A DNA stretch of 64,000 nt from the IMG/VR virus record IMGVR_UViG_3300024346_000003. One strand, given 5' to 3'. The notes under the pieces were generated by a model. The model saw nothing but the letters and a program-made list of their open reading frames with translations, ran no database searches and was not told the DNA's origin. Every line of letters begins with the position of its first letter. Positions within the stretch are counted from its first letter, which is position 1. The translations under genes were made by a program, and so were the position numbers. Of this stretch, positions 1-64,000 are shown piece by piece. This DNA comes from a virus. Its lineage: Duplodnaviria > Caudoviricetes.

Positions 1-2
1 AA

Positions 3-215
3 TACAACATATTAAATGGGTTACCATACATTTATGTTAATGGTAGTTTAGATAATATTGATTTAATTTATGATAAAGTTGGTCTTGATGATAATGAAGA
101 AGAGTTATCAAAATGGGTTAGAGTTCCAGCTAGTAAAGAAAATTTATTATTTTTCCATGGTGAAAAAGATGTTGATATAATGGAAAAAATGATTGAAAAA
201 TTAAAAGAAATATGA
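3..215 (+). CDS. 3' end of a probable glycosyltransferase-like protein (partial)
   Basis: Open frame from nt 3 (YNILNGLPYIY...LLFFHGEKDVD...KLKEI) to TGA 213-215, overlapping the next ATG (ATGA). Not in the ORF track. C-terminal FFHGxK resembles GT-A enzymes. Confidence 0.5.
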   Translation, partial: YNILNGLPYIYVNGSLDNIDLIYDKVGLDDNEEELSKWVRVPASKENLLFFHGEKDVDIMEKMIEKLKEI

Positions 216-1360
216 ATTCAGAAGAAACTAGATTAAAGTATTTGAAAGAAATAAAAAACACTAAAATTAATATAATGAAACCTAAAGAACAAATGTCATT
301 TAATTACCATTTTGTAAATAATCCTTTTTTTGAAGTTATTGGGAATGTTGATGATGAGTTTTTAGTTGAGTTTTATGATAATAATATGGTATTAGTTCAT
401 TCAGCAACCATAAATAGTAATATGTGGACCAAGTTAAATAGAAAATATTTTACAGAATGGAATATTAAAGCTTATCGTAAAGGTGAATTAGTTTGTGATT
501 ATACTTTAGATTTATCAGATAAACGTGTGTTTATAACAATGGAGTCATCATCATTAGGTGATACTATTGCTTGGATACCTTATGTTGAAGAATTTAGAAA
601 AAAACATAATTGCAAAGTTATACTATCAACTTTCTGGAACAAACTATTAAAAGAATCATACCCTAATATTGAATTTGTTGAACCTGGAGTAACTGTGCAT
701 AATTTATTCGCTATGTATTCATTAGGTTGGTTTTATGACGAGGATGCTGAACCAGTATTACCAAACACAATTCCACTGCAACAAACTGCTACAAATATTT
801 TAGGTTTAGAATTTACTGAAATAAAACCAGATATTGATTTTAAACCAAAGGAAAATCCATACGATACAAAATATGTGACAATTGCACCAAATTCAACATC
901 AGGTCTTAAGTATTGGAATAATAAAACTGGTTGGCAAGAAGTAATTGATTTCTTAATTGAAAATGGTTACAAAGTTATCGATGTATCCAAAGAAGGGTCA
1001 AAATATAAAGGTGTTGAAAAATTAAAAGACTGCTCAATTGAAAATACAATGAATGTTATTCACCATAGCGAGTTCTTAATCGGACTTAGCTCTGGTTTAT
1101 CATGGTTATCTTGGGCGATTGGAAAACATGTTGTTATGATTTCTAATTTTACAGTAGAAGACCATGAGTTTACAAGTAACTGTACTAGAATTGTTAATAA
1201 ATCAGTATGTAACGGTTGTTGGAATAATCCAAATTATAAATTTGATAAGGGTGATTGGAATTGGTGTCCAGAACATAAAAACACTTATAAACAATTTGAA
1301 TGCCATAAAAGAATAACTGGTGACATGGTTATTACTGAAATTAAAAAATTATTAAAATGA
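212..1360 (+). CDS. AAH/TibC-family (GT9-like) protein O-heptosyltransferase homologue
   Basis: N-terminal beta module, SLGDTIAWIPYVEEFRKKH, FLIGLSSGLSWLSWAIG, and the four-Cys iron-site motif VCNGCWN..WCPEH...QFEC typical of TibC/AAH. Confidence 0.8.
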   Translation: MNSEETRLKYLKEIKNTKINIMKPKEQMSFNYHFVNNPFFEVIGNVDDEFLVEFYDNNMVLVHSATINSNMWTKLNRKYFTEWNIKAYRKGELVCDYTLDLSDKRVFITMESSSLGDTIAWIPYVEEFRKKHNCKVILSTFWNKLLKESYPNIEFVEPGVTVHNLFAMYSLGWFYDEDAEPVLPNTIPLQQTATNILGLEFTEIKPDIDFKPKENPYDTKYVTIAPNSTSGLKYWNNKTGWQEVIDFLIENGYKVIDVSKEGSKYKGVEKLKDCSIENTMNVIHHSEFLIGLSSGLSWLSWAIGKHVVMISNFTVEDHEFTSNCTRIVNKSVCNGCWNNPNYKFDKGDWNWCPEHKNTYKQFECHKRITGDMVITEIKKLLK

Positions 1361-2031
1361 ATTTAGATAACTTTGATTGGGGGTGGATGAATACATCAGA
1401 AGGTGAACACCACAAAGATTTAATAACATATGAAACTTTTGAAACTAAAATGTATGAAAGGTTTTTTGAAGTTGAGGAAAATGATATAGTTTTAGATGTT
1501 GGTGGTAGTATCGGGTCATTTACATATTCCATATTAGATAAAAAACCAAAACATGTTTATGTTATTGAACCAAGTGAATTAGAGTTTGAAACGTTAGTTA
1601 AAAATACTGTTGGGTACCCAGTAACACCAATACTTAAAGGTGTGTCTGATTATAATACGTATATTGAGAACCACCAAGTATATGGTGATGAAACACATAT
1701 GGAAGGTATTACATTTAAAAAATTAATTAAATTATATAATTTGGATAAAATTGATTTTTTAAAGACTGATTGTGAAGGTGGTGAATACTCAATATTTAAT
1801 GATGAAAATCTTGAATATATACAAAGCAATATTAAAAAGATTGTTGGTGAATGGCATTTGTTAACAGCAGAACTAAAAACTAAATTTATAAACTTTAGGG
1901 ATAATTATTTAGTTAAGTTCACAAATTACGAGGTGTACTCAATAGACGGTGTTAATATTAAATGGGATTTGTTCAACGAACACTTCATGGAATATTACAC
2001 TGAAGTAATAATATATATAGATAATAGATAA
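1357..2031 (+). CDS. FkbM-family SAM-dependent methyltransferase
   Basis: VLDVGGSIGSF SAM-binding motif, VYVIEPS, IDFLKTDCEGGE. Confidence 0.85.
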   Translation: MNLDNFDWGWMNTSEGEHHKDLITYETFETKMYERFFEVEENDIVLDVGGSIGSFTYSILDKKPKHVYVIEPSELEFETLVKNTVGYPVTPILKGVSDYNTYIENHQVYGDETHMEGITFKKLIKLYNLDKIDFLKTDCEGGEYSIFNDENLEYIQSNIKKIVGEWHLLTAELKTKFINFRDNYLVKFTNYEVYSIDGVNIKWDLFNEHFMEYYTEVIIYIDNR

Positions 2032-2034
2032 AAT

Positions 2035-2409
2035 ATGGAAATAGAAGTTTCAATAGGAGAGATAGTTGATAAATTATCAATCTTGGATATCAAAAGAAGA
2101 AGAATAACAAATAGTGATAAATTATTTAAAATTGAAAATGAGTATAATTACCTACATAAAATTGTATTTACTGATTTAAATATTAACACACATGATTATG
2201 AACAATTGTTAATAATAAATGAACAATTATGGGATATTGAAGATGATATTAGAATCAAAGAAAAAAATAAAGAATTTGATGAACCGTTTATCGAATTAGC
2301 TAGATTAGTTTACATAACCAATGATATTAGGTTTGAACTTAAAAAAGTTATTAACATAAAGTATGGTTCAAACTTTTCTGAAGAAAAATCATATGAACCA
2401 TATAATTAA
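2035..2409 (+). CDS. DUF6165-like protein (usually linked to GT9 genes)
   Basis: MEIEVSIGEIVDKLSILDIK...LWDIEDDIR...ARLVYITNDIR..LKK.IN. Confidence 0.7.
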   Translation: MEIEVSIGEIVDKLSILDIKRRRITNSDKLFKIENEYNYLHKIVFTDLNINTHDYEQLLIINEQLWDIEDDIRIKEKNKEFDEPFIELARLVYITNDIRFELKKVINIKYGSNFSEEKSYEPYN

Positions 2410-2898
2410 TTAAAACTTTTTATCAGTTTTCTTCTTAAAATATTTTTCCCTAAGTGCTTTTCTAGCTTGGGTGTATTCCCACGCATCTAAAGCATGTTGT
2501 TTTTGACCAAATGCAAAGTTTAATAATCTACTAAACCAAAGTCCAAATCTATTCAACTTACCTTCTTTTTGTAATTTACCAACACTTGCTGATACAGAAA
2601 TATCTCTATCAGTAAATGTTGTATTTTCTTCAGCTGTCATAAAATCTTCAAGTATTTCACCATTCACATTCCATATTAAATCTAAAGAATATGCTAACTC
2701 ATACAGTATATGACCTAAAGCAAAGAATACACCATCTATTAGTCGCCACCAGAATATAAAAAATGCATACCATTTTTTTAATGTTATTGTCAACCAAATA
2801 GAATAACCTAATGAATACGCAGTACCCATTGTTATCATTAAACAACTCACTATTGTAGCCCATATTAAAGCCCAAACTCCTTGAAAAAATTCTTTCAT
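2410..2898 (-). CDS. hypothetical membrane protein
   Basis: 162 aa with two N-terminal hydrophobic helices. Confidence 0.6.
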   Translation of the reverse strand: MKEFFQGVWALIWATIVSCLMITMGTAYSLGYSIWLTITLKKWYAFFIFWWRLIDGVFFALGHILYELAYSLDLIWNVNGEILEDFMTAEENTTFTDRDISVSASVGKLQKEGKLNRFGLWFSRLLNFAFGQKQHALDAWEYTQARKALREKYFKKKTDKKF

Positions 2899-2909
2899 AA
2901 TTAATTTTT

Positions 2910-3659
2910 TTATTCTAATCTTAATCTATCAATAATACCATCCTTAATAGTTTGTGTTAAATATGGTTTTGTAGAATTGGTTATAGCGGTTCTTAACGGG
3001 TCAGTATACCCATCTATGAATAAATCAACTTCTGTTTTTACACCACTTAATAAATCGAATGACTGTGTCTGACCAATTTGAAATAATGTGTATGATTTAG
3101 TATCAGCAATTATATTACCCCTTCTATCTAACCCTTCTTGTATTGCCTCATCTGTTGAATAATATTTTATAATATTTTTCTCAACACCAATAGTGTCATC
3201 ACTTAAATACCATTTTATATTTAAATTTCTATTTTTAATTAAACCATTAACATCTCTAATGCAAACCATATTTTCTTCTAAAATCAATTCAGAATAGGTG
3301 ATACCATCATAATTTTTAAAATACTCAACCTTTATTAAATTACCGTATAAAATTGTTCTTTTTTTATGAAACCCTAATATATCATAATTGATATCAGAAG
3401 GGTTAATAATTGAATCAGTTATCTTATATTGTACATTAATATATTGTGGTTTTATATCTTCAGGTAATAAGTTATAAAGCTCAATTCTAACGATAGGTTT
3501 ATAATATGTAATTGTTTCATCAATTGAATTATTTACCAATTGATACATATTACCATTAAATAAATAATCTCTTATTTCATCATTTAATGGTACATATTCA
3601 ATATATAAACCATCCTCGAATAGTTCATATCTATTTAATTTTATGTCGAATAATTTCAT
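2910..3659 (-). CDS. hypothetical protein (virion-gene operon)
   Basis: 249-aa ORF tightly coupled downstream of the fibre genes. Confidence 0.6.
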   Translation of the reverse strand: MKLFDIKLNRYELFEDGLYIEYVPLNDEIRDYLFNGNMYQLVNNSIDETITYYKPIVRIELYNLLPEDIKPQYINVQYKITDSIINPSDINYDILGFHKKRTILYGNLIKVEYFKNYDGITYSELILEENMVCIRDVNGLIKNRNLNIKWYLSDDTIGVEKNIIKYYSTDEAIQEGLDRRGNIIADTKSYTLFQIGQTQSFDLLSGVKTEVDLFIDGYTDPLRTAITNSTKPYLTQTIKDGIIDRLRLE

Positions 3660-3662
3660 AGT

Positions 3663-4547
3663 TTAATAATCAGTTTCATAATATATAGATACATAATCAA
3701 GACCAACAGCTGAAGCTGTTGCATTATTAGTTCTATAATCGTTATTTGATAATAGTGCTGTATTTAAAGGTAAAGCTACACCAGCAGCTCCAGTTAACGT
3801 ACCCATAGCAACATCACCAGTATTTAATCTCTCAACCCTATAACCAACACTATTCGTTGAAGATGGACTATTAAATAAAGCTAACTCATATAAATCAGTA
3901 CTTCTTGTATTTGATGGAAATAATGCCCCTAAATTAATTGGTGTTTGGGCTGCTGAACCTCCGTAATATATTCTTAAGGTTGTATCGGCAGCACCATGAC
4001 CAACGCCAATTACGTTAGTTAATGTTGATGGTTCAACATTTACTGGTGAAGTAGCGATGTTTCTTAAACCAACAAACATTCTAGCACCAGCTACCGCAGC
4101 AGCATCAGATATACCAAATCTAACCACATAATAAAAACCACCACCAGTTAATATAGCGCCAGACCCCATTGTTAAAATTAATGAAGTAAGTCTTTGACCA
4201 GTTAATGAACCAGCGGGTGTTCCTGATAATACTTTAAGTCTTCTTGTTCTGGTGAAAAGGTTAGTAGTTGATAAAGCAACTGCTGTTGCTGTACCTGTAA
4301 TTACCATTGGACCTAAACCGAATGTAGTAGTAGCAACAGTTATCCCATTTGCAGTCCAATAACCAACTTTATTGGCAAATAATCCTGATTGAAACGAATA
4401 ATCAACTCCACTAGGACCTACTTGTCCATACATAAGTCTACCACCTCTATCTTTTAATTGTAAAAAAGCACCATCAGGAATTGGTAATGGTTGTGTCACT
4501 GTTTTAGGTGTAAATACTACACCATTGTTTATATTAAATTCTGCCAT
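3663..4547 (-). CDS. putative virion/fibre-associated beta-rich protein
   Basis: 294 aa, Gly/Thr/Ala-rich, in the fibre operon. Confidence 0.5.
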   Translation of the reverse strand: MAEFNINNGVVFTPKTVTQPLPIPDGAFLQLKDRGGRLMYGQVGPSGVDYSFQSGLFANKVGYWTANGITVATTTFGLGPMVITGTATAVALSTTNLFTRTRRLKVLSGTPAGSLTGQRLTSLILTMGSGAILTGGGFYYVVRFGISDAAAVAGARMFVGLRNIATSPVNVEPSTLTNVIGVGHGAADTTLRIYYGGSAAQTPINLGALFPSNTRSTDLYELALFNSPSSTNSVGYRVERLNTGDVAMGTLTGAAGVALPLNTALLSNNDYRTNNATASAVGLDYVSIYYETDY

Positions 4548-4556
4548 ATTATTTTT

Positions 4557-7500
4557 TTATGTATGTCTAACTATTATTGAACTAAACCATGAAATTGATG
4601 TTGCAGCTTCACCAGTAACTTGTACTAGTATATCTGAACCAGATATTGACATCGATACCGCTGCTGATGAAAATGACGTATTTTGTGTTATTACCTGTGA
4701 ACCAATTTGAGTTATAACACCAGCTTTATTAATAAAACTACCAAGTATTTTACTTGTGATACCTCTATTAAAAACACTATCATATGCTAATACATTTGAT
4801 TCAATCATATATACTTTATTAGATGATAAAGTGATAGTTTCAAGTGTTGTAATTGTAGCATTACCTGTTGATGTTGAACTATTACCATTATGTGTAAAAT
4901 CGCCAAGCAATGTTAATATTGAACCATCAAATGTTAATGCTGATTCACCATTAATTGACCCAGCAACACCAGTCGCAGTTAATAGATAATTATCAACATT
5001 ATTACTTATTGTAACACCACCAGCACCACTAGTACCAGATGTACCATTAGTTCCACTTACACCAATACCACCACTAGTACCCGATGTACCAAAGAATGTA
5101 CCATCAACACCACTAGTACCCGATGTTCCAGATGTACCACTAGTTCCTGAAGTACCATATATTGCTTTTAATTTAGTAACACTTAAAACCGCATTATTAA
5201 CTAAACCACCCGAAGAAGCAACATAACGTGATGCTAATGAAACATAATCACCAGCTGATAAAATTTCTTGAGTAGTAATACCAACAGTCATTTTATCCGT
5301 ACTTGAATTTTTACCTTGAATCAAACTACCATTTAAAACGGTTAAAGCATTTTTAGTAACAGCAAATTCAAAGTCGTTTGTTGTGGTACCTTGAGCAACA
5401 TCACAATGGTAATGTATTGAGTATAATCCACTATCATAAACATAAATTCTATCAGTATTTGTGTTATCATGAGCGATAACTGCGGAATCATTTTCAACAT
5501 CTGTAACATCAAAAGGTATCAATGCTGGTGCAAGTGTTAACGTATACGATGTAGTCCTTCTAGCTTGAGCAACTACCATATCACCAGTTACCGCAAAACC
5601 AGATATTGACCCACTTGTACCACTAGTTCCAGATGTACCATTAGTCCCACTCACACCAGTACCTGATGTTCCAGATGTACCATTATCACCACTACTACCT
5701 GATGTACCCGTTGTTCCACTAGTTCCACTTGTACCTGTAGTTCCAGACGAACCATTAGCACCACTACTACCTGATGTGCCAGATGTACCACTTGTACCTG
5801 ACGAACCATTTGCACCACTACTACCACTAGTTCCAGTTGTACCAGAAGACCCATTAGCACCACTACTACCTGATGTACCACTCGTACCAGTTGACCCTGA
5901 AGTTCCAGTTGTACCTGAAGTACCTGATGAACCATTCACCCCACTACTACCACTAGTACCTGACGTTCCACTTGAACCATTATCACCACTACTACCTGAT
6001 GTACCCGTTGTTCCAGATGAACCAGAGGTTCCACTTGTTGCAGATGAACCTGATGTACCCGAACTACCGTTAGCACCACTTGAACCTGATGTACCACTTG
6101 TAGCTGAACTACCTGACGTTCCCGAAGTTCCTGTTGTACCTGACGAACCATTAGCACCAGATGAACCACTAGTCCCCGTTGTTCCACTTGAACCATTTAC
6201 ACCACTTGAACCTGATGTACCACTTGTAGCTGAACTACCTGACGTTCCCGTAGTACCAGATGTTCCTGATGTTCCACTTGAACCGTTAGCTCCACTACTA
6301 CCAGATGTTCCACTTGTAGCTGATGTACCTGAAGTACCACTCGTACCAGTTGTTCCACTAGTTCCAGAAGTTGCTGATGTTCCACTAGTTCCACTTGTAG
6401 CTGAACTACCTGATGTTCCACTTGTACCCGATGTACCGCTAGTTCCAGAGCTACCCGATGTACCAGACGTACCATCAGAACCACCACTTCTATAATATAC
6501 AGTACCATTAGTATCTGTAACCATAAATCTAGTTAAAGTGGGGTTATTAGTTAATCCAGTAACATTAATATTTGAAGTTTCTAATAAATCGACATTAACG
6601 ATATTATTATTACCCATATTTAAATTTCCAGACATAGGTCTAGCACCATCAACTAATAGATATTGTAAGTGGTCATCTGATGAAAGCCCTAATAAGTTAG
6701 CATGTAATGATGATGCATTTACCCCACCAGCTTTAAACCCAATAACTGGTCTAATATCTTCAAATTGTGTAATACCTGTTAAACCTTGTTGAATATATAT
6801 GTTTGCAATTTGAGCAACTGAATCATTAAAAAAAGTTGGAGGTGTTGGTAATAAAGCATTTTCAGCTTGAACCAATGTTGCATATTCATTTTGACCTAAT
6901 ACTAAAAAATATTTTTCATATGAACCATCACCAACAATATAAAGAGTGTGTTTTGTAAAATAATTTGTAGTTAATCCAGATAAAACACCATTATTATCAA
7001 AATCTGTATTATTAACAATAGTTGTACCTGATGTAATCCAACCACCAAGACCATCTCTACGATATTGTAAAAATGATATAGGTGAACCACCGATAGTTGT
7101 ATAAACATTAGTTGAATAATAATACTCACCAGCGGTAACATCTAAAGTAAATCCAGTAGTTCCTTCTGTGACAATAGAACCATAAGCATAAATTGGACCC
7201 AAAGCTTCCCTAAATAAATTACCATATCTATTTGAGGTGTGGTCAGCATTTAATGGACTTAAATCAATAAAAACAACACCTGTTGAATCTGTAACAACCC
7301 TACCTAAAATTATATTATTTACTGAACTTGGTCTACTACCAGAACTTGATAAAATACTATTTTCATTTATATAAATGTAATCATTTGTATTTGGTAATAA
7401 AGTAATTTGAGAATTACCCCAATCAATTCTAACTATAACACTAGGTGATAGTGTTTTAGCCAAATAACCAAAACCAATTTTTACTGTAACTGTAAATCCA

Positions 7501-9530
7501 CTATCGAGTATAATAGTACCACCTTCCATTAGACCCATCGACCCACCTTGAAATATTAAAGTTGTAAAATCTGTATGGGTTCCGTCTGCAAATGTTACAG
7601 AAGCTTTTCTTGTAATTTCTAATTCACCATCATCAATATCTAGATAAGACCAATATATGTCAGAACTGTTTGTAAATATTTTTTGGTGACTAGAACTACC
7701 ACCAAAAGTACCAAATGTGTCAATTTGTTCAACATATAAATCCCATTCCCCATTTACAATACTTACATTATCAATATCAAACATAATTGGGTCTCCCACA
7801 TTTGGATTTCTAATGCCATATGTAAAACCATCTATTGTAATTGTACTACAATATAATCCAGCACCATCTTGAACAAAGTATGCAGTACTACCTGAAACAC
7901 CATTACTTGCATTGTCACCAACAAAAACACTTAATGTTGCACCACTACCTGATACATAGTTACAATAAGTCACATTTGCTCCCGTTGGGAAGTTAAAATA
8001 GTTTTCCATATTGGCTAACGCCTCATAACCGTTGTTTCCTATAACTTTTGTTCCATAAGTATATGTACCATTATAATCAACATATTCACCATAAAACTTA
8101 GTATCTTGAGTGTTTGATTCAACCCAGATATTTGTATCGCAATCGTAAAATGATATTTTATGTGCTTGACCGAAATCACCAATATCATAAACATAAATAC
8201 CAGCATACCCAACTCCAGAACCACTAAGACTTAAAAAAGATATTTCATTATTAACTCCTAATTTCATTATATGTTGTGATGATGTTGCTGGTAATATTTG
8301 TGTTGTTTGGATATTACTACCAACAATACTTACGTATGGTGTTTGTGTTAAATCAATTTCGTTTTCTGTAAATTGACCAGGACCAACCTGAATAACATAT
8401 CTACTATTAGAAGATGTTGACCCACTAGCAATTAAATAATCAACTGCTGATTTTATAGATGTAAAATCAGCACCTTTTTTTGCTACAGTAATTATTCTAG
8501 CATCTTGACCAACCTCATAAAGTGGTGAATTTATATTTATTCTTGTTTTTAAGAAATTATCAGTACCTTGAACCTTACCAATTGCACCAGAATGTATTAT
8601 ATCAACATCCTTTGTACAGTTTTCAAAATTAAGTGAAATAGCATCAATACTTGGTGCAGAACCAACTTGCGGTGCATAAATACCCGTAGCCCATCTTTGA
8701 AAATTAACACCTGTCAATCTTAAAGATGCACCATTCTCAATCCAGAACCCAACACCAGCAGCACTACCGCTTGCCTTTGTTAATAAACAACCATTAACAA
8801 TAAACGCACAACCAGGTTGGTCAGCCTTAGCGAATACTAATCCAGCTGTTGTTGCAACACCACCATTTGTTGATGTTACGTTTCTTAATTGCATTCTACC
8901 TATACCTGAACCATCGTTTGTACAATAGAACCCTAAAGTAAATGGATAACCACCGTATTTTACATTTGAACATTGCATAATACAGTTACCACCAGAAGTA
9001 CCAACAACTTTAGCATGTGTATAGTTAGTACCAAATCTTACATTTTCAACATAAAATATAGCATTTAATTGAGGTGTTGTAGGTGATGAATAATATACAG
9101 CCGCAACACCAGTACCAGTACAACCTTGAATTTGTACGTTATTAATCATAGATTGGTCAGCACCAATAATTAATGATACATTTGGATTTATAGCTTGTAT
9201 AATTGTATTTGTTGCACTTTCACCAATAACATCAACATATGATTTCATGGTTATGGTGTTTTCATAGAATACGCCAGGACCAACTGCAACAACATAAGTA
9301 TTTGTTGACGAAGCACCAGTGATACTATCAACCGCCGCTTTAATTGAATTAAAATCTACAGTACTCCCAGAAAGACCAACGGTAACTAAATTTTTAACAT
9401 TAATTAAATCATTAATATTTCTACTTTTTACAAGACCAACATTATCAATAGCTAATACTTCATTTTCAGTTGTACCACTATTTATCGACTTAATAATTAT
9501 ACCTTTTCTGGCTACAAATTCATTTGACAT
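4557..9530 (-). CDS. large virion fibre protein: beta-helix-like N-terminus, Gly-X-Y (GTS) tract, C1q/BclA-C-like domain
   Basis: 1657 aa; two pectin-lyase-like lead-ins (DFNSIKAAVDSI, DFTSIKSAVDYL); about 288-aa GTS tract; then IPFD...VYDSGLYSIHYH (C1q/TNF-like); second short GTS tract. Confidence 0.7.
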   Translation of the reverse strand: MSNEFVARKGIIIKSINSGTTENEVLAIDNVGLVKSRNINDLINVKNLVTVGLSGSTVDFNSIKAAVDSITGASSTNTYVVAVGPGVFYENTITMKSYVDVIGESATNTIIQAINPNVSLIIGADQSMINNVQIQGCTGTGVAAVYYSSPTTPQLNAIFYVENVRFGTNYTHAKVVGTSGGNCIMQCSNVKYGGYPFTLGFYCTNDGSGIGRMQLRNVTSTNGGVATTAGLVFAKADQPGCAFIVNGCLLTKASGSAAGVGFWIENGASLRLTGVNFQRWATGIYAPQVGSAPSIDAISLNFENCTKDVDIIHSGAIGKVQGTDNFLKTRININSPLYEVGQDARIITVAKKGADFTSIKSAVDYLIASGSTSSNSRYVIQVGPGQFTENEIDLTQTPYVSIVGSNIQTTQILPATSSQHIMKLGVNNEISFLSLSGSGVGYAGIYVYDIGDFGQAHKISFYDCDTNIWVESNTQDTKFYGEYVDYNGTYTYGTKVIGNNGYEALANMENYFNFPTGANVTYCNYVSGSGATLSVFVGDNASNGVSGSTAYFVQDGAGLYCSTITIDGFTYGIRNPNVGDPIMFDIDNVSIVNGEWDLYVEQIDTFGTFGGSSSHQKIFTNSSDIYWSYLDIDDGELEITRKASVTFADGTHTDFTTLIFQGGSMGLMEGGTIILDSGFTVTVKIGFGYLAKTLSPSVIVRIDWGNSQITLLPNTNDYIYINENSILSSSGSRPSSVNNIILGRVVTDSTGVVFIDLSPLNADHTSNRYGNLFREALGPIYAYGSIVTEGTTGFTLDVTAGEYYYSTNVYTTIGGSPISFLQYRRDGLGGWITSGTTIVNNTDFDNNGVLSGLTTNYFTKHTLYIVGDGSYEKYFLVLGQNEYATLVQAENALLPTPPTFFNDSVAQIANIYIQQGLTGITQFEDIRPVIGFKAGGVNASSLHANLLGLSSDDHLQYLLVDGARPMSGNLNMGNNNIVNVDLLETSNINVTGLTNNPTLTRFMVTDTNGTVYYRSGGSDGTSGTSGSSGTSGTSGTSGTSGSSATSGTSGTSATSGTSGTTGTSGTSGTSATSGTSGSSGANGSSGTSGTSGTTGTSGSSATSGTSGSSGVNGSSGTTGTSGSSGANGSSGTTGTSGTSGSSATSGTSGSSGANGSSGTSGSSATSGTSGSSGTTGTSGSSGDNGSSGTSGTSGSSGVNGSSGTSGTTGTSGSTGTSGTSGSSGANGSSGTTGTSGSSGANGSSGTSGTSGTSGSSGANGSSGTTGTSGTSGTTGTSGSSGDNGTSGTSGTGVSGTNGTSGTSGTSGSISGFAVTGDMVVAQARRTTSYTLTLAPALIPFDVTDVENDSAVIAHDNTNTDRIYVYDSGLYSIHYHCDVAQGTTTNDFEFAVTKNALTVLNGSLIQGKNSSTDKMTVGITTQEILSAGDYVSLASRYVASSGGLVNNAVLSVTKLKAIYGTSGTSGTSGTSGTSGVDGTFFGTSGTSGGIGVSGTNGTSGTSGAGGVTISNNVDNYLLTATGVAGSINGESALTFDGSILTLLGDFTHNGNSSTSTGNATITTLETITLSSNKVYMIESNVLAYDSVFNRGITSKILGSFINKAGVITQIGSQVITQNTSFSSAAVSMSISGSDILVQVTGEAATSISWFSSIIVRHT
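5020..5155 (-). repeat. short second GTS repeat tract
   Basis: [20 protein letters not shown]...GTSGAGG. Confidence 0.85.
5610..6473 (-). repeat. Gly-Thr-Ser triplet coding repeat (about 288 aa)
   Basis: [21 protein letters not shown] triplets, 9-nt periodicity, one 2-residue register break. Confidence 0.95.
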
Positions 9531-9546
9531 AATATATACGTTTAGT

Positions 9547-9623
9547 ATTATTTTTGGACAATAAGATATATGTTTGACTACTCACCAAGATATTAAACTA
9601 TTTCTTCACTGTCCAAAATAATC
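9547..9623 (-). promoter_or_regulatory. long imperfect hairpin in the 5' leader of the 1657-aa fibre gene
   Basis: Minus-strand ATTATTTTGGACA...TGTCCAAAAATAAT (one bulge) with further inner pairing; lies between the ATATTTAT motif and the ATG. Confidence 0.5.
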
Positions 9624-9629
9624 TTACTA

Positions 9630-9637
9630 ATAAATAT
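9630..9637 (-). promoter_or_regulatory. putative late promoter ATATTTAT
   Basis: Same octamer recurs upstream of 11 genes/operons, most of them structural. Confidence 0.65.
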
Positions 9638-9681
9638 TAGATTATATTGAAAAATTTTATAAATTAAATGATAAAAAGATA

Positions 9682-11277
9682 TTATATTACTCTAACACCA
9701 TTTTTAATAGTCCAAGTACCACTTGATATAGTTGCAATAAGATTAACATTACCACCAGATAAACTAACTGATAAATCAACTTGATTTGTAGTACCACCTA
9801 AATCTAATGTAGATGTATCAGTATATTCAGTACCAATACCATTCCAAACACTCACAACTGTACCAACCCTCATAGTAGTACCACTCATAACATAATAATC
9901 AAAATAAGCACCATAACCAAATGTTTCTGGTATTGAAGAACAAACATGGATACCAGTAGTTAATCCACTTATAATATTAGTGTCCATAACTAATGTACCA
10001 TCAAGTATTAACCTTGAATTATCATACGTTAATCCAGATTGTGCAATTGCACCATTTGTTGTACCATCAGATGTTAATAATCTAGTTATTTGTGGGAATT
10101 GTACAGTATTGAATCCTGTTCCACTACTACCCGAAGTTCCACTTGTACCAGTAGTTCCAGAAGTACCACTTGTTCCAGTTGTCCCAGAACTACCTGATGT
10201 GCCAGAGGTTCCTGATGTACCCGAAGTGGCTGAACTACCTGATGTTCCACTAGTACCACTTGTTCCAGTTGTCCCAGAACTACCTGATGTGCCAGAGGTT
10301 CCTGATGTACCCGAAGTGGCTGAACTACCTGATGTTCCACTAGTACCACTAGTTCCAGAAGTCCCGCTTGTTGCTGAACTTCCACTTGTTCCGCTTGTTC
10401 CAGTTGTCCCAGAACTACCAGATGTACCCGAACTACCAGAACTACCACTAGTTCCAGATGTACCACTTGTTGCTGAACTTCCACTTGTTCCGCTTGTAGC
10501 CGAACTACCCGAAGTCCCACTTGTACCCGTAGTTCCAGATGTACCACTTGTTGCTGAACTTCCACTTGTACCCGTAGTTCCAGATGTACCACTTGTTGCT
10601 GAACTTCCACTTGTACCCGTAGTTCCAGATGTACCACTTGTACCTGATGTTCCAGTTGTCCCAGAAGTTCCACTTGTGGCAGAACTACCTGATGTACCCG
10701 AACTACCAGAAGCACCACTACTACCAGTACCACCACTTGTACCACTTGTTGCTGAACTACCACTTGTTCCACTTGTACCTGTAGTTCCAGATGTTCCCCT
10801 CGTGCCTGAAGTACCGCTAGTTCCACTTGTTGCTGAACTACCTGATGTTCCGCTAGTTGCTGAACTACCCGATGTACCACTAGTTGCTGAACTACCTGAT
10901 GTACCACTCGTACCTGACGTACCTCTAGTTCCACTTGACCCAGAAGTACCTGATGTGCCAGAGGTTCCTGATGTACCATCCGAACCACCAGATTGATAAT
11001 GAACATTATCATTTGCATCTAAAACTAAAAATTTAGATGAACCTATTATGTTACTAACATTTGGTAATTTTAATATATTTAAACTTGTTTCACCTGTAAC
11101 ATTAAAATTACCATCTATCGTTGCAGTTGTTGCTGATAATCTAATAGACATAGTTCCATCACAACTAACTATATCAGCAGTTGTAATACCAGTACATGGT
11201 TTAAACGGAGTAACTGGTGTGCTACTAATTATGAACGTCTTATTTACGTTTATATTACCTTGTGAAAAATTATCCAT
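9682..11277 (-). CDS. virion fibre protein with GTS tract
   Basis: 531 aa; about 288-aa G-X-Y tract flanked by small beta domains; shares the lead-in ([15 protein letters not shown]) with the 1657-aa protein. Confidence 0.7.
10114..10977 (-). repeat. Gly-Thr-Ser triplet coding repeat (288 aa)
   Basis: [12 protein letters not shown] triplets with higher-order repeats. Confidence 0.95.
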
Positions 11278-12346
11278 TTAATGAGTTTCCGATTAAGCTG
11301 AATGTACTATTCCCATTATTATCAGTCCTAGTTATTGTTATTGTAATATTATCCCATTTATTAAACATTAATGGTTCAACAATAGTAGTACCATTAAATA
11401 TTACCACATTATTTGATTTAATCTCAATATTGGATATATTGATTAAATTTTCAATTGAATTAAACCTACCATCAAAATCAGATACAAATGAAAATGAATT
11501 GACATTTTGAGATGGGTTTGAACCTTTTTGGAAAATAAAATTATAAATAACACCATCATCAACACTACTTGGTAATATTTTAAATTTAACTTTACTTATT
11601 TGACCATCAACTTCAATTGCAACAAATATTCTATTAATAGATGGTATTACCTCAAAATCATTTTCATCTAATATATAACCATAAAGTACCATCTCAAATG
11701 GTTGAACATAAAATCTTCTATTTTCAAAATCATCGATATTACTTTCATCACCAATACTCTCTAAATGTAATGGCATTGGATGACCATTGACACGAACATA
11801 ATGTTGTCTAGACTGAAACATTTTTTGAACCAATTGATTTAATTGATTTAAATCTTTCATTCTATTACAGAACAACCTAACTTCATAAGTTAAATCAACT
11901 GAGGTTGGTTGTGGAATCTTATATGTATCAACACCAACTCTACCACCTTCAAATGTTGGTATCTTCATATACGTATAAGACCTTCTACCAGGTATATTAA
12001 ACAATCCAGCTTGATTTCTACCTACCTGTGGGTTTGGTAGTCTTACAATCGTTATAAATGGCATTTTAATATCTTTATACTTATCGGCAAATTGCCAAGA
12101 TTGACTAAATTCAGACCACCTTTGTAAAGTTAAAAACAAAACAGGTACCTTTTCACCTTCAATTGTAATTGATAAATCCTTTTCAATAAATTCAATAACA
12201 GTTGAATCCATATCTTCATACATTACCCCTCTAGGTAGAAAAGTTCCCTTTCTAGCAATATCATCCAACATATCTTGTCTTTGTTCAAAACCAATTGGTT
12301 GACGTGTAATCTTTATGTCTTTTCTAAATCCTTTAGGTACTGCCAT
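11270..12346 (-). CDS. tail completion / sheath stabiliser (T4 gp15-like)
   Basis: [33 protein letters not shown]; adjacent to a gp14-like gene. Confidence 0.5.
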
Positions 12347-12362
12347 AATTTATTTTTAAATT

Positions 12363-12887
12363 TTAAATTCCTCTGAATTCATTATAATCTATTGGTGCGC
12401 AAAGTACAGTTCTAAATGCACCTTTGTAACCTAATATCGTATGTTTATTATCATAATTTTTTCTACCGTCATTAACGATACTAAAATATCTCATTTCACT
12501 TTCATTAACAGCATAACCAACATAGTCACCAAAACTTAATTCAACATCCATTTCAGCAAGTTGTGCATCATAAATACCAAAAGTTAATTGACCATCCTGT
12601 AAATATCTTAATGAACCAGAACCACTATTATAAGCTTTATTTTCAGCTTCATTTAATATTGGTACTATTCTAAGCTCAACAGGTGGTAAAAATCTAATAC
12701 CATCCATAGTTGATTCACCATAAACATCATCTGATGAAGTTAGAGTTCTATCAACACGATAAAGTATGATTGTAAAATTACCATCATCCTCAATAGCCTC
12801 TCTACCCATATTAATTTCTAAATCAAAATCATCCCTACTAAAAAATTTAGCATTTCTATTTATCGGTATTATTCTAGGTCTCGACAT
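12363..12887 (-). CDS. neck/head-completion protein (T4 gp14-like)
   Basis: IILYRVD...DDVYGES...FLPPVEL...GQLTFGIY...FGDYVGY pattern of head-closure proteins. Confidence 0.5.
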   Translation of the reverse strand: MSRPRIIPINRNAKFFSRDDFDLEINMGREAIEDDGNFTIILYRVDRTLTSSDDVYGESTMDGIRFLPPVELRIVPILNEAENKAYNSGSGSLRYLQDGQLTFGIYDAQLAEMDVELSFGDYVGYAVNESEMRYFSIVNDGRKNYDNKHTILGYKGAFRTVLCAPIDYNEFRGI

Positions 12888-12899
12888 AGTTTTTTATAG

Positions 12900-12907
12900 A
12901 TAAATAT
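12900..12907 (-). promoter_or_regulatory. putative late promoter ATATTTAT
   Basis: 12 nt upstream of the ATG at 12887. Confidence 0.65.
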
Positions 12908-12935
12908 TTGAAATAATATAAATGTCAATTTAATC

Positions 12936-12965
12936 TTGATTTTTATTTAAAAATCCTTATATTTA
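12936..12965 (+). promoter_or_regulatory. host-type (Bacteroidota sigma-A-like) promoter
   Basis: TTGAT-N17-TATATTTA upstream of the helicase. Confidence 0.4.
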
Positions 12966-13013
12966 ATAGTATTTTTAGATACAAATAACAATTAAATTTT
13001 AACTATATGAGAT

Positions 13014-14864
13014 TTGATAAATTTAGATGAAATAGGTGGGTATTCAGCAATCTCAAAACTTAAGGGTTATGAAGGTAAAAACCCATATATAAAAAAAATG
13101 AAAAAAAAATTATTGGCTGACGGTAAAATAATTCTTACACCAACCCAAAGTAAATATGTAATGGATAACTTTGATAAAGAACCTATGTTAATTAATAAAA
13201 TTGTTAATATAACTGAATTCTTAGGTGAATCATTACAACAAAATGAGAAATTAACATTCAAACCAGAAAGGATTTTAATTGAATTTATGTTAGCTGATTC
13301 TGAAAAGACTTATCATGTATATGGTAAATTAACTAAAAAACAAGCAAAGTCTGGAATGTATTTTTTACCAAAAACACAAGTGGTTGATGACCCATATTTC
13401 CAAGAATGTGATATTGATGTTGATTTTGAAAAATATGAGAAACTAGACAGCTTTATTGATTCAGAAGGTAAAGTTGGTAGAAAAATATTAGACCATCAAA
13501 AATCAGGTATAAAATTCTTATTGACTAGAAATGGTGCAATACTAGCTGATGATATGGGTTTAGGTAAATCAATGCAATCAATAGTGGCCGCTATTGAAAG
13601 TGGTGCTAAAAAAATATTAATTGTTTGTCCATCATCAGCAAAAATAAACTGGCAAAGAGAAATTAATTACTTACAAGAAGAAGATATTACGATAATCAGT
13701 GGTTCGAGATGGTCACACGCAAAGTTTACAATAATTAACTTTGATATATTGAAAAATTTCCACACATTAAAAGATGATAAAAATGATGGTATGCCACCGA
13801 TTAGAGATTTAGTTAACTCTAATTTTGATTTGTGTATTATAGATGAAGCTCACAACCTTAGAAACCATAAAAGTATTCGTGGTGCTATTATGACTGAACT
13901 TTGTGTAGATTATGGAATTGAACGAGTTTGGTTATTATCAGGAACACCTGTGGCAAACAGACCTATGGACTTTTATAACTTATTACGATTAATTAAATCA
14001 CCATTAGTTGATAATTGGAAATTCTATGCTCAAAGATACTGTGAAGGTAAACAAATTACAACAACATTAAAGAATAGAACAAAAAGAAAAATTTGGATTA
14101 CCAATGGTGCATCAAATTTAGATGAATTATCTATTAAAACTAGGAATCTTCTATTAAGAAGAATGAAAGATGAAGTTTTAGATATGCCAGACAAAATACG
14201 AGTTCCGAATTATTTTAAAATGTCAAACAAACAACAACTAGAATATGACTCACTATGGGAAGATTATCTACTTGAAAGAAAAAAACAAAAGAAAAAAGGT
14301 ACTATACAAAGAGATTTAGTTGAATTAGGTTTACTAAGAAAATATATTGCAATGGAAACTATACCAGAAACTATAGCTTTAGTTGATGAAGTAATAGAAC
14401 AAGGTCATAAAGTAATCATCTTTACATGTTTCACTGATGAATTAAACGCACTAGCTGAACATTATGGTAGTAATTGTGTAATTCATTATGGTGAATTAAA
14501 TGAAAAAGAAAAACAAAAATCAGTAGATAAATTCCAAATGGAAGGTGGTCCGATGGTATTTATAGGTAATATTATATCAGCTGGTGTTGCGATTACATTA
14601 ACAAGGTCAACATATGTTGTTTTTAATTCATTTGACTGGGTTCCTGGTAATTCAGAACAAGCTGAAGATAGAAGTTATAGATTAGGTCAAAAAAATAATG
14701 TTACAGTTTATTATAACTTATTTGAGAACACAATAGTTAGCACAATGTGGCACACCTTGAATAGAAAGAAAAACATAATTAATCAAATTATGTCAAGAAA
14801 TGATAATAACACAACCGCAGTTGATGAAATTGTGGATTATATAATAGAAGATAAAATAGAATAA
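13014..14864 (+). CDS. SNF2/HARP-like DEAH helicase
   Basis: LADDMGLGKS (Walker A), IIDEAH, LLSGTP, QAEDRSYRLGQ; TTG start. Confidence 0.9.
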   Translation: MINLDEIGGYSAISKLKGYEGKNPYIKKMKKKLLADGKIILTPTQSKYVMDNFDKEPMLINKIVNITEFLGESLQQNEKLTFKPERILIEFMLADSEKTYHVYGKLTKKQAKSGMYFLPKTQVVDDPYFQECDIDVDFEKYEKLDSFIDSEGKVGRKILDHQKSGIKFLLTRNGAILADDMGLGKSMQSIVAAIESGAKKILIVCPSSAKINWQREINYLQEEDITIISGSRWSHAKFTIINFDILKNFHTLKDDKNDGMPPIRDLVNSNFDLCIIDEAHNLRNHKSIRGAIMTELCVDYGIERVWLLSGTPVANRPMDFYNLLRLIKSPLVDNWKFYAQRYCEGKQITTTLKNRTKRKIWITNGASNLDELSIKTRNLLLRRMKDEVLDMPDKIRVPNYFKMSNKQQLEYDSLWEDYLLERKKQKKKGTIQRDLVELGLLRKYIAMETIPETIALVDEVIEQGHKVIIFTCFTDELNALAEHYGSNCVIHYGELNEKEKQKSVDKFQMEGGPMVFIGNIISAGVAITLTRSTYVVFNSFDWVPGNSEQAEDRSYRLGQKNNVTVYYNLFENTIVSTMWHTLNRKKNIINQIMSRNDNNTTAVDEIVDYIIEDKIE

Positions 14865-14866
14865 AA

Positions 14867-15124
14867 ATGGTAAAATTATATGGATTTGAAGATTGCCCTT
14901 ATTGTCAAGAATTAAAAGGGTTATTTGATACAAACGGTATTGAATACACTTATGTTGATGTTATGGCTGATGAGAATGAAAAAGAAATTGAAAAAATATT
15001 TGAATTGACTAAACAAGAGTCAGTTCCAGTTGTTTTAGTTAATAAAACAATCTTAGCACCAGAATCTTCATTCAAAACAATAGCTGAAGCTTACAAATTA
15101 ACTTTAAAATTTTTAAATACTTAA
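14867..15124 (+). CDS. glutaredoxin
   Basis: CPYC active site, SVPVV motif. Confidence 0.85.
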   Translation: MVKLYGFEDCPYCQELKGLFDTNGIEYTYVDVMADENEKEIEKIFELTKQESVPVVLVNKTILAPESSFKTIAEAYKLTLKFLNT

Positions 15125-15146
15125 TTGATGATTATAGTATTGTTAG

Positions 15147-15154
15147 ATATTTAT
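15147..15154 (+). promoter_or_regulatory. putative late promoter ATATTTAT
   Basis: 16 nt upstream of the neck-gene ATG. Confidence 0.65.
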
Positions 15155-15170
15155 ATATAAATCAGATATC

Positions 15171-16322
15171 ATGGCAGTAAATGAAGACGAAAAATTAAAA
15201 ATATTTGAACAATTCAGGGTGTCTATGGGTTGGCCTAATCGTAAGATTGAACTTGACGATGACCAACTTTGTGTACTACTTGAAATTGCAATAGAAGATT
15301 ATGCACAATACACTCAAGAATGGTTAATTGAACATCAATGGATGTCATTATTGGGTAAAGATGTTGATACAATTGATATGGCATTTGCCTTAAGTGTTAG
15401 AAGTTTAGATTTCTCAACACAATATACTTACGCATACTCAAAACAAGTTGGACTACAAACCAGAGGTCCATGGGAACTTAAAAAAGATTATATAAATGTA
15501 GAAGCTGGTAGACAAGTTTATCAGATTCCAGCTGGTAGAGAAGTTAATGAAGTATTATGGGTAACACCACCAACAACAGATAGAGCTTTATTTGCTAACT
15601 ATGGTGGTCTTAACTATGGTTTAGGTGGTGGGTTTGCTCAAATGGGTTCTGGTGGTGGTGCCATGGGTGCTGGTATGGGTGGTGCTGGTATGGGTGGTTA
15701 CTTTATCGCACCAGCATATGACATCTTATTGACCGCATCTGACATGAACTTAAAGAATAGAATTTTAAGAAGTGAATTAGTTTATAAAATAACTAAAGGT
15801 CCAGATGGAACTAGATTACTACATTTATTAAGTACACCAGGTTCTAAATTTAGTTTTGGTGGTGCTATAGGAAATCAAGGTGTTGGTGGTGGAATTAATT
15901 TAACTGGTTGTCAAGTGTGGTATTACTATTATGATACTGATAACCCAGAGGAATGTAGATTACAAAACCCTGATATTATCATGTCACCAAATGATGTTCC
16001 ACTTTCTAAATTAGATTTCGCTAAGTTCAATGAACCAACTAGAACATTAATACGTCAATTATTTGTATCTGAAGCAAAAAGAGCATTAGGTAGAACTAGA
16101 GGTAAATTCGGAGGAGTTGTTGGACCACCAGAAGCTGAAAAGACAATGGATTATGATTCATTATTATCTGAAGGTAATGAAGAAAGAAGAACTATACTAG
16201 AAAGGTTAGATGAAAGATTAGCAAGGTTATCTAGTACAACACAATTAGAAAGAGCAGCAAATGAAGCTGAATATCTAAATAGAGCATTAAAATTCAGACC
16301 AATGGGTTTTTATATGAAATAA
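15171..16322 (+). CDS. neck protein (T4 gp13-like)
   Basis: LDDDQLCVLLEIAIEDY N-terminal motif, Gly-rich loop, WIR-like region ending ...LGRTRGKF..V. Confidence 0.55.
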   Translation: MAVNEDEKLKIFEQFRVSMGWPNRKIELDDDQLCVLLEIAIEDYAQYTQEWLIEHQWMSLLGKDVDTIDMAFALSVRSLDFSTQYTYAYSKQVGLQTRGPWELKKDYINVEAGRQVYQIPAGREVNEVLWVTPPTTDRALFANYGGLNYGLGGGFAQMGSGGGAMGAGMGGAGMGGYFIAPAYDILLTASDMNLKNRILRSELVYKITKGPDGTRLLHLLSTPGSKFSFGGAIGNQGVGGGINLTGCQVWYYYYDTDNPEECRLQNPDIIMSPNDVPLSKLDFAKFNEPTRTLIRQLFVSEAKRALGRTRGKFGGVVGPPEAEKTMDYDSLLSEGNEERRTILERLDERLARLSSTTQLERAANEAEYLNRALKFRPMGFYMK

Positions 16323-16323
16323 A

Positions 16324-16347
16324 AAAAGGGACTTCAGAGTCCCTTTT
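16324..16347. terminator. bidirectional intrinsic terminator
   Basis: AAAAGGGACT-TCAG-AGTCCCTTTT between convergent genes. Confidence 0.85.
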
Positions 16348-16353
16348 CTATTT

Positions 16354-19300
16354 TTAGAAGTTCCAATCATTACCATCGTCATCAATCGAAATTTTATCTT
16401 CACTAGGTGGAAATTCTTCATTCATATATTCCTCATGTTCTTTATACACTTCTTCATTATATATGGTTGCCCCCAAATCCCTAAGTTCTTTTTCCATTGT
16501 TCCACCAGACATAGCTTCCATTTCAGCTTTATAATCTAACCACATATCATACATATTATCAGCACCATGTTCTACTGAACTATACCACAGAGCCCTTTCT
16601 TTTGCATCATCTTCGTAATCAAATAATGCTGCTGATTTAAATAATGGTTCATCCCATTTTATAGACATTAAATGTTCTTTAGTAACCTCAATGATAGACT
16701 CAAGTCTCAAAGGCAATTTATTATAATTAATCATTTTATGATAATCAGAAGTTTCCATTCTTTTTAATAAATTTAAAACTTCTCTTTTTTCTTCCTTAAT
16801 ACCCTCTTCTTTAGCAATTCGCATTCTCTCAAGATAATCTTCAGTAAGTAGTAACCAATCAGCATCATCGATAAAGTTAGGTGTTTTATTTACTGAAATC
16901 CAGAATTTAATTTCTCTATCTTCTAATCGCATTAAATCATCTTCGTAATCATCTTGGTCACCTGGCTCCAATGGTTTACCAGATACAAGTGTACATTCAG
17001 ATTCAGTGAAAACACTTCTTTGTTGAAGTTTCATTAATTTAGTCTTCTTATCCTTTTCAACACTAATTAAAATTCTATCTCTAATATCAGTATCGAAACA
17101 AACTAATAGTGATTTTATTCTATTGTTTAAACTTTCTAAGTATTTAGCAACATTATAATCATCGACTAATAAATCTGGGTTTTTCTCAATTTGTTCTTGA
17201 GGTATTAACTGACAATTAAATCCAACTTCAACCAAACCAGTCTCTTTATTTTTTGTAGCTTTAATATCATTATGTGATTTAGCTGTACCAGTATTGATAT
17301 AATAAATAACATCACCAATATCAACCTTCAAATCATTTGCTATTGCAAGTTCCATATGGGCTTGTCTTGATTTTGAATTACCAGCTTTATTCTTTTCACC
17401 ACAATAGACATTTTTGTAGTTATTTAATGTCATTTTAATTCTAGATTTTGATGCAATTTTTAATGCTGGAATCTGATAATTATAAATCTTATTAACTGTC
17501 TCATAATACAATTCAATAAATTCATATCCCTTACCATCAAGTAACAAAGCAATACACTCATTTATAAATTCCTCAATATATACAGGCATTGATTTTGATT
17601 TGATACTGTTACCAACAAGCTTAACCTTACCATCAATTTTGTTTGCATAGTTTTTTCGCTTAAAATTGATTGATGCATCGTAAATATCATCTATATCAAG
17701 ACCCATACGACCTTCCATATATGTCTCATTAAATTCAGCCAATGTAGCATCCAAACCTACTAATTCAGTTCCTGGTTCATACTTTTCAGTTTTCCAATGA
17801 CTTGCTTTAACAATATATTTAATATCATTAATATTTTCTGGAATAATAAAGTTACAACCATCGGTATCTAATACTAAAGGTTCAAAATCATATTTACCCT
17901 TAAAGAATTTAACCATAAGTCTTAATGATTGTCTACCTCTACATGTTGTTTCTTCAGCACAATCTGTATCACCCCATGGGAACAAATAAGGTGCACCGTA
18001 TGAACCAAACCATGAGTTAGCTAGAATTTTAAGTGGTAATTGTTTCTTATCGTAATCTGAACTCTTTTTAGATTCAATAGTAATCATTGATTTAGCCTTC
18101 TCAATGCGCTCTGGTGTTAATTTACCCATGTTGGTATCCAACAACTCTTTTAGTCGCTTAGATTCATCCTTATGCTCACCAGTTAAGAATTTAAACTCAT
18201 CACGTTTATCAACAACATATGTTAATAAACCTTCCATTACACCAGTAATATCAAGATTCGGGAATATTCCCCAAGTTAATTGTGTTTTAGGATATAGGGC
18301 TGCAAAGTCAAACTTAACAACACCACGATTACCAGCGTACCCAACTTTTAATAATCTAGATAAACCACCTGTAAATTCTCTTTTTGGTTGAAGACTAGGA
18401 ATACCTAACCCATTTTCATATGACCAAGCGGCCATAATCAACTTCCATTGACCAGCAGTTCCCATTGTTGAACTTCGCATATAAGAAGTTGGTAAAATCT
18501 TAGCTAATAAGAATGATGCTTGATTATAGATATAATCAACTTGTTCAGTTTCCCAAAGGTCATCTAATAAATAACGTTGAACTATGTAATCACCTTTAAC
18601 CCTAGTTAACCCACCGTCATTGAGTAATTTATTCACAGTTTCATCTGATAAATTACTTTCTTTATCTAGCAACGTATCCAATAACCCCCAAGAACCATCT
18701 TCATTATTAAACCAATAATCTCTTTTGTCAGCCCATGTATAATTGATTTTATCACCTGGAACATAAACACGATTTGTTTTTGCTACTTTAGAGAATTTAG
18801 TAATATACTTCAAACTCCATTGTTTAATATCTGAATTAATTGCTTGCGCTCTACGAACAGCATGTGAAATATCCAAGATATTATAACCCCACATATAAGT
18901 TTGTAGGTAGTTAATAGTTTCTTGACCTAATTTTAATTGGGAATCCTTTCTTTTTATTTTAGAATTAGGACTTAATGTTTTAACGATTTGAGTAAAATCA
19001 ATTGATAATCTTTCACATCGTCTTTCGATATACGGCCAGTCAAAGTTTTCAGAATTATAAGCTGTAATTAAATCTGGTTTTAACCTATCTATTATCTTAA
19101 ACATTTCGATAATATTTTCTTTTTCAGATTCTCTTCGTTCTTTTGGTGTATCACCTTTGGTTTCTAATATAATTTCAAATCCATGATTATCTTTTACACC
19201 AACTTGGAAAATCTCATGTCTGCTAGCATCTAAACCAGCAGTTTCCAAGTCAAATTGCAATCTATGCAACCCATTATAATCATCAATACCTTTAAATAAA

Positions 19301-19761
19301 CGCTTACCAGTTTGTATTAGAAATTGTTCAGATGGTGGTAATGCTAAAAATAAACCCTTATATTTATCACCCCATATATCAACACCACCTTCTTTAAAGA
19401 ATGCAATTAAACTACTATAACCATTTGTTGTTTCAGCTATAAATTTATAACCATTATCCATTCGGTCTGGTATAAACCCACTTTCATCACTAACCCTTAA
19501 TGGTTTTAACTTAATATTGAATTTAGCTCTAGCTTCTCTTAACCTAGTTTTATTACCACCATATAAAATATTTGACGCATCCTGTTTCAACCAAACAAAT
19601 GGTTTATAATTATGTCGCTCAAGTCTTTTACCTGTTTCAGGGTCATTAATTACTAAATCAACATAGTTCTCACTATAATTAGACTCGATAGCAATAATAT
19701 ATTTTTGTGGGTCTCTACCCTCTAGAAATGATTCAATTTCTTCAAAATTTATTTTACTCAT
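16354..19761 (-). CDS. polB: family B DNA polymerase
   Basis: ExoI FDLETAG, ExoII AYNSENFDW, motif A DFAALYP, motif B KILANSWFG, motif C LDTDG. Confidence 0.95.
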   Translation of the reverse strand: MSKINFEEIESFLEGRDPQKYIIAIESNYSENYVDLVINDPETGKRLERHNYKPFVWLKQDASNILYGGNKTRLREARAKFNIKLKPLRVSDESGFIPDRMDNGYKFIAETTNGYSSLIAFFKEGGVDIWGDKYKGLFLALPPSEQFLIQTGKRLFKGIDDYNGLHRLQFDLETAGLDASRHEIFQVGVKDNHGFEIILETKGDTPKERRESEKENIIEMFKIIDRLKPDLITAYNSENFDWPYIERRCERLSIDFTQIVKTLSPNSKIKRKDSQLKLGQETINYLQTYMWGYNILDISHAVRRAQAINSDIKQWSLKYITKFSKVAKTNRVYVPGDKINYTWADKRDYWFNNEDGSWGLLDTLLDKESNLSDETVNKLLNDGGLTRVKGDYIVQRYLLDDLWETEQVDYIYNQASFLLAKILPTSYMRSSTMGTAGQWKLIMAAWSYENGLGIPSLQPKREFTGGLSRLLKVGYAGNRGVVKFDFAALYPKTQLTWGIFPNLDITGVMEGLLTYVVDKRDEFKFLTGEHKDESKRLKELLDTNMGKLTPERIEKAKSMITIESKKSSDYDKKQLPLKILANSWFGSYGAPYLFPWGDTDCAEETTCRGRQSLRLMVKFFKGKYDFEPLVLDTDGCNFIIPENINDIKYIVKASHWKTEKYEPGTELVGLDATLAEFNETYMEGRMGLDIDDIYDASINFKRKNYANKIDGKVKLVGNSIKSKSMPVYIEEFINECIALLLDGKGYEFIELYYETVNKIYNYQIPALKIASKSRIKMTLNNYKNVYCGEKNKAGNSKSRQAHMELAIANDLKVDIGDVIYYINTGTAKSHNDIKATKNKETGLVEVGFNCQLIPQEQIEKNPDLLVDDYNVAKYLESLNNRIKSLLVCFDTDIRDRILISVEKDKKTKLMKLQQRSVFTESECTLVSGKPLEPGDQDDYEDDLMRLEDREIKFWISVNKTPNFIDDADWLLLTEDYLERMRIAKEEGIKEEKREVLNLLKRMETSDYHKMINYNKLPLRLESIIEVTKEHLMSIKWDEPLFKSAALFDYEDDAKERALWYSSVEHGADNMYDMWLDYKAEMEAMSGGTMEKELRDLGATIYNEEVYKEHEEYMNEEFPPSEDKISIDDDGNDWNF

Positions 19762-19776
19762 AAGATATTATTTATA

Positions 19777-19807
19777 CAAATATATGGGGTAAAATAAATT
19801 AAAACAA
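19777..19807 (-). promoter_or_regulatory. host-type promoter (proximal) of polB
   Basis: Minus strand TTGTT-N18-TATATTTG matches the Bacteroidota TAnnTTTG -7 element. Confidence 0.6.
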
Positions 19808-19829
19808 CAGATTAAGGGTATTTTATTTT

Positions 19830-19852
19830 TTAACCGTTTTCCAAACGGTTAA
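19830..19852. promoter_or_regulatory. perfect 10-bp inverted repeat (operator/hairpin) upstream of polB
   Basis: TTAACCGTTT-TCC-AAACGGTTAA; no U-tract follows it on either strand. Confidence 0.6.
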
Positions 19853-19883
19853 CAAAGTTACTAAATTAAGATTAAAAATGCAA
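19853..19883 (-). promoter_or_regulatory. host-type promoter (distal) of polB
   Basis: Minus strand TTGCA-N18-TAACTTTG. Confidence 0.65.
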
Positions 19884-19891
19884 CAAAAAGG

Positions 19892-20260
19892 TTATTTTTT
19901 AATACTACCGTCTAAAATATGTATGTATAATTCTTCTCTAATAGGCATAATTAAAGTACCATAACCATCTAAAAACTCAATAGTAAATTGACCAACATAA
20001 GTACCTGGTTTTTTTGTTTCTCTTTCTGAAAATTTATATGCTATATAATATTCATCATAACCACAGTCAGATGGTTTGGCAATACAAAGTGCTGGTTTTT
20101 TACCAATTACTTTAACACCAGTCTCCAATTCAGACATAGAAAAATACATATTTGAATTTTGTATCAGTTCATATATTTTTTTCACATCATATCTACCATC
20201 TTGAACAACATCAAGCTTCATTATAGGTAAAGTTGAATTTTTATTTATATAGAAATCCAT
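19892..20260 (-). CDS. BppU-N-like baseplate/virion protein
   Basis: FYINKNSTLPIMK...GTYVGQFTIEF Ig-like pattern; late motif upstream at 20275-20282. Confidence 0.4.
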   Translation of the reverse strand: MDFYINKNSTLPIMKLDVVQDGRYDVKKIYELIQNSNMYFSMSELETGVKVIGKKPALCIAKPSDCGYDEYYIAYKFSERETKKPGTYVGQFTIEFLDGYGTLIMPIREELYIHILDGSIKK

Positions 20261-20274
20261 AAAGTTTTTTTATT

Positions 20275-20282
20275 ATAAATAT
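20275..20282 (-). promoter_or_regulatory. putative late promoter ATATTTAT
   Basis: 14 nt upstream of the ATG at 20260. Confidence 0.65.
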
Positions 20283-20284
20283 CA

Positions 20285-21334
20285 CTAACTTTTACTTTCT
20301 AAGTATTTTTTTATGGAATTAATAACAGTTTCTGATTTAGTAACAAATGGTGCATAATAATTAACATTTTTTAAAGTTGGATTAGCCGATATTCTACTGA
20401 CATTAGATTGAAATTCATGATTCATTTGGGTAACATCACTAATTAAAAATGTATGAGTACCAACACCCCAAGACAACCATGATAATCCAGAACTAACACC
20501 CATGAAAAATTCAGCATTTCGTAATGTTTGAGCACGATTAAGTATTGACCTATCACCAGTTAAATCAGTTACATTTGTAAGATTAGTTGGTTCTTTAGAT
20601 ATAACAAACACATCATAATCAATTGAATTTAGATAATCAACAACATCTTGCCAACCATTTTCACATTTCCAATGTTTTTTTTCATGACTTGCAAATTCAG
20701 AAATACAAACGTATTTTCTATTGAATTTCATATCTCTTAATTGTTTTTCCAATTCTGGTCTTATCTCAACCATTGGTAAATATAATATTGATGATGCAAC
20801 ATATTGTAATGGCATTTCATCAACCACTACAGGTGAATATTTTTGATTACCATCATTAGATGCACCTATGTAATATTGAGCATAAACATTATCAACATTT
20901 GTATTCGGTGCTACAAATAAAATATTTGGGTAAACATCTTTAAATAAATCATTATAGAAAGTTGAACAAATTAAAACACAGTTATATTTTTTTCTGAATT
21001 CCTCAATGTATGGTATCCAAGCAATATTATCACCTAAAGCATATGCATCTAATTTTATAAATATAACTGAATTTTCTGGGTTAAAACTATTTTCAGCAAC
21101 TAATAACCCATCATGGTGAACAGTTGTATACCAATTCATATACCATTGCACTATATTTGAATATACCGTTTCACCAGTTTTACATTTAACTGATTTTACC
21201 TTTTCCATACCATCAGATTTTACAACATAAAATGTTACATCATATTCAACAAGTAAATCCCCACCAATAGTTACTGATGGAGCATTTGCCTCTTTAGGTA
21301 ATGTTGTTTTATAATTAAACTTAATATAATTCAT
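20285..21334 (-). CDS. second AAH/TibC-like GT9 homologue (lacks the Cys iron motif)
   Basis: ALGDNIAWIPYIEEFRKKYNC, FFMGVSSGLSWLSWGVG; paralogue of 212..1360 with no CxxC..C..C tail. Confidence 0.75.
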   Translation of the reverse strand: MNYIKFNYKTTLPKEANAPSVTIGGDLLVEYDVTFYVVKSDGMEKVKSVKCKTGETVYSNIVQWYMNWYTTVHHDGLLVAENSFNPENSVIFIKLDAYALGDNIAWIPYIEEFRKKYNCVLICSTFYNDLFKDVYPNILFVAPNTNVDNVYAQYYIGASNDGNQKYSPVVVDEMPLQYVASSILYLPMVEIRPELEKQLRDMKFNRKYVCISEFASHEKKHWKCENGWQDVVDYLNSIDYDVFVISKEPTNLTNVTDLTGDRSILNRAQTLRNAEFFMGVSSGLSWLSWGVGTHTFLISDVTQMNHEFQSNVSRISANPTLKNVNYYAPFVTKSETVINSIKKYLESKS

Positions 21335-21375
21335 AAGTTTATTATATTAAAAATATAATAAAAATAAATATTAAA

Positions 21376-21636
21376 TTACAGTTTCGGTGTTGAACCTACT
21401 ATATCTTCCCTAGTAATATCAACTGGTAAAACTGGTTCTTCATATTTATCAACATCTAATAAAGCTGTGTGTGTATTAGATAATATTGTATTGTTATCAT
21501 CAGATTCTAAACCTGTGAATGATACATTGTATAGGTAATTATTAGTATCTGTTACTAATATTACCCATTTGTCATTTAAAAATGTTGCACGAACAATTTT
21601 AGTTAAAGTGATATCTCTATCTGTTAATTTTGGCAT
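21376..21636 (-). CDS. hypothetical protein
   Basis: 86-aa ORF in the fibre operon. Confidence 0.55.
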   Translation of the reverse strand: MPKLTDRDITLTKIVRATFLNDKWVILVTDTNNYLYNVSFTGLESDDNNTILSNTHTALLDVDKYEEPVLPVDITREDIVGSTPKL

Positions 21637-21646
21637 AATTTTTATT

Positions 21647-24600
21647 TTAATATGTTTTATTTAGTGTAAATATTTCCGAATAAATTGAATCAGATGCACT
21701 CGCAGTGTCCCATTGTGCAGTAACTTCTAATGTATTAGAAATTGTTGTATCAAATAATGCACTTTCTATTTTACTGAACCCAATACCTTCAATCGAATTA
21801 CTCGATGTTTTAGTATAATTAAAGATACCACCCGATGCTATAGAAGCCACACCAGCAGCACCAATAGCCCTAACTGTAAAATTAATATCTATATTCCAAT
21901 GTTCAATATTTGTAACTGGCATAGTAATAGAACCAGTGTCAGCCAAAACAACAATACCCGATTTAATCCTAATACGTAATTTATGACCATTTACCGAAGA
22001 TACATGACCAATTAGTTTAGCAGTAAAACTGTCACCAACACTAAAGCCATTTGCTGGTATTGATAATGAACCAGTACCATTATTAATCAAAGTGGTTTCA
22101 ACAAGTGTATTTGTAACATCCACACTAGTTCCAGTTTGCGAGAATAAACCATAATTTAATGGGTATGGTGATACTGTTCTATATTTAACGGTACCATCTG
22201 TTGCTCTAACTAATACTTGTGTTAATGAATTATCATTTGTTGGTGTTGAATTAATATTTAAATTAGGTACATAAACCGTATCAGCTGTCGCACCAGTTAT
22301 ATTCTGACCACCTAATACCGCACTACGTGCACCAGTAACTCTTGAATTAGTTGAATGTATAAATGAAGTATTAGTACTTGCTATTGTATTAATACCACCA
22401 GCATGTGAATAATCACCACTAGCCGTTGTAAGGGCACCTTCACTATGTGAATATTTACCACTTGCGGTTGTACCTGAACCTTCAGTGTGTGAACCATTAC
22501 CATTAGCTGTTGTATAAAAACCTTCAGCATGTGAACCGAAATTACCAAGAGCTTTTGTAAAATAACCTTCAGAATGTGAATAACTACCACTAGCTGTTGT
22601 ATTTGAACCCTCACTATGTGACGATGCACCACTAGCGACTGTATAATAACCCTCACCATGTGAATAGGCACTACTAACAATTGTACCACTACCTTCAGCA
22701 TGTGAAACAGTACCACTAGCAGTTGTATTTGCACCTTCAGCATGTGAATTTGAACCCATTGCTTTTGTATAATGACCTTCAGCATGTGACACATAATTAC
22801 CAGCTATTGTACCAGTACCTTCAGCATGTGATGTACTACCACTAGCATTTGTTTGATACCCTTCAGCATGCGAATAAGTACCACTAGCTGTTGTATAAAT
22901 ACCTTCAGCGTGTGCACGAGAACCATTAGCTGTTGTTTGTTGACCTTCGGCATGTGATACATAACCACTAGCTATTGATAAATAACCCTCAGCATGTGCT
23001 GCCATATTTGATGTAGTTGTACCTGAACCTTCAGCATGGGCCGTATTACCACCAGCAATTGTACTATTACCTTCAGTGTGTGATGCAAGACCATTAGCTG
23101 TTGTTAATCTACCTTCAGAATGTGACCAACTACCAACAGATGTTGTAATAAGACCCTCAGCATGTGAATTTTGACCAAATGATGTTGTACCATTACCTTC
23201 AGCATGTGAACCACTACCAGTAGCTCTTGTACTTACATTCTCAGCATGTGATGCAGTACCAATAGCTGTTGTTTGATACCCTTCAGAATGTGAATATTGA
23301 CCACCAGCTCTTGTAACAAAACCCTCAGCATGTGATGTAGTACCACTAGCTATTGTTAATTGACCTTCAGCATGTGAATAAGTACCACTAGCTGTTGTAG
23401 TTGCACCCTCAGCATGTGAATAATTACCAATTGCTATTGTAATATAACCTTCAGCATGTGATACTTCACCATTAGCAATTGTTGATTGACCTTCAGCATG
23501 TGAATAAGAACCAAAAGACTTTGTTGAAATACCTTCAGCATGTGATGTGTTACCACTAGCGGTTGTACTTTGACCTTCAGCATGTGATTGTGCACCACTA
23601 GCAATTGTTGATTGACCTTCAGCATGTGATACAGCACCACTAGCGGTTGTATTAGCACCTTCAGCATGTGAAAAACTACCACTAGCTGTTGTTTGATATC
23701 CTTCAGAATGTGCATTATTACCACTAGCTCTTGTAACAAAACCCTCAGCATGTGATACAGCACCACTAGCTATTGTTAATTGACCTTCAGCATGTGAATA
23801 AACACCACTAGCGGTTGTAGTTGCACCCTCAGCATGTGAAGCATAACCACCAGCTCTTGTAACAAAACCTTCAGCATGTGACGTAATACCACTAGCTGTT
23901 GTTTGATATCCTTCAGCATGTGAATATTGACCAACAGCGGCTGTATTTTGACCTTCAACATGTGAATAATTACCAATAGCTGTTGTTTGAAAACCTTCAG
24001 CATGTGATGCACCACCACTAGCTGTTGTTAAACTACCTTCAGCATGTGATGCTTGACCAACAGCGTCTGTATAATAACCTTCAGCATGTGAATAATTACC
24101 AATAGCTGTTGTTTGAAGACCTTCAGCATGTGATGTATTACCACTAGCGGTTGTACTTTGACCTTCAGCATGTGAATATAATCCAGTTGCAATAACATCT
24201 TTACCAAATGCAAATGCTGTTCTTTGAAACGTAGTTGATACATAATAAAATGTATTACCACTAATTAATGTGTAGTTTGAACCAACTAATGATGAATCAA
24301 CTATGTACGTTGATGAAACGCCATCATAATAAATGTCATATACACTACAACCAACATTTAATATTTCGGTTCCAGATGAACCAGATATTAAAAATTCAGA
24401 ACAAAAATTCCATATATATTCTTGCCATGAAGCAGTTACATCACCAGGTAATATAATTGCTGGGTATGAATAATTTGGGTCTGAATTAGTAAATGAACAA
24501 CCACTAATTATTGTTATTGGTGTTTGTGTGTTTATTATTTCAGCTGCATTTACAACCGCATTTTCACCAAATGCAATTCCAAATGAGTTATTAACTGATG

Positions 24601-25543
24601 AACCACTACTTTGAATTGAATTATGTATTGTAATTGGTGAGCAACCGTGTAAATTAGAAACCCATAAATCCCCGATACAATTTCCAGATGTATTACCTGT
24701 AAACTCTATTGAAGATAAATCTAACGTATAAGCTGATAATGCATCGGTTCTATCAAAATATGCGACTGTACCAATTAATGTTGACCCAGTTGTATAATAA
24801 TTTGTATAACCAGTTAAGAATCCATTTACATTGAATGTACCACCTGTGTTATTCGTAAAGGTAGCGACACCATTACTTTGGTTATAAGTACCACCAGTGA
24901 TAAATATTTCAGTACTACCAGTATAGAATCCATTTACATTAAACGTACCACCCGTATTATTAGTGAATATAGCAGTACCGTTAGAATAAGTACCACCTGT
25001 AACTAATACTTCAACACCACCAGTGTAAAACCCATTTACGTTAAATGTACCACCTGTATTATTAGTAAAGGTAGCAGTACCGTTAGAATAAGTACCTCCA
25101 GTAACCACCGTATCAAATTGAGGTAACTCAACTAATAATGTAGTACCATTACCACTAATACTACCACCACTAAGTATAATATCACCGTTTAATACAACTA
25201 ATTGAGCACCATCATTCAATTTAAGCAACCCTTCAATATATAAGTCACCATAAATAAAACTTTGATAACCATTAGCTATTTCAACAGTTGTACCTGAAGG
25301 TATATGCCATCTATTCCCCTCAGCTTCAAATTGAGTTAAATCAACAAATATATCATTACCATTAATTTTATTTAAAATTAAATTAGTACCAGAGGTTTGT
25401 GCTGAATATATAAGTTCACCCTTTAAGTATATGAAGTTATTATCAACATCAGCCCAAGACAATACACTACCCGTAGTGATATCATTAAATGGTGTAATCC
25501 ATGGACTATTTAAACTCCTTAATATTAGTTTATTATTTGGCAT
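21647..25543 (-). CDS. trimeric adhesin-like tail fibre with TGGTY and SHAEG (YadA head-like) repeats
   Basis: 1298 aa; three 34-aa TGGTY repeats; about 40 14-aa SHAEG repeats. Confidence 0.7.
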   Translation of the reverse strand: MPNNKLILRSLNSPWITPFNDITTGSVLSWADVDNNFIYLKGELIYSAQTSGTNLILNKINGNDIFVDLTQFEAEGNRWHIPSGTTVEIANGYQSFIYGDLYIEGLLKLNDGAQLVVLNGDIILSGGSISGNGTTLLVELPQFDTVVTGGTYSNGTATFTNNTGGTFNVNGFYTGGVEVLVTGGTYSNGTAIFTNNTGGTFNVNGFYTGSTEIFITGGTYNQSNGVATFTNNTGGTFNVNGFLTGYTNYYTTGSTLIGTVAYFDRTDALSAYTLDLSSIEFTGNTSGNCIGDLWVSNLHGCSPITIHNSIQSSGSSVNNSFGIAFGENAVVNAAEIINTQTPITIISGCSFTNSDPNYSYPAIILPGDVTASWQEYIWNFCSEFLISGSSGTEILNVGCSVYDIYYDGVSSTYIVDSSLVGSNYTLISGNTFYYVSTTFQRTAFAFGKDVIATGLYSHAEGQSTTASGNTSHAEGLQTTAIGNYSHAEGYYTDAVGQASHAEGSLTTASGGASHAEGFQTTAIGNYSHVEGQNTAAVGQYSHAEGYQTTASGITSHAEGFVTRAGGYASHAEGATTTASGVYSHAEGQLTIASGAVSHAEGFVTRASGNNAHSEGYQTTASGSFSHAEGANTTASGAVSHAEGQSTIASGAQSHAEGQSTTASGNTSHAEGISTKSFGSYSHAEGQSTIANGEVSHAEGYITIAIGNYSHAEGATTTASGTYSHAEGQLTIASGTTSHAEGFVTRAGGQYSHSEGYQTTAIGTASHAENVSTRATGSGSHAEGNGTTSFGQNSHAEGLITTSVGSWSHSEGRLTTANGLASHTEGNSTIAGGNTAHAEGSGTTTSNMAAHAEGYLSIASGYVSHAEGQQTTANGSRAHAEGIYTTASGTYSHAEGYQTNASGSTSHAEGTGTIAGNYVSHAEGHYTKAMGSNSHAEGANTTASGTVSHAEGSGTIVSSAYSHGEGYYTVASGASSHSEGSNTTASGSYSHSEGYFTKALGNFGSHAEGFYTTANGNGSHTEGSGTTASGKYSHSEGALTTASGDYSHAGGINTIASTNTSFIHSTNSRVTGARSAVLGGQNITGATADTVYVPNLNINSTPTNDNSLTQVLVRATDGTVKYRTVSPYPLNYGLFSQTGTSVDVTNTLVETTLINNGTGSLSIPANGFSVGDSFTAKLIGHVSSVNGHKLRIRIKSGIVVLADTGSITMPVTNIEHWNIDINFTVRAIGAAGVASIASGGIFNYTKTSSNSIEGIGFSKIESALFDTTISNTLEVTAQWDTASASDSIYSEIFTLNKTY
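22390..24175 (-). repeat. 42-nt/14-aa SHAEG coding repeat array (about 40 units)
   Basis: Recurrent ccttcagcatgtga on the + strand at 42-nt spacing. Confidence 0.9.
24830..25110 (-). repeat. 34-aa TGGTY repeat x3
   Basis: VTGGTYSNGTATFTNNTGGTFNVNGFYTG units. Confidence 0.85.
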
Positions 25544-25557
25544 TATTCTTTTTTATT

Positions 25558-25565
25558 ATAAATAT
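25558..25565 (-). promoter_or_regulatory. putative late promoter ATATTTAT
   Basis: 14 nt upstream of the ATG at 25543. Confidence 0.65.
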
Positions 25566-25600
25566 GTTACAATTAATTTATTTAGGAACTTTATCACCCC

Positions 25601-25978
25601 TTACAATTTCCCAATAATTGAAGCCCAATTACTTTTAGTGTCAGTTACTTTTTGAGTCATGTTTGGATTATCCAATAGAATTTCTACTTCTTTAGCATAA
25701 TCTTTTGTGGTGTCAATAGTTACGTTTGTTGTCGCTATAACAGATATAGGGTTATTTTTATCTCCAGCATTTACTGTTATTGACAAAACAAAAGTTAATC
25801 TTTCCGCTATTGTTAATATATCTCCGTTTAATGATACACCGTTAGGGACTTCATTAGTAAAACTATACGAATAAGGACCGTTAAAACCTTTTGTTATTAC
25901 ATCATCTAAAAAATATTCAGTATTTTGTTTTTCATAATTTGATGAAAGTATTTGTGTATTAAAATTTGCACTTGCCAT
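25601..25978 (-). CDS. hypothetical protein
   Basis: 125-aa ORF, beta-rich. Confidence 0.55.
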   Translation of the reverse strand: MASANFNTQILSSNYEKQNTEYFLDDVITKGFNGPYSYSFTNEVPNGVSLNGDILTIAERLTFVLSITVNAGDKNNPISVIATTNVTIDTTKDYAKEVEILLDNPNMTQKVTDTKSNWASIIGKL

Positions 25979-26007
25979 TTTATTTTTATTTTTTAATTTT
26001 CTTATTA

Positions 26008-29000
26008 TTATGCATCAATGTTAGTTATGTTTAACACATCTGAGTTATCGTAGTAAGATAATCTAGGTGTACCATCTTGTCTACCGAATATTGTACAATT
26101 ATATACACCATAAACGTGTGTTGCTGGCCCACTAGTAAAATCAATACTATTAACCCAAAAGTCTACTATATTATATTGGAAACTATTATCAATAACATTT
26201 TGTTGGAAATTATCGGTTGTAATTCTATTATTGTAAAATTGTGAACCAATAGTATTGTCATAAAAATAGTAGCTAATAAAATTAGAACAGAAATTATTAC
26301 CAACACTGTTATTGTTAAATCCAAAACCTACTTCGTTACTGTAAAAGTCTGTTCCAATTGAATTGTTGTTAAAACCACCACCAATATTATTACCATAGAA
26401 TGTTCCAGCAGTGTTGTTGTTATTGAATCTATTACCAATTTCATTATTATGGAATATATTACCACCTCCACCACTTAACGTATTAGTAAAAAACTCATTT
26501 CCGATGTCATTTCTAAAAAATTCCGCATCAACTTGGTTACCATAGAATTTGTTACCAATTAAGTTATCGTAAAATTCATAATTAATAACGTTACCCCCAC
26601 TAGTATTAGAACCGTCATCACCAAAGTAATTACCGATGTTGTTATTGTTAAATCCAGTAGAAATAATGTTTTGTGTTCCACTACCAGCGTTACCAAAGAA
26701 ATGACCAACCTTGTTATATTGGAAATCAGTATCAATTTCGTTAAACGCTGAGTAGTTACCCAAATTATTAGATATAAAGTTATCACCAATTTCAGTTGGG
26801 AATCCACCAATACCTGAGTTACCGACAAATAAATTCCCTATTGTATTATTGTTGTTGTTTGACCCAAAAACGTTAAGCCAAAAATCATTACCAATTTTAT
26901 TATTGTCAAAATTTAAATTAAAAGCAGAATAAATGCAGTTGTCACCTATCTCGTTGAATTGGAATCCATCATTTATAATGTTACCACCATCAGTTCCAGT
27001 TCCCCCACCTACTGTAGGAAAATTTAACTCATTACCGAAGAAATTTCCAATCTTGTTATATTTAAAGTCATTGAATATTATATTTTGGATGACACCCCCA
27101 TTTTGACCAAAATAGTTGCCTATGTCATTACTTTCAAAACCATTTAATATAGAGTTTCCTATGAAATAGTTTTTAATTGTGTTATTGATAAATTGATTAC
27201 CTATAGTGTTATTATTGAAATAATTCTCAATAGTGTTATTCTCAAATTCATCTCCAATAGAGTTACTATTAAAATAATTGTTAATTGAGTTAGCCTCAAA
27301 GTTATCACCAATTGTATTGTTGGTAAAGTAATTACCTATAACATTATTGTACATAAATTGACCAATCGTATTATTCTGAAAAGTGTCATTTATTACATTA
27401 CCTTGAGCTTGACTGCCTCCGAAACCAAAATCATTTCCTATTGTGTTATCTTGAAACTCATTTCCTATTTTATTATAAGAAAAATTTTTCCCATTATTAG
27501 GTTCGGTATATATAGAGTTCCATTGAGTATCTGCTGGTGAAACTGAACCATTCCAAGAACCTTCAGAAACAATGTTATAAATACCATTTTGAACACCTCT
27601 AGTTATTTCAAGAACACCTGGAACAATAACATCTACCTCAGAACCATAATTAGTTTTAGTAAATAAAACTAAATTACCTACTAATGTACCACCAGAAGTA
27701 ATTTCTTGTCTTTCGTATTGGAATCCACCTCCATTTGCATTTTGTGTCCATTGTGTGAATTTAATTTTAAAATATTGTGATGTAGAGATAACTCTCATAA
27801 CTAACTCTTTACCTAAAATATAATTACCTATTTGACCATTAAGTGAATTAAGAAAAGTATCATATGTTCTTGTTGATACTGTCGATAAGTCTGACCACCC
27901 AAATAAATCTAAGTTAGATGGTAGATTACTTCTAAAATTTGTACCTATATCGTTGGTATTAAATTCATTACTAATAACATTATTATAAAAACTGTATTTA
28001 GTAGTATTTTCATTAAAACTATCATTAACTGTATTATTATTAAAAGCGTTACCAATTTCGTTTACACTAAAATAACTACCAATAGTATTATTATTAAACC
28101 CATTAAGTATTGTATTACCTTGAGATTCACCATTAATAGTATTCTCTTGGTAGTTTGTACCAATTTGATTGTTTTGGAAATTTTGTCTTATAATATTGTT
28201 GTTAAAATTATTACGAATATAATTTCTATAGAATTCAAAATTATCTAGGTTACCAAAGTCACCAATTGTATTATCTTGGAAGTTATCTAATATTTCATTT
28301 TTATAAAAACCATGATAAATAAGATTGTTACTAAAACCATTACCAATAATGTTGTCTTCAAAATCAGTACCATTCCCATTCAATAATCGGTTATTATTAA
28401 AATCATTACCAATATGGTTAGAGGTTAAATTTGCATTTATTAAGTTACGATTAAAATAATGACCTATAATACAATCATCAATATCGTTTACTGACACATT
28501 TTCATAACACCAATCCCCCCAAACATTATTTTGGTTGTCAGTTCCAAATGTGTTGTTATAACAATAATCACCAAATTTATTACTTTCATACTGACCTTCT
28601 AAGAATACGTTGTTTGCTAAAATAAAAGTTCCACTACCGATATTTGTGTAGTTATTAGCGTAATTACCAATATATGTATTTTTAGCATAATCATTTGATA
28701 TTGCGTCACCGAATGTTGTGTATTCTATAAAATCATCTGTTTTAACATTCGTTCTTTTAAAGTTAAAATAACCACTAGAATCATTCGTTTCTTCTATTGT
28801 TTTATAAAACTCAAACCCACCACCAAAGGTAGAAAGTGTATCACCAGTAATCGACATTAAAGTATCACCTGATATATGCACCACTTCAAAATAACTTGGG
28901 TTTATACCTGGTACATATATAACATCACCAACGGATAAATTTGTAAACTGTGTTGTAGTACCAGTTACATTATTAAGGTTAGTACTTGTTATTTCTATTG

Positions 29001-29700
29001 TACCATTTAAAGGTTGGTCTTGTCTATATGTGTATAATCTATATCTTTTAAATAAAATTGTTCTATGGTCATAATCAGTTCTATTATTGAATTCATCAAC
29101 TCTTTCAGTAATTCTACCATAAGCAACACCACCAGTAACTTCAGTTGTTGAATATGACCAATCATACGTTATTTTATCATTTGGATACATTGACTGATAC
29201 GCTTGATTTGAAATTGTATTAATTGATGTTGCAAGAACCATTAAAGGTTCAACAGGACCCTGTTTGTAATTACCTGTGATACCTGTATTAATAATAGGAC
29301 TATTATTATAATCAAAATCAGGTTGGTCATAACATGTTTGGAAGTCTGTTATTAAATAGTAACTACCATTTGATAACCCACTAGTAGTTATTAGGTCTGT
29401 TAACCCACTATATGACACATCAACAACACCAGCTTGTGGTAAATTTAAATAAGTTGTTGCTGAAAACGTAGTTGCACTTAATCCATTTGTAAATACCGTA
29501 TTACCCGTGATAGTTCCACCAGTAAATGAACCACCACTAGTAAAGTCATCAACACCCCCACTAGGGTTTAGTAGTTTATAATACCCATCTGTATCAACAC
29601 CAACATAATATGTGTTAGGTGATGCTGGTATATTATTAATATTCTCACCTGTAATATATACAGTTGTTTTACCATTGTTTTGTTGAATTATTCTTCCCAT
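26008..29700 (-). CDS. virion protein with Asn-rich beta-helix repeats
   Basis: 1230 aa; many (N/Y/F)NNTIG(N/D)xF units of about 10-11 aa. Confidence 0.6.
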   Translation of the reverse strand: MGRIIQQNNGKTTVYITGENINNIPASPNTYYVGVDTDGYYKLLNPSGGVDDFTSGGSFTGGTITGNTVFTNGLSATTFSATTYLNLPQAGVVDVSYSGLTDLITTSGLSNGSYYLITDFQTCYDQPDFDYNNSPIINTGITGNYKQGPVEPLMVLATSINTISNQAYQSMYPNDKITYDWSYSTTEVTGGVAYGRITERVDEFNNRTDYDHRTILFKRYRLYTYRQDQPLNGTIEITSTNLNNVTGTTTQFTNLSVGDVIYVPGINPSYFEVVHISGDTLMSITGDTLSTFGGGFEFYKTIEETNDSSGYFNFKRTNVKTDDFIEYTTFGDAISNDYAKNTYIGNYANNYTNIGSGTFILANNVFLEGQYESNKFGDYCYNNTFGTDNQNNVWGDWCYENVSVNDIDDCIIGHYFNRNLINANLTSNHIGNDFNNNRLLNGNGTDFEDNIIGNGFSNNLIYHGFYKNEILDNFQDNTIGDFGNLDNFEFYRNYIRNNFNNNIIRQNFQNNQIGTNYQENTINGESQGNTILNGFNNNTIGSYFSVNEIGNAFNNNTVNDSFNENTTKYSFYNNVISNEFNTNDIGTNFRSNLPSNLDLFGWSDLSTVSTRTYDTFLNSLNGQIGNYILGKELVMRVISTSQYFKIKFTQWTQNANGGGFQYERQEITSGGTLVGNLVLFTKTNYGSEVDVIVPGVLEITRGVQNGIYNIVSEGSWNGSVSPADTQWNSIYTEPNNGKNFSYNKIGNEFQDNTIGNDFGFGGSQAQGNVINDTFQNNTIGQFMYNNVIGNYFTNNTIGDNFEANSINNYFNSNSIGDEFENNTIENYFNNNTIGNQFINNTIKNYFIGNSILNGFESNDIGNYFGQNGGVIQNIIFNDFKYNKIGNFFGNELNFPTVGGGTGTDGGNIINDGFQFNEIGDNCIYSAFNLNFDNNKIGNDFWLNVFGSNNNNNTIGNLFVGNSGIGGFPTEIGDNFISNNLGNYSAFNEIDTDFQYNKVGHFFGNAGSGTQNIISTGFNNNNIGNYFGDDGSNTSGGNVINYEFYDNLIGNKFYGNQVDAEFFRNDIGNEFFTNTLSGGGGNIFHNNEIGNRFNNNNTAGTFYGNNIGGGFNNNSIGTDFYSNEVGFGFNNNSVGNNFCSNFISYYFYDNTIGSQFYNNRITTDNFQQNVIDNSFQYNIVDFWVNSIDFTSGPATHVYGVYNCTIFGRQDGTPRLSYYDNSDVLNITNIDA

Positions 29701-29717
29701 TTTTTTTCCTTTTTTAT

Positions 29718-29725
29718 ATAAATAT
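29718..29725 (-). promoter_or_regulatory. putative late promoter ATATTTAT
   Basis: 17 nt upstream of the ATG at 29700. Confidence 0.65.
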
Positions 29726-29734
29726 CTTATTATT

Positions 29735-30073
29735 TTATATATTACTTAATTTTTTAATTAAAGTGATAAAATTATTAACAATTGTTCTATCATTTGTGTT
29801 TAAAGTTAGATAATCAATATCACTCATTTCAGTTAAAACATTATTTGGTGTAACCATAGTACAATCAAAATATATTGGAGAATTGTTAATATTAACCATA
29901 GTATTAAAACTTGTTAAATTTGTAAATTCATTTATAATAAATTTATCTGAATCAGATAAATCATTAATATTACTATTAAATTGAGATAATGTATTATCTG
30001 ACATTGTTACCATACCCATTAGTATGTTTGTTAATTCGGGTAAATTACTACCATATAAAATCGTACTATTCAT
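29735..30073 (-). CDS. hypothetical protein
   Basis: 112-aa ORF coupled to the upstream gene. Confidence 0.55.
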   Translation of the reverse strand: MNSTILYGSNLPELTNILMGMVTMSDNTLSQFNSNINDLSDSDKFIINEFTNLTSFNTMVNINNSPIYFDCTMVTPNNVLTEMSDIDYLTLNTNDRTIVNNFITLIKKLSNI

Positions 30074-30076
30074 AAT

Positions 30077-32275
30077 TTAAAAATTTGGTACTAATGTATT
30101 AATATCTAATATAAAGCCACTTGGTGAATATATATCAGTAATTGCTGGGTTTAACCCTTTATTAAATCTTGAATTATTAACATATAATAACCCACCACCA
30201 ACGGCAGTCTCAACTGCATATCCAGACACACCTGGTGAATAACCTTGACAACCATCTAAAATTATTTTACATAATAAACCATTTGTACCAACTAGTGATG
30301 AATCTGTTAAAGTGTTATAAAAATATGTATCTTTAAAAAATACTCTAGCGGTATTATTTGTAGAAACACATTGTGCACCAGCAACATTACCTTTATTAAT
30401 AATTCTACATTTATGAAATATAAGTTCAGTAGACCCATAAGCCCATAAAGTATATTGATTTTCACTACTTAACATACCACTTGCTTCAATATAACCACCT
30501 TGTCCAGCATCTAAAGCTTTAATTGGACCACCAACTATATTACCATTTATTTTAATTTTAGGTGAAGAACCAGCCCAAGTTGTAATCATAGAACCAATCC
30601 CACCGTAATTAACAGTATCCCTATTTTCAATATCACCATTTATTACTATACTACCAGTAGATAAACCATCATAGACAATTATTGCTTGTTTAAAATTACC
30701 ACCATAAATATTTCCAGACCCTAAATATATTTTAGGGCAATTTATGATTACTGACCCAGTGAAATTCCTAAATGCAATAGTACTATGTACCGCTTCAATA
30801 CCCCTAGAAACATTCATAGTTACATTGGAATTATTTCGTATAGTAATACCATATCCAGTACCAGAAGTTGACGCATAAATATAATTAGCTTTTACCGTAA
30901 CAGTTGCAGTACCTGATGCTGGTATTATTAAGATTGCAGCACCAGAATTAGACATATAATCAAATTCAAAATTAACAGAAGATGCTGCTGATATGTATAT
31001 ATCCGTATTTGAAAATATTGAATACCCATAAAAATTACTTACAACTGCACCATAAGATTGGTCAGTAACCCTACCACCAGTAAATACAACACCAGGTTCA
31101 GAGTAGTAATCCAAGTAGTTTTGTAGAGCACCATTCCAGTAATACCCACCTTTTCTAATATAAATTAATGCTTTACTTGTTGAACTTTTTGAGATTAATG
31201 AAGCTAAATATGAGGCTTGGTATATACTTTGACATGGTTTATCAAACCTACCTGTAATAGCAGTACTGTCATTACCATTAGTAGCATCAACGAATATAAC
31301 ATTAGCATAATTAATTGAACCACCTAAAGAACTTAAATTAACAGTATAAGCTGACAAAGTATCCGTTCTATTAAAGTTAAGTGTAGTACCATTTAAAGTT
31401 GCACCAGTTGTATAATAATTTGTATAACCAGTTAAGAATCCATTTACGTTAAATGTACCACCAGTATTGTTAGTAAATTCAGCTGTACCATTACTTTGGT
31501 TATAAGTACCACCAGTGATAAATATTTCAGTACTACCAGTATAAAAACCATCTACATTGAATGTACCACCAGTATTGTTAGTAAATTCAGCTGTACCATT
31601 AGAGTATGTTCCACCAGTTATAAATACTTCAGTATTACCAGTATAGAATCCATTTACGTTAAATGTACCACCAGTATTGTTAGTAAATGTTGCAGTACCA
31701 TTAGAGTATGTTCCACCAGTCACAAATACTTCAGTATTACCAGTATAGAATCCATTTACGTTAAATGTACCACCAGTATTGTTAGTAAATGTTGCAGTAC
31801 CATTAGAGTATGTTCCACCAGTTGTTACTGTATTAAAAATAGGTATCTCAACCAATTGTGTGGTACCATCACCACTTATTGAACCTCCATTTAATATTAT
31901 ATCACCATTTAAGACAACCAATTTAGAATTAACTTCTAAATTAAGTAAACCTTCAATAATTAAATCACCATAAATAAAACTTTGTGAATTTGTGTTAACT
32001 GTTACAGTTGTTCCAGATTCAATAACCCATTTATTTTCAGGTATAGGTAGAGGGAATGATACCGTATTATTATCATTTCTAGTTAGAATTATATCAGTAC
32101 CATCATATGTACCACCAGTAACGTATATATCCTCAACTAATATATTATTTGCGATATAATTTGTAACGCCTGATAAAGTACTAACGGCAGTTATATTATC
32201 AGCCCACATTAAAAACAAATTATCACCAGATAAATTAGCGTCAATAGGGAATTGATATATTTTCTTATTTGCCAT
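30077..32275 (-). CDS. tail fibre/spike with TGGTY repeats and C-terminal beta-helix
   Basis: 732 aa; four 34-aa repeats; VIFVDATNGNDSTA (pectin-lyase-like start) followed by a beta-helix-like region. Confidence 0.65.
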   Translation of the reverse strand: MANKKIYQFPIDANLSGDNLFLMWADNITAVSTLSGVTNYIANNILVEDIYVTGGTYDGTDIILTRNDNNTVSFPLPIPENKWVIESGTTVTVNTNSQSFIYGDLIIEGLLNLEVNSKLVVLNGDIILNGGSISGDGTTQLVEIPIFNTVTTGGTYSNGTATFTNNTGGTFNVNGFYTGNTEVFVTGGTYSNGTATFTNNTGGTFNVNGFYTGNTEVFITGGTYSNGTAEFTNNTGGTFNVDGFYTGSTEIFITGGTYNQSNGTAEFTNNTGGTFNVNGFLTGYTNYYTTGATLNGTTLNFNRTDTLSAYTVNLSSLGGSINYANVIFVDATNGNDSTAITGRFDKPCQSIYQASYLASLISKSSTSKALIYIRKGGYYWNGALQNYLDYYSEPGVVFTGGRVTDQSYGAVVSNFYGYSIFSNTDIYISAASSVNFEFDYMSNSGAAILIIPASGTATVTVKANYIYASTSGTGYGITIRNNSNVTMNVSRGIEAVHSTIAFRNFTGSVIINCPKIYLGSGNIYGGNFKQAIIVYDGLSTGSIVINGDIENRDTVNYGGIGSMITTWAGSSPKIKINGNIVGGPIKALDAGQGGYIEASGMLSSENQYTLWAYGSTELIFHKCRIINKGNVAGAQCVSTNNTARVFFKDTYFYNTLTDSSLVGTNGLLCKIILDGCQGYSPGVSGYAVETAVGGGLLYVNNSRFNKGLNPAITDIYSPSGFILDINTLVPNF
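31430..31830 (-). repeat. 102-nt (34-aa) TGGTY repeat x4
   Basis: Near-identical DNA at 102-nt spacing (31681 vs 31783). Confidence 0.9.
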
Positions 32276-32290
32276 TATGTATTTTTATTA

Positions 32291-32298
32291 ATAAATAT
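32291..32298 (-). promoter_or_regulatory. putative late promoter ATATTTAT
   Basis: 15 nt upstream of the ATG at 32275. Confidence 0.65.
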
Positions 32299-32332
32299 TA
32301 GTTGAGTTATAATAAACCCAAAAAAATAAAAA

Positions 32333-34144
32333 TTAATATTGAATACCGTACCCGTTTTCTTGAATAATATAATCACCGTTCTCATCAATGATTAACCCAT
32401 TGTCTGGGTCACCACAACAATTCAAGTCATATCTAGTACATTGCTCTAAACAACCAGCACTAATATCACACCAATTCATATCACAAATATTGAATTTGAA
32501 TTGTGATATTTGACCTATAAATGTTCCAGCAAAATTCTTCTCAATTAGTAACCCTAAATCTTCAGTATCTTGACCATCAAATGTCATACTTTCCATTAGA
32601 CCTTGAGAACCACCACCTAAACTTATATTAAATGGTATACCAACTTGTTTACCCTCATATTCGTTTAATCTTCTTGCAACAAATTCATCAACATCTTTAA
32701 ATATTGCTTTTAATTTACAATTAACATAGAACATTAATTTACCCTTTCTAGCTGGTAAACATTTTAGTTGTTCTTTTGTATAAGTTTCATCAGCAACAAA
32801 TCTAATCGTAATTCTTGACCATACATCACTTTGAACAATACCACTCATAGAATATTGCTCATCAACTGTAACGCCAGTTGTTGAACCAGATGTGGTACCA
32901 GAACAATAGTATTTCAAAGCTCTATAACCAATACGACCATCATCTGTAATTCTAAATCCTATTGCATTATCAAATACATCTAAATTTTTATCTAATTCTA
33001 ATAAAATTTCACTATCACCACTATATGAACATACAGTTTCTCTACCATAAGTATCACTATCTCTAGGCTCACCACAAGAACCACATCTAGTACTACTAGT
33101 TCTAGCTCTACCGTAAATTAAGAATTGGTTTCTATCATCAGTCTTTTTTCTAACAAATTCAGCAGTTGTTATACTAGTACCAGTAAAGCTACATGTGGTT
33201 TCTCTACCGTATTCATCACTATCTCTAGGTGCACCACATGAACCACATCTAGTGCTACTAGTTCTAGCTCTACCGTAAATTAAGAATTGATTTGTTATTA
33301 CTTTAATATCTAATCTAGGTGGGTCCAAATATATATTATAACCCGTATCATAATCAAATATTTGAATATCACTTTCTTTTGGTTCTGTACAAAATGTAGT
33401 TACCACATCTGAACATCCAGATAAACTTTCACAATCCAAAGTACACCCAGTATTATTACCATAGAAGATGTTCCAATACTTATTTTCAGCTCTAGTTCCC
33501 ATATAAAAGAAAAATCCTTTATTTTCTGGGTAAACATCATTCAATGTTGTTCCAGTATAATTAGAACAATCTTCAGTCTTCTTTAACCAAAAATCAGCAA
33601 CCCAAGCTTTAGGTACTCTAGTTGGTAATACTTCATATGTTGAACCATCTAACTTATAATAACCTTGATAAAAACCACCACATAATTTAATATTTTGTCC
33701 AGCAGTTGGGTCACCATATAACTCAATTGGGTATATAAATTGTTGTGTTGAACCAGTAACCATATTAAGTATTAACCTATTATCATTTGCTGGTATCGTT
33801 AATGTTGTACCAGTTAGTATATCAACTAACCCAACATTCTTATTATCACCTGGTGCTTTATTATAAATTAATTGACCATTATCTAATCCAGTTAAACCAA
33901 ATGTATCAAATGTATAACCAGTATTTGTAGCACCAGTCCAGGTAGTTAATGAATAAATTTTATCTAAATTCGAAGAATTATTAAATGTTAATGGGTCATT
34001 AAAATCATACCAAACAACAAAGCATTCAGCTGATTCATTATTAGCACAACATTCGTATCCTACTTCATCGTTAGACAAATAGAAATCGTAATACTCACTA
34101 TCAGTAAGTTTTAAATCTATTTTTTTATTTACAAAATTACCCAT
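32333..34144 (-). CDS. Cys-rich putative virion protein with an internal duplicated CxxC module
   Basis: 603 aa; NQFLIYGRARTSSTRCGSCG.PRDSD.YGRET.CS twice; lectin-like beta character. Confidence 0.55.
   Translation of the reverse strand: MGNFVNKKIDLKLTDSEYYDFYLSNDEVGYECCANNESAECFVVWYDFNDPLTFNNSSNLDKIYSLTTWTGATNTGYTFDTFGLTGLDNGQLIYNKAPGDNKNVGLVDILTGTTLTIPANDNRLILNMVTGSTQQFIYPIELYGDPTAGQNIKLCGGFYQGYYKLDGSTYEVLPTRVPKAWVADFWLKKTEDCSNYTGTTLNDVYPENKGFFFYMGTRAENKYWNIFYGNNTGCTLDCESLSGCSDVVTTFCTEPKESDIQIFDYDTGYNIYLDPPRLDIKVITNQFLIYGRARTSSTRCGSCGAPRDSDEYGRETTCSFTGTSITTAEFVRKKTDDRNQFLIYGRARTSSTRCGSCGEPRDSDTYGRETVCSYSGDSEILLELDKNLDVFDNAIGFRITDDGRIGYRALKYYCSGTTSGSTTGVTVDEQYSMSGIVQSDVWSRITIRFVADETYTKEQLKCLPARKGKLMFYVNCKLKAIFKDVDEFVARRLNEYEGKQVGIPFNISLGGGSQGLMESMTFDGQDTEDLGLLIEKNFAGTFIGQISQFKFNICDMNWCDISAGCLEQCTRYDLNCCGDPDNGLIIDENGDYIIQENGYGIQY
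33036..33292 (-). repeat. direct repeat, two copies of about 95 nt, 162 nt apart
   Basis: 33036-33130 vs 33198-33292, in frame. Confidence 0.85.
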
Positions 34145-34156
34145 TAATATTTTTTA

Positions 34157-36946
34157 TTAAAATAATTCAAGTGATGACCTTTTCCAACCATCACTACCTT
34201 TAATATATAAATAGTTATCATCTCTAGTTATGTCACCAATTTTACCATAATTATCCAAACTTGAACTTGGACTATATTCAGGAATTATTAAACTTAGTGG
34301 TGATATTGAATTATTTGTAACCCAACTACCCTCTGAATTTAATTTGAATTCAGCATTAATACCAGAACTAACACCATTTATTAATGATATACCACCACCT
34401 ATTGCTGTTGCAGTTGTACCATTGTAATTTAATTCAATATTATTATCTTCAGCCGCAATAGTTTGTGATTCTAAAATTAAACCATCAGGTGCTGTCATCT
34501 CTTTTATTGCTTCAACAATCCATGGGATTATTTCACTATAATTAAGATTTAACATACCATCACTTTTAGCTCTATTTCTAACTAATTCAGGTACAATTTC
34601 CTGAACCTCTTGTGCTATGAAACCAAATCTAATACCAGAACCCATATTCGATTCTTCAGTATATTCAAAAGAAACACCTCTTAAATTTTTAATAACATCT
34701 AAAGCTGTTGGTAATGTGTTAATATTTCTTTTTAATCTAATATCTGAAACACCAGCAACAATTCTACCACTTGCATCAGTAGCTATTGGGTCAGTAGATG
34801 TTAAACCGTCTATTACTAAATCTGGAACATAAACTGTGTCAGCTGTCGAACCAGTTATATTCTGACCACCAATAACAGCACTACGAGCACCAGTAACTCT
34901 TGAATTAGTTGAATGTATAAATGATGTATCACTAATAGCTATTGTTGAACTACCACCAGCGTGTGAATAGTTACCACTAGCTGTTGTTGAATTACCTTCT
35001 GCGTGAGATGAAATACCACCAGCTATCGTTGACTGACCTTCTGCGTGAGATGTTAAACCACTAGCTGTTGTATTACTACCCTCAGCATGAGAATAATTAC
35101 CAATGGTTGTGGTTAATCTACCTTCAGCATGTGATGACCAACCACTAGCGATAGATTGTTCACCTTCAGCATGTGAAGCAAAATTAGCATATGTATTATA
35201 CCCCCCAGCATGTGAATAATCACCACCCGCTACACTTAGATAACCTTCAGCGTGTGAACCAATACCACTAGCTATTGTGCCACCACCTTCAGCATGTGAA
35301 TAAGTACCACTAGCTGTTGATAAATAACCTTCAACATGTGAAGCAAACCCAATAGCGGTAGTTAAAAGACCTTCAGCATGTGAACTAATACCAGAAGCTG
35401 TACCACCACTAACAATAATAACACCATTAAAGTAACCACCCTCAGCATGCGAACCAGCACCAATTGATTGTGAATAATAACCCTCAGCATGTGAAGTATA
35501 ACCACTAGCTTTTGTACCTTCACCTTCAGCATGTGATATAAGACCACTAGCTATTGTATAACTACCTTCAGCATGTGATGCATCACCACTAGCTGTTGTA
35601 GCATAACCTTCAGCATGTGAATAACCACCAATAGCTCTTGTTAGACCACCCTCAGCATGTGAACCTATACCACTAGCAGTTGAAAATTGACCTTCTGCAT
35701 GTGAATATTGATTAGTTGTTGATGTTTGATAACCTTGAGCATGTGAATAGTTACCGCTAGCTATTGTTGCTCTACCTTCAGCGTGTGAATATAAACCACT
35801 AGCTGTTGTATTATACCCTTCAGCATGTGAATAATCACTTTCAGCAGTTGTTTGGAATCCTTCAGCATGTGAAGTTACACCACTAGCTATTGTACCCGAA
35901 CCTTCAGCATGTGAGTAATTACCACTTGCGGTTGTTTGATTACCCTCAGCGTGTGACGTAATACCACTAGCTACTGTAAACGAACCTTCAGCGTGAGACT
36001 TTAAACCACTAGCTGTTGTATTAGAACCCTCAGCGTGTGAACCTTGACTACTGGCTGTTGTACTCTCACCTTCTGAATGCGAATATTCACCCAATGCTTT
36101 TGTTAATGTACCCTCAGCGTGTGCGCTATCGTCACCAGCTACTGTAAACGAACCTTCAGCATGTGAACTATTACCACTAGCTATTGTACCAATACCTTCA
36201 GCATGTGAATACAACCCGATAGCCGTTGTACCATTACCTTCAGCCAAAGCATAGTCACCAGAAGCCAAATTACCAGCACTTTCAGTTACAATAGCAAAAT
36301 TACCAGTTGAAGCTGACCAAAATGTTGTACCAGATGTAACAGCAGATACTGATTGCCAAGTTGCCATACCTTCAGAATTTGAAGTTAAAACATATCCAAT
36401 TTGTGGGTTATCACTAACTATTAATTTTTTAGTTCTTAATATTTCAGTATTATCAACCCAAATAGTCCTACCTGTAAAATCTAAGGTTTCTGCACTATAA
36501 ATAAAAAAGTCTGTCGAAACAGTACCACTATAGTTGCCTGGGGTTGGTTCTGACATCGTTATTGGGTATAAATTAGAAGCACTAACACCAGAGTATGTTA
36601 AATTAACTAAATTACCATCTATTATGGTTGTAGAACTACTACCAAATATAGCTGATATGTTTTGAGATACACCACTATTACTTGGTGTTAATGCTGATAT
36701 AGATGAATCAACAGCTGAAACACCTGGGATACCCCATGTGAACACTGTTGTTGCACTATTACCCGAATACGAACTAATAACACCAAAATACTGTGATGTT
36801 TGTGCCGTGGCCGTTAAATCAGGTCCAGATGTTAATGCACTAAATGGCATACCAAAAACTGTAGTACCTGATAAAGTTGTTTCAGTTCTCTCTCTTTGTT
36901 TTATTTGTCGATTGTCAGAATAATCTAATTTTGTTCTAAAAGCCAT
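34157..36946 (-). CDS. tail fibre with SHAEG repeats and Peptidase_S74 intramolecular chaperone domain
   Basis: 929 aa; about 30 SHAEG units; SDIRLKRNI...GFIAQEVQEIVPELV...LNYSEII. Confidence 0.8.
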   Translation of the reverse strand: MAFRTKLDYSDNRQIKQRERTETTLSGTTVFGMPFSALTSGPDLTATAQTSQYFGVISSYSGNSATTVFTWGIPGVSAVDSSISALTPSNSGVSQNISAIFGSSSTTIIDGNLVNLTYSGVSASNLYPITMSEPTPGNYSGTVSTDFFIYSAETLDFTGRTIWVDNTEILRTKKLIVSDNPQIGYVLTSNSEGMATWQSVSAVTSGTTFWSASTGNFAIVTESAGNLASGDYALAEGNGTTAIGLYSHAEGIGTIASGNSSHAEGSFTVAGDDSAHAEGTLTKALGEYSHSEGESTTASSQGSHAEGSNTTASGLKSHAEGSFTVASGITSHAEGNQTTASGNYSHAEGSGTIASGVTSHAEGFQTTAESDYSHAEGYNTTASGLYSHAEGRATIASGNYSHAQGYQTSTTNQYSHAEGQFSTASGIGSHAEGGLTRAIGGYSHAEGYATTASGDASHAEGSYTIASGLISHAEGEGTKASGYTSHAEGYYSQSIGAGSHAEGGYFNGVIIVSGGTASGISSHAEGLLTTAIGFASHVEGYLSTASGTYSHAEGGGTIASGIGSHAEGYLSVAGGDYSHAGGYNTYANFASHAEGEQSIASGWSSHAEGRLTTTIGNYSHAEGSNTTASGLTSHAEGQSTIAGGISSHAEGNSTTASGNYSHAGGSSTIAISDTSFIHSTNSRVTGARSAVIGGQNITGSTADTVYVPDLVIDGLTSTDPIATDASGRIVAGVSDIRLKRNINTLPTALDVIKNLRGVSFEYTEESNMGSGIRFGFIAQEVQEIVPELVRNRAKSDGMLNLNYSEIIPWIVEAIKEMTAPDGLILESQTIAAEDNNIELNYNGTTATAIGGGISLINGVSSGINAEFKLNSEGSWVTNNSISPLSLIIPEYSPSSSLDNYGKIGDITRDDNYLYIKGSDGWKRSSLELF
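34960..36250 (-). repeat. 42-nt/14-aa SHAEG coding repeat array (about 30 units)
   Basis: Same unit as 22390-24175, with one irregular insertion (YFNGVIIVSGG). Confidence 0.9.
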
Positions 36947-36962
36947 ATATTTATGTTTTATT

Positions 36963-36992
36963 ATAAATATTAAGATATTTGAATATATTTAT
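36963..36992. promoter_or_regulatory. divergent pair of ATATTTAT late promoters
   Basis: ataaatat 36963-36970 (for 36946, minus) and atatttat 36985-36992 (for 37008, plus). Confidence 0.7.
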
Positions 36993-37007
36993 TATTAAAA
37001 TATATTT

Positions 37008-37478
37008 ATGAGATTCACTAAAGAATATTTTGAAAAAAATAAGCCTCTTACCAATGAAATTAAATTGGATGAGTTAATTGATATGGATGGAACACCTATT
37101 GAAGGTGACTTCAAACCTGGTTATAGTGATATACAAACAGGTCCAGTAGCTAAATCATTTAATGATAATTCTGATTATGAAAAAGGATTACCAACTACAA
37201 CGGATAAAATGGCTACATATGCACAACCAAGAAGTTGGTGGGCACTTTACTATGGTTATGGTGGAACACCTTATAGTCATGGTAATAAACCTATTTCTGA
37301 AGCTGAAATGTTAGAATCTTTAGTTGATAAAAAGGAAGATAAAGATATTGTTGAAAAAACAAAAGATTTGGACTTAGAAGAAAAATTAAAACAAATTGAG
37401 GATATCGTTAATAAATCAGATTTATCTGATAAAGATAAAAAAGAGATGTTAAATGTAATTAATGATTCTAAACAATAA
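37008..37478 (+). CDS. hypothetical (late, possibly virion) protein
   Basis: 156 aa, acidic, aromatic YGYGG motif. Confidence 0.6.
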   Translation: MRFTKEYFEKNKPLTNEIKLDELIDMDGTPIEGDFKPGYSDIQTGPVAKSFNDNSDYEKGLPTTTDKMATYAQPRSWWALYYGYGGTPYSHGNKPISEAEMLESLVDKKEDKDIVEKTKDLDLEEKLKQIEDIVNKSDLSDKDKKEMLNVINDSKQ

Positions 37479-37481
37479 CTT

Positions 37482-37907
37482 ATGAATATTAACGAAGAAA
37501 ATAAAGATTTAGATAAGAAAGGTGATTTTGTTATTATACCAGGTGAATTTAAACATCATTTTAAAAGTGATAAAATAAGTTATAGTAATTTAACAACAAA
37601 AAAGAATCGTCTTGAAAAAAATCCAAATCCTAACCCAGAAGAAAAAAAACTATTGAATTGGATTAATAAAAAGTTAAAAACTGAAATTCAAAAAGATAGA
37701 GGACCAAAAGCAGCCAGAATGCATATTGATGCTGAAGGGACAAAGCAAGGTAAAGATGGTGGGAACAATTTTAAGAATAGAAAAGCGACTGATGTAGATA
37801 GAGTTGGTGAAGTTCTTAAAATTAGAGAATCAGAAATGGAGCAAGAAATGCATTCTATTAGATATTTAATAGAATACATGGATAACAATAAAAAAAATAA
37901 AATTTAA
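37482..37907 (+). CDS. hypothetical protein
   Basis: 141 aa, charged. Confidence 0.6.
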   Translation: MNINEENKDLDKKGDFVIIPGEFKHHFKSDKISYSNLTTKKNRLEKNPNPNPEEKKLLNWINKKLKTEIQKDRGPKAARMHIDAEGTKQGKDGGNNFKNRKATDVDRVGEVLKIRESEMEQEMHSIRYLIEYMDNNKKNKI

Positions 37908-37912
37908 AAGTC

Positions 37913-38251
37913 ATGTCAAGTAATAAATTAGAACAAGCCGCAATTGCAACTAGAAACACTTTAATTGCGATTAACAATTATGACAATGTTGATGATGCAA
38001 ATAACTATACATCAACACACACTAGAGCATTAAGTGACCAACAAACACCAATTAATGGTAAAGGTACTGGTGTATTTTTGGATACTTACAATGGTGGTGG
38101 TAGTTTAGATATTTACGGTAATGCAGCATCTGCTGGTTCAGGTAGATTGGCAGCATTTGCCAATAACACATCAACTTGGGGATTTGGACCAACTGCGTAT
38201 TATCAACACCCAGACACATCTGGAAATGTTGGACAAGTAACATTTGGTTAA
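37913..38251 (+). CDS. small putative virion protein
   Basis: 112 aa, Gly/Asn/Thr-rich, in a late operon. Confidence 0.5.
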   Translation: MSSNKLEQAAIATRNTLIAINNYDNVDDANNYTSTHTRALSDQQTPINGKGTGVFLDTYNGGGSLDIYGNAASAGSGRLAAFANNTSTWGFGPTAYYQHPDTSGNVGQVTFG

Positions 38252-38261
38252 AAATTAATAA

Positions 38262-38687
38262 ATGAAACTTTACAATATTTTTCAAGATATTATATTAGAA
38301 GAAATATCCAAAGACCAAGAGTTAATTAACGAAGGTACTCTTGAGGATATCAAATCCGCTATGGAAAATACTGTATATGTTTGGTTTAAATATAAAACAG
38401 CTGATGGAGTAATAACAGATAGATATGTTATGCTAGATAAATTAGGAACATCTTTAGCGAACAATGGTGTTGTTAGATTATGGCAAACTGGTGGTCAAAC
38501 AACTAAAACTAAAACAAATGGTGGTGTTAATGGTTGGAAATTATTTAGAATAGATAGAATAATTCCTGGTTCAATTAAACCAACTAACATGAAATACCGT
38601 GAACCAGTTCGTTCTGGGGAACCATATAACACAAATGGTGATAGAAAGATGAAAGGTGCTGTTACTGTTGCAAATTATACAAAATAA
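38262..38687 (+). CDS. WYL-like (SH3/Sm-fold) protein
   Basis: VWFKYK...R.V....G........WQ..G...GWKLFRIDRI. Confidence 0.55.
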   Translation: MKLYNIFQDIILEEISKDQELINEGTLEDIKSAMENTVYVWFKYKTADGVITDRYVMLDKLGTSLANNGVVRLWQTGGQTTKTKTNGGVNGWKLFRIDRIIPGSIKPTNMKYREPVRSGEPYNTNGDRKMKGAVTVANYTK

Positions 38688-38697
38688 AAATTAAATT

Positions 38698-39261
38698 ATG
38701 AATATACCACAACCAATAGACGTAAGTAGACTTAAAGGTATTTTAGGTAACGCAAAAACATTAATGGCCAAAGTGGAAACTGGTAATTATGAAACTGGAC
38801 ATGTTGATGGTAGAGCATTAACTGAAGAAGGAGTTAAACAATTACAAGCTGAAGGTGTAAGAAGACCAAGTACTCAAAGTCAACCTCAAATTAATGAATC
38901 AAATATTAAAAATTCAAGATTACCAGAATCGATTAAAAAAGCAATGTTGGAAAATCCAATAGCACAACCAAATGGTATGACACATACATTTACACTTGAT
39001 GATGTTTATGATATAGCCGATGAAAAACCAATGCCATTACCACAAGCTAGAAAACAATCAGTTCATGAAAATGTAAATTATCAACAACCACAACAAAATG
39101 TTGTTGGGTATAATGATAATGAATTAAGAGCAATGATGAAAGATGTTTTAATTGAATACTTATCAAATGAATACTCAAAAAATTTAACTGAGTCAGTAAT
39201 TAAACAAACCATTTCAACATTAATTAACGAAGGTAAGATTACAACTAAGAAAAAAATATAA
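38698..39261 (+). CDS. hypothetical protein
   Basis: 187 aa, Gln/Pro-rich low-complexity middle. Confidence 0.6.
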   Translation: MNIPQPIDVSRLKGILGNAKTLMAKVETGNYETGHVDGRALTEEGVKQLQAEGVRRPSTQSQPQINESNIKNSRLPESIKKAMLENPIAQPNGMTHTFTLDDVYDIADEKPMPLPQARKQSVHENVNYQQPQQNVVGYNDNELRAMMKDVLIEYLSNEYSKNLTESVIKQTISTLINEGKITTKKKI

Positions 39262-39280
39262 TAAAAAATAAAATTTTAAA

Positions 39281-39308
39281 AAAAAAGGGGAGGTAACTTC
39301 CCTTTTTT
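39281..39308 (+). terminator. intrinsic terminator
   Basis: AAAAAAGGGGAG-GTAA-CTTCCCTTTTTT. Confidence 0.85.
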
Positions 39309-39310
39309 CA

Positions 39311-39380
39311 TTTACATTATGTACCATATGATATAATTGGTGTATAGTATTTAGATTTTTTCAATTATATAAATATTTAT
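39311..39380 (+). promoter_or_regulatory. host-type (TTTAC-N16-TATAATTG) and late (ATATTTAT 39373-39380) promoters of the endonuclease
   Basis: Both motifs lie between the terminator and the ATG at 39395. Confidence 0.5.
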
Positions 39381-39394
39381 AATAAAAAAACTAT

Positions 39395-40291
39395 ATGGAT
39401 AAATTAATTGAAAATAAAATAATAGAACTTTATTTAAGCGGAATTGGGTCAACAACAATAGTTAAATTAACTAATATACCCAAACGTAAAATTTTAAATT
39501 TACTAAAAAATAAAAATATACTAAGAAATAGACATCATAGTAATGATTTTTATAATCAATTTTGGAATGAAGATGATATGTGGTGTGGTAATTGGGTTTG
39601 TGAAATGTGTAATGAAACAATTAAATTTTGTGTAAATAATAAAGTTTATTTAAATAGGAATTTAAATAAAAAGAAAATATGTAAAAGTTGTGCAAACAAA
39701 AATCAAATGGGTGAAAACAACTCATTTTATAGTAAAAAACATACTGAAAATAGTAAAAAATTAATATCGGAAAAAAAAATAGGTATTAAGACTAGTGACC
39801 ACATGAGCACCGATAAATATAGAAAAATAGTTAGTGATTTAGCCAAAGAAAGGTGGCAAAGTGGTAAAATGGAAAAAACTAGATTAAAATTAAGTCAAAT
39901 GATGAAAGACAAACACGCTAACGGTGAATTAAAATCAATAAATAGGTCAAAACCTGAATTTGAAATAATTGAATATTTAGAAAGTATTAATATAAAATGT
40001 GAACCAAGTTATAATGTGGAATCAAAAATATTTGACATATATATACCTAAATATAATTTATTAATAGAATATAATGGTGATTATTGGCATTGTAACCCTA
40101 AAAAATATGAGGCTGATTATTATAATAAGAAAAAAAATAAAACTGCTAAAGAAATATGGGAATATGATAAAAATAAACTTTACTTAGCAAAAAAATATGA
40201 TTATAATTGTATTGTAATTTGGGAAACAGATTACAAAAAAAATAAAAATATAATAAAAGAAATTTTTAATAATTATGAACAAATTAAATAA
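39395..40291 (+). mobile_element. free-standing homing endonuclease, Vsr/DUF559-like (EDxHD type) with HTH, Zn finger and NUMOD3-like segment
   Basis: N-terminal HTH, CEMC..CKSC, GENNSFYSKKHTENSKKLIS (NUMOD3-like), FDIYIPKYNLLIEYNGDYWH...YD..K...NCIVIWETD. Confidence 0.75.
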
Positions 40292-40292
40292 T

Positions 40293-41574
40293 ATGACCCC
40301 AGACAGTCGAAAAAAAACTAAGGTATTAGTAGTACCTAGCGACAGGTCTGGGGTCGGCTGAAGGTTATTTCAGAAGTGTTGCCCCACATGTTGGGTTAGA
40401 AAGATTCTACCCAGAAGAATTCCATGTTGATATTAATGAAACCCCAGATTTAAATAATGATGAATTTTTAAAACAATATGATATTGTACATTATCATAGA
40501 AATTTAGGTCAATATGAACAAATGCCTAGTTTATTAGAAAAATTAAAATCAATGGGTATTGTAACGATTATGGATTTAGATGACTATTGGGCACCAGGTC
40601 AACACCACCCAGCGTATTTGATTATTAAAAATTCTAAAATGTCTGAAAAAATTCTAGCAAATATTAAAATTGCTGAAAACATTACAACAACTACAGATGT
40701 TTTTGCAAGTGAAATTGGGAAATATAATAAAAAAGTTTTTGTATTGCCAAACGCAATTGACCCAACTGAAAAACAATACACACCAAATCCAGAAAAATCT
40801 GATAGAATTAGAATTGGGTGGTTAGGTGGTAGCTCACACTTAGAAGATTTAAAACTTTTAAGTGGGTTAGTTAATAAACTTAAATCAGATGGTTTGATGG
40901 ATAAAATACAATTTGTATTATGTGGTTTTGATTTAAGAGGTAATGTCACAATGATTGACCCTAAAACTGGTGAACAAACGCAAAGACCAATTAAGCCTAT
41001 GGAAAGTGTATGGTATGAATATGAAAAAATCTTTACGGATAACTATTCAAGCGTTAGTGAAGGTTATAAAAAACATTTATTATCATTCACAAAAGATGAA
41101 TATCATGATATAGCTAATGAACCATACAGAAGAGTCTGGACTAAACCAGTTAGCACATATGCTACTAATTATAACCTATTTGATATTTCATTAGCACCAT
41201 TGGCTGATAATCTTTTTAACAAAGTTAAATCACAATTAAAAGTGATTGAATCTGCTTTCCATAAAAAAGCATTGATTGCTCAAGACTTTGGACCATATCA
41301 AATTGATTTGGTTAACGCTAGAGTTAAATCTTTAGATAAAAATAACCCAGTAACATTTGATGGGACGGGTAACGCTTATTTAGTTAATAATAATGCTAAA
41401 GAATGGCATCAGTTTGTTAAAAGATTAATAAATAATCCAGAACAAATTGAAATACTATCAAATAATTTATATAATACTATAAAAGATAAATATTCTATTG
41501 AAGCTGTTTCTAAACAACGTAGAGAATTATATTTATCACTATTAAAAGAAAAGCAAAATGGTAATATTCAGTGA
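40293..41574 (+). CDS. GT-B (GT4-like) glycosyltransferase with a +1 frame break at 40359-40365 (recoded or pseudogene)
   Basis: Frame A ATG 40293 (or 40275): MTPDSRKKTKVLVVPSDRSGVG then TGA. Frame B from 40363: GYFRSVAPHVGLERFYPEEFHVDI...YDIVHYHR, continuous into ORF 40522..41574 (DLDDYW, IGWLGGSSH, DISLAPL..N.FNKVKSQLKVIE). Confidence 0.75.
40294..40373 (+). promoter_or_regulatory. two adjacent RNA hairpins flanking the frame break
   Basis: GACCCCAGAC(40295-304)/GTCTGGGGTC(40346-355), inner GTCG/CGAC and CTA.GGTA/TACCTAG stems; then CTGAA(40358-62)/TTCAG(40369-73) containing the TGA. Confidence 0.7.
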
Positions 41575-41683
41575 GTTCTACAACCTGATTCAGTGTGCAT
41601 ATGATGAAGAAGGAATTATCGGATTTTGTTATTTCGATAAGATAATGATAACCAGATATGGTTTTGAAATATTAAAAAAATAA
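41558..41683 (+). CDS. small hypothetical protein (41 aa)
   Basis: MVIFSEFYNLIQCAYDEEGIIGFCYFDKIMITRYGFEILKK; fills the gap exactly and overlaps the previous stop; below the ORF-track cut-off. Confidence 0.5.
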   Translation: MVIFSEFYNLIQCAYDEEGIIGFCYFDKIMITRYGFEILKK

Positions 41684-41687
41684 AGTT

Positions 41688-42314
41688 ATGGAAAAAATAC
41701 CTAAAGAAATACTTGATGCTATGAAAATAAATACTCAAGATGCAATAGCGTTTAATGGTTATTATAAATCTACTGATTTTACACCTAAACGAAAAAAGAA
41801 ATTAACAATTAAGAATAAATTTAAAAATTTACTTAAGAAGTTTACTAACAAAGTGAAAAAATCAAAACTATTAATTACAATTAAGAATTGGTATCGTAAA
41901 ACATTTACTGAACCTATTAGAGTTAAAAAAGCTAAAATAGAAGAAGAAAAATATATTAAAGAATTAAAAGCCAATTTTTCGAAAAAATTTAATGTTAATA
42001 TTGAAAAAACAATTTCAATAATGAATAGTCCAGGATATAGTCCACCAAACATTGATAATAATCAATTATTAATTGAAAATCGTTTAGATATTAATAAAAG
42101 AAAATCAATGTATAAATTTGCACCATTTATTTATGATGTTGATATTGTTGATATACATAATGAAAATATTAACCCTGAATACCCATCCATCAATGAGTTA
42201 ACAACCAGTGGGGATACTGAATCTTTAAATTTACTGGATAAACAACTTGAGTTTTTCAATAAACGACCACACTTAACAGTTGGTGGTAGAAAAAGAAGTG
42301 GTAAATTGTATTAA
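41688..42314 (+). CDS. hypothetical Lys-rich protein
   Basis: 208 aa, basic amphipathic N-terminal half. Confidence 0.55.
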   Translation: MEKIPKEILDAMKINTQDAIAFNGYYKSTDFTPKRKKKLTIKNKFKNLLKKFTNKVKKSKLLITIKNWYRKTFTEPIRVKKAKIEEEKYIKELKANFSKKFNVNIEKTISIMNSPGYSPPNIDNNQLLIENRLDINKRKSMYKFAPFIYDVDIVDIHNENINPEYPSINELTTSGDTESLNLLDKQLEFFNKRPHLTVGGRKRSGKLY

Positions 42315-42342
42315 AATAGTGGTTTTTAATTAAAATATATTA

Positions 42343-42352
42343 TATATTTGCA
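42343..42352 (+). promoter_or_regulatory. Bacteroidota-type -7 promoter element
   Basis: TATATTTGCA 30 nt upstream of the ATG at 42383. Confidence 0.6.
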
Positions 42353-42382
42353 CCATAACAATTATATTAAAATATTTTATTT

Positions 42383-42940
42383 ATGTCTTTGACTAAAGAA
42401 AGAATCCTTAAAAACGCAAAGAAATTTAATGAAACTGGTATTAAACACGGTTTTATTAATGATGAATTAATGAACCTATTAGGTCCAGAATTTATCGGAG
42501 CACCAGCTTGTAGCACAACTAACTTATACAACGCATTTGAAGGTGGATTAATACTTCACATTTTAAATACCACTAAATACGCTGTGTCTATTAATGAAAT
42601 GTTATCAGCTGAAAAGCAAGTACCAGCAGCATCACTAATTAAAGTTTGCTTTTTGCACCAAATTGGTAAAGCAAAAATGTTTGTAGAACAAAAATCACAA
42701 TGGCACCGAGATAATAAAGGTGAAATGTTTATCTTTAATGATGAATTATTAAGTATGACAGTTAGTGAACGTTCAGTTTATTACGCAATGTCATCTGGTA
42801 TTACATTGACTGAAGATGAAGTATTCGCTATGTACAATTATAATGATGATTTTTCAGGTAGACCCATGACAACTATTGGTGAGAAATTAGCTGCAATTGT
42901 TAGAATTGCAAATCAACTATCAGTTATTGAGGAAAAATAA
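42383..42940 (+). CDS. HD-domain-like phosphohydrolase (HQ variant)
   Basis: AFEGGLILH...CFLHQIGK. Confidence 0.6.
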
Positions 42941-42941
42941 T

Positions 42942-43514
42942 ATGGACAATAGAGTAAACGAATTATCAGACAAGTTATTTAAAGCTATTGACCCAAATAA
43001 CCCATACTCCTATGATGAATTCATTCACGAATATGGTAATGGGTATCAAGAATCAAATGACTCACCAACTTTTCTAATAAATTTAAATTTTGTTAATAAC
43101 TCTGAAAATGCAGACCCAGAATATGCAACCGAAGGTTCATCTGGGTTTGATTTAAGAGCATCAGCTTCTGTAAAAATTTTACCTGGTTGTTATGAAACAG
43201 TACCAACTGGTTTATTTTTTGAAATACCACCTAATTTTGAAATTCAAGTCAGACCAAGAAGTGGTTTAGCTGCAAAGAATGGTGTAACAGTTTTAAATAC
43301 ACCAGGAACTATTGATTCAGATTATAGAGGTGAAATCAAAGTGATATTAATTAATCATGGTAAAAAAGTATTCCAAATAGAAATGGGTGATAGAATTGCA
43401 CAAGGTGTAATCGCACAAACATCAACATCATATATCAAGTTAAACAAAGTTTCAAAAATATCTGACGATACAGAAAGAAGTTCAGGTGGTTTTGGTAGTA
43501 CAGGTATTAAATAA
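42942..43514 (+). CDS. dut: trimeric dUTPase with N-terminal extension
   Basis: [43 protein letters not shown]; start moved to ATG 42942. Confidence 0.95.
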
Positions 43515-43529
43515 AAAAATAAAATAATT

Positions 43530-44591
43530 ATGAGTCAATTTATTGGGGATAAAGACATTAAAGTAGATTTTAATGATATATTAATTACACCAGCAATTAT
43601 AACTGATATTAGTAGTAGAAGTGAAATAAACCCATTCCATTCGAATGGGCTTTTACCACTATTTACAGCACCAATGGATACTGTAGTTGATGAAAGTAAT
43701 GCCGACTTGTTTATGAGTCACAAACTAAATATTTGCTTACCTAGAGGTGAAAATCGAACACAACATAGTATGTTCCAAGCATACTCACTTAAACAATTTA
43801 CAGAAAAGTTTATACTTGATGATTTAGCTGACGTTCTTATTGAACCAATTTATGTTTTAATAGATACAGCAAATGGTCATATTCTCGAATTAGTTGAAAC
43901 GACTAGAATAGCAAAAGAGAGATACGGAAATATGATGATACTAATGGTTGGTAATATTGCAAATCCAGATACATACAAAGTATTATCTAATGCTGGTGCT
44001 GACTATATTCGAGTTGGTATTGGAAATGGAAACGGGTGCTTAACCACACAACAGTTAGGTATCGGATACCCAATGGCTTCATTAGTTAGAGAATGTTATT
44101 ATGCTTCATTATCACTAGAAAAACCAGCTAAAATTGTTGCAGATGGTGGTATGAAAGATTATTCAGACATTATCAAAGCATTGGCTTTAGGTGCTAACTA
44201 TGTAATGCTTGGTAGTATCTTAAACAAGTGTGCTGAGTCATGCGGACAAAGCTTTTTGAAGGATAATGGTCGCCCAGTACCCATTAGTAATTTAGAAGCG
44301 GTAAATCACTTTAAAAGAGGTGATTTAGGTGAAGCTACCATTATTAAAGAATTTCGTGGTATGTCAACCAAAGAAGTACAAAGAAAATGGGGTAATGAAA
44401 CATTAAAAACATCTGAAGGTGTTGTTAGACATAGACCAGTTGAATACACTCTTGAACAATGGGTTGATAATTTCGAATCTTATTTACGTTCAGCAATGAG
44501 TTATGTTGGCGCAAGAACACTTGAGGAGTTTGTAGCAAATTCAGAATTTATAAATATAACAAATAATTCATATAATCGATTTAAAAAATGA
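43530..44591 (+). CDS. GMP reductase / IMP dehydrogenase family (no CBS domains)
   Basis: APMDTV, IDTANGH, VGNIA, RVGIGNGNGCLT, IVADGG, GMST. Confidence 0.8.
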   Translation: MSQFIGDKDIKVDFNDILITPAIITDISSRSEINPFHSNGLLPLFTAPMDTVVDESNADLFMSHKLNICLPRGENRTQHSMFQAYSLKQFTEKFILDDLADVLIEPIYVLIDTANGHILELVETTRIAKERYGNMMILMVGNIANPDTYKVLSNAGADYIRVGIGNGNGCLTTQQLGIGYPMASLVRECYYASLSLEKPAKIVADGGMKDYSDIIKALALGANYVMLGSILNKCAESCGQSFLKDNGRPVPISNLEAVNHFKRGDLGEATIIKEFRGMSTKEVQRKWGNETLKTSEGVVRHRPVEYTLEQWVDNFESYLRSAMSYVGARTLEEFVANSEFINITNNSYNRFKK

Positions 44592-45703
44592 TAAGTATAG
44601 TATATTGTACCAGAGAAGGTAATAAAAAACACTACGAACACCTAACAAAAGTTGCTGGTAACCCAAAAGTTGAGGTAATTGAGTATATAAATAATGGTGA
44701 AAGTTTAACTAAGTTTTATAATAAAGCTTTAAAAGAAACTAAAAATGATATAGTCGTGTTTGTACATGATGATGTTATTATTGAGACTAAACAATTGGTC
44801 AATAAAATTAATAGAATATTTGACAAAAATCCTGAGTATGGTATTGTTGGTATTGCTGGTACGAAATATTTATCAGAATCTGGCAGATGGTGGGATAACC
44901 CAAAAAATATGTATGGTAGAGTAGCACATACTCACGAAGGTAAAACTTGGTTGTCAGAATATAGTGCAGACCAAGACAGAAGACTAGAGGAAACAATTAT
45001 TGTTGACGGAGTATTTTTTGCGGTTCATAAAGGTAGAATTAAAAAACAATTTGATGAATCAGTTGAAGGTTTCCATTTCTACGATGTTGATTTTTGTTTT
45101 CAGAATCATTTAGAAGGTATTAAGATTGGTGTTACAACTGAGATTAGAGTGAATCATATGTCTATCGGAATGACAAATGAAAAATGGGAAGCTAATAGGG
45201 TTATATTTTCTGAAAAATATAAAGATAATTTACCAGTTAGAATTGATGAAACTTTTGAAAATAGAAAAATGAAAATCATGATTACATCAACTAATGAGGG
45301 TGATGACTTAATCAATAAAGCTAAATTAATTAAATCATTAATTGATTTAAATTGTGATGTAACATTAGTTGCCAATCTAGAACCAAAAGATTTTATTATT
45401 GCAAAACAAAGTGGTGCTAAATTAGCCTCATTATCTGAACCACCTGGATTCAGGTCTGGTGATGGTCAGTTCTCAATAAATACTGAGAATGGTCCAATGT
45501 TATCTGAGGTTGGTAAAATGTATAAATTGGGTATGGTACCATACGATATAATATATGTTGATAATGAACAAATCTTTAAAGCATATGGTAAAATGTATGA
45601 CGAATGTAAAATTGTTGACATAGAATCTAAAGAATATTATTTGTGTGATAAAACACCAGAAGGGTATAAAGAATTTTTTGTTAAAATGTTTAATCATGAA
45701 TAA
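44588..45703 (+). CDS. GT2-like glycosyltransferase (StrF/Glyco_tranf_2_5 type) plus C-terminal domain
   Basis: VVFVHDDV, GIVGIAGT, VDGVFF, FHFYDVDF. Confidence 0.75.
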   Translation: MISIVYCTREGNKKHYEHLTKVAGNPKVEVIEYINNGESLTKFYNKALKETKNDIVVFVHDDVIIETKQLVNKINRIFDKNPEYGIVGIAGTKYLSESGRWWDNPKNMYGRVAHTHEGKTWLSEYSADQDRRLEETIIVDGVFFAVHKGRIKKQFDESVEGFHFYDVDFCFQNHLEGIKIGVTTEIRVNHMSIGMTNEKWEANRVIFSEKYKDNLPVRIDETFENRKMKIMITSTNEGDDLINKAKLIKSLIDLNCDVTLVANLEPKDFIIAKQSGAKLASLSEPPGFRSGDGQFSINTENGPMLSEVGKMYKLGMVPYDIIYVDNEQIFKAYGKMYDECKIVDIESKEYYLCDKTPEGYKEFFVKMFNHE

Positions 45704-46337
45704 CCCATTAATTAATATTTTAACTAGAACATCTAATAGACCTAATGCTTTTTATTTAAATAAAAGCACAGTTAGAAGTCAGAGTTATAAAAATATAAGA
45801 CATATAGTTTCAGTAGATGATGAGTTTACTGAAGCTTATGTTAAAACCTATTCGGATGTAGATTATATTACTATCAATAAAAATAGTATAATTAACGATG
45901 ATAATTCAATCAACCCTAATACTGGAAAATACTCACCACATAATCTATATTTTAACCCATTAATGCGTGAGGTAAAAGAGGGTTGGATTATGATTCTTGA
46001 TGATGATGATAGATTTTCAAACGGAAACTCATTAGAAACTATTGTAAACTCAATTAAAGATGAGGATACTATGGTAATCTGGCAGATGAGATTTCCAAAT
46101 GGTATGGCACTACCACCAACAAATTTAATTAATGAACCACCAAAATTAGGAACAATCGGTTCTCCATGCATATTATTTCACTCAAAGTATCTTGGTGATA
46201 CTAAATGGGATGGGTGGAAATGTGGTGATTTTAGGTTTATTAATTCCATTTATAATAAAGTACCGAATAAAGTAACTATTCCAGAAATGTTAGTTACTAT
46301 CGGTCAAATCGGTGACGGAAATAGAAGTGATTTATGA
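45696..46337 (+). CDS. GT2 glycosyltransferase
   Basis: INILTRTSNRP, HIVSVDD, IMILDDDD, CGDFRF; start moved to 45696. Confidence 0.75.
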   Translation: MNNPLINILTRTSNRPNAFYLNKSTVRSQSYKNIRHIVSVDDEFTEAYVKTYSDVDYITINKNSIINDDNSINPNTGKYSPHNLYFNPLMREVKEGWIMILDDDDRFSNGNSLETIVNSIKDEDTMVIWQMRFPNGMALPPTNLINEPPKLGTIGSPCILFHSKYLGDTKWDGWKCGDFRFINSIYNKVPNKVTIPEMLVTIGQIGDGNRSDL

Positions 46338-47068
46338 TATCAGTTATTTTAAATGTTTATAAAAGACCATATAGTCTTGAAGAACAGATTAGGTCCATAT
46401 TAAATCAATCAATAAAAATTGAACCAGAAAATATACATGTTTGGTATAATACACCAGAAGATAAAACTATAATTCAAAATTTACCAAGTGATTTAAAAAT
46501 AAAAACATACCAATGTAACCATAATACTAAATTTTTTGGTAGATTTACATTACCATTATTATGTAAAACAAAATACGTTGCAATGTTTGATGATGACATA
46601 ATCTGCGGTAAAGATTGGTTCAAAAACTGTTTAGAAACTATAGAAAAAGAAGATGCTATTTTAGGTGGTAGTGGTGTACTTTTACACGGTAATCAATATC
46701 AACCGAATAGTAAAGTTGGTTGGAATGGTGTAAAAAGTTCTGAATCAATAGAAGTAGATTTAGTAGGGCACGCCTGGTTCTTTAAACAAGAATATGCAAA
46801 ATTTATGTGGTTGGAACAACCACCATCATGGGATAATGGTGAAGATATGTTTTTCTCATATGTTGCACAAAAGTACAATATAAAAACTATTGTACCACCA
46901 CATCCAGAAAATAATCAAGAACTATGGTCAAATGTACCAGGTCGTGATAGAAATATGGGAAATGATGCGGCAGCTTCTTGGATACATAATAAAGACCACA
47001 TGACACTTAGAAATAGTATTGCAACTACATTAATAAATAAAGGTTGGAAAATTGTAAAAATTAAGTAA
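46334..47068 (+). CDS. GT2-like glycosyltransferase (paralogue A)
   Basis: VILNVYKRP, VAMFDDD, NGEDMFFS. Confidence 0.75.
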   Translation: MISVILNVYKRPYSLEEQIRSILNQSIKIEPENIHVWYNTPEDKTIIQNLPSDLKIKTYQCNHNTKFFGRFTLPLLCKTKYVAMFDDDIICGKDWFKNCLETIEKEDAILGGSGVLLHGNQYQPNSKVGWNGVKSSESIEVDLVGHAWFFKQEYAKFMWLEQPPSWDNGEDMFFSYVAQKYNIKTIVPPHPENNQELWSNVPGRDRNMGNDAAASWIHNKDHMTLRNSIATTLINKGWKIVKIK

Positions 47069-47077
47069 TAGTGTTAG

Positions 47078-47085
47078 ATATTTAT
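47078..47085 (+). promoter_or_regulatory. putative late promoter ATATTTAT inside the glycan cluster
   Basis: 20 nt upstream of the ATG at 47106. Confidence 0.6.
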
Positions 47086-47105
47086 ATAAAAAATTAAAAC
47101 TTATT

Positions 47106-47852
47106 ATGAACACCAAAATTAAATTATGTTTATTTACAGTAACATATAAACGGCCAGAATTAACTGAATATGTTTTAAACTACTATAAAAACATAAAAGT
47201 TGAAATAGAAGACCTATGCGATTTAAAAATGATTTGTATTGGTTCTGATGGTGAGATTGGTAAAACAATAGCAGAAAAACATGGGTTTGAATATATTGAA
47301 TATAAAAATAACCCAGTATCTCAAAAACACAATTTTGGTGCTCAATCATGTAAAAAATATAACCCAGATGGTGTAATATATGTTGGTTCAGATGACATAA
47401 TGAGCATTGAATTTTTTAAACATTATATAGGTTTAATAAAAAATGGTTTTGATTTTTGTGGTGTAACTGATATCTATTTTTTAACAAAAGACAGGTTGGG
47501 TTACTGGAATGGATACCCAAAAAATAGTACCCGTTTTGGTGAACCAATAGGCCCTGGAAAATTATATAGTAAATCATTAATGGAAAAATTAAATTGGAGA
47601 CCATGGGGTGATGAAAATTGGGATAGAAAGTTAGATACATTAGTTACAAAAAATTTATCAAAATTAACATATAAAGGTTCAACCGTAACATGTGAAAAAT
47701 TAAAGGGTTATTTTATTGACATCAAAACAAATATAAATATCAGTGATATTAATGATTTTATTTATGATAAAGAATTTGGTATTGATTATATTAATCAATT
47801 AAATATTGATTATTATAAAATAAAAGATATATTAATAACAAAAAAGAAGTAA
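47106..47852 (+). CDS. GT2-like glycosyltransferase
   Basis: FTVTYKRPE, VIYVGSDD, PIGPGKLYSK, RKLD. Confidence 0.7.
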   Translation: MNTKIKLCLFTVTYKRPELTEYVLNYYKNIKVEIEDLCDLKMICIGSDGEIGKTIAEKHGFEYIEYKNNPVSQKHNFGAQSCKKYNPDGVIYVGSDDIMSIEFFKHYIGLIKNGFDFCGVTDIYFLTKDRLGYWNGYPKNSTRFGEPIGPGKLYSKSLMEKLNWRPWGDENWDRKLDTLVTKNLSKLTYKGSTVTCEKLKGYFIDIKTNINISDINDFIYDKEFGIDYINQLNIDYYKIKDILITKKK

Positions 47853-47853
47853 T

Positions 47854-48594
47854 ATGGGTGAAGTTTCAGTAATATTAAATGTATATAAAAGACCTTATAG
47901 TTTAGAAAAACAAATTGAGGCGATAAAAAAACAAACAGTAAAAGTAGATAGTTTAGATATCCACATATGGTTTAATAACCCAGAAGACGCTAAAGTCATA
48001 CAAAAACTACCAATAGATAAAAATATTAAAACTTATGTGTGTAATTATAATACTAAATTTTTCGGTAGATTTACATTACCATTATTATGTAAAACAAAAT
48101 ATGTTGCAATGTTTGATGATGATATTATACCAGGTGAAAAATGGTTAGAGAATTGTATTAATTCAATTCGAATTCAAGATGGTATATATGGTGGTAGTGG
48201 AATATTATTACATAGTGATGCTTATCTACCTCACACAAAGATTGGGTGGAACCAAGTAAATAATGATAAAATAACTGAAGTAGATTTAGTGGGACATGCC
48301 TGGTTCTTTAAACAAGAATATGCAAAATTTATGTGGTTGGAACAACCACCATCATGGGATAATGGTGAAGATATGTTTTTCTCATATGTTGCAAAAAAAA
48401 ATAATATAAAAACATTCGTCCCACCACACCCAAAAAACAATGTGAGCTTGTGGAGTAATAATCCAAAATTAGATAATAATATGGGTAGAGATGCAAATGC
48501 ACATTCATTAGCCAACCCTAACCATGTACAACAAAGGAATAATATAGTTAAAGCATTAATAAATAGAGGATGGAAACGAGTAGAATCAAAATAG
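47854..48594 (+). CDS. GT2-like glycosyltransferase (paralogue B)
   Basis: Clear paralogue of 46334..47068 with identical blocks. Confidence 0.75.
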   Translation: MGEVSVILNVYKRPYSLEKQIEAIKKQTVKVDSLDIHIWFNNPEDAKVIQKLPIDKNIKTYVCNYNTKFFGRFTLPLLCKTKYVAMFDDDIIPGEKWLENCINSIRIQDGIYGGSGILLHSDAYLPHTKIGWNQVNNDKITEVDLVGHAWFFKQEYAKFMWLEQPPSWDNGEDMFFSYVAKKNNIKTFVPPHPKNNVSLWSNNPKLDNNMGRDANAHSLANPNHVQQRNNIVKALINRGWKRVESK

Positions 48595-49316
48595 AAGATT
48601 TAAAAATCATGATACCAACTTGTGATAATTATATACATTTACTAGAAGGGTTGATGTATACTACCAGAAAATTTTGGTTATTAAAAAATCAATTTATAAT
48701 TCTTGGGTATAAAGAACCTAAATTTAAATTAGATGATAATTGGTCCTTTGTTAGTCTAGGTGTTGATAAAGGACCTTCAGAATGGTCAAACGATTTATTA
48801 ACGTTTTTTAATGACTTTAAAGATGAGTATTTCATTAATATGATTGATGATACGTTAATGACCAGGTTAAGTGATATAAAAAAAATTGAACTTGTTTTTA
48901 ACTATATGCAATCTAACAAATTAGTTAAAAAAGTTTTTTTACATGGTTCATTAACATCTGGCAATAAAAGCTTATACGGACCTATAGTATTAACACCAGT
49001 ACTAAATTTAAATTCAGAATTTTACGATGTGAATCAAGTATCAAATTATAGGAGTAGTTTACAATCTGCAATTTGGTATAAAGATTATTTTTTAAAACTA
49101 TTAAAACCAAATATGACACCATGGAGTTTCGAATTACAACATGCTAAAAATGACGGTGCTAGGATTTTAACAACTAAAGAAAATCACCCAACAATGTATT
49201 CACATTTATATAGAAAGGGAAATCAATTAATTGGACAGTGGTATAAATCTGTTTTCGAGGAAAGTCAATTAAGTGATAATGATATAACAATATTAAAAGA
49301 AATGTTAAAATTATAA
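48570..49316 (+). CDS. putative GT-A glycosyltransferase
   Basis: IMIPTCDNY, FINMIDD, SSLQSAIW, TPWSFE. Confidence 0.5.
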   Translation: METSRIKIEDLKIMIPTCDNYIHLLEGLMYTTRKFWLLKNQFIILGYKEPKFKLDDNWSFVSLGVDKGPSEWSNDLLTFFNDFKDEYFINMIDDTLMTRLSDIKKIELVFNYMQSNKLVKKVFLHGSLTSGNKSLYGPIVLTPVLNLNSEFYDVNQVSNYRSSLQSAIWYKDYFLKLLKPNMTPWSFELQHAKNDGARILTTKENHPTMYSHLYRKGNQLIGQWYKSVFEESQLSDNDITILKEMLKL

Positions 49317-49318
49317 TT

Positions 49319-49735
49319 ATGGAATTTATATATTCTAAAATAGAACCTGAAAAATTATTACATATAATTAATAGGTTTGATGAAATATCTGGTAGACAAG
49401 AGGTAGTCCCAGAAAATAATTTCATACAATGTGCAACTCTAAAAATGGAAAAGGGTAAGACATTTAAACCACATAAACATATTGAGAAATCTAGGACTTA
49501 TGATAAACAAATTGCACAAGAAAGTTGGGTGATTATTAAAGGTTCTGTTAAATGTAAGTTTTACGATATTGATGACCAGTTAATTGCTGAACCAATATTA
49601 TATCCTGGTGATGCTAGTTACACATTGTACGGTGGTCACACATATGAAATATTAGAAGAAGATACTGTAGTTTATGAATATAAAACTGGACCATATGAAG
49701 GTCAAGCGTTAGATAAAACATTTTTACATGATTGA
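49319..49735 (+). CDS. WbuC-like cupin (sugar-nucleotide isomerase/epimerase)
   Basis: PHKH...QESWVIIKG...GGHTYEILE...YEYKTGPY. Confidence 0.65.
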   Translation: MEFIYSKIEPEKLLHIINRFDEISGRQEVVPENNFIQCATLKMEKGKTFKPHKHIEKSRTYDKQIAQESWVIIKGSVKCKFYDIDDQLIAEPILYPGDASYTLYGGHTYEILEEDTVVYEYKTGPYEGQALDKTFLHD

Positions 49736-50237
49736 TGTCTTTATACATAAAGATGTTGAATTTAAAATAGAACCACTATTTGGGAATCATATTGCCATCG
49801 ATAAAGGTGTTTATATAACAGTTCAAGCTAAAATAGGTGATTACACACATATAAGCCCATACGTCACAATAATTGGTGGTAAAGAAGGGTATTTCGAATG
49901 CCATGGCTTTAATAACATAATGTCTGGAGCTAGGATAATTTGTGGTTCCGATAGGTTTGATGATAGTGGGTTATTCGGGGCACTAATACCTAAAGAATAT
50001 AAAGGTAAACAAATAATAGAACCTATAATTATGGAAGAATTCTCAAATATTGGTTCTAACGCAATAGTACTACCAGGGTCAAGGCTCAGGAAGGGGGTAT
50101 TACTAAGTGCTGGTAGTTTATTAATTGGTGACACCGAAGAATGGGGGGTTTATAAGGGTAACCCAGCTGTTTTAGTTAAAAAAATAGATGGTAATAAAAT
50201 AATGACTTTATCTAAAAAATTAAAAAATGAATATTAG
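49728..50237 (+). CDS. hexapeptide-repeat sugar acyltransferase (VioB/WcaF-like)
   Basis: IGDYTHISPYVTIIGG, IGSNAIVLPG, YKGNPA. Confidence 0.8.
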   Translation: MIDVFIHKDVEFKIEPLFGNHIAIDKGVYITVQAKIGDYTHISPYVTIIGGKEGYFECHGFNNIMSGARIICGSDRFDDSGLFGALIPKEYKGKQIIEPIIMEEFSNIGSNAIVLPGSRLRKGVLLSAGSLLIGDTEEWGVYKGNPAVLVKKIDGNKIMTLSKKLKNEY

Positions 50238-51108
50238 TGAATTTAGAAAAAATATAATTAATAAGGGTAGATGTACAAAACACGGTATAAGTGGTAATGT
50301 TAATATAAAAGTACATGGTTTTGGTGTTGGTGGTTGTTTTACTATTTTGTTTAACTGGTTAGCTTTATTTGGTGACGATGTTGATAATATATATGTCGAA
50401 GTGTCTGATGAATGGAAACAAACACTTGGAGTTAATAAAAATATTTTTGATTTAATCTTAGACCAAAAAAAATTACATAATGCAAATGAAATAACGATAT
50501 TTGGTCATCATTTAATTAATTTTAATGATGAAATATTAAACGATATAAGAAGTATAATAAATAAAAAAATAAAAATAAAACCAGAAATATTAAAAAAATT
50601 AGACGATTATTTATTATCTAATGATATTAAGGATATAAATTCCTTATGTGGTGTACATGTTAGGTTAACAGACATGGCAGAATATCATAAAGGTGTTTAT
50701 GGTAATATAAACTTCAGTACATATCTTAATGAAATGGAAAAATTAAATAATAATGTTAAATTTTTTATAGCATCTGATAATGCTGAAAGTATTGGTAAAT
50801 TAAAAAATAAATTTAAAAATAGAATACATTATATAGAAGGTATAGGTAGAGTCAATAAAGAAACTGAACATGGTGAAGTTGTCGTGTTAACCAATAATAA
50901 AAAAAAGTTCGAATTAGGTATAACTAGACTTAATAATGATGAAAAAATAATAAATGATTTTATCGATTTATTAGCATTATCTAAATGTAATAAAATTATA
51001 GGTATGAAATATAGTATATATAAAATAGCTGCCCTATTATTATCAAATACAATAACACAAAATAATAATATAGAATTACCATTAAACTTTAAATTAAAAA
51101 ATGAATAA
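50227..51108 (+). CDS. fucosyltransferase-like protein (NodZ/GT23/POFUT GT-B fold)
   Basis: GVHVRLTD, FFIASDN, IDLLALSKCNKIIG..S. Confidence 0.6.
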   Translation: MNISEFRKNIINKGRCTKHGISGNVNIKVHGFGVGGCFTILFNWLALFGDDVDNIYVEVSDEWKQTLGVNKNIFDLILDQKKLHNANEITIFGHHLINFNDEILNDIRSIINKKIKIKPEILKKLDDYLLSNDIKDINSLCGVHVRLTDMAEYHKGVYGNINFSTYLNEMEKLNNNVKFFIASDNAESIGKLKNKFKNRIHYIEGIGRVNKETEHGEVVVLTNNKKKFELGITRLNNDEKIINDFIDLLALSKCNKIIGMKYSIYKIAALLLSNTITQNNNIELPLNFKLKNE

Positions 51109-51859
51109 TAAATATAAATACAATAGTTGGCCTTTAGGTAAGGTACCTAAAGAATTACAAAGACCAGAACTTGATGAATTAAAAAATATTGGATACGAAT
51201 TCTCAGACCCAAGAGATGTAGTTGATATATTTGAAGAAAAAGTTGCAAAATTTGCTGGAAGTAAATATGCAGTATCAGTTGATTGCTGTTCACATGGTTT
51301 ATTCTTATCATTAAAATATTTAGAATCAATTGGGGAAACAATTCAAAATATTGATTCACTAAAATATAAATTTGGTGAAATAACAATACCAAGCAGAACA
51401 TATGTTTCAGCACCAATGCAAATAAATCAAGCTGGATATACTGTTAAATTTGAAGATGTGGAATGGAGTGGGTTATATCAATTGCAACCAACTAGGATTT
51501 GGGATGGTGCAGTTAGATGGACTAAAGATATGTATGTTGGTGATAACGCATTACAAATAGTGTCATTCCAGATTAAAAAACGAATACCTATAGGTAAGGG
51601 TGGTATAATTTTAACAGATGATGAAAAAGCATACGAATGGTTGAAATTAGCTAGATATGACGGTAGAGATATGTCTGTACCATATACTGATGATAAACAT
51701 ATTTTGATGATGGGTTATCATATGTATATGACACCAGAAGATGCTGCTAGAGGTATTATACTAATAGATGCTGTAAATAAGTATACTGAAGAACATGAAG
51801 ATTCTGGTGGTTATTTAAATTATACAAATATATCTGAATTAAAAGTTTTTAATAAATAA
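51101..51859 (+). CDS. DegT/DnrJ-family PLP aminotransferase (short, 252 aa)
   Basis: FEEKVAKFAGSKYAV, TIPSRTYVS, SFQIKK..IGKGG, GYHMYM. Confidence 0.75.
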   Translation: MNNKYKYNSWPLGKVPKELQRPELDELKNIGYEFSDPRDVVDIFEEKVAKFAGSKYAVSVDCCSHGLFLSLKYLESIGETIQNIDSLKYKFGEITIPSRTYVSAPMQINQAGYTVKFEDVEWSGLYQLQPTRIWDGAVRWTKDMYVGDNALQIVSFQIKKRIPIGKGGIILTDDEKAYEWLKLARYDGRDMSVPYTDDKHILMMGYHMYMTPEDAARGIILIDAVNKYTEEHEDSGGYLNYTNISELKVFNK

Positions 51860-51906
51860 TTAACCTTTACTTTTAATTAATAATTTTTAAATTAAATGAA
51901 AAAAAT

Positions 51907-52881
51907 ATGAATAAAAAAGCATTTATAACGGGTATTGCTGGACAAGATGGTAGTTACCTTGCTGAATATCTATTGTCATTAGGTTATGAAATACATGGTA
52001 TAATTAGAAGGAATTCATTTGTTGAAGGTCAACAAGCTAGATTAACCGAAATTAATACTAAAATAAATTTACATTATGGTGATTTACTAGACCAATCATC
52101 ACTTGAAAGATTATTATATGATATACAACCAGATGAGATTTATAATTTAGGGGCCCAAAGTCATGTTAGAATTAGTTTTGATATTCCACAATTTACTGTT
52201 CAAACAAATGCATTAGGTGTATTAAATATACTTGAGGCTTATAAACGAGCATGCCCTAACGCTAGATTTTACCAAGCTAGTTCGAGTGAAATGTTTGGTA
52301 ATAGTGTTGATTTAGACGGATTCCAAAGAGAAACAACACCAATGCACCCTGTTAGCCCATATGGTTGCTCAAAATTATTTGGGTATTCGATTGTTAGAAA
52401 TTATAGAAATGCATATAAATTACATGCTACTAATGGTATATTATTTAATCATGAATCACCCAGAAGAGGTTCTAATTTTGTGACAAATAAAGTTGTAAAA
52501 ACAGCAGTTGAAATTAAATTAGGGTTAAACGATAAATTAGTTTTGGGTAATATGGATAGTTATCGAGACTGGGGTCACTCAAAAGATTATGTTAGAGCTA
52601 TGCATTTAATTAATAACCATCACACACCAGATGATTTTGTTGTGTCAACAATGGAAACGCATTCAGTTAGAGAAATGGTTGAATACGTATTTAAAAAAAT
52701 AGATATGGATTATGAACAATATGTTAGCCAAGACTCTAAATTTATAAGACCAGAAGAGTTAAAATATTTAAAAGGTGACTCAACAAAAATTAGAACAATG
52801 CTTGGTTGGGAACCAGAATATACATTTGAAACATTAATGGATGATATGATTGATGGTTGGTTTACTTTATTAAAAAAATAA
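51907..52881 (+). CDS. gmd: GDP-mannose 4,6-dehydratase
   Basis: TGIAGQDGSYLAE, AQSHVRISF, YQASSSEMFG, SPYGCSK, LFNHESPRRG, RDWGH. Confidence 0.95.
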   Translation: MNKKAFITGIAGQDGSYLAEYLLSLGYEIHGIIRRNSFVEGQQARLTEINTKINLHYGDLLDQSSLERLLYDIQPDEIYNLGAQSHVRISFDIPQFTVQTNALGVLNILEAYKRACPNARFYQASSSEMFGNSVDLDGFQRETTPMHPVSPYGCSKLFGYSIVRNYRNAYKLHATNGILFNHESPRRGSNFVTNKVVKTAVEIKLGLNDKLVLGNMDSYRDWGHSKDYVRAMHLINNHHTPDDFVVSTMETHSVREMVEYVFKKIDMDYEQYVSQDSKFIRPEELKYLKGDSTKIRTMLGWEPEYTFETLMDDMIDGWFTLLKK

Positions 52882-52883
52882 TT

Positions 52884-53594
52884 ATGGAGTTTACAAGCGG
52901 GGTAAATAAAGATTTTACTGAAGACATTAAAATAATGTTTAATGCTTTGAAAAATGGTGAAAAATTTTCATTCAGCAAATACGCTGATGGTGAATATGCA
53001 ATCTTAATTAATAGAAAAATAACTAACTGCGATAACTGGACATACAACCCAGAATTACACCAATTATATAGAGATGAATTAATGGAGTCATATCAATATA
53101 GTGTAGACGGTTATTATGTTGGTATATCGTGTCCTTGTTGTGTTGGTGATATTGACACCAAATGGATGCGTGATAATGTTATGGTTGGTGACAAAAACTT
53201 AACATGGGCGAATATTCTAGTAAATGGTAATTATAATTTTTTTAAAGAAAATTTTATACCAGAATTTAAGAACCATAATATAATTTTAGTTGCGAATGAA
53301 AATGCTAATATTAAAAATTTACCATTTGATGTTGAAGAACACATAAAGGTAACTGGTACAGCATGGAAAGATAATTTTAGTTTATTAGAGTCATTACCTA
53401 ATAAAGATTATACTGATAAATTATTTTTATTTTGTGCTGGACCACTAGGGAATATGTTAGCATATAATATGTGGAAAAAAAATAAAAAAAATACCTATAT
53501 GGATATAGGGTCAACACTAAACACTTGGTTAGTTGGTAATAACAGAGGATATCTTATGGGTAGTCCTACAATAAATAAAATATGTAATTGGTAA
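52884..53594 (+). CDS. GT-D fold (DUF1792-like) glycosyltransferase
   Basis: FSFSKYADGE, LFCAGPLG, MDIGS; start moved to 52884. Confidence 0.55.
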   Translation: MEFTSGVNKDFTEDIKIMFNALKNGEKFSFSKYADGEYAILINRKITNCDNWTYNPELHQLYRDELMESYQYSVDGYYVGISCPCCVGDIDTKWMRDNVMVGDKNLTWANILVNGNYNFFKENFIPEFKNHNIILVANENANIKNLPFDVEEHIKVTGTAWKDNFSLLESLPNKDYTDKLFLFCAGPLGNMLAYNMWKKNKKNTYMDIGSTLNTWLVGNNRGYLMGSPTINKICNW

Positions 53595-53597
53595 ATT

Positions 53598-54206
53598 ATG
53601 GGAGCAGATAGTAAATATTGCAAAGAAGCGTATCCGATACCAGAAGGTATCAATAAAAAAATAGCTATAGATATAGGTGCAAATATAGGTGGTTTCTCAA
53701 CTGCTTATCATAAAGATTTTGAAAAAATAATATTTTTTGAGGCAAATCCAAATGCATTCGAAATTGCTAAAAATAACACAAATAATTTTAAAAATGTTGA
53801 AGGTTATAATTTAGCGGTATCTGATGAAAGTGGCAAGGTGTTAAAACTGATGAATCACTTTAGTAAAGATTTAGGTAGTGTAAGTTGCTCACCAAGTATA
53901 ACGGGTGTAAATAAAGATTGGGTCGAATCTATTGGGGAGATACAAACAACCTCATTAGAAGATATATTTAAAATGATTGGGAACCAAAGAATTAATTACT
54001 TAAAATTAGATTGTGAAAATTCTGAATATGAAATATTAATGAATAAAGATTTATCAAACATTGATTATATAGCTATGGAATTACATTGGCAAATGGGTGA
54101 AGAAAAATATAAAGAATTATTGGATTATGTATCTAAATTTTTCAAAGTAAGTGGTAATACAAATTTTATTGTTGATAGAAACACGTTAATTTATTTATCA
54201 AAATGA
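53598..54206 (+). CDS. FkbM-family methyltransferase
   Basis: AIDIGANIGGF, FFEAN, LKLDCENSEY. Confidence 0.85.
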   Translation: MGADSKYCKEAYPIPEGINKKIAIDIGANIGGFSTAYHKDFEKIIFFEANPNAFEIAKNNTNNFKNVEGYNLAVSDESGKVLKLMNHFSKDLGSVSCSPSITGVNKDWVESIGEIQTTSLEDIFKMIGNQRINYLKLDCENSEYEILMNKDLSNIDYIAMELHWQMGEEKYKELLDYVSKFFKVSGNTNFIVDRNTLIYLSK

Positions 54207-55201
54207 TATTATTAACTTATGGTACTAGACCAGAATGGATTAAAATCAAACCATTGGTAAATAAAATGACTGAAGAAAATATTCAGTTTAAAACATTATT
54301 TACTGGTCAACATAAGGATTTGGTGTCAAATGATGCTGATTATAATATCAACATGTCTGATATTTCTGAAAATAGATTAGATAATATAATAAATAATTGT
54401 ACCAACTTACCAAATAATATATTTGATGGTATAACACATGTTTTAGTTCAAGGTGATACTAGCTCAGCCCTCGGCTTGGCAATTACAGCATTTCATAGAC
54501 AAATAAAGATTATACATTTAGAAGCTGGTTTAAGGACTTACAATTATTCAAACCCATACCCAGAAGAAATGAATAGACAGTTAATAGGTAGGGTATCAGA
54601 CATCAACTTATGTCCAACACTTTATAATATGGATAATTTGAAAAATGAAAATGTTATGGGTGAATCATATGTTGTTGGAAATACAGGTTTGGATAATTTA
54701 CTTCAGCATAAGCATATGGTGACGTATGAAGATATCGTTTTAATCACATTACATAGACGTGAAAATCATGAAAAAATTGAATCATGGTTTAATGAAATTA
54801 ATAAATTGGCCTTAGAGTTTCCGAATATTAAATTCATATTACCCATACACCCAAACCCAAATGTTAGAAAATATAAAGATATATTAACTAATATTGAAGT
54901 GGTTGAACCATTATCACATAGTGAATTACTGGAAATTTTGATTAAATGTAAATTAGTTATAACTGATAGTGGTGGGTTACAAGAAGAGTGTTCGTTTTTG
55001 AATAAAAAATGTTTGGTTTGTAGAGAAATAACTGAACGACCTGAATCAATAGGATTCACTACTTTTATGGTGAAAAAACCAAAAGATTTAAATTTAATAT
55101 TTAATGTACATATTTATGAGTATGATGTAAATTATACGTCACCTTTTGGTGATGGTCATGCATCTGAAAAAATAATAAAAATATTTAAAGATGTTTTATA
55201 A
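54203..55201 (+). CDS. wecB: UDP-N-acetylglucosamine 2-epimerase (non-hydrolysing)
   Basis: GTRPEWIK, TGQH, VQGDT, HLEAGLR, PYPEEMNR, TLHRREN, TDSGGLQEE, PFGDG. Confidence 0.95.
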   Translation: MILLTYGTRPEWIKIKPLVNKMTEENIQFKTLFTGQHKDLVSNDADYNINMSDISENRLDNIINNCTNLPNNIFDGITHVLVQGDTSSALGLAITAFHRQIKIIHLEAGLRTYNYSNPYPEEMNRQLIGRVSDINLCPTLYNMDNLKNENVMGESYVVGNTGLDNLLQHKHMVTYEDIVLITLHRRENHEKIESWFNEINKLALEFPNIKFILPIHPNPNVRKYKDILTNIEVVEPLSHSELLEILIKCKLVITDSGGLQEECSFLNKKCLVCREITERPESIGFTTFMVKKPKDLNLIFNVHIYEYDVNYTSPFGDGHASEKIIKIFKDVL

Positions 55202-56166
55202 TGGAAAATATAGAAAATTCCGATATCTGCTTTTTAATACCATCATTTAATAGATACGAAAAGTTATGTAATCTATTGACTCAAATAAGTGGGTACACTG
55301 GGGTTAACACAATAATATATAATGATGCATCAACAATTGGTAATTATGCTAATATTGAAACCTTATATACAAATACTAAAGTAATTAAGGGTGAAAACAA
55401 CAATGGTAGAGCAAAATTTGATTTGACGATAAAAACGTTATTTAAAGAAGGTATGAAAACCGATTTTAAATATTTCATTTTAATTGCTGACGATATGGGA
55501 TTATGTGATGATTTTGTACATCACCTTAAACCACTATTGGATGAAAAAACAATAGTTAACTTGTTTTCATTAAGTGATGGAGGATGGGCCTGTACAGCAT
55601 ATATAGACGGTGTGTTCTCAATAAGTAAAATGGGGTTGGAAATTGTATACAATTTGTTACCAAATAAATCTAGAGATGAAAATCAGAAATCAACTGGTGT
55701 TTGGTCATCAGTTACTACTAAATTTTGTAGACAAAAAACTTATGGATATAGATTAGCATGTTTGAACTACACATTAGTTCAACACTATGGTAATGAGGAT
55801 TCTAAATTACATTTTAAGTTTAGAAAATTAAGACCAATTGTGGCTCATAATTTTTACAATGATTTTTATGGTAATGAAATAAAAATTGTTAGTTATTCGG
55901 GATTGTCGACTAAGGTAAAAAAAAAAGACATATCAAATGGTAAAAATAGTAAAAATAATAGCGTTGTTGAACCATATGTTGAACCAAATGTTGAACCAAA
56001 ACCAACACAACCAATCATTAACTCACCAATAGAATATGATAAAAGTAAGTTAAATAATATTAGGGAAGGTTTAAATAAACAAAAACAAAGTAGAATAACT
56101 AAAATTAATGATGATGTTTTTTTGGCTAAAGTTAGAAAACGGAATTTAAAGTTAGGTGGTAGGTAA
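55201..56166 (+). CDS. GT2-like glycosyltransferase with basic C-terminal tail
   Basis: FLIPSFNR, IYNDAS, ILIADD, TLVQHYG. Confidence 0.65.
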   Translation: MENIENSDICFLIPSFNRYEKLCNLLTQISGYTGVNTIIYNDASTIGNYANIETLYTNTKVIKGENNNGRAKFDLTIKTLFKEGMKTDFKYFILIADDMGLCDDFVHHLKPLLDEKTIVNLFSLSDGGWACTAYIDGVFSISKMGLEIVYNLLPNKSRDENQKSTGVWSSVTTKFCRQKTYGYRLACLNYTLVQHYGNEDSKLHFKFRKLRPIVAHNFYNDFYGNEIKIVSYSGLSTKVKKKDISNGKNSKNNSVVEPYVEPNVEPKPTQPIINSPIEYDKSKLNNIREGLNKQKQSRITKINDDVFLAKVRKRNLKLGGR

Positions 56167-56171
56167 TTATG

Positions 56172-56202
56172 TTTACATTTTTTAAGATATTAATTATATT
56201 AG
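56172..56202 (+). promoter_or_regulatory. host-type promoter
   Basis: TTTAC-N18-TATATTAG. Confidence 0.45.
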
Positions 56203-56214
56203 TTTAAAAAATAT

Positions 56215-57210
56215 ATGAGTAATTGGATTAAGAAGCAAATAACAAATATAGCAATCGCTATGGGTAATACTGAAAAAAATGCATTCGGTCAAGAGGGTAT
56301 TGAGATTAGTGCTGACACTGCAAAACACCAAAGATTAAATCAAAACTCAGTAATGGACGCTCTACTTCGTGGTGAAATAACTGAAGAAGTTGAAAAATTA
56401 AGATGGAGAATGTATAAAACTACAGCTTCACTTAAAAATTATGGTAGTAAAGTTATTGGTTACGATGATGACGGATACCCAATAATGGAAACAAGTTATT
56501 ATGGTGATGAAGATAGATTATTAAAAATAAAAACAGAACCAACCGATACTTATCCATTAATTATGGTTATAGATAATACAAATATAAGTTCTGGTGTTGG
56601 TGCATCATTAAATCGAGATATTCAAATTTATAAAGAATCTGAAGAATCAACAACTGAAAATATTATAGATGAAAGTATTTTGAATATTGATGATTCAGTT
56701 AATGCTGAAACTAATATATCTTTAAATATTGGCGATAGTAAAACTATTGGTGAAACTAAAGACAATACTACCCAATTAAATCTACCAATATCAATCACTA
56801 GGGAACATAGACCTAAATTTGAATTGGAAAACCACACAAAAAAATTACATGTTAAAAAAATATCACATAAAGAATTTTTATTAGAATTCTTTATATCAAA
56901 ATATCCTGAACAATTTGATAAAAATCACCATTTCTTCTTATCAGATATTAAAAAAATAATAGCAACCCCAACTAAATATAATTCAACTGTTGATATTAAA
57001 CAAGTATCATTCATAACAAATAACGCAGTTGGTGTACCTGATTTCTTAGAATTTGAATATTCAATAAACAAATTTGATAAAATTGTAGAATTCAATGAAT
57101 TTTATGTAGTTAAATTCATTGCTACTGTTACAGTTGAAGCAAAAAGTATTATTGAAAAATACAAAAATGAAGAATTAGAACAAAAATATAACAATAAAGA
57201 AAAACGTTAA
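56215..57210 (+). CDS. hypothetical protein
   Basis: 331-aa ORF. Confidence 0.6.
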   Translation: MSNWIKKQITNIAIAMGNTEKNAFGQEGIEISADTAKHQRLNQNSVMDALLRGEITEEVEKLRWRMYKTTASLKNYGSKVIGYDDDGYPIMETSYYGDEDRLLKIKTEPTDTYPLIMVIDNTNISSGVGASLNRDIQIYKESEESTTENIIDESILNIDDSVNAETNISLNIGDSKTIGETKDNTTQLNLPISITREHRPKFELENHTKKLHVKKISHKEFLLEFFISKYPEQFDKNHHFFLSDIKKIIATPTKYNSTVDIKQVSFITNNAVGVPDFLEFEYSINKFDKIVEFNEFYVVKFIATVTVEAKSIIEKYKNEELEQKYNNKEKR

Positions 57211-57211
57211 T

Positions 57212-58096
57212 ATGGCCAGACCTAAAAAAGTAACACCCGAATTTGAATCAACAGCTAGACCAGTCGTCAGAACCGCTAAAAAAGTATTAAGTAAAGAAGA
57301 ACTATTAACCAGTATTAGGTTATCTATAAAATGTAAAAACGAAACACAAAAGAAATTAATAAACACTATTAAAGATAATGATGTCACCATCTGTACTGGC
57401 GTAGCTGGTACTGGTAAAACATTAATTAGTGTATATGAGGCATTAACATTATTTAAAGCACACCCAACTATCTATAAAGAGATTAAATTGGTTAAATCAA
57501 TCACACAATTGAAAAATGAAGAGTTAGGTACATTACCTGGTGATGAGAAAGATAAACTTAAATTCCATATGATGTCTTTCTTAGATGCATTTCATAAGTT
57601 AATAGGTGAAGACTTAACAAATAAGTTAATTGAATATGGGTTAATTAAAATGGAAGTGTTTGGGGCGATTAGAGGTAGGTCTTTTACTAATTCCATAATC
57701 ATCATAGATGAGTTCCAAAATATATCAAAGGACAACGCTAAAACGTTCCTAACTCGATTCTCAGAAGATACTAAAGTAATTGTATTAGGAGATTCTGGTC
57801 AAATTGATTTGAAGAACAAAAAGGATAGTGCACTGGAACCATTAGTTAACAAAGTTAAAAATAAACCAGTTGAAGGTGTTGATATTGTTGTATTTGACAA
57901 ATCTGATGTTGTAAGACATAGATTAACATCATACTTTATCGATGTATTTGAAGAAATTATTGCAGATGACGAACCTAAGAAAAATATTAATACTGTTAAA
58001 CCACCAAATCCACCAAAGTCAAAAATGGTAAGAGAAGGAGGTAAATTAGTCTGGTTGAGAAAACTTAAAATATTTTTTAAAAGAAAATTCAAGTAA
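57212..58096 (+). CDS. phoH: PhoH-family ATPase
   Basis: GVAGTGKT, LGTLPG, IRGRSF, IIDEFQN, GDSGQID, VVRH. Confidence 0.9.
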   Translation: MARPKKVTPEFESTARPVVRTAKKVLSKEELLTSIRLSIKCKNETQKKLINTIKDNDVTICTGVAGTGKTLISVYEALTLFKAHPTIYKEIKLVKSITQLKNEELGTLPGDEKDKLKFHMMSFLDAFHKLIGEDLTNKLIEYGLIKMEVFGAIRGRSFTNSIIIIDEFQNISKDNAKTFLTRFSEDTKVIVLGDSGQIDLKNKKDSALEPLVNKVKNKPVEGVDIVVFDKSDVVRHRLTSYFIDVFEEIIADDEPKKNINTVKPPNPPKSKMVREGGKLVWLRKLKIFFKRKFK

Positions 58097-58098
58097 AC

Positions 58099-58129
58099 TT
58101 TACTTTAATATCTAATTCCAGTATCATTG
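58099..58129 (+). promoter_or_regulatory. host-type promoter, nearly leaderless
   Basis: TTTAC-N18-TATCATTG ending 4 nt before the ATG at 58134. Confidence 0.45.
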
Positions 58130-58133
58130 TTAT

Positions 58134-58742
58134 ATGAAAATTGGGATTAGTATTAACGAAGTTTTAAGGGACACATTGTCTCAGATGGATTATACTTATA
58201 GTAAGTATATCACAGGTAAAGATACAACTATAACTAGAGATGAAATTACATCATTTAATCTAGAAAAACATTTTGTATTTGACTCTAAAAAAGATTTAAA
58301 TCGTTTTTTATATGATGAAGCGAGTTTAGAGATTTTTGGACATGCAGACCAGATGGTTGAAAATTTGATGACTAAATTCAACATGTTTTTAGTTGATATT
58401 GAAGAAGAAGAAGAACACACTATTGAAATAGTTAGTAGAGAATTCTTAAGAAGTATCCCATCAACATTATTTTTCCTATCTAAATTAGGGTGTAGAGCAT
58501 CAAATATACGATTCGTAAAACAACATGATGAAGAGTGGGGTGATTTAGATGTACTTATTACAGCAAACCCTGAAGCCTTAAAAAACAAACCAAAAGATAA
58601 AATTTCAGTAAAAATCAAAGCACCTTACAATAGCGATGTTGTAGGTGATTTTGAATTGGATTCAATCTTAGATTTTATTATGGATGGTGCATTAAGAGAT
58701 AAAATTTTAAACACAAAAATAACAACGCAAGAACAATTATAA
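58134..58742 (+). CDS. 5'(3')-deoxyribonucleotidase-like HAD-fold protein, degenerate active site
   Basis: MKIGISINEVLRD in place of IxxDxDGVLxD; DVLIT, APYN. Confidence 0.45.
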   Translation: MKIGISINEVLRDTLSQMDYTYSKYITGKDTTITRDEITSFNLEKHFVFDSKKDLNRFLYDEASLEIFGHADQMVENLMTKFNMFLVDIEEEEEHTIEIVSREFLRSIPSTLFFLSKLGCRASNIRFVKQHDEEWGDLDVLITANPEALKNKPKDKISVKIKAPYNSDVVGDFELDSILDFIMDGALRDKILNTKITTQEQL

Positions 58743-58743
58743 G

Positions 58744-59106
58744 ATGGAAGATATTATTCTAGAATTTGGAGGAATTGCCTACTACCTTGATTTTGATGGG
58801 CTCGAAAATATATTAAAACCTGATGCTGATTTAGAATCTGGTGAGATTGAAGAGAGTGAAACTAAAACAACATATATCCAAGGTGGTATTGAGAAAACAG
58901 AAGTAATAATTAAAAAATACCATAAAGGTAAAGAAATTGATATTTCGAAATATGAAACATATAGAACTTTAATAGAAATACTATTATCGTATAATGAAGA
59001 GAGTGATGATACTTTAGGTCCTGAAAGAGGTTTAAATAGCACACCACTTCCATTTAAAATAGCATTTAATACCTTAGTAAAATACAAAGTACTAAAGGAA
59101 TTATAA
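58744..59106 (+). CDS. hypothetical protein
   Basis: 120 aa, acidic. Confidence 0.6.
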   Translation: MEDIILEFGGIAYYLDFDGLENILKPDADLESGEIEESETKTTYIQGGIEKTEVIIKKYHKGKEIDISKYETYRTLIEILLSYNEESDDTLGPERGLNSTPLPFKIAFNTLVKYKVLKEL

Positions 59107-59128
59107 TAACAAACAAATAAAATTAGTT

Positions 59129-60265
59129 ATGTCAGAAAACGTAAACAAAGTAAATGAAGAACAAGTAAACGCTGTTATTGAGAAACTAGAATCAAAAGAT
59201 TTCGGTATTTATTTCTTCACATTAGACACTAAAGGTAACCCAGTAGCTGGTGTTGCAAACATTTATGAACATGTAAAAGTTCTAAACGAATTGGGTTATA
59301 AAGCCACAATTCTACATGAAAAAAATGATTACAAAAAATTCGGTGATGAAGATGAAAATGGATTGGCTGATTGGTTAGGTGAAGAGTATGCAAATCTACC
59401 TCACGTATCAATTGAAGATGGTGCATTAAATGTTGGACCACAAGATTTTTTAATCATCCCAGAGGTATTCTCAACTATAATGCAACAAAAAGAAGTTAGG
59501 TCACTACCTTGTAAAAAAATTGTATTTTCACAAAGTCATGAATACATTTTTGAATTGCTACCATTAGGTAGAAGATGGACTGACTTTGGATTTAATGATG
59601 TAATCACAACGTCAACAAAACAAGGTGATTATTTAAAATCATTATTCCCAAGTATTCAATCACATGTGGTTCCAGTTGCAATATCTAGCAAATTTAAACC
59701 ATCAGATAAACCAAAATTACCAATCGTTACTATACACGCTAGAAATCAAAGTGATGTAGCTAAAATCACAAAAGCATTCTATTTACAATACCCAATTTAT
59801 AAATGGTTAACATTTAAAGAATTAAGAGGATTATCAAAAGCACAATTTGCTGATGAGTTATCAAAATCTTGTTTAGCTATTTGGGTTGATGATGTTGCTG
59901 GATTTGGGACATTCCCATTAGAAGCGATTGAATGTAATACACCAGTAATTGCAAAAATACCAAATATGGTTCCAGAATGGATGGAAGAAATCGATTCAGA
60001 TGGTCAAGCACTTTTAAAATATAACGGTCTATGGACTAATACAACATTAAACATTCCTGAATTAATCTCAACATATATGAAAGTTTGGTTGGAAGATTCA
60101 GTACCACAAGAATTAATGGATGGTATGGATGAAGTTAAAGGTGTATATAGTGAAGAAAACCAAAAAGTTAAAATTGAAGAAGTTTACGGTTCCCTAGTTC
60201 AAAATAGAATTGGTGAATTCAAAAACATAATTGATTCTATTAATGTAGAATCAGCAACTAAATAA
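59129..60265 (+). CDS. GT-B (GT4-like) glycosyltransferase
   Basis: GVANIYEHV, LIIPE, AIWVDDVAGFGTFPLEAIEC.TPVI. Confidence 0.75.
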   Translation: MSENVNKVNEEQVNAVIEKLESKDFGIYFFTLDTKGNPVAGVANIYEHVKVLNELGYKATILHEKNDYKKFGDEDENGLADWLGEEYANLPHVSIEDGALNVGPQDFLIIPEVFSTIMQQKEVRSLPCKKIVFSQSHEYIFELLPLGRRWTDFGFNDVITTSTKQGDYLKSLFPSIQSHVVPVAISSKFKPSDKPKLPIVTIHARNQSDVAKITKAFYLQYPIYKWLTFKELRGLSKAQFADELSKSCLAIWVDDVAGFGTFPLEAIECNTPVIAKIPNMVPEWMEEIDSDGQALLKYNGLWTNTTLNIPELISTYMKVWLEDSVPQELMDGMDEVKGVYSEENQKVKIEEVYGSLVQNRIGEFKNIIDSINVESATK

Positions 60266-60274
60266 TATTTTATT

Positions 60275-61057
60275 ATGAATAATATAACAGTAATTATCCC
60301 ATTACATGAGGTTTCAGAAGATACTGAAAAATTATATGAAAACGCCATTAAAAGCGTTGAAGAACAAACGGTAAAACCAACACAGGTTTTAATCGTTACA
60401 CCTAAAGGTAGTGAAGCTAATTCATTTGCTAATAAATTTGACTATAAAACAATTAAAGACTTAGTTAAGGTTATTGAGAATGATGGTAAAACAGACTTCG
60501 CATCACAAATTAATTTTGGTGTTGCTAATTGTGAAACTGAATGGTTTTCTATCTTAGAATACGATGATGAGTATTCAAAAATTTGGTTCAAAAATGTTCA
60601 AACATATGTTGATGCATATCCAGAAGTTGATATCTTTATGCCAATAATCGTTGACGTTGATGAATTCGGTCAATTTATCGGATTTACAAATGAAGCGGTT
60701 TGGGCTAATAGTTTTTCAGAAGAACTTGGTATCCTAGACAAAGATGCATTATTAGCATACCAAAATTTCAATATTGATGGTATTGTTATGAAAAAAGAAT
60801 CTTATGAAATGTATGGTGGTTTTAAATCAAATATGAAATTAACATTTATTTATGAATTCTTATTAAGAATGACATATAAATCATGTAAAGTAATGACAAT
60901 ACCTAGATTTGGGTACAAACATGTTAACCAAAGAGTTGGGTCATTATTCCATAGCTATAAACTTAGTATGAATCCAGTTGAAGCCAACTGGTGGTTAAAT
61001 AAAGCTAAATCTGAGTTTTATCACGAACAAGATAGAGAGATAAGCTATACCGAATAA
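60275..61057 (+). CDS. GT2 glycosyltransferase
   Basis: ITVIIPLH, FASQINFG, FSILEYDDEY, YEFLLR. Confidence 0.75.
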   Translation: MNNITVIIPLHEVSEDTEKLYENAIKSVEEQTVKPTQVLIVTPKGSEANSFANKFDYKTIKDLVKVIENDGKTDFASQINFGVANCETEWFSILEYDDEYSKIWFKNVQTYVDAYPEVDIFMPIIVDVDEFGQFIGFTNEAVWANSFSEELGILDKDALLAYQNFNIDGIVMKKESYEMYGGFKSNMKLTFIYEFLLRMTYKSCKVMTIPRFGYKHVNQRVGSLFHSYKLSMNPVEANWWLNKAKSEFYHEQDREISYTE

Positions 61058-61067
61058 AATAAGTATA

Positions 61068-61817
61068 ATGGCTAAGCAAAGAGGACGAAAAAGGACGAAT
61101 GACTTATATTTTGGCCCAGAAGAAGAAGCAGCTGTTATAAGATTTTTAGGATGTAATGATGAAATAGAAAGGAATGCAATCTACAATGAATGGTTAAGAG
61201 CACCATTTAATAAAATGATTGAATCGATAATCAGAAGGTATAAATTATATAGAAAAGGGGTGTCATTTGAAGATTTACATTCTGACACCCTATCCTTCCT
61301 GATAACAAAAGCAGATAAATTTGATATAAATTCTGGTAAAAAAGCCTATTCTTACTATGGGACAATTTGTAAACACTATATACTAGGTTTACTAATAAAA
61401 GACGATGGTAATACTAAACAATTATATTCATATGAAGACTTAAGTCAATCATATTTAGATGATAGAGTAGATTTACAATATGAGATTGATGATAAAGATT
61501 TTACTTTAGATAAATTCATAATAAAACTAACTGATGGGATTAAAGTTGAAATTGATAATAATGAAAACTTACCACCCAAGAAAAAATTAAATGAAAATGA
61601 AGTAAAAGTGGGTTATGCACTTATTGATATTTTAGAAAATTGGGAACAAACATTAGATGTTATGAATGGTGGTTCAAAGTTTAATAAAAATTCAGTACTT
61701 GAAACCATGCGAAATTATACAAATTTGTCGACAAAAGACATTAGGTCGTCAATGAAAAGATATAAAGATATATACGCTATATTAAAAATAGATGGATTAG
61801 AAAACGGATTTGAATAA
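61068..61817 (+). CDS. phage sigma-factor-like protein (T4 gp55-like)
   Basis: Region-2-like FNKMIESIIRRY...DLHSDTLSFL..KADKFD..SGKKAYSYYGTICKHY. Confidence 0.5.
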   Translation: MAKQRGRKRTNDLYFGPEEEAAVIRFLGCNDEIERNAIYNEWLRAPFNKMIESIIRRYKLYRKGVSFEDLHSDTLSFLITKADKFDINSGKKAYSYYGTICKHYILGLLIKDDGNTKQLYSYEDLSQSYLDDRVDLQYEIDDKDFTLDKFIIKLTDGIKVEIDNNENLPPKKKLNENEVKVGYALIDILENWEQTLDVMNGGSKFNKNSVLETMRNYTNLSTKDIRSSMKRYKDIYAILKIDGLENGFE

Positions 61818-61832
61818 AAAAATCCGTTTTTT
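61801..61832 (+). terminator. intrinsic terminator overlapping the sigma stop codon
   Basis: AAAACGGATT-N10-AATCCGTTTT followed by TT. Confidence 0.7.
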
Positions 61833-61834
61833 AT

Positions 61835-61842
61835 GTATTTAT
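61835..61842 (+). promoter_or_regulatory. putative late promoter variant GTATTTAT
   Basis: Directly after the terminator, upstream of the next operon. Confidence 0.5.
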
Positions 61843-61872
61843 AGTATATAACAATAATCAATTTGATTTATT

Positions 61873-62256
61873 ATGCCTAGAAAGAAAAAACAAGAAGTTA
61901 GAATAAATAGTACTGATAGCCTTGAGGGGTTATGTCAGGAAGCATATAATGATTCATGTGCTCAAATAAATGATGCACAAAGAACCATAAATGAAATGGC
62001 AAGTTCAGCAAACCCAGTTGATGTCGATGATTTGACTAAACTAGCTAAAGCTAAAGTTGATGCTTTAAAAATTAAAGATTCAGCTATAAAGATAAAGCTT
62101 GAAATTGCTAAACTACAAAATGATATCCTTAAGCACAATGGTGATGCGGATTCTGCGATTAAAGATAGAAGTAATGGCACAGTATCTTTAGATGATTTCT
62201 CTAAAGTTAGGGAAATGATTAAAAATGGACCAAATAACAATATTGAAAACGAATAA
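61873..62256 (+). CDS. hypothetical helical protein
   Basis: 127 aa, coiled-coil character. Confidence 0.6.
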   Translation: MPRKKKQEVRINSTDSLEGLCQEAYNDSCAQINDAQRTINEMASSANPVDVDDLTKLAKAKVDALKIKDSAIKIKLEIAKLQNDILKHNGDADSAIKDRSNGTVSLDDFSKVREMIKNGPNNNIENE

Positions 62257-62258
62257 AT

Positions 62259-63761
62259 ATGTCTATCATCGACCAAAAGACTAAAGTGATGAGTAGCATT
62301 TCATCTTTGAATGTTATCACTGAAGGTTTACCGAAATTTAAATTAACCAATTCATTCGCAAGTATGAATAATGGTACGAATGTTACTGATTTTTTAATTG
62401 ATTTGGTACAATCGTTAATCGGTTATGATGAACTTAAGTTAAATGTTGTTGATATATTTAGTAAAAAATTACCTGAAATAGAGTCTGAAATTAAAAAAGT
62501 ATTAAAGTTACAACTTAAAGGGTATGTTAGTTGTGGTGTAAATCCATCGATACCAGCCTGGTTACAAAGTACTGGTGCTGGTGTAACCTCAAAATTAACT
62601 AATATTGATTTTTTTGAAATAACTAAATCAGACCCTAAATCACCATTTGGTTTTTTAATTTATAGTGATTTTGAATCAGGGTTAAATAGTACTGATTTTA
62701 ACACATTCCTATACTCAAATATAGAACAAAATAAAGGTGATTTTGCTGTCGATGGTGGTACAGCAAGTCCTTGGGGCTCATCAACTGGTGCGGGTGATAT
62801 TATTGACTTAAAATTCAGTCCAGTTGGGACTACTAATAATAACATTGTTAAAATAACGGCAAATGCTAGTTACGATAATAAAACATTAACAGAGTTTAAT
62901 AATGATTTTATAGATAGTATTACACTATTCGGTGACCCAAATAATATTGATGGTAGCAAAATACTAAATGCAATTATTGATAATTTATTTGGAACAATTG
63001 CTGTTACAGTTGGTAAAACTAAAAAACAATTAAAAAAAGAAGCTGAGATTAATGAATGTTTAGAGTGTATATTAAATTCTGATGAAAATGATGTTATTGA
63101 TGATAGTTATTTTACATTTGATAATGCACAGTTAACAAAAATCGAAATCCAAGCATCAAATAGAAAATTGGGTATTAGAGTTTTAGAAACATGTGGTAAC
63201 TTACCAGCTGAGATACCAATTGCAACTTTAATGGATATTAATATGTCACTAAGTGCAGCAACAAATAATACAACTGGTACTACTAGTTTAGAGGTGGCTA
63301 AATCTCAAGCTATGGCAAAAGCAATTGACGCACTGGCTGAGGCTCAAGCATCAAACGCAGCAACAATTAACGTACCAACAGTTAAACTAGATTTTATTTT
63401 AGAATTGATTAAAAATTTCATGAAATCAATTATAAACATAGTAATATCACCAAAATTAGTGACATTATTTATAGTTAATTTTAAAATTTTATATGGTCAA
63501 CTATCTGAATATGATGGGCCGATTGATTTTATGAAAAAAAATAAAAATTTAATAGTTGACATTTCTAAAACTGTTTTAGAACAAGTAATTAAAATGTTAT
63601 TAGCTTTAGTTTTAAAACATATTACTATTAAATTAGCTAAAAAATATGCTGATGATACTATTGAAAAAGCTAAAAACTATATTGCACAAATACTTACATT
63701 GATAGGTATATCACCAGATATAATAAGACAAATCCAAGGGTTGGATTATGTTGGAGGTTAA
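62259..63761 (+). CDS. hypothetical (probably structural) protein
   Basis: 500 aa in a putative late operon. Confidence 0.55.
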   Translation: MSIIDQKTKVMSSISSLNVITEGLPKFKLTNSFASMNNGTNVTDFLIDLVQSLIGYDELKLNVVDIFSKKLPEIESEIKKVLKLQLKGYVSCGVNPSIPAWLQSTGAGVTSKLTNIDFFEITKSDPKSPFGFLIYSDFESGLNSTDFNTFLYSNIEQNKGDFAVDGGTASPWGSSTGAGDIIDLKFSPVGTTNNNIVKITANASYDNKTLTEFNNDFIDSITLFGDPNNIDGSKILNAIIDNLFGTIAVTVGKTKKQLKKEAEINECLECILNSDENDVIDDSYFTFDNAQLTKIEIQASNRKLGIRVLETCGNLPAEIPIATLMDINMSLSAATNNTTGTTSLEVAKSQAMAKAIDALAEAQASNAATINVPTVKLDFILELIKNFMKSIINIVISPKLVTLFIVNFKILYGQLSEYDGPIDFMKKNKNLIVDISKTVLEQVIKMLLALVLKHITIKLAKKYADDTIEKAKNYIAQILTLIGISPDIIRQIQGLDYVGG

Positions 63762-63773
63762 AATTAAATAATT

Positions 63774-64000
63774 ATGGCAGATTGTAAACCAACGAAAAAA
63801 AGTGGACCAGTAACGAAAACTGGGTTAAGCTCAATATCACAAGTACTTAAATTATTATTAGGTGCATTTAACTTAATGCAAAAACCAGCACAAACAATAC
63901 CACCGTTTTTATTATTAGCGGGTGCTGAACTTAGACCTGGTATGAGTGGTCGAGATTTAGCGGCAAACGTAATATCTAGGATGGAATCTGATGCTGGAAT
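63774..64000 (+). CDS. hypothetical protein, 5' part (partial)
   Basis: MADCKPTKKSGPVTKTG...LRPGMSGRDLAANVISRMESDAG, open to the window end. Confidence 0.55.
   Translation, partial: MADCKPTKKSGPVTKTGLSSISQVLKLLLGAFNLMQKPAQTIPPFLLLAGAELRPGMSGRDLAANVISRMESDAG

What the first reader, a model, noticed from the sequence alone, without database searches (positions are those of the whole stretch)
212..36946. Phage-encoded AAH/TibC-type protein O-glycosylation system with likely substrates among its own virion fibres
Seen: two homologues of the autotransporter O-heptosyltransferase family (212..1360 with the full Cys4 motif; 20285..21334) sit at the edge of and inside a block of huge Ser/Thr/Gly-rich fibre genes. 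Known: AAH/TibC transfer heptose to Ser in Ser-Gly-containing strand-loop-strand repeats of AIDA-I/TibA, on many sites per protein. Inference: the phage enzymes prime O-glycans on virion proteins, for example for shielding from host defences or proteases, for folding, or for receptor tropism. This would be a phage counterpart of giant-virus fibril glycosylation. The donor may not be ADP-heptose.
Basis: partly seen in the sequence, partly recalled or inferred. Interest (0 to 1): 0.8.

Follow-up and report, generated by a model that had tools for sequence, protein, structure and literature searches.

The report
Phage TibC-like enzymes beside repeat fibres
A large uncultured aquatic phage carries two relatives of the bacterial enzymes that put sugars on serines of adhesins, each next to a different kind of serine-rich repeat fibre gene. 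It therefore probably sugar-coats its own tail fibres, but no sugar has been shown on any fibre.

Summary
212..1360 (+) is a TibC/Aah-family (BAHT) glycosyltransferase. It scores 292.9 bits on TIGR04414 (cut-off 200), keeps all four iron-finger Cys, and its model superposes on TibC at TM 0.83. 20285..21334 (-) is a divergent paralogue (180.9 bits, TM 0.84) with no iron finger. Neither resembles LPS heptosyltransferases (15-23 bits; TM 0.38-0.56).

The fibre-glycosylation reading is supported only by comparative genomics. Ser/Thr-rich, proline-free Gly-X-Y tracts lie within 10 kb of 25/50 non-redundant relatives of the first enzyme. The control rates are 1/50, 0/62 and 0/54. The non-repeat fibre domains are not conserved, so the link is with the repeat itself. 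Bacterial members of this branch sit beside small collagen-repeat genes, while the classical branch sits beside AIDA autotransporters.

The second enzyme belongs to an iron-finger-less clade that lies next to YadA-head-like "SHAEG" 14-residue repeat fibres in about 10 of 17 loci with enough flank.

In the first enzyme's clade the TibC adenine-contact Arg286 is Thr (57/58), so the donor may not be ADP-heptose.

This scan had already noted the TibC-like/GTS-fibre pairing in at least 57 other genomes. I found no publication on it. It is a new variant of a known kind, and biochemistry is still needed.

The parts
1..215 (+). 3' end of a 1042-aa multi-domain glycan-building gene (GT4-like, FkbM methyltransferase, GT32-like DXD domain). 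Its stop overlaps the start of the TibC-like gene by 4 bases.
   Evidence: Near-identical contigs L001/L002 show the whole gene. Pfam gives Glycos_transf_1, Methyltransf_21 and Gly_transf_sug.
212..1360 (+). GT-A: an iron-finger TibC/Aah-family (BAHT) protein O-glycosyltransferase homologue, 382 aa.
   Evidence: TIGR04414 at 292.9 bits, cut-off 200. TibC 4rap at E 3e-56. AF2 pLDDT 90 and Foldseek TM 0.83 to 4rap. The equivalents of TibC D110, T226, K230, W305 and Cys339/342/358/370 are kept; R286 is Thr and P300 is Ser.
1357..2031 (+). FkbM-type methyltransferase, translationally coupled to GT-A by a 4-base overlap.
   Evidence: Pfam Methyltransf_21 at E 1.9e-8. The same domain is fused to many GT-A relatives and a BLAST relative is present in 21/96 type-A viral loci.
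2035..2409 (+). DUF6165 protein, the last gene of the plus-strand cassette.
   Evidence: Pfam DUF6165 at E 2.4e-9. A relative is present in 16/96 type-A viral loci.
4557..9530 (-). 1657-aa fibre protein with 92 consecutive proline-free Gly/Ala-Thr/Ser-Ser/Thr/Asn triplets (residues 1017-1292) plus shorter tracts. It is a candidate acceptor of GT-A.
   Evidence: Pfam Collagen at E 4e-37 and PHROG tail-fibre families. Triplet listing. It converges on the GT-A cassette.
9682..11277 (-). 531-aa fibre protein with 97 consecutive GTS-type triplets (residues 98-388; 47% Ser+Thr overall). It is a candidate acceptor of GT-A.
   Evidence: Pfam Collagen at E 2.3e-31. Composition and triplets. Tract length differs among near-identical contigs: 459, 486 and 531 aa.
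20285..21334 (-). GT-B: an iron-finger-less TibC-like glycosyltransferase paralogue, 349 aa.
   Evidence: TIGR04414 at 180.9 bits, below 200. TibC at E 1.4e-23. AF2 pLDDT 93 and TM 0.84 to 4rap. No Cys in the tail. It belongs to a 21-row clade with support 100 in which no member has the Cys4.
21376..21636 (-). 86-aa ORF of no known family between the SHAEG fibre and GT-B. It is conserved in this position in relatives.
   Evidence: tblastn finds it directly upstream of GT-B in L085-L088 and L605-L608, at 44-99% identity.
21647..25543 (-). 1298-aa fibre with about 40 YadA-head-like 14-residue repeats (consensus S-H-A-E-G-x-x-T-T-A-S-G-x-x). It is a candidate acceptor of GT-B.
   Evidence: Pfam YadA_head and phrog_25468 at E 1e-138. 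28 exact SHAEG motifs and a per-position consensus.
34157..36946 (-). 929-aa fibre with about 25 SHAEG-type repeats and a C-terminal intramolecular chaperone domain. It is a second possible acceptor of this repeat class.
   Evidence: Pfam Peptidase_S74 at E 9.7e-17 and YadA_head; PHROG tail-fibre families.
44588..61057 (+). It holds several GT2-type transferases, a hexapeptide acyltransferase, a DegT aminotransferase, GDP-mannose 4,6-dehydratase, a GT-D-like gene, FkbM and a UDP-GlcNAc 2-epimerase-like gene. It is a possible source of sugars and chain extension.
   Evidence: Pfam hits. A crude hydropathy scan found no polytopic membrane protein in the window, so no flippase, polymerase or exporter was detected.

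Best explanation
The phage encodes two soluble TibC/Aah-type (GT9-derived, GT-B fold) protein O-glycosyltransferases. They most likely act in the infected cell's cytoplasm on newly made phage fibre proteins, each on its own class of repeat.

GT-A (212..1360) has the iron finger. It is the second gene of a four-gene, translationally coupled cassette: a GT4-FkbM-GT32 fusion, GT-A, FkbM and DUF6165. It most likely transfers a manno-configured sugar to the Ser of the repeated Thr-Ser-Gly units in the proline-free collagen-like tracts of the 1657-aa and 531-aa fibres, which converge on the cassette. The other transferases and methyltransferases, and possibly the island at 44.5-61 kb, would then extend and methylate this primer.

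GT-B (20285..21334) has no iron finger. It most likely modifies the Ser in the Ala-Ser-Gly turn of the 14-residue SHAEG beta-roll repeats of the fibre encoded just upstream.

Shown here: family membership, fold, conserved catalytic and phosphate-binding residues, and the gene-neighbourhood statistics.
Inferred: the acceptors, the site, the sugar, the timing and any benefit. One possible benefit is stabilising a Pro-free triple helix, as glycosylated Thr does in vent-worm cuticle collagen. Others are shielding from proteases and altered receptor binding.
For: Enzyme identity:
- GT-A passes the TIGR04414 cut-off and GT-B comes close, while LPS heptosyltransferase models score at most 23 bits.
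- Both AF2 models superpose on TibC at TM 0.83-0.85, N-terminal barrel included. WaaC/WaaF reach only 0.38-0.56.
- The catalytic Asp110, Lys230 and Trp305 equivalents are invariant in all 187 non-redundant relatives aligned.

GT-A and GTS tracts:
- A Ser/Thr-rich (>=70%), Pro-poor Gly-X-Y tract of >=15 triplets lies within 10 kb of 25/50 non-redundant GT-A relatives. The rates are 1/50 for PhoH-centred loci, 0/62 for GT2-centred loci and 0/54 for tail-sheath-centred loci.
- With >=8 kb of downstream flank the rate is 22/34.
- The tract gene is downstream and convergent in 31/40 viral and 8/14 bacterial cases.
- The non-repeat N- and C-terminal domains of this phage's collagen-like fibres recur in only 1-4 of 96 such loci. 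The repeat is therefore what travels with the enzyme, not a syntenic fibre gene.
- In the reverse direction, 5 of 23 GTS blocks with enough 3' flank hold a TibC-like ORF, against 0 of 160 control loci.

Independent bacterial evidence:
- Chromosomal homologues at 37-42% identity in Methylococcales, Arenicellales and Pseudobdellovibrionaceae are followed within about 100-350 bp by small Pfam-Collagen proteins with the same kind of tract.
- The separate classical clade (support 100) is followed by AIDA + Autotransporter proteins.

GT-B and SHAEG repeats:
- A fibre with >=5 [SA]H[ASTV]EG repeats lies within about 4 kb in 6/25 non-redundant type-B loci (about 6/13 with enough flank), plus all 4 further long contigs fetched. 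Gene orders differ among these loci. The rate is 2/141 for type-A loci and 8/111 for controls.

Site logic:
- TibC modifies Ser but not Thr, at sites reading N-S-G-G and V-S-G-T (PMC4358343). Both repeat types here present a regularly spaced x-Ser-Gly.

Cellular logic:
- No signal peptide-bearing or polytopic membrane protein, flippase or exporter was found in the window. This fits cytoplasmic protein glycosylation.
- Virion glycosylation by phage-encoded transferases has a precedent in mycobacteriophages (Freeman 2023, cited in PMC12619734).
Against: - No direct evidence of a glycan on any fibre; everything rests on homology and gene neighbourhood.
- A third to a half of GT-A relatives have no GTS tract within 10 kb. 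Only about a fifth of adequately flanked GTS fibre genes have a TibC-like neighbour. The pairing is therefore frequent, not obligatory.
- The type-B/SHAEG link is weaker: p = 0.02 against controls. Several of the positive loci share synteny with this phage, including the adjacent DNA polymerase, so they are not independent.
- Both enzymes lack about 10 residues that include the tip of the TibC beta-hairpin thumb, and GT-B lacks the iron finger. The processive dodecamer mechanism of TibC may therefore not apply.
- A collagen triple helix is a very different acceptor from the beta-helix of AIDA-I/TibA.
- GT-A has Thr in place of the adenine-contacting Arg286, so the sugar donor is uncertain.
Confidence: 0.6

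Rival explanations
1. The enzymes glycosylate other phage proteins (sheath, tube, capsid, or the YadA-head fibre upstream of the cassette). They sit near GTS and SHAEG fibre genes only because all of these genes belong to the late structural module.
For: The cassette lies among tail tube, sheath and fibre genes. The published phage case modifies capsid and tail-tube subunits (Freeman 2023, as cited in PMC12619734). A third to a half of relatives lack a GTS neighbour.
Against: Tail-sheath-centred structural loci of related myoviruses have no GTS tract (0/54). The association therefore follows the enzyme, not structural modules in general. Bacterial chromosomal homologues pair with small collagen-repeat genes outside any visible virion module. 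The repeat, not the rest of the fibre, is what recurs.
Confidence: 0.17
2. The enzymes modify host structures (LPS core, host adhesins or other envelope proteins), for example to block superinfection or change the cell surface, as seroconverting phage glycosyltransferases do.
For: GT9 is mainly an LPS heptosyltransferase family, and Pfam places both proteins in Glyco_transf_9. Most sampled Bacteroidota carry an rfaE domain II gene, so an ADP-heptose pathway is available.
Against: LPS heptosyltransferase models score only 13-23 bits against 181-293 for TIGR04414. TM to WaaC/WaaF is 0.38-0.56 against 0.83-0.85 to TibC. No autotransporter is encoded in the window. The genes are embedded in virion modules of an apparently lytic large phage. 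The neighbourhood statistics point to phage fibres.
Confidence: 0.07
3. One or both enzymes glycosylate phage DNA or a small molecule rather than protein. GT-B in particular lies two genes from DNA polymerase B.
For: GT-B is followed by a 122-aa gene and DNA polymerase B here and in three related contigs. Phage GT-B-fold enzymes that glycosylate DNA are known (Pyle 2024, cited in PMC12619734). A dUTPase/dCTP-deaminase-like gene precedes the glycan island.
Against: The whole TibC architecture, including the N-terminal barrel specific to the protein-modifying family, is kept. More distant type-B loci keep a SHAEG fibre neighbour but not the polymerase (L249, L253, L256, L333, L608). No hydroxymethyl-pyrimidine synthesis gene was seen in the window.
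Confidence: 0.06
4. GT-B is a catalytically altered or non-enzymatic paralogue, for example a lectin-like or assembly factor for the fibre, having lost the iron finger needed for TibC activity.
For: Mutating any iron-finger Cys abolishes TibC activity in E. coli (PMC4358343). GT-B has none of the four and falls below the TIGR04414 cut-off.
Against: The Asp110, Lys230 and Trp305 equivalents are invariant (one alignment gap at the Asp110 column) and Arg286 is kept in 14/18 across the type-B clade. The clade holds hundreds of proteins of uniform length about 349 aa, which indicates purifying selection on the active site.
Confidence: 0.06

Closest known systems
TibC and Aah, the bacterial autotransporter heptosyltransferases of E. 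coli (BAHT family, TIGR04414; PDB 4RAP/4RB4; PMC4358343)
   Same: - Same family by HMM and same fold, including the N-terminal beta-barrel.
- Same catalytic Asp, phosphate-binding Thr/Ser and Lys, and sugar-contacting Trp.
- GT-A also keeps the four iron-finger Cys.
- Soluble, and encoded next to a highly repetitive Ser-rich surface protein with x-Ser-Gly sites.
   Different: - The neighbours are phage fibres (a collagen-like Gly-Thr-Ser tract and a YadA-head-like beta-roll), not AIDA-type autotransporters.
- Both phage enzymes fall outside the classical autotransporter-linked clade.
- The thumb region is about 10 residues shorter in both.
- GT-B has no iron finger.
- GT-A's clade has Thr at the adenine-contacting Arg286.
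- GT-A works within a cassette of further transferases and methyltransferases.
BclA of the Bacillus anthracis exosporium (collagen-like Gly-Pro-Thr region carrying O-linked rhamnose-containing oligosaccharides; Daubenspeck 2004, listed in the references of PMC11923368) and vent-worm cuticle collagen with glycosylated Thr (Mann 1996, same list)
   Same: A collagen-like triple-helix region whose Thr/Ser positions carry O-glycans. In the worm collagen the glycosylated Thr takes over the stabilising role of hydroxyproline. This is a plausible function for sugars on a proline-free GTS tract.
   Different: - Those systems use unrelated glycosyltransferases.
- BclA repeats contain Pro.
- Here the tracts are Pro-free with Ser at nearly every Y position.
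- Glycosylation of these tracts is inferred, not shown.
Mycobacteriophage virion glycosylation (Freeman et al. 2023, PMC10527164, as cited in PMC12619734)
   Same: Phage-encoded glycosyltransferases modify the phage's own structural proteins in the cytoplasm.
   Different: - Different enzyme families.
- Acceptors are C-terminal tails of capsid and tail-tube subunits, not repeat fibres.
- That case is experimentally shown.
Giant-virus fibril glycosylation (reviewed in PMC9614988)
   Same: A virus-encoded sugar-nucleotide pathway and transferases decorate surface fibrils independently of host machinery. The window likewise encodes Gmd, DegT, an acyltransferase and many transferases.
   Different: - Eukaryotic hosts and unrelated enzymes.
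- No TibC-type priming enzyme is described there.
- I did not test any homology to the giant-virus enzymes.
LPS heptosyltransferases WaaC/WaaF/WaaQ (GT9)
   Same: Same superfamily (Pfam Glyco_transf_9) and the same GT-B catalytic core.
   Different: - Scores of 13-23 bits against their models and TM of only 0.38-0.56.
- They lack the N-terminal barrel and the iron finger, and they act on lipid-linked Kdo/heptose.

Membership tests
BAHT (TibC/Aah; TIGR04414) | Scores above the curated equivalog cut-off of TIGR04414 (200 bits) | tested here: met
   GT-A scores 292.9 bits and meets it. GT-B scores 180.9 bits and narrowly misses, but TIGR04414 is by far its best model.
BAHT (TibC/Aah; TIGR04414) | TibC protomer fold: an N-terminal beta-barrel plus a GT-B catalytic domain | tested here: met
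   AF2 models with pLDDT 90 and 93. Foldseek top hits are 4rap/4rb4 at TM 0.83-0.85 over about 380 columns. The next best hits, WaaC/WaaF, reach 0.38-0.56.
BAHT (TibC/Aah; TIGR04414) | Catalytic base Asp110 and the sugar/phosphate contacts Thr226, Lys230 and Trp305 | tested here: met
   GT-A has D117, T229, K233 and W298. GT-B has D102, Ser, Lys and Trp at the aligned positions. Asp, Lys and Trp are invariant in 187 relatives.
BAHT (TibC/Aah; TIGR04414) | Arg286 contacting adenine N1 (the stated basis of ADP-sugar specificity) | tested here: inconclusive
   GT-A has Thr279 here, as do 57/58 members of its clade. GT-B keeps Arg, as do 14/18 of its clade. The classical clade has Arg in 25/27. 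The effect on donor choice is unknown.
BAHT (TibC/Aah; TIGR04414) | Cys4 iron-finger motif (TibC Cys339, 342, 358, 370), required for activity and assembly of TibC | tested here: met
   GT-A keeps all four (C333, C336, C352, C364). GT-B does not meet this feature: it has no Cys after the SGLSWL motif, and no member of its clade has the motif.
   The HMMER alignments put a 9-residue gap in both phage proteins opposite TibC 264-272. The segment is 25-28 residues long in the GT-A and type-B clades, against 35-36 in the classical clade. The oligomeric state itself is not testable here.
BAHT (TibC/Aah; TIGR04414) | Encoded next to, and acting on, an AIDA-type autotransporter passenger domain | tested here: not met
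   No Autotransporter or AIDA domain was found in any window ORF. In the tree both enzymes lie outside the clade whose neighbours carry AIDA + Autotransporter domains.
BAHT (TibC/Aah; TIGR04414) | Transfers heptose from ADP-heptose to Ser of the acceptor | not testable with these tools
   Needs biochemistry. No heptose-pathway domain was found in the window. In the sampled phylum, 63/101 genomes carry rfaE domain II.
LPS heptosyltransferases (WaaC/WaaF/WaaQ; TIGR02193, NF007742, NF008204) | Scores above the family cut-offs (185-467 bits) | tested here: not met
   Best scores are 23.3 bits for GT-A and 15 bits for GT-B.
Collagen triple-helix repeat proteins (Pfam PF01391): the candidate acceptors | Uninterrupted Gly-X-Y repeats recognised by the Pfam model | tested here: met
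   E 4e-37 and 2.3e-31, with 92 and 97 consecutive triplets. Gly (sometimes Ala) is in position 1, there is no Pro, and X is mostly Thr and Y mostly Ser. Whether a Pro-free tract forms a triple helix was not tested.
YadA-head-like left-handed beta-roll repeats (Pfam PF05658): the candidate acceptors of GT-B | 14-residue repeats matching the YadA_head model | tested here: met
   YadA_head hits at 26.9 and 25.1 bits, against a cut-off of 25. There are 34 and 21 units of exactly 14 residues with a strict S-H-A-E-G...T-x-A-S-G consensus.

The most novel reading that the evidence does not exclude
The TibC/Aah family may be mainly a phage and environmental-bacterial system for glycosylating repeat fibres, rather than an autotransporter-modifying family. 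It would have split into subfamilies matched to acceptor architecture: iron-finger enzymes for proline-free Gly-Thr-Ser collagen-like helices, and iron-finger-less enzymes for YadA-like beta-roll repeats. The GT-A clade would have switched to a non-ADP donor (Arg286 to Thr), for example a GDP-linked manno-sugar fed by the phage's own Gmd-containing island. The sugars would be needed for the Pro-free triple helix to fold.
Probability: 0.2. Interest if true: 0.85.

Novelty: new variant of a known kind. Interest (0 to 1): 0.62.

Why it matters
If true, tailed phages of aquatic Bacteroidota and many other uncultured phages build glycoprotein fibres with their own enzymes. Relatives of GT-A number 1563 clusters at 50% identity. 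This would bear on several questions:
- how receptor-binding fibres fold and resist proteases;
- how host range is set;
- how phage particles are recognised;
- why proline-free "collagens" are so common in phage genomes.

It would also widen the known acceptor range of the BAHT family from beta-helical autotransporters to collagen-like and beta-roll repeats. That would offer compact enzymes for site-dense Ser glycosylation. The pair of paralogues in one genome, each beside a different repeat class, gives a natural specificity experiment.

Tried and rejected
- **Complex prediction.** Complex prediction of GT-B with the conserved 86-aa upstream ORF gave no verdict (score 0.00, controls not run). 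It says nothing either way.
- **Whole-genome search.** No genome is held for this window, and the long ENA contig L001 cannot be searched as a genome. I could not look genome-wide for ADP-heptose pathway genes or further paralogues.
- **PHROGs.** No family matches either enzyme.
- **Literature.** Four searches for phage TibC/heptosyltransferase, collagen-like fibre glycosylation or virion glycosylation found no paper on this enzyme family in phages. The library is incomplete, so this is not proof of absence.
- **Phage record collection.** It holds only four relatives of GT-A: three unannotated huge-phage records, and Microcystis phage Mel-JY01, where the match is annotated as "methyltransferase FkbM".
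- **Reverse test.** The raw result was weak: 6 of 120 viral blocks picked by a (GTS)4 DNA pattern hold a TibC-like ORF. The blocks are short and off-centre. After requiring a real tract and 4 kb of 3' flank the result was 5 of 23.
- **Rooting the tree.** I did not use LPS heptosyltransferases as an outgroup, because 9-15% identity would give long-branch artefacts. Whether the iron finger was lost in type B or gained in the rest is left open.
- **Conserved gene set.** I considered that the three small genes between the cassette and the collagen fibre (2410..4547) belong to a conserved module and rejected it. They recur in 0-2 of 96 related loci.

Full report
**What is there.** The window is a low-GC (about 30%) stretch of a large uncultured myovirus-like phage. 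Near-identical contigs of 191-274 kb carry tail tube and sheath genes just upstream of the window. Earlier notes of this scan place the phage on Bacteroidota hosts in fresh water; I did not test that.

GT-A, 212..1360 (+), 382 aa:
- It matches the NCBIfam equivalog TIGR04414 (autotransporter strand-loop-strand O-heptosyltransferase) at 292.9 bits, against a cut-off of 200.
- LPS heptosyltransferase models give at most 23 bits.
- It aligns to the crystallised TibC (4rap) at E 3e-56 over TibC residues 62-386.

GT-B, 20285..21334 (-), 349 aa:
- It scores 180.9 bits on the same model and 15 bits on the best LPS model.
- It aligns to TibC only over residues 95-328.

AlphaFold models (pLDDT 90 and 93) both have TibC as their top structural match, at TM 0.83-0.85 over about 380 columns. 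WaaC and WaaF reach only 0.38-0.56.

**Residues.** I used the functional residues reported for TibC (PMC4358343).
- GT-A keeps the catalytic base (D117 = TibC D110), Thr226, Lys230, Trp305 and all four iron-finger Cys.
- GT-A has Ser at Pro300, as Aah does.
- GT-A has Thr at Arg286, the residue whose contact with adenine N1 was proposed to explain ADP specificity.
- GT-B keeps Asp, Lys, Trp and Arg286, but has no Cys at all in its C-terminal tail.
- Both proteins have a 9-residue gap opposite TibC 264-272, the tip of the beta-hairpin thumb that links dimers into the dodecamer.

These features hold across clades in 187 non-redundant relatives:
- Arg286 is Thr in 57/58 of GT-A's clade, Arg in 25/27 of the classical clade and Arg in 14/18 of the type-B clade.
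- The thumb segment is 25-28 residues long in both phage clades, against 35-36 in the classical clade.
- In the site analysis the Cys4 is present in all members of the GT-A and classical clades and in no member of the type-B clade. Among 250 ORFs scored, 212 type-A ORFs have at least 4 Cys in the tail and 8 do not; none of the 30 type-B ORFs does.

**Genes around them.** GT-A is the second gene of a plus-strand cassette with 4-base start/stop overlaps:
- a 1042-aa GT4-like/FkbM/GT32-like fusion that ends at window base 215;
- GT-A;
- an FkbM methyltransferase;
- DUF6165.

The cassette is inverted within minus-strand late genes. On one side are the tail tube, the sheath and a YadA-head fibre. 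On the other side, converging on it, are three small genes and then two collagen-repeat proteins.

These two proteins carry 92 and 97 uninterrupted triplets. Nearly all are GTS, GSS, GTT or ATS, with no proline. Ser is at 70/92 and 83/97 of the Y positions.

GT-B ends a minus-strand fibre operon. Directly upstream are an 86-aa ORF (21376..21636) and a 1298-aa fibre with about 40 repeats of 14 residues. The repeat consensus is S-H-A-E-G-x-x-T-T-A-S-G-x-x, which is YadA_head-like. A 929-aa fibre with the same repeats and a Peptidase_S74 chaperone domain opens the operon.

Downstream of GT-B lie a 122-aa gene and DNA polymerase B.

At 44.5-61 kb the window also holds a glycan island with GT2-type transferases, Gmd, DegT, an acyltransferase, FkbM and a WecB-like epimerase. 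A crude hydropathy scan found no polytopic membrane protein anywhere in the window. Any glycan made here is therefore probably built on a cytoplasmic acceptor.

**Is the pairing with GTS tracts more than chance?** I fetched 80 viral loci holding relatives of GT-A (53-99% identity), with 10 kb on each side, and three control sets from the same collection. I removed near-duplicates. I scored each locus for an ORF with at least 15 Gly-X-Y triplets whose X/Y positions are at least 70% Ser/Thr and under 3% Pro.

| Locus set | Loci with such a tract |
|---|---|
| GT-A relatives | 25/50 |
| PhoH-centred | 1/50 (Fisher 2e-8) |
| GT2-centred | 0/62 (Fisher 2e-11) |
| Tail-sheath-centred, related myoviruses | 0/54 |

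Further points:
- With at least 8 kb of downstream flank the rate rises to 22/34, plus two loci with looser tracts.
- The tract gene lies downstream on the opposite strand in 31/40 viral cases, at a median distance of 1 kb.
- This is not inherited synteny. The non-repeat N- and C-terminal domains of this phage's two fibres recur in only 1-4 of 96 related loci, and the three genes in between recur in 0-2. What recurs next to the enzyme is the repeat itself.
- The reverse association is weaker but real. Of 23 viral blocks picked by a (GTS)4 DNA pattern that hold a true tract and at least 4 kb beyond its 3' end, 5 hold a TibC-like ORF. None of the 160 control loci does.

**Bacterial relatives split the same way.** A scan of one genome per species found homologues of two kinds.
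- At 37-42% identity, in chromosomes of Methylococcales, Arenicellales and Pseudobdellovibrionaceae (contigs up to 5.2 Mb), the gene is followed within about 100-350 bp by a small protein. This protein is usually convergent. It has a Pfam Collagen match and a Ser/Thr-rich, Pro-free tract of 23-50 triplets.
- At 34-38% identity, in Burkholderia, Bradyrhizobium, Pararobbsia and others, it is followed on the same strand by proteins of 1300-3300 aa. The two I scanned carry AIDA repeats and an Autotransporter beta-domain.

In a FastTree of 187 domains the autotransporter-linked sequences form one clade of 29 (support 100) with no GTS neighbours. GT-A lies in an almost wholly viral clade of 66 (support 99). 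GT-B lies in a clade of 21 (support 100). The tree is unrooted, so I cannot say whether the iron finger was lost or gained.

Acceptor class follows enzyme clade across phages and bacteria. This is the strongest evidence available here that the neighbour is the substrate.

**GT-B and SHAEG fibres.** GT-B's subfamily is large: 750 proteins at E <= 1e-5, nearly all 345-350 aa long.
- Of 25 non-redundant type-B loci, 6 have a fibre with at least 5 [SA]H[ASTV]EG units right beside the enzyme. That is about 6 of 13 with usable flank. The fibre is upstream in four, upstream with one gene between in one, and downstream in one. None has a GTS tract.
- Type-A loci show SHAEG fibres in 2/141 and GTS tracts in 52/141. 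Controls show SHAEG fibres in 8/111 (Fisher 1.5e-4 against type A and 0.02 against controls).
- Four further long contigs all have such a fibre within 4 kb upstream. Three of them share the polymerase synteny of this phage, so they are not independent.

The link is suggestive and clearly weaker than the GT-A case.

**Mechanism.** TibC and Aah act in the cytoplasm on Ser, not Thr. The mapped TibA sites read N-S-G-G and V-S-G-T (PMC4358343). Both repeat classes here present a regularly spaced x-Ser-Gly: Thr-Ser-Gly every three residues, and Ala-Ser-Gly every fourteen.

I therefore propose the following.
- Each enzyme primes Ser O-glycans along its fibre.
- The cassette's other transferases and methyltransferases extend and cap them.
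- The sugars may substitute for hydroxyproline in stabilising a Pro-free triple helix. Glycosylated Thr does this in vent-worm cuticle collagen, and BclA also carries O-glycans on its collagen-like region (Mann 1996 and Daubenspeck 2004, as listed in PMC11923368).

All of this is inference.

The donor is open. ADP-heptose is probably available in Bacteroidota: rfaE domain II scores above its cut-off in 63/101 sampled genomes, and a GmhA-like match of about 195 bits occurs in 3/3 genomes. The window encodes no heptose pathway. The Arg286-to-Thr change in GT-A's whole clade argues for caution. A GDP-linked manno-sugar from the phage's Gmd-containing island is one speculative alternative.

Both enzymes lack the thumb tip, and GT-B lacks the iron finger. 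The processive dodecamer model of TibC therefore should not be assumed.

**Novelty.** The enzymes belong to a known family (GT-A by the curated cut-off; GT-B as a divergent offshoot). The context is different: a phage, fibre acceptors of two repeat classes, a multi-enzyme cassette, and altered assembly and donor determinants.

I found no paper describing TibC-like enzymes in phages. The only phage record with an annotation under the match calls it an FkbM methyltransferase. The published precedent for phage virion glycosylation involves other enzymes and acceptors.

Other agents of this scan had already reported the type-A/GTS pairing in at least 57 other genomes. I re-derived it independently here. 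New in this window, as far as those summaries show, are:
- the second, iron-finger-less paralogue and its SHAEG-fibre association;
- the clade-wide Arg286Thr change;
- the thumb deletion.

**Verdict.** My confidence is about 0.7 that GT-A modifies GTS fibres, about 0.4 that GT-B modifies SHAEG fibres, and 0.6 for the overall statement.

Noticed in passing
window 21376-21636 (-): An 86-aa ORF of no known family sits between the SHAEG fibre and GT-B. It is conserved in exactly this position in relatives at 44-99% identity. It may be a fibre-assembly factor or an accessory of GT-B.
   Followed up: partly
window 25601-25978, 29735-30073, 21376-21636 (all -): Each large fibre gene of the minus-strand operon is followed by a small ORF of 125, 112 or 86 aa with no family match. 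The pattern resembles fibre/chaperone gene pairs.
   Followed up: no
window 4557-11277 compared with L001 and L002: Contigs that encode an identical GT-A differ in the length of the collagen-like proteins (1657 vs 1615 aa; 531 vs 486 vs 459 aa) and of the upstream YadA-head fibre (481/509/565 aa). The repeat tracts therefore expand and contract between strains.
   Followed up: partly
window 32333-34144 (-): A 603-aa protein within the fibre operon has 24 Cys and no Pfam or functional PHROG match.
   Followed up: no
window 26008-29700 (-): A 1230-aa protein with 18% Asn has no Pfam or PHROG match, although it lies among fibre genes.
   Followed up: no
window 4557-9530 (-), protein residues 1-1000: The N-terminal 1000 residues of the 1657-aa collagen-like fibre contain two similar segments (near residues 50-100 and 350-400). 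They look like a duplicated beta-helix/tailspike-type domain ahead of the GTS tract.
   Followed up: no
window 13014-19761: An SNF2-family helicase, a homologue of a T4 gp13-like neck protein (faint Pfam hit in relatives) and DNA polymerase B interrupt the fibre block. The same arrangement recurs in related contigs.
   Followed up: partly
L424, L426, L429, L431, L432, L434 (bacterial chromosomes): Methylococcales, Arenicellales and Pseudobdellovibrionaceae chromosomes carry a TibC-like gene converging on a small (about 200-530 aa) collagen-repeat protein with a Ser/Thr-rich Pro-free tract. Some of these proteins have a CarboxypepD_reg-like N-terminal domain. This looks like an undescribed bacterial glycoprotein system.
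   Followed up: partly
window 44588-61057 (+): A large sugar-nucleotide and glycosyltransferase island has no detectable flippase, polymerase or exporter. Only single hydrophobic segments were found, in two unrelated ORFs.
   Followed up: partly

Follow-up and report, generated by a model that had tools for sequence, protein, structure and literature searches.

A homing-endonuclease cassette in a phage glycosyltransferase gene that is probably decoded by a short translational hop

How does a phage make a glycosyltransferase from a gene whose reading frame is closed by a stop codon after 28 codons and then goes on in another frame? The question is raised by a locus in the window (the whole 64,000-nt stretch of phage DNA analysed here), in which a free-standing homing endonuclease gene (HEG; 39395–40291, 298 aa) precedes a glycosyltransferase (GT) gene that comes in two pieces, all on the plus strand. 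The first piece, the leader ORF (40275–40358), shares 17 nt with the HEG ORF in a different frame and holds 28 codons from ATG 40275 or 22 codons from the in-frame ATG 40293; in other alleles the conserved start is an ATG embedded in the ...KKYE codons of the HEG. Read from ATG 40293, the leader runs ...KVLVVPSDRSGVG up to the glycine codon GGC (40356–40358), the take-off codon, and it is composed of an N-terminal extension, MNKLNNMTPDSRKKT, followed by the native GT start in recoded form, KVLVVPSDRSGVG. The putative untranslated gap (40359–40362) consists of the stop codon TGA (40359–40361) and one spacer base, A 40362, and leads to the glycine codon GGT (40363–40365), the landing codon, where we propose that the peptidyl-tRNA re-pairs without a second decoding. 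The second piece, the GT body (YFRSVAPH...; 40366–41574, stop at 41572–41574), lies in the +1 frame relative to the leader and has no start codon until 40522. The HEG boundaries, the order and positions of GGC, TGA, A, and GGT, and the lack of an ATG for the GT body before 40522 had all been noted in a first-pass annotation of the window, and they are exact.

The extra bases are real. In more than 100 intact homologues the sequence VLVVPSDRSGVGYFRS is uninterrupted, with SGVGYFRS at the junction, and the window therefore carries exactly 7 extra nucleotides. The same insert appears in L001, L003, L004, and L085, which come from independent ENA and JGI assemblies, and contigs from other runs (X2 and X3) cross it without an indel; given this recurrence, an error of sequencing or assembly is rejected. 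A simple 1-nt indel in a variant reading G-E-G is likewise rejected, as none of the homologues (0) has extra residues at this position.

The interrupted gene encodes an enzyme of recognizable type. Its body matches the glycosyltransferase family PHROG 7162 (E 1e-40), with no hit in Pfam; no close relative emerged from a DNA search of GenBank phages, among which the best protein match (32% identical) comes from a 735-kb uncultured phage. An AF2 model of an intact homologue (P0002, 98% identical; pLDDT 86.7) begins with a β-strand at residues 5–10 and a helix at residues 16–32, and a Foldseek search with this model returned MshA, PimA, GlgM, and BshA as top PDB matches (E 1e-12 to 1e-9). As modelled, the enzyme has the GT-B fold and is GT4-like, with two predicted Rossmann-like domains, the N-terminal of which opens with β1, a Gly-rich loop, and α1. 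The proposed hop site falls between β1 and α1 of this confidently modelled fold.

The neighbouring endonuclease is assembled from four parts: an N-terminal helical domain; a C4 zinc finger, with Cys69, Cys72, Cys96, and Cys99 invariant; a NUMOD3/I-TevI-like DNA-binding region, which matches the DNA-binding domain of I-TevI (1i3j, E 4e-4); and a C-terminal nuclease domain of the Vsr/I-Bth0305I (EDxHD) type. Pfam domain NUMOD3 is found in 18 of 18 members of the HEG family and MTES_1575 in 14 of 18. In the AF2 model, the C-terminal domain is closest to the catalytic domain of I-Bth0305I (3r3p; TM 0.76, target-normalised) and also matches E. coli Vsr.

Near-isogenic empty and filled sites are both found, and they define what moves. 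When the window is compared with the empty-site allele L002, the flanks are 97–100% identical and homology breaks at 39319/39320 and at about 8 nt past the landing codon. When it is compared with three filled sites (L003, L085, and L320), the cassette is 95–100% identical up to 16 nt from the start of the landing codon, whereas the flanks are 75–90% identical. The 3′ boundary thus falls within 40372–40379, i.e. 9–16 nt 3′ of the landing codon, and the cassette as a whole (39320–40376) comprises a promoter region, the HEG, the N-terminal extension, the recoded copy of the GT start, the gap, the landing codon, and about 10–14 nt beyond it. Synonymous recoding clusters around the gap: in the GT start, seven consecutive codons differ from those of L002 by synonymous changes only, including AGT to TCT. 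These comparisons indicate that a single unit moves, made up of the endonuclease together with the new N-terminal codons, the recoded GT start, and the gap, and it is plausible that the gap and the synonymous recoding together shield the cassette's own allele from cutting by the endonuclease.

The interruption is not peculiar to the window. We collected 124 distinct interrupted alleles from aquatic viral and metagenomic contigs, all broken at the same codon, after (S/T)GV(G/S), and all with a stop codon (TGA or TAA) directly 3′ of an RGY codon for Gly or Ser; these alleles are related by descent, and their counts (n = 124) do not represent independent events. A pattern scan of genome contigs gave 10 further matches, all by chance and none with a GT or a HEG. 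The inserts are 5–15 nt long and occur in all three frames, with 2–12 nt between take-off and landing codons; the stop is followed in the gap by 0–9 bases of G-poor sequence (A77 C35 T26 G5). As two of the scans used a pattern that fixed RGY and TRA, unbiased codon statistics refer to 28 alleles only, which were retrieved without codon constraint. Their take-off codon is always RGY (GGC 15, GGT 6, AGC 5, AGT 2) and their stop is TGA in 22 and TAA in 6, whereas uninterrupted alleles use RGY at the same site in just 29 of 66. Serine take-off codons are always AGY and never TCN, although intact alleles use TCN for 20 of the 27 Ser codons found here.

The landing codon covaries with the take-off codon. 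The two share their first two bases in 111/124 alleles (Gly–Gly or Ser–Ser), and in 111/124 no matching triplet intervenes between take-off and landing. Three alleles with AGC at take-off have AGA, an Arg codon, at the landing site. The codons are imperfectly matched in 13/124 alleles: AGY is combined with GGC in 10, which is compatible with a G·U pair, and three of the 13 are hard to reconcile or possibly dead, namely L266 (GGC to AGC), L287 (GGT to GAT), and L015.

Insert length differs within six clusters of close relatives (at least 88% identity), and the frame differs in 37 close pairs of alleles; because close relatives differ in this way, only a frame-independent mechanism fits. This bears directly on an explanation by a mixture of standard recoding events, i.e. 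readthrough for inserts of 6, 9, 12, and 15 nt and +1 or −1 frameshifting for the others, with GGGGU as an internal Shine-Dalgarno stimulator as in prfB. Inserts of 6 nt, in frame, make up 69/124 and could be read through on their own, and in 103/124 alleles the P-site codon is preceded at 1–2 nt by GGGG(U), which resembles the prfB stimulator; however, the sequence GGC_UGA_A is not slippery and allows no re-pairing at +1, a second in-frame stop is present in the 13- and 15-nt inserts (two alleles), and every switch of frame among close relatives would need a switch of mechanism. Neither the matched landing codon nor the absence of TCN is explained by such a mixture, and stem variants with GGGC/GCCC keep their pairing yet lose the likeness to a Shine-Dalgarno sequence. 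We therefore regard this explanation as very unlikely. A uniform +1 frameshift of the prfB type does not fit: GGC_U allows no +1 re-pairing, and insert lengths fall in all frames, even among close relatives.

Is a full-length enzyme made at all? The GT could be a dispensable gene that has been inactivated, or could persist as a truncated enzyme started at ATG 40522, with a selfish endonuclease spreading the broken alleles; homing endonucleases can spread despite a cost, these phages carry many GTs besides this family, and gene callers annotate only products of 346–361 aa for the interrupted genes, which thus appear in annotation as truncated proteins of ~350 aa. The pattern of substitution argues otherwise. 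The leader keeps the N-terminal residues of the GT amid abundant synonymous change, and the ratio of non-synonymous to synonymous differences (pN/pS) in its GT-start segment is 0.26 in insert alleles vs. 0.29 in intact alleles; over the first 20 codons past the landing codon it is 0.35 vs. 0.39. The sequence flanking the gap on both sides is thus under the same purifying selection as in intact genes, and the 53 codons from the landing codon to ATG 40522 are open and conserved. Conservation of the GT body could partly mirror a history that predates invasion by the cassette. Cassette lineages are old (HEG identity across them falls to 36%), yet no second disruption has accumulated, and a product started at 40522 would be without β1-α1-β2 of the N-terminal Rossmann domain.

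Loss of the endonuclease leads to the same view. The first-pass annotation had predicted that the insert occurs only alongside the endonuclease, and this does not hold: among the 101 insert alleles whose upstream sequence is long enough to judge, the endonuclease is gone from 27, such loss being common, and in these 27 the gap, the extension, and the stem described below stay intact. Strict pairing fails in the other direction as well, as 8 alleles have a full-length endonuclease and no insert. Taken with the substitution data, the 27 alleles make it very unlikely, in our judgement, that interrupted genes yield no full-length GT.

Insert alleles share an RNA structure that intact alleles do not have. 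In the window, a stem-loop of ~60 nt (40295–40355; minimum free energy (MFE) −29.1 kcal/mol) is predicted from an outer stem of 10 bp (40295–40304 with 40346–40355) and an inner stem (40306–40309 with 40340–40343), with an apical hairpin that lies inside the KVLVVP codons; on its 3′ side the structure ends right next to the take-off codon, bearing out an upstream hairpin that had been reported to end at 40355. Over 123 insert alleles the mean MFE of this region is −28.35 (z −5.98), compared to −6.58 (z 0.09) over 66 insert-less alleles, so the 5′ stem-loop is specific to insert alleles; a best-duplex score on 9-mers separated the two groups only weakly (7.9 vs. 6.7 pairs) and was replaced by these MFE z-scores. 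The stem is also supported by covariation: 88.7% of cells are paired vs. 27–46% with slid partners, six pairs have changed on both sides, and the score was reached by 0 of 500 shuffles. The formal pair count refers to a 40-sequence subgroup aligned in one register (A3), the remainder having been assessed by per-sequence folding; MAFFT alignments of all insert alleles (A1 and A2) are unfit for pair counts because the length of the internal loop of the stem varies by clade and shifts the columns of the 5′ arm. The stem is kept in alleles that are without the endonuclease, and it decays in three alleles that retain the extension and are without the gap. The N-terminal extension is conserved in all insert alleles, and its conserved Pro and Gly-Arg codons form the 5′ arm of the RNA stem; the stem explains their conservation, which therefore does not bear on a possible nascent-peptide signal in the exit tunnel.

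Downstream of the stem, no conserved take-off hairpin was detected: the 45 nt from the take-off codon fold like shuffled sequences (z −0.07, 123 alleles), the same as in insert-less alleles. The window itself forms a 6-bp hairpin, CUGAAG/UUUCAG, around the stop. The UGA hairpin described at first pass (CTGAA/TTCAG) is accordingly present in the window, but it is not a feature of the family (downstream 45-mers, z ~0).

Removal or alteration of the extra bases in RNA before translation, by splicing, editing, or transcriptional slippage, is a classical alternative for interrupted phage genes beside homing endonucleases, and we found nothing that speaks for it directly. An insert of 5–15 nt is far too short for a group I or group II intron, scans with Rfam models and for tRNAs gave nothing relevant, and there is no homopolymer on which a polymerase could slip. 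Moreover, the RNA-library contig X25 (40292–40484) spans the gap unspliced, and X19, possibly also from RNA, retains the insert. This RNA evidence is thin: X25 alone among the RNA-library contigs extends for more than 31 nt to either side of the gap, the data are at contig level, and DNA carry-over is possible for both contigs. We consider removal at the RNA level exceedingly improbable.

Our analyses make it highly probable, on comparative sequence grounds, that a HEG cassette replaced the start of a phage GT-B gene and that the resulting gene is decoded by programmed translational bypassing, through a short peptidyl-tRNA hop. We propose that the ribosome would start at ATG 40275 (or 40293) and translate 28 (or 22) codons that rebuild the first β-strand and the Gly-rich loop; it would then pause while the P site holds GGC, paired with peptidyl-tRNA-Gly (anticodon GCC), and the A site holds UGA; the tRNA would leave GGC, the mRNA would slide by 7 nt, and the tRNA would re-pair with GGU; and decoding would resume at UAU to give ...SGVG-YFRS..., a full-length enzyme of ~430 aa from ATG 40275. 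The likely stimulators are the slow-to-decode stop and the ~60-nt stem-loop (−29 kcal/mol). The 3′ arm of this stem-loop, which reaches as far as the take-off codon, would be melted inside the ribosome at take-off, and its re-pairing with the exited 5′ arm would pull the mRNA forward; being G-rich (GGGGU), the 3′ arm may in addition base-pair with the anti-Shine-Dalgarno sequence. As DNA, the four elements (endonuclease, N-terminal codons, recoded start, and gap) would spread together by homing. In E. coli, short hops over stops in the absence of strong stimulators were reportedly found to be inefficient by Weiss, Atkins, and Gesteland, and a high efficiency of hopping is for this reason an assumption here. 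A driver role for pairing of the exiting mRNA has been proposed for gene 60 (bioRxiv 10.1101/2024.12.09.627546).

Bypassing has so far rested almost wholly on T4 gene 60 with its homologues and on one yeast mitochondrial lineage, and our literature search found no prior description of such a cassette. If confirmed, it would provide a minimal system—a gap of 2–12 nt, no take-off hairpin, and one 5′ stem-loop—in more than 120 natural variants, and the long-debated “driver” role of exiting mRNA as well as the rules for landing codons would become directly testable on a natural allelic series that spans gaps of every frame, the tRNAs for Gly and Ser, and alleles from which either the endonuclease or the gap has disappeared. 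It would also supply an annotation rule for metagenomic phages: an RGY codon for Gly or Ser followed by a stop, then by a short gap and a matching codon, downstream of a homing endonuclease.

Several known systems share parts of this arrangement. The EDxHD (Vsr-like) family to which I-Bth0305I belongs is found in phage and environmental DNA, inside or beside conserved genes (Dassa 2009, PMC2677866; PDB 3r3p). The endonuclease described here shares the fold of its C-terminal catalytic domain with I-Bth0305I (TM 0.76 to 3r3p); however, I-Bth0305I lies within a group I intron or is tied to split inteins, whereas ours is free-standing and paired with a translational gap.

Short tRNA hops are closer in mechanism. 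Hops over a stop or hungry codon were reportedly observed with E. coli reporters by Weiss, Dunn, Atkins, and Gesteland in 1987 and by O'Connor in 1989. In both settings the peptidyl-tRNA leaves, or here would leave, a stop-adjacent codon and re-pairs a few nucleotides 3′, independently of frame, with ~9 nt giving one amino acid; the E. coli hops are mostly synthetic or adventitious and inefficient, whereas the hop proposed here would be obligatory for the synthesis of a natural enzyme, maintained in evolution, and served by an RNA structure of its own. The E. coli work is also covered in the introduction of the preprint by Manning and Atkins (bioRxiv 10.1101/2022.08.31.505936). The byps of Magnusiomyces capitatus mitochondria (Lang et al. 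2014) are likewise numerous natural gaps, mobile and with matched take-off and landing codons, but they are GC-rich hairpins of 27–55 nt spread over many mitochondrial genes and have no endonuclease partner; the gaps described here are much shorter, occupy a single site in one gene family, and are carried by a HEG cassette.

The closest parallel is the bypass of T4 gene 60 and its MobA endonuclease. The first-pass annotation had proposed that the endonuclease and a short insert skipped from Gly to Gly form a mobile cassette of this kind, and that proposal now has strong comparative support from the 124 alleles, from variable inserts in any frame, from codon and stem covariation, from purifying selection on both sides, and from the cassette boundaries. 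The gene 60/MobA system is said to have been treated also by Huang in 1988 and by Bonocora in 2011. The gene 60 bypass sits on a MobA element with an out-of-frame overlap of extension and HEG and with a recoded homologous region, and it outlasts loss of the HEG (Manning & Atkins 2022, bioRxiv 10.1101/2022.08.31.505936). The layout is the same in the two systems: a HEG ORF, an extension that overlaps it out of frame (by 17 nt here and 8–32 nt there), a recoded copy of the target, and an untranslated gap; a Gly take-off codon with the stop as its immediate 3′ neighbour, a landing codon that matches it, and a 5′ stem-loop upstream of take-off; an insert placed within a highly conserved motif of the target; and a bypass that is kept after decay of the endonuclease. 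The present cassette shows no apparent sequence similarity to that of gene 60, and the two differ in most particulars. The target is a GT-B glycosyltransferase here and the large subunit of topoisomerase II there; the cassette replaces the start of the gene here and splits the gene in two there; and the nuclease is Vsr/I-Bth0305I-like with NUMOD3 here, whereas MobA is of the HNH type. Inserts are 5–15 nt here vs. 50 nt there (20 nt in the Aeromonas clade), and the gap of 2–12 nt contrasts with one of ~50 nt in gene 60, which has an internal mini-Shine-Dalgarno 6 nt before landing; the sole Shine-Dalgarno-like element here, GGGGU, is 5′ of the take-off codon. The present family has no conserved take-off hairpin, includes Ser–Ser hops besides Gly–Gly hops, and has a far more stable 5′ stem-loop, which abuts the take-off codon.

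We think it rather likely that these alleles constitute a second endonuclease-borne bypass family, independent of gene 60 and widespread in uncultivated marine and freshwater phages, in which a stop, a matched codon 2–12 nt away, and one strong, abutting stem-loop would be enough for efficient hopping. If so, hiding an untranslated spacer in the sequence that the endonuclease itself targets would be no curiosity of T4 but a strategy used by homing endonucleases in general; a different endonuclease family would have arrived at this solution by convergence, in another gene, and the phenomenon would probably be under-detected.

The sequence arrangement described in the first-pass annotation proved exact when the coordinates were re-read: an upstream open reading frame of 298 aa (39395–40291, TAA stop) is followed by the leader frame of the glycosyltransferase gene, which runs from ATG 40293 to TGA 40359–61 and reads MTPDSRKKTKVLVVPSDRSGVG. 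A second ATG at 40275, in frame with 40293, lies within the last 17 nt of the upstream open reading frame and out of frame with it. The body of the glycosyltransferase continues in the +1 frame from 40363 (GYFRSVAPH...) to 41574 (403 codons), and the window sequence has no ATG, GTG or TTG in that frame before 40522. A search of the body against 5.8 billion proteins returned thousands of relatives, and ...KVLVVPSDR(S/T)GV(G/S)(Y/K)FRS... is unbroken in all of the 100+ best full-length ones; the window therefore has exactly 7 extra nucleotides between the Gly and Tyr codons. The insert is real: an identical GGC TGA A GGT occurs in L001 (an independent assembly from ENA), in L003 and L004 (both JGI assemblies) and in IMG/VR contigs (L085 and others), and contigs from other sequencing runs (X2, and X3 with a depth of 17.7 and 5 SNPs) span 40150–40650 without any indel, which together rule out an artefact. 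The insert stretch is present in DNA runs of 18 studies of marine and lake water; a search of GenBank phages found no related cultured phage.

The gene with the insert encodes a GT-B glycosyltransferase. It has no Pfam match; PHROG 7162 (“glycosyltransferase”) matches with E 1e-40, and the best PDB matches of an AlphaFold model of P0002, an intact homologue (98% identical; pLDDT 86.7), are the GT4-type retaining enzymes MshA, PimA, GlgM and BshA (E 1e-12 to 1e-9). In this model strand β1 comprises residues 5–10 (KVLVVP) and helix α1 starts at residue 16, so that the interruption, between G18 and Y19, falls in the Gly-rich loop/helix start after β1. The upstream open reading frame encodes a free-standing homing endonuclease. 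NUMOD3 occurs in 18/18 family members, and 14/18 have the Vsr-superfamily domain MTES_1575 (best E 1.6e-8). The protein has four invariant Cys residues and a stretch similar to the DNA-binding domain of I-TevI (1i3j, E 4e-4). The nearest structures to its C-terminal domain, as modelled, are the I-Bth0305I catalytic domain (3r3p, TM 0.76) and E. coli Vsr.

Comparison with relatives delimits a mobile unit. The empty site L002 is 97–100% identical to the window in both flanks, lacks 39320 to ~40372, and has instead a 110-nt intergenic region and an ordinary glycosyltransferase start; around the hop site seven consecutive codons differ synonymously only, including AGT to TCT. The flanks of L003, L085 and L320 are only 75–90% identical to those of the window, and identity rises to 95–100% in the interval that starts in the promoter region of the endonuclease and ends 16 nt beyond the landing codon (the matched codon after the gap). 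This conservation inside diverged flanks indicates that the moving unit comprises the endonuclease, the N-terminal extension, the recoded glycosyltransferase start, the gap and the landing codon. Only remnants of the endonuclease are left in L001, L085 and L320, with the remaining cassette untouched. Within the cassette, TATAAATA at 39368–39375 corresponds to the T4-type late-promoter consensus, 19 nt before the start codon of the endonuclease. Between the upstream 187-aa gene and the nearby cassette boundary (39319/39320) lies a strong terminator-like hairpin (39270–39310; A-run, GGGGAGG...CCC, T-run), the source of the only, sub-threshold, Rfam matches in the region.

Four retrieval routes (the endonuclease and the glycosyltransferase body as queries against IMG/VR, and the degenerate DNA pattern V-L-x-x-(P/A)-S-D-x-x-G-V-(G/S)-stop in IMG/VR and in JGI metagenomes) gave 339 loci, 300 of which include the glycosyltransferase N-terminus and represent 190 distinct junctions; 124 of these are interrupted, 66 are not. 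Among the distinct junctions with at least 1300 nt of upstream sequence, the endonuclease was full in 66, partial in 8 and absent in 27 interrupted alleles, as compared with 8, 2 and 52 uninterrupted ones. The prediction that the insert occurs only with the endonuclease thus does not hold in that form: the association is strong, yet not exclusive, and the gap outlives the endonuclease. A more distant branch of the endonuclease family precedes uninterrupted genes. The gap is placed in the gene's most conserved motif, with clustered silent changes and the cassette boundary next to it, which is consistent with an endonuclease that would recognize the gap site, with the gap and/or the recoding shielding the carrier.

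The same codon is broken in 124/124 interrupted alleles. Inserts of 6 nt are the most frequent (69 alleles), followed by 7 nt (18), 8 nt (15), 11 nt (8), 9 nt (5), 5 nt (3), 12 nt (2) and 10, 13, 14 and 15 nt (1 each), so that all three frames occur; the 13-nt and 15-nt inserts contain a second in-frame stop, and in the 5-nt inserts stop and landing codon overlap (AGT TG AGC). Insert length differs within six clusters of close relatives (flanks ≥88% identical), and the frame differs in 37 close pairs. Stop-codon readthrough and +1/−1 frameshifting depend on frame and cannot explain lengths in all frames or frame switches among close relatives; a frame-independent hop, in which the peptidyl-tRNA bypasses the gap, is a candidate that can account for the pattern. 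A ~92% identical relative of window 40255–40485 from an aquatic run (X26) lacks one base at 40361 and has an insert of 6 nt versus 7, a frame change in a close relative.

Codon statistics at the take-off codon (the last Gly/Ser codon before the stop) and at the stop refer to the 28 alleles retrieved without codon constraint, the scan pattern having fixed RGY and TRA for later loci, and allele counts are of related alleles, not independent events. In these 28, the take-off codon is always RGY (GGC 15, GGT 6, AGC 5, AGT 2), with TGA (22) or TAA (6) as the stop. At the position of the take-off codon, uninterrupted alleles have GGT 21, GGA 12, GGG 5, GGC 1, AGT 6, AGC 1 and TCN 20. The landing codon, the triplet directly before (Y/K)FRS, has no counterpart in the intact protein. 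In 111/124 alleles its first two bases are those of the take-off codon (Gly-Gly or Ser-Ser), and likewise in 111/124 it is the first triplet 3′ of take-off to match them; the spacer bases are G-poor (A77 C35 T26 G5). Ser landing codons are AGC (10) or AGT (3), never TCN (0). Ten of the non-matching alleles go from AGY to GGC, where tRNA-Ser(GCU) could pair via G·U at the first codon position. Three alleles combine an AGC take-off with the Arg codon AGA, whose translation would mean a drastic substitution. L266, L287 and L015 fit the codon pattern poorly and may be defective.

Both sides of the gap appear to be still protein-coding. The ratio of non-synonymous to synonymous differences (pN/pS) is 0.26 in interrupted and 0.29 in intact alleles over the 13 codons before the stop, and 0.35 and 0.39 over the 20 codons after the landing codon; synonymous replacements, e.g. 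AGC/TCG (Ser) and AGG/CGT (Arg), are plentiful. As the leader encodes the enzyme's own β1 and loop, it makes sense only if it becomes covalently linked to the body. Because the landing site has no start codon after it, re-initiation after termination is ruled out. Removal of the insert from the RNA is argued against by X25, an oligo-dT RNA-seq contig (40292–40484, ~90% identical, no gap) in which the insert is kept, although DNA carry-over is possible for this contig, and intron removal also by the lack of an Rfam match to an intron or other family.

Every interrupted allele has ~10 extra N-terminal codons with the conserved motif ...(T/S/N)P-x-x-(G/S)R...; uninterrupted alleles start MxKKIKVLVV. 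The conserved extension codons form the 5′ arm of a long predicted hairpin, the 3′ arm of which consists of the D-R-(S/T)-G-V codons and abuts the take-off codon; in the window (MFE −29.1 kcal/mol) the 10-bp outer stem pairs 40295–40304 with 40346–40355, and the inner stem 40306–40309 with 40340–40343. Folding of the 69 nt before the take-off codon, with z-scores against shuffles, gave a mean MFE of −28.35 kcal/mol (z −5.98) for interrupted alleles (n=123) and −6.58 kcal/mol (z 0.09) for uninterrupted ones (n=66). The arms covary (ACCCCAG/CTGGGGT, ACCCCTG/CAGGGGT, ACTCCGG/CCGGAGT, ACTCCAG/CTGGAGT, ACGCCC/GGGCGT, ACCCCCG/CGGGGGT): in a MAFFT alignment of 40 sequences in one register (A3), 88.7% of cells are paired versus 27–46% with the partners slid, both sides change in 6/14 pairs (36 cells), and the covariation score is reached by 0/500 shuffles. 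GGG serves as the Gly codon of the 3′ arm in 103/124 interrupted versus 10/66 intact alleles. The RNA accounts for the conservation of the extension, given that CCCC dictates Pro, and GGTCG Gly-Arg; the extension may or may not also act as a nascent-peptide signal. The stem tracks the gap rather than the endonuclease: it is intact despite endonuclease loss in L121 (−27.3) and L100 (−29.1), and decaying in gap-less alleles that keep the extension (L110, −20; L111, −11; L136, −9.5 kcal/mol). The latter three, uninterrupted, without endonuclease and with a cassette-type N-terminal extension, have the appearance of revertants in which the gap was precisely deleted. The hairpin proposed to hold the UGA is present in the window but is not a family feature, the downstream 45-mers having z ~0.

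When GGC occupies the P site and UGA the A site, the hairpin's 3′ arm would lie inside the ribosome, the 5′ arm and apical hairpin having already emerged. Slow decoding of the stop could give peptidyl-tRNA-Gly(GCC), or in other alleles tRNA-Ser(GCU), the chance to unpair. If the stem then re-zipped at the mRNA exit, it might pull the mRNA along until the P site received the first matching codon, and decoding would restart at the next codon. The G-rich 3′ arm could also pair with the anti-Shine-Dalgarno sequence very near the P site, as in prfB; GGGC/GCCC-type variants, in which the stem is preserved and the resemblance to a Shine-Dalgarno sequence is gone, count against such pairing. We infer both the stem-driven hop and the anti-Shine-Dalgarno pairing from sequence throughout.

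The invariant GGS|SH motif of the same glycosyltransferase contains, in L016 (3631–5781; also in L005 and L007–L014), an in-frame insertion of ~360 aa, beginning with Cys and ending ...WIGN before Ser. It looks like an intein with a homing-endonuclease domain, which would make the gene a hotspot for two kinds of selfish element. Elsewhere, the near-identical L001 has a minus-strand gene (4549–5250) for a 233-aa GIY-YIG/NUMOD3/I-TevI-like endonuclease between the dUTPase and IMPDH-like genes, whereas these are adjacent in the window (43514–43530) with no endonuclease between; the junction is a second homing-endonuclease presence/absence polymorphism. The IMPDH/GMP-reductase-family gene directly after the dUTPase (43530–44591) is conserved in L001, L003 and L004.

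Full-text literature searches found no description of bypass in a glycosyltransferase, nor of such short natural phage gaps. The element layout agrees point by point with that of the MobA/gene 60 element dissected by Manning & Atkins (bioRxiv 10.1101/2022.08.31.505936): both have an endonuclease overlapped in another frame by an N-terminal extension, a diverged copy of the target sequence that was replaced, a bypass that begins with a stop after a Gly codon and ends on a matched landing codon, and progressive loss of the endonuclease with the bypass kept. The two differ in the target gene, here a glycosyltransferase; in the endonuclease family (Vsr/EDxHD versus HNH in MobA); in the gap between codons (2–12 nt versus 50 nt in gene 60 and 20 nt in one clade); in the lack here of a conserved take-off hairpin; and in the tRNAs, which here include Ser as well as Gly. 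The cassette thus appears to work like gene 60, yet departs from several of that family's membership features.
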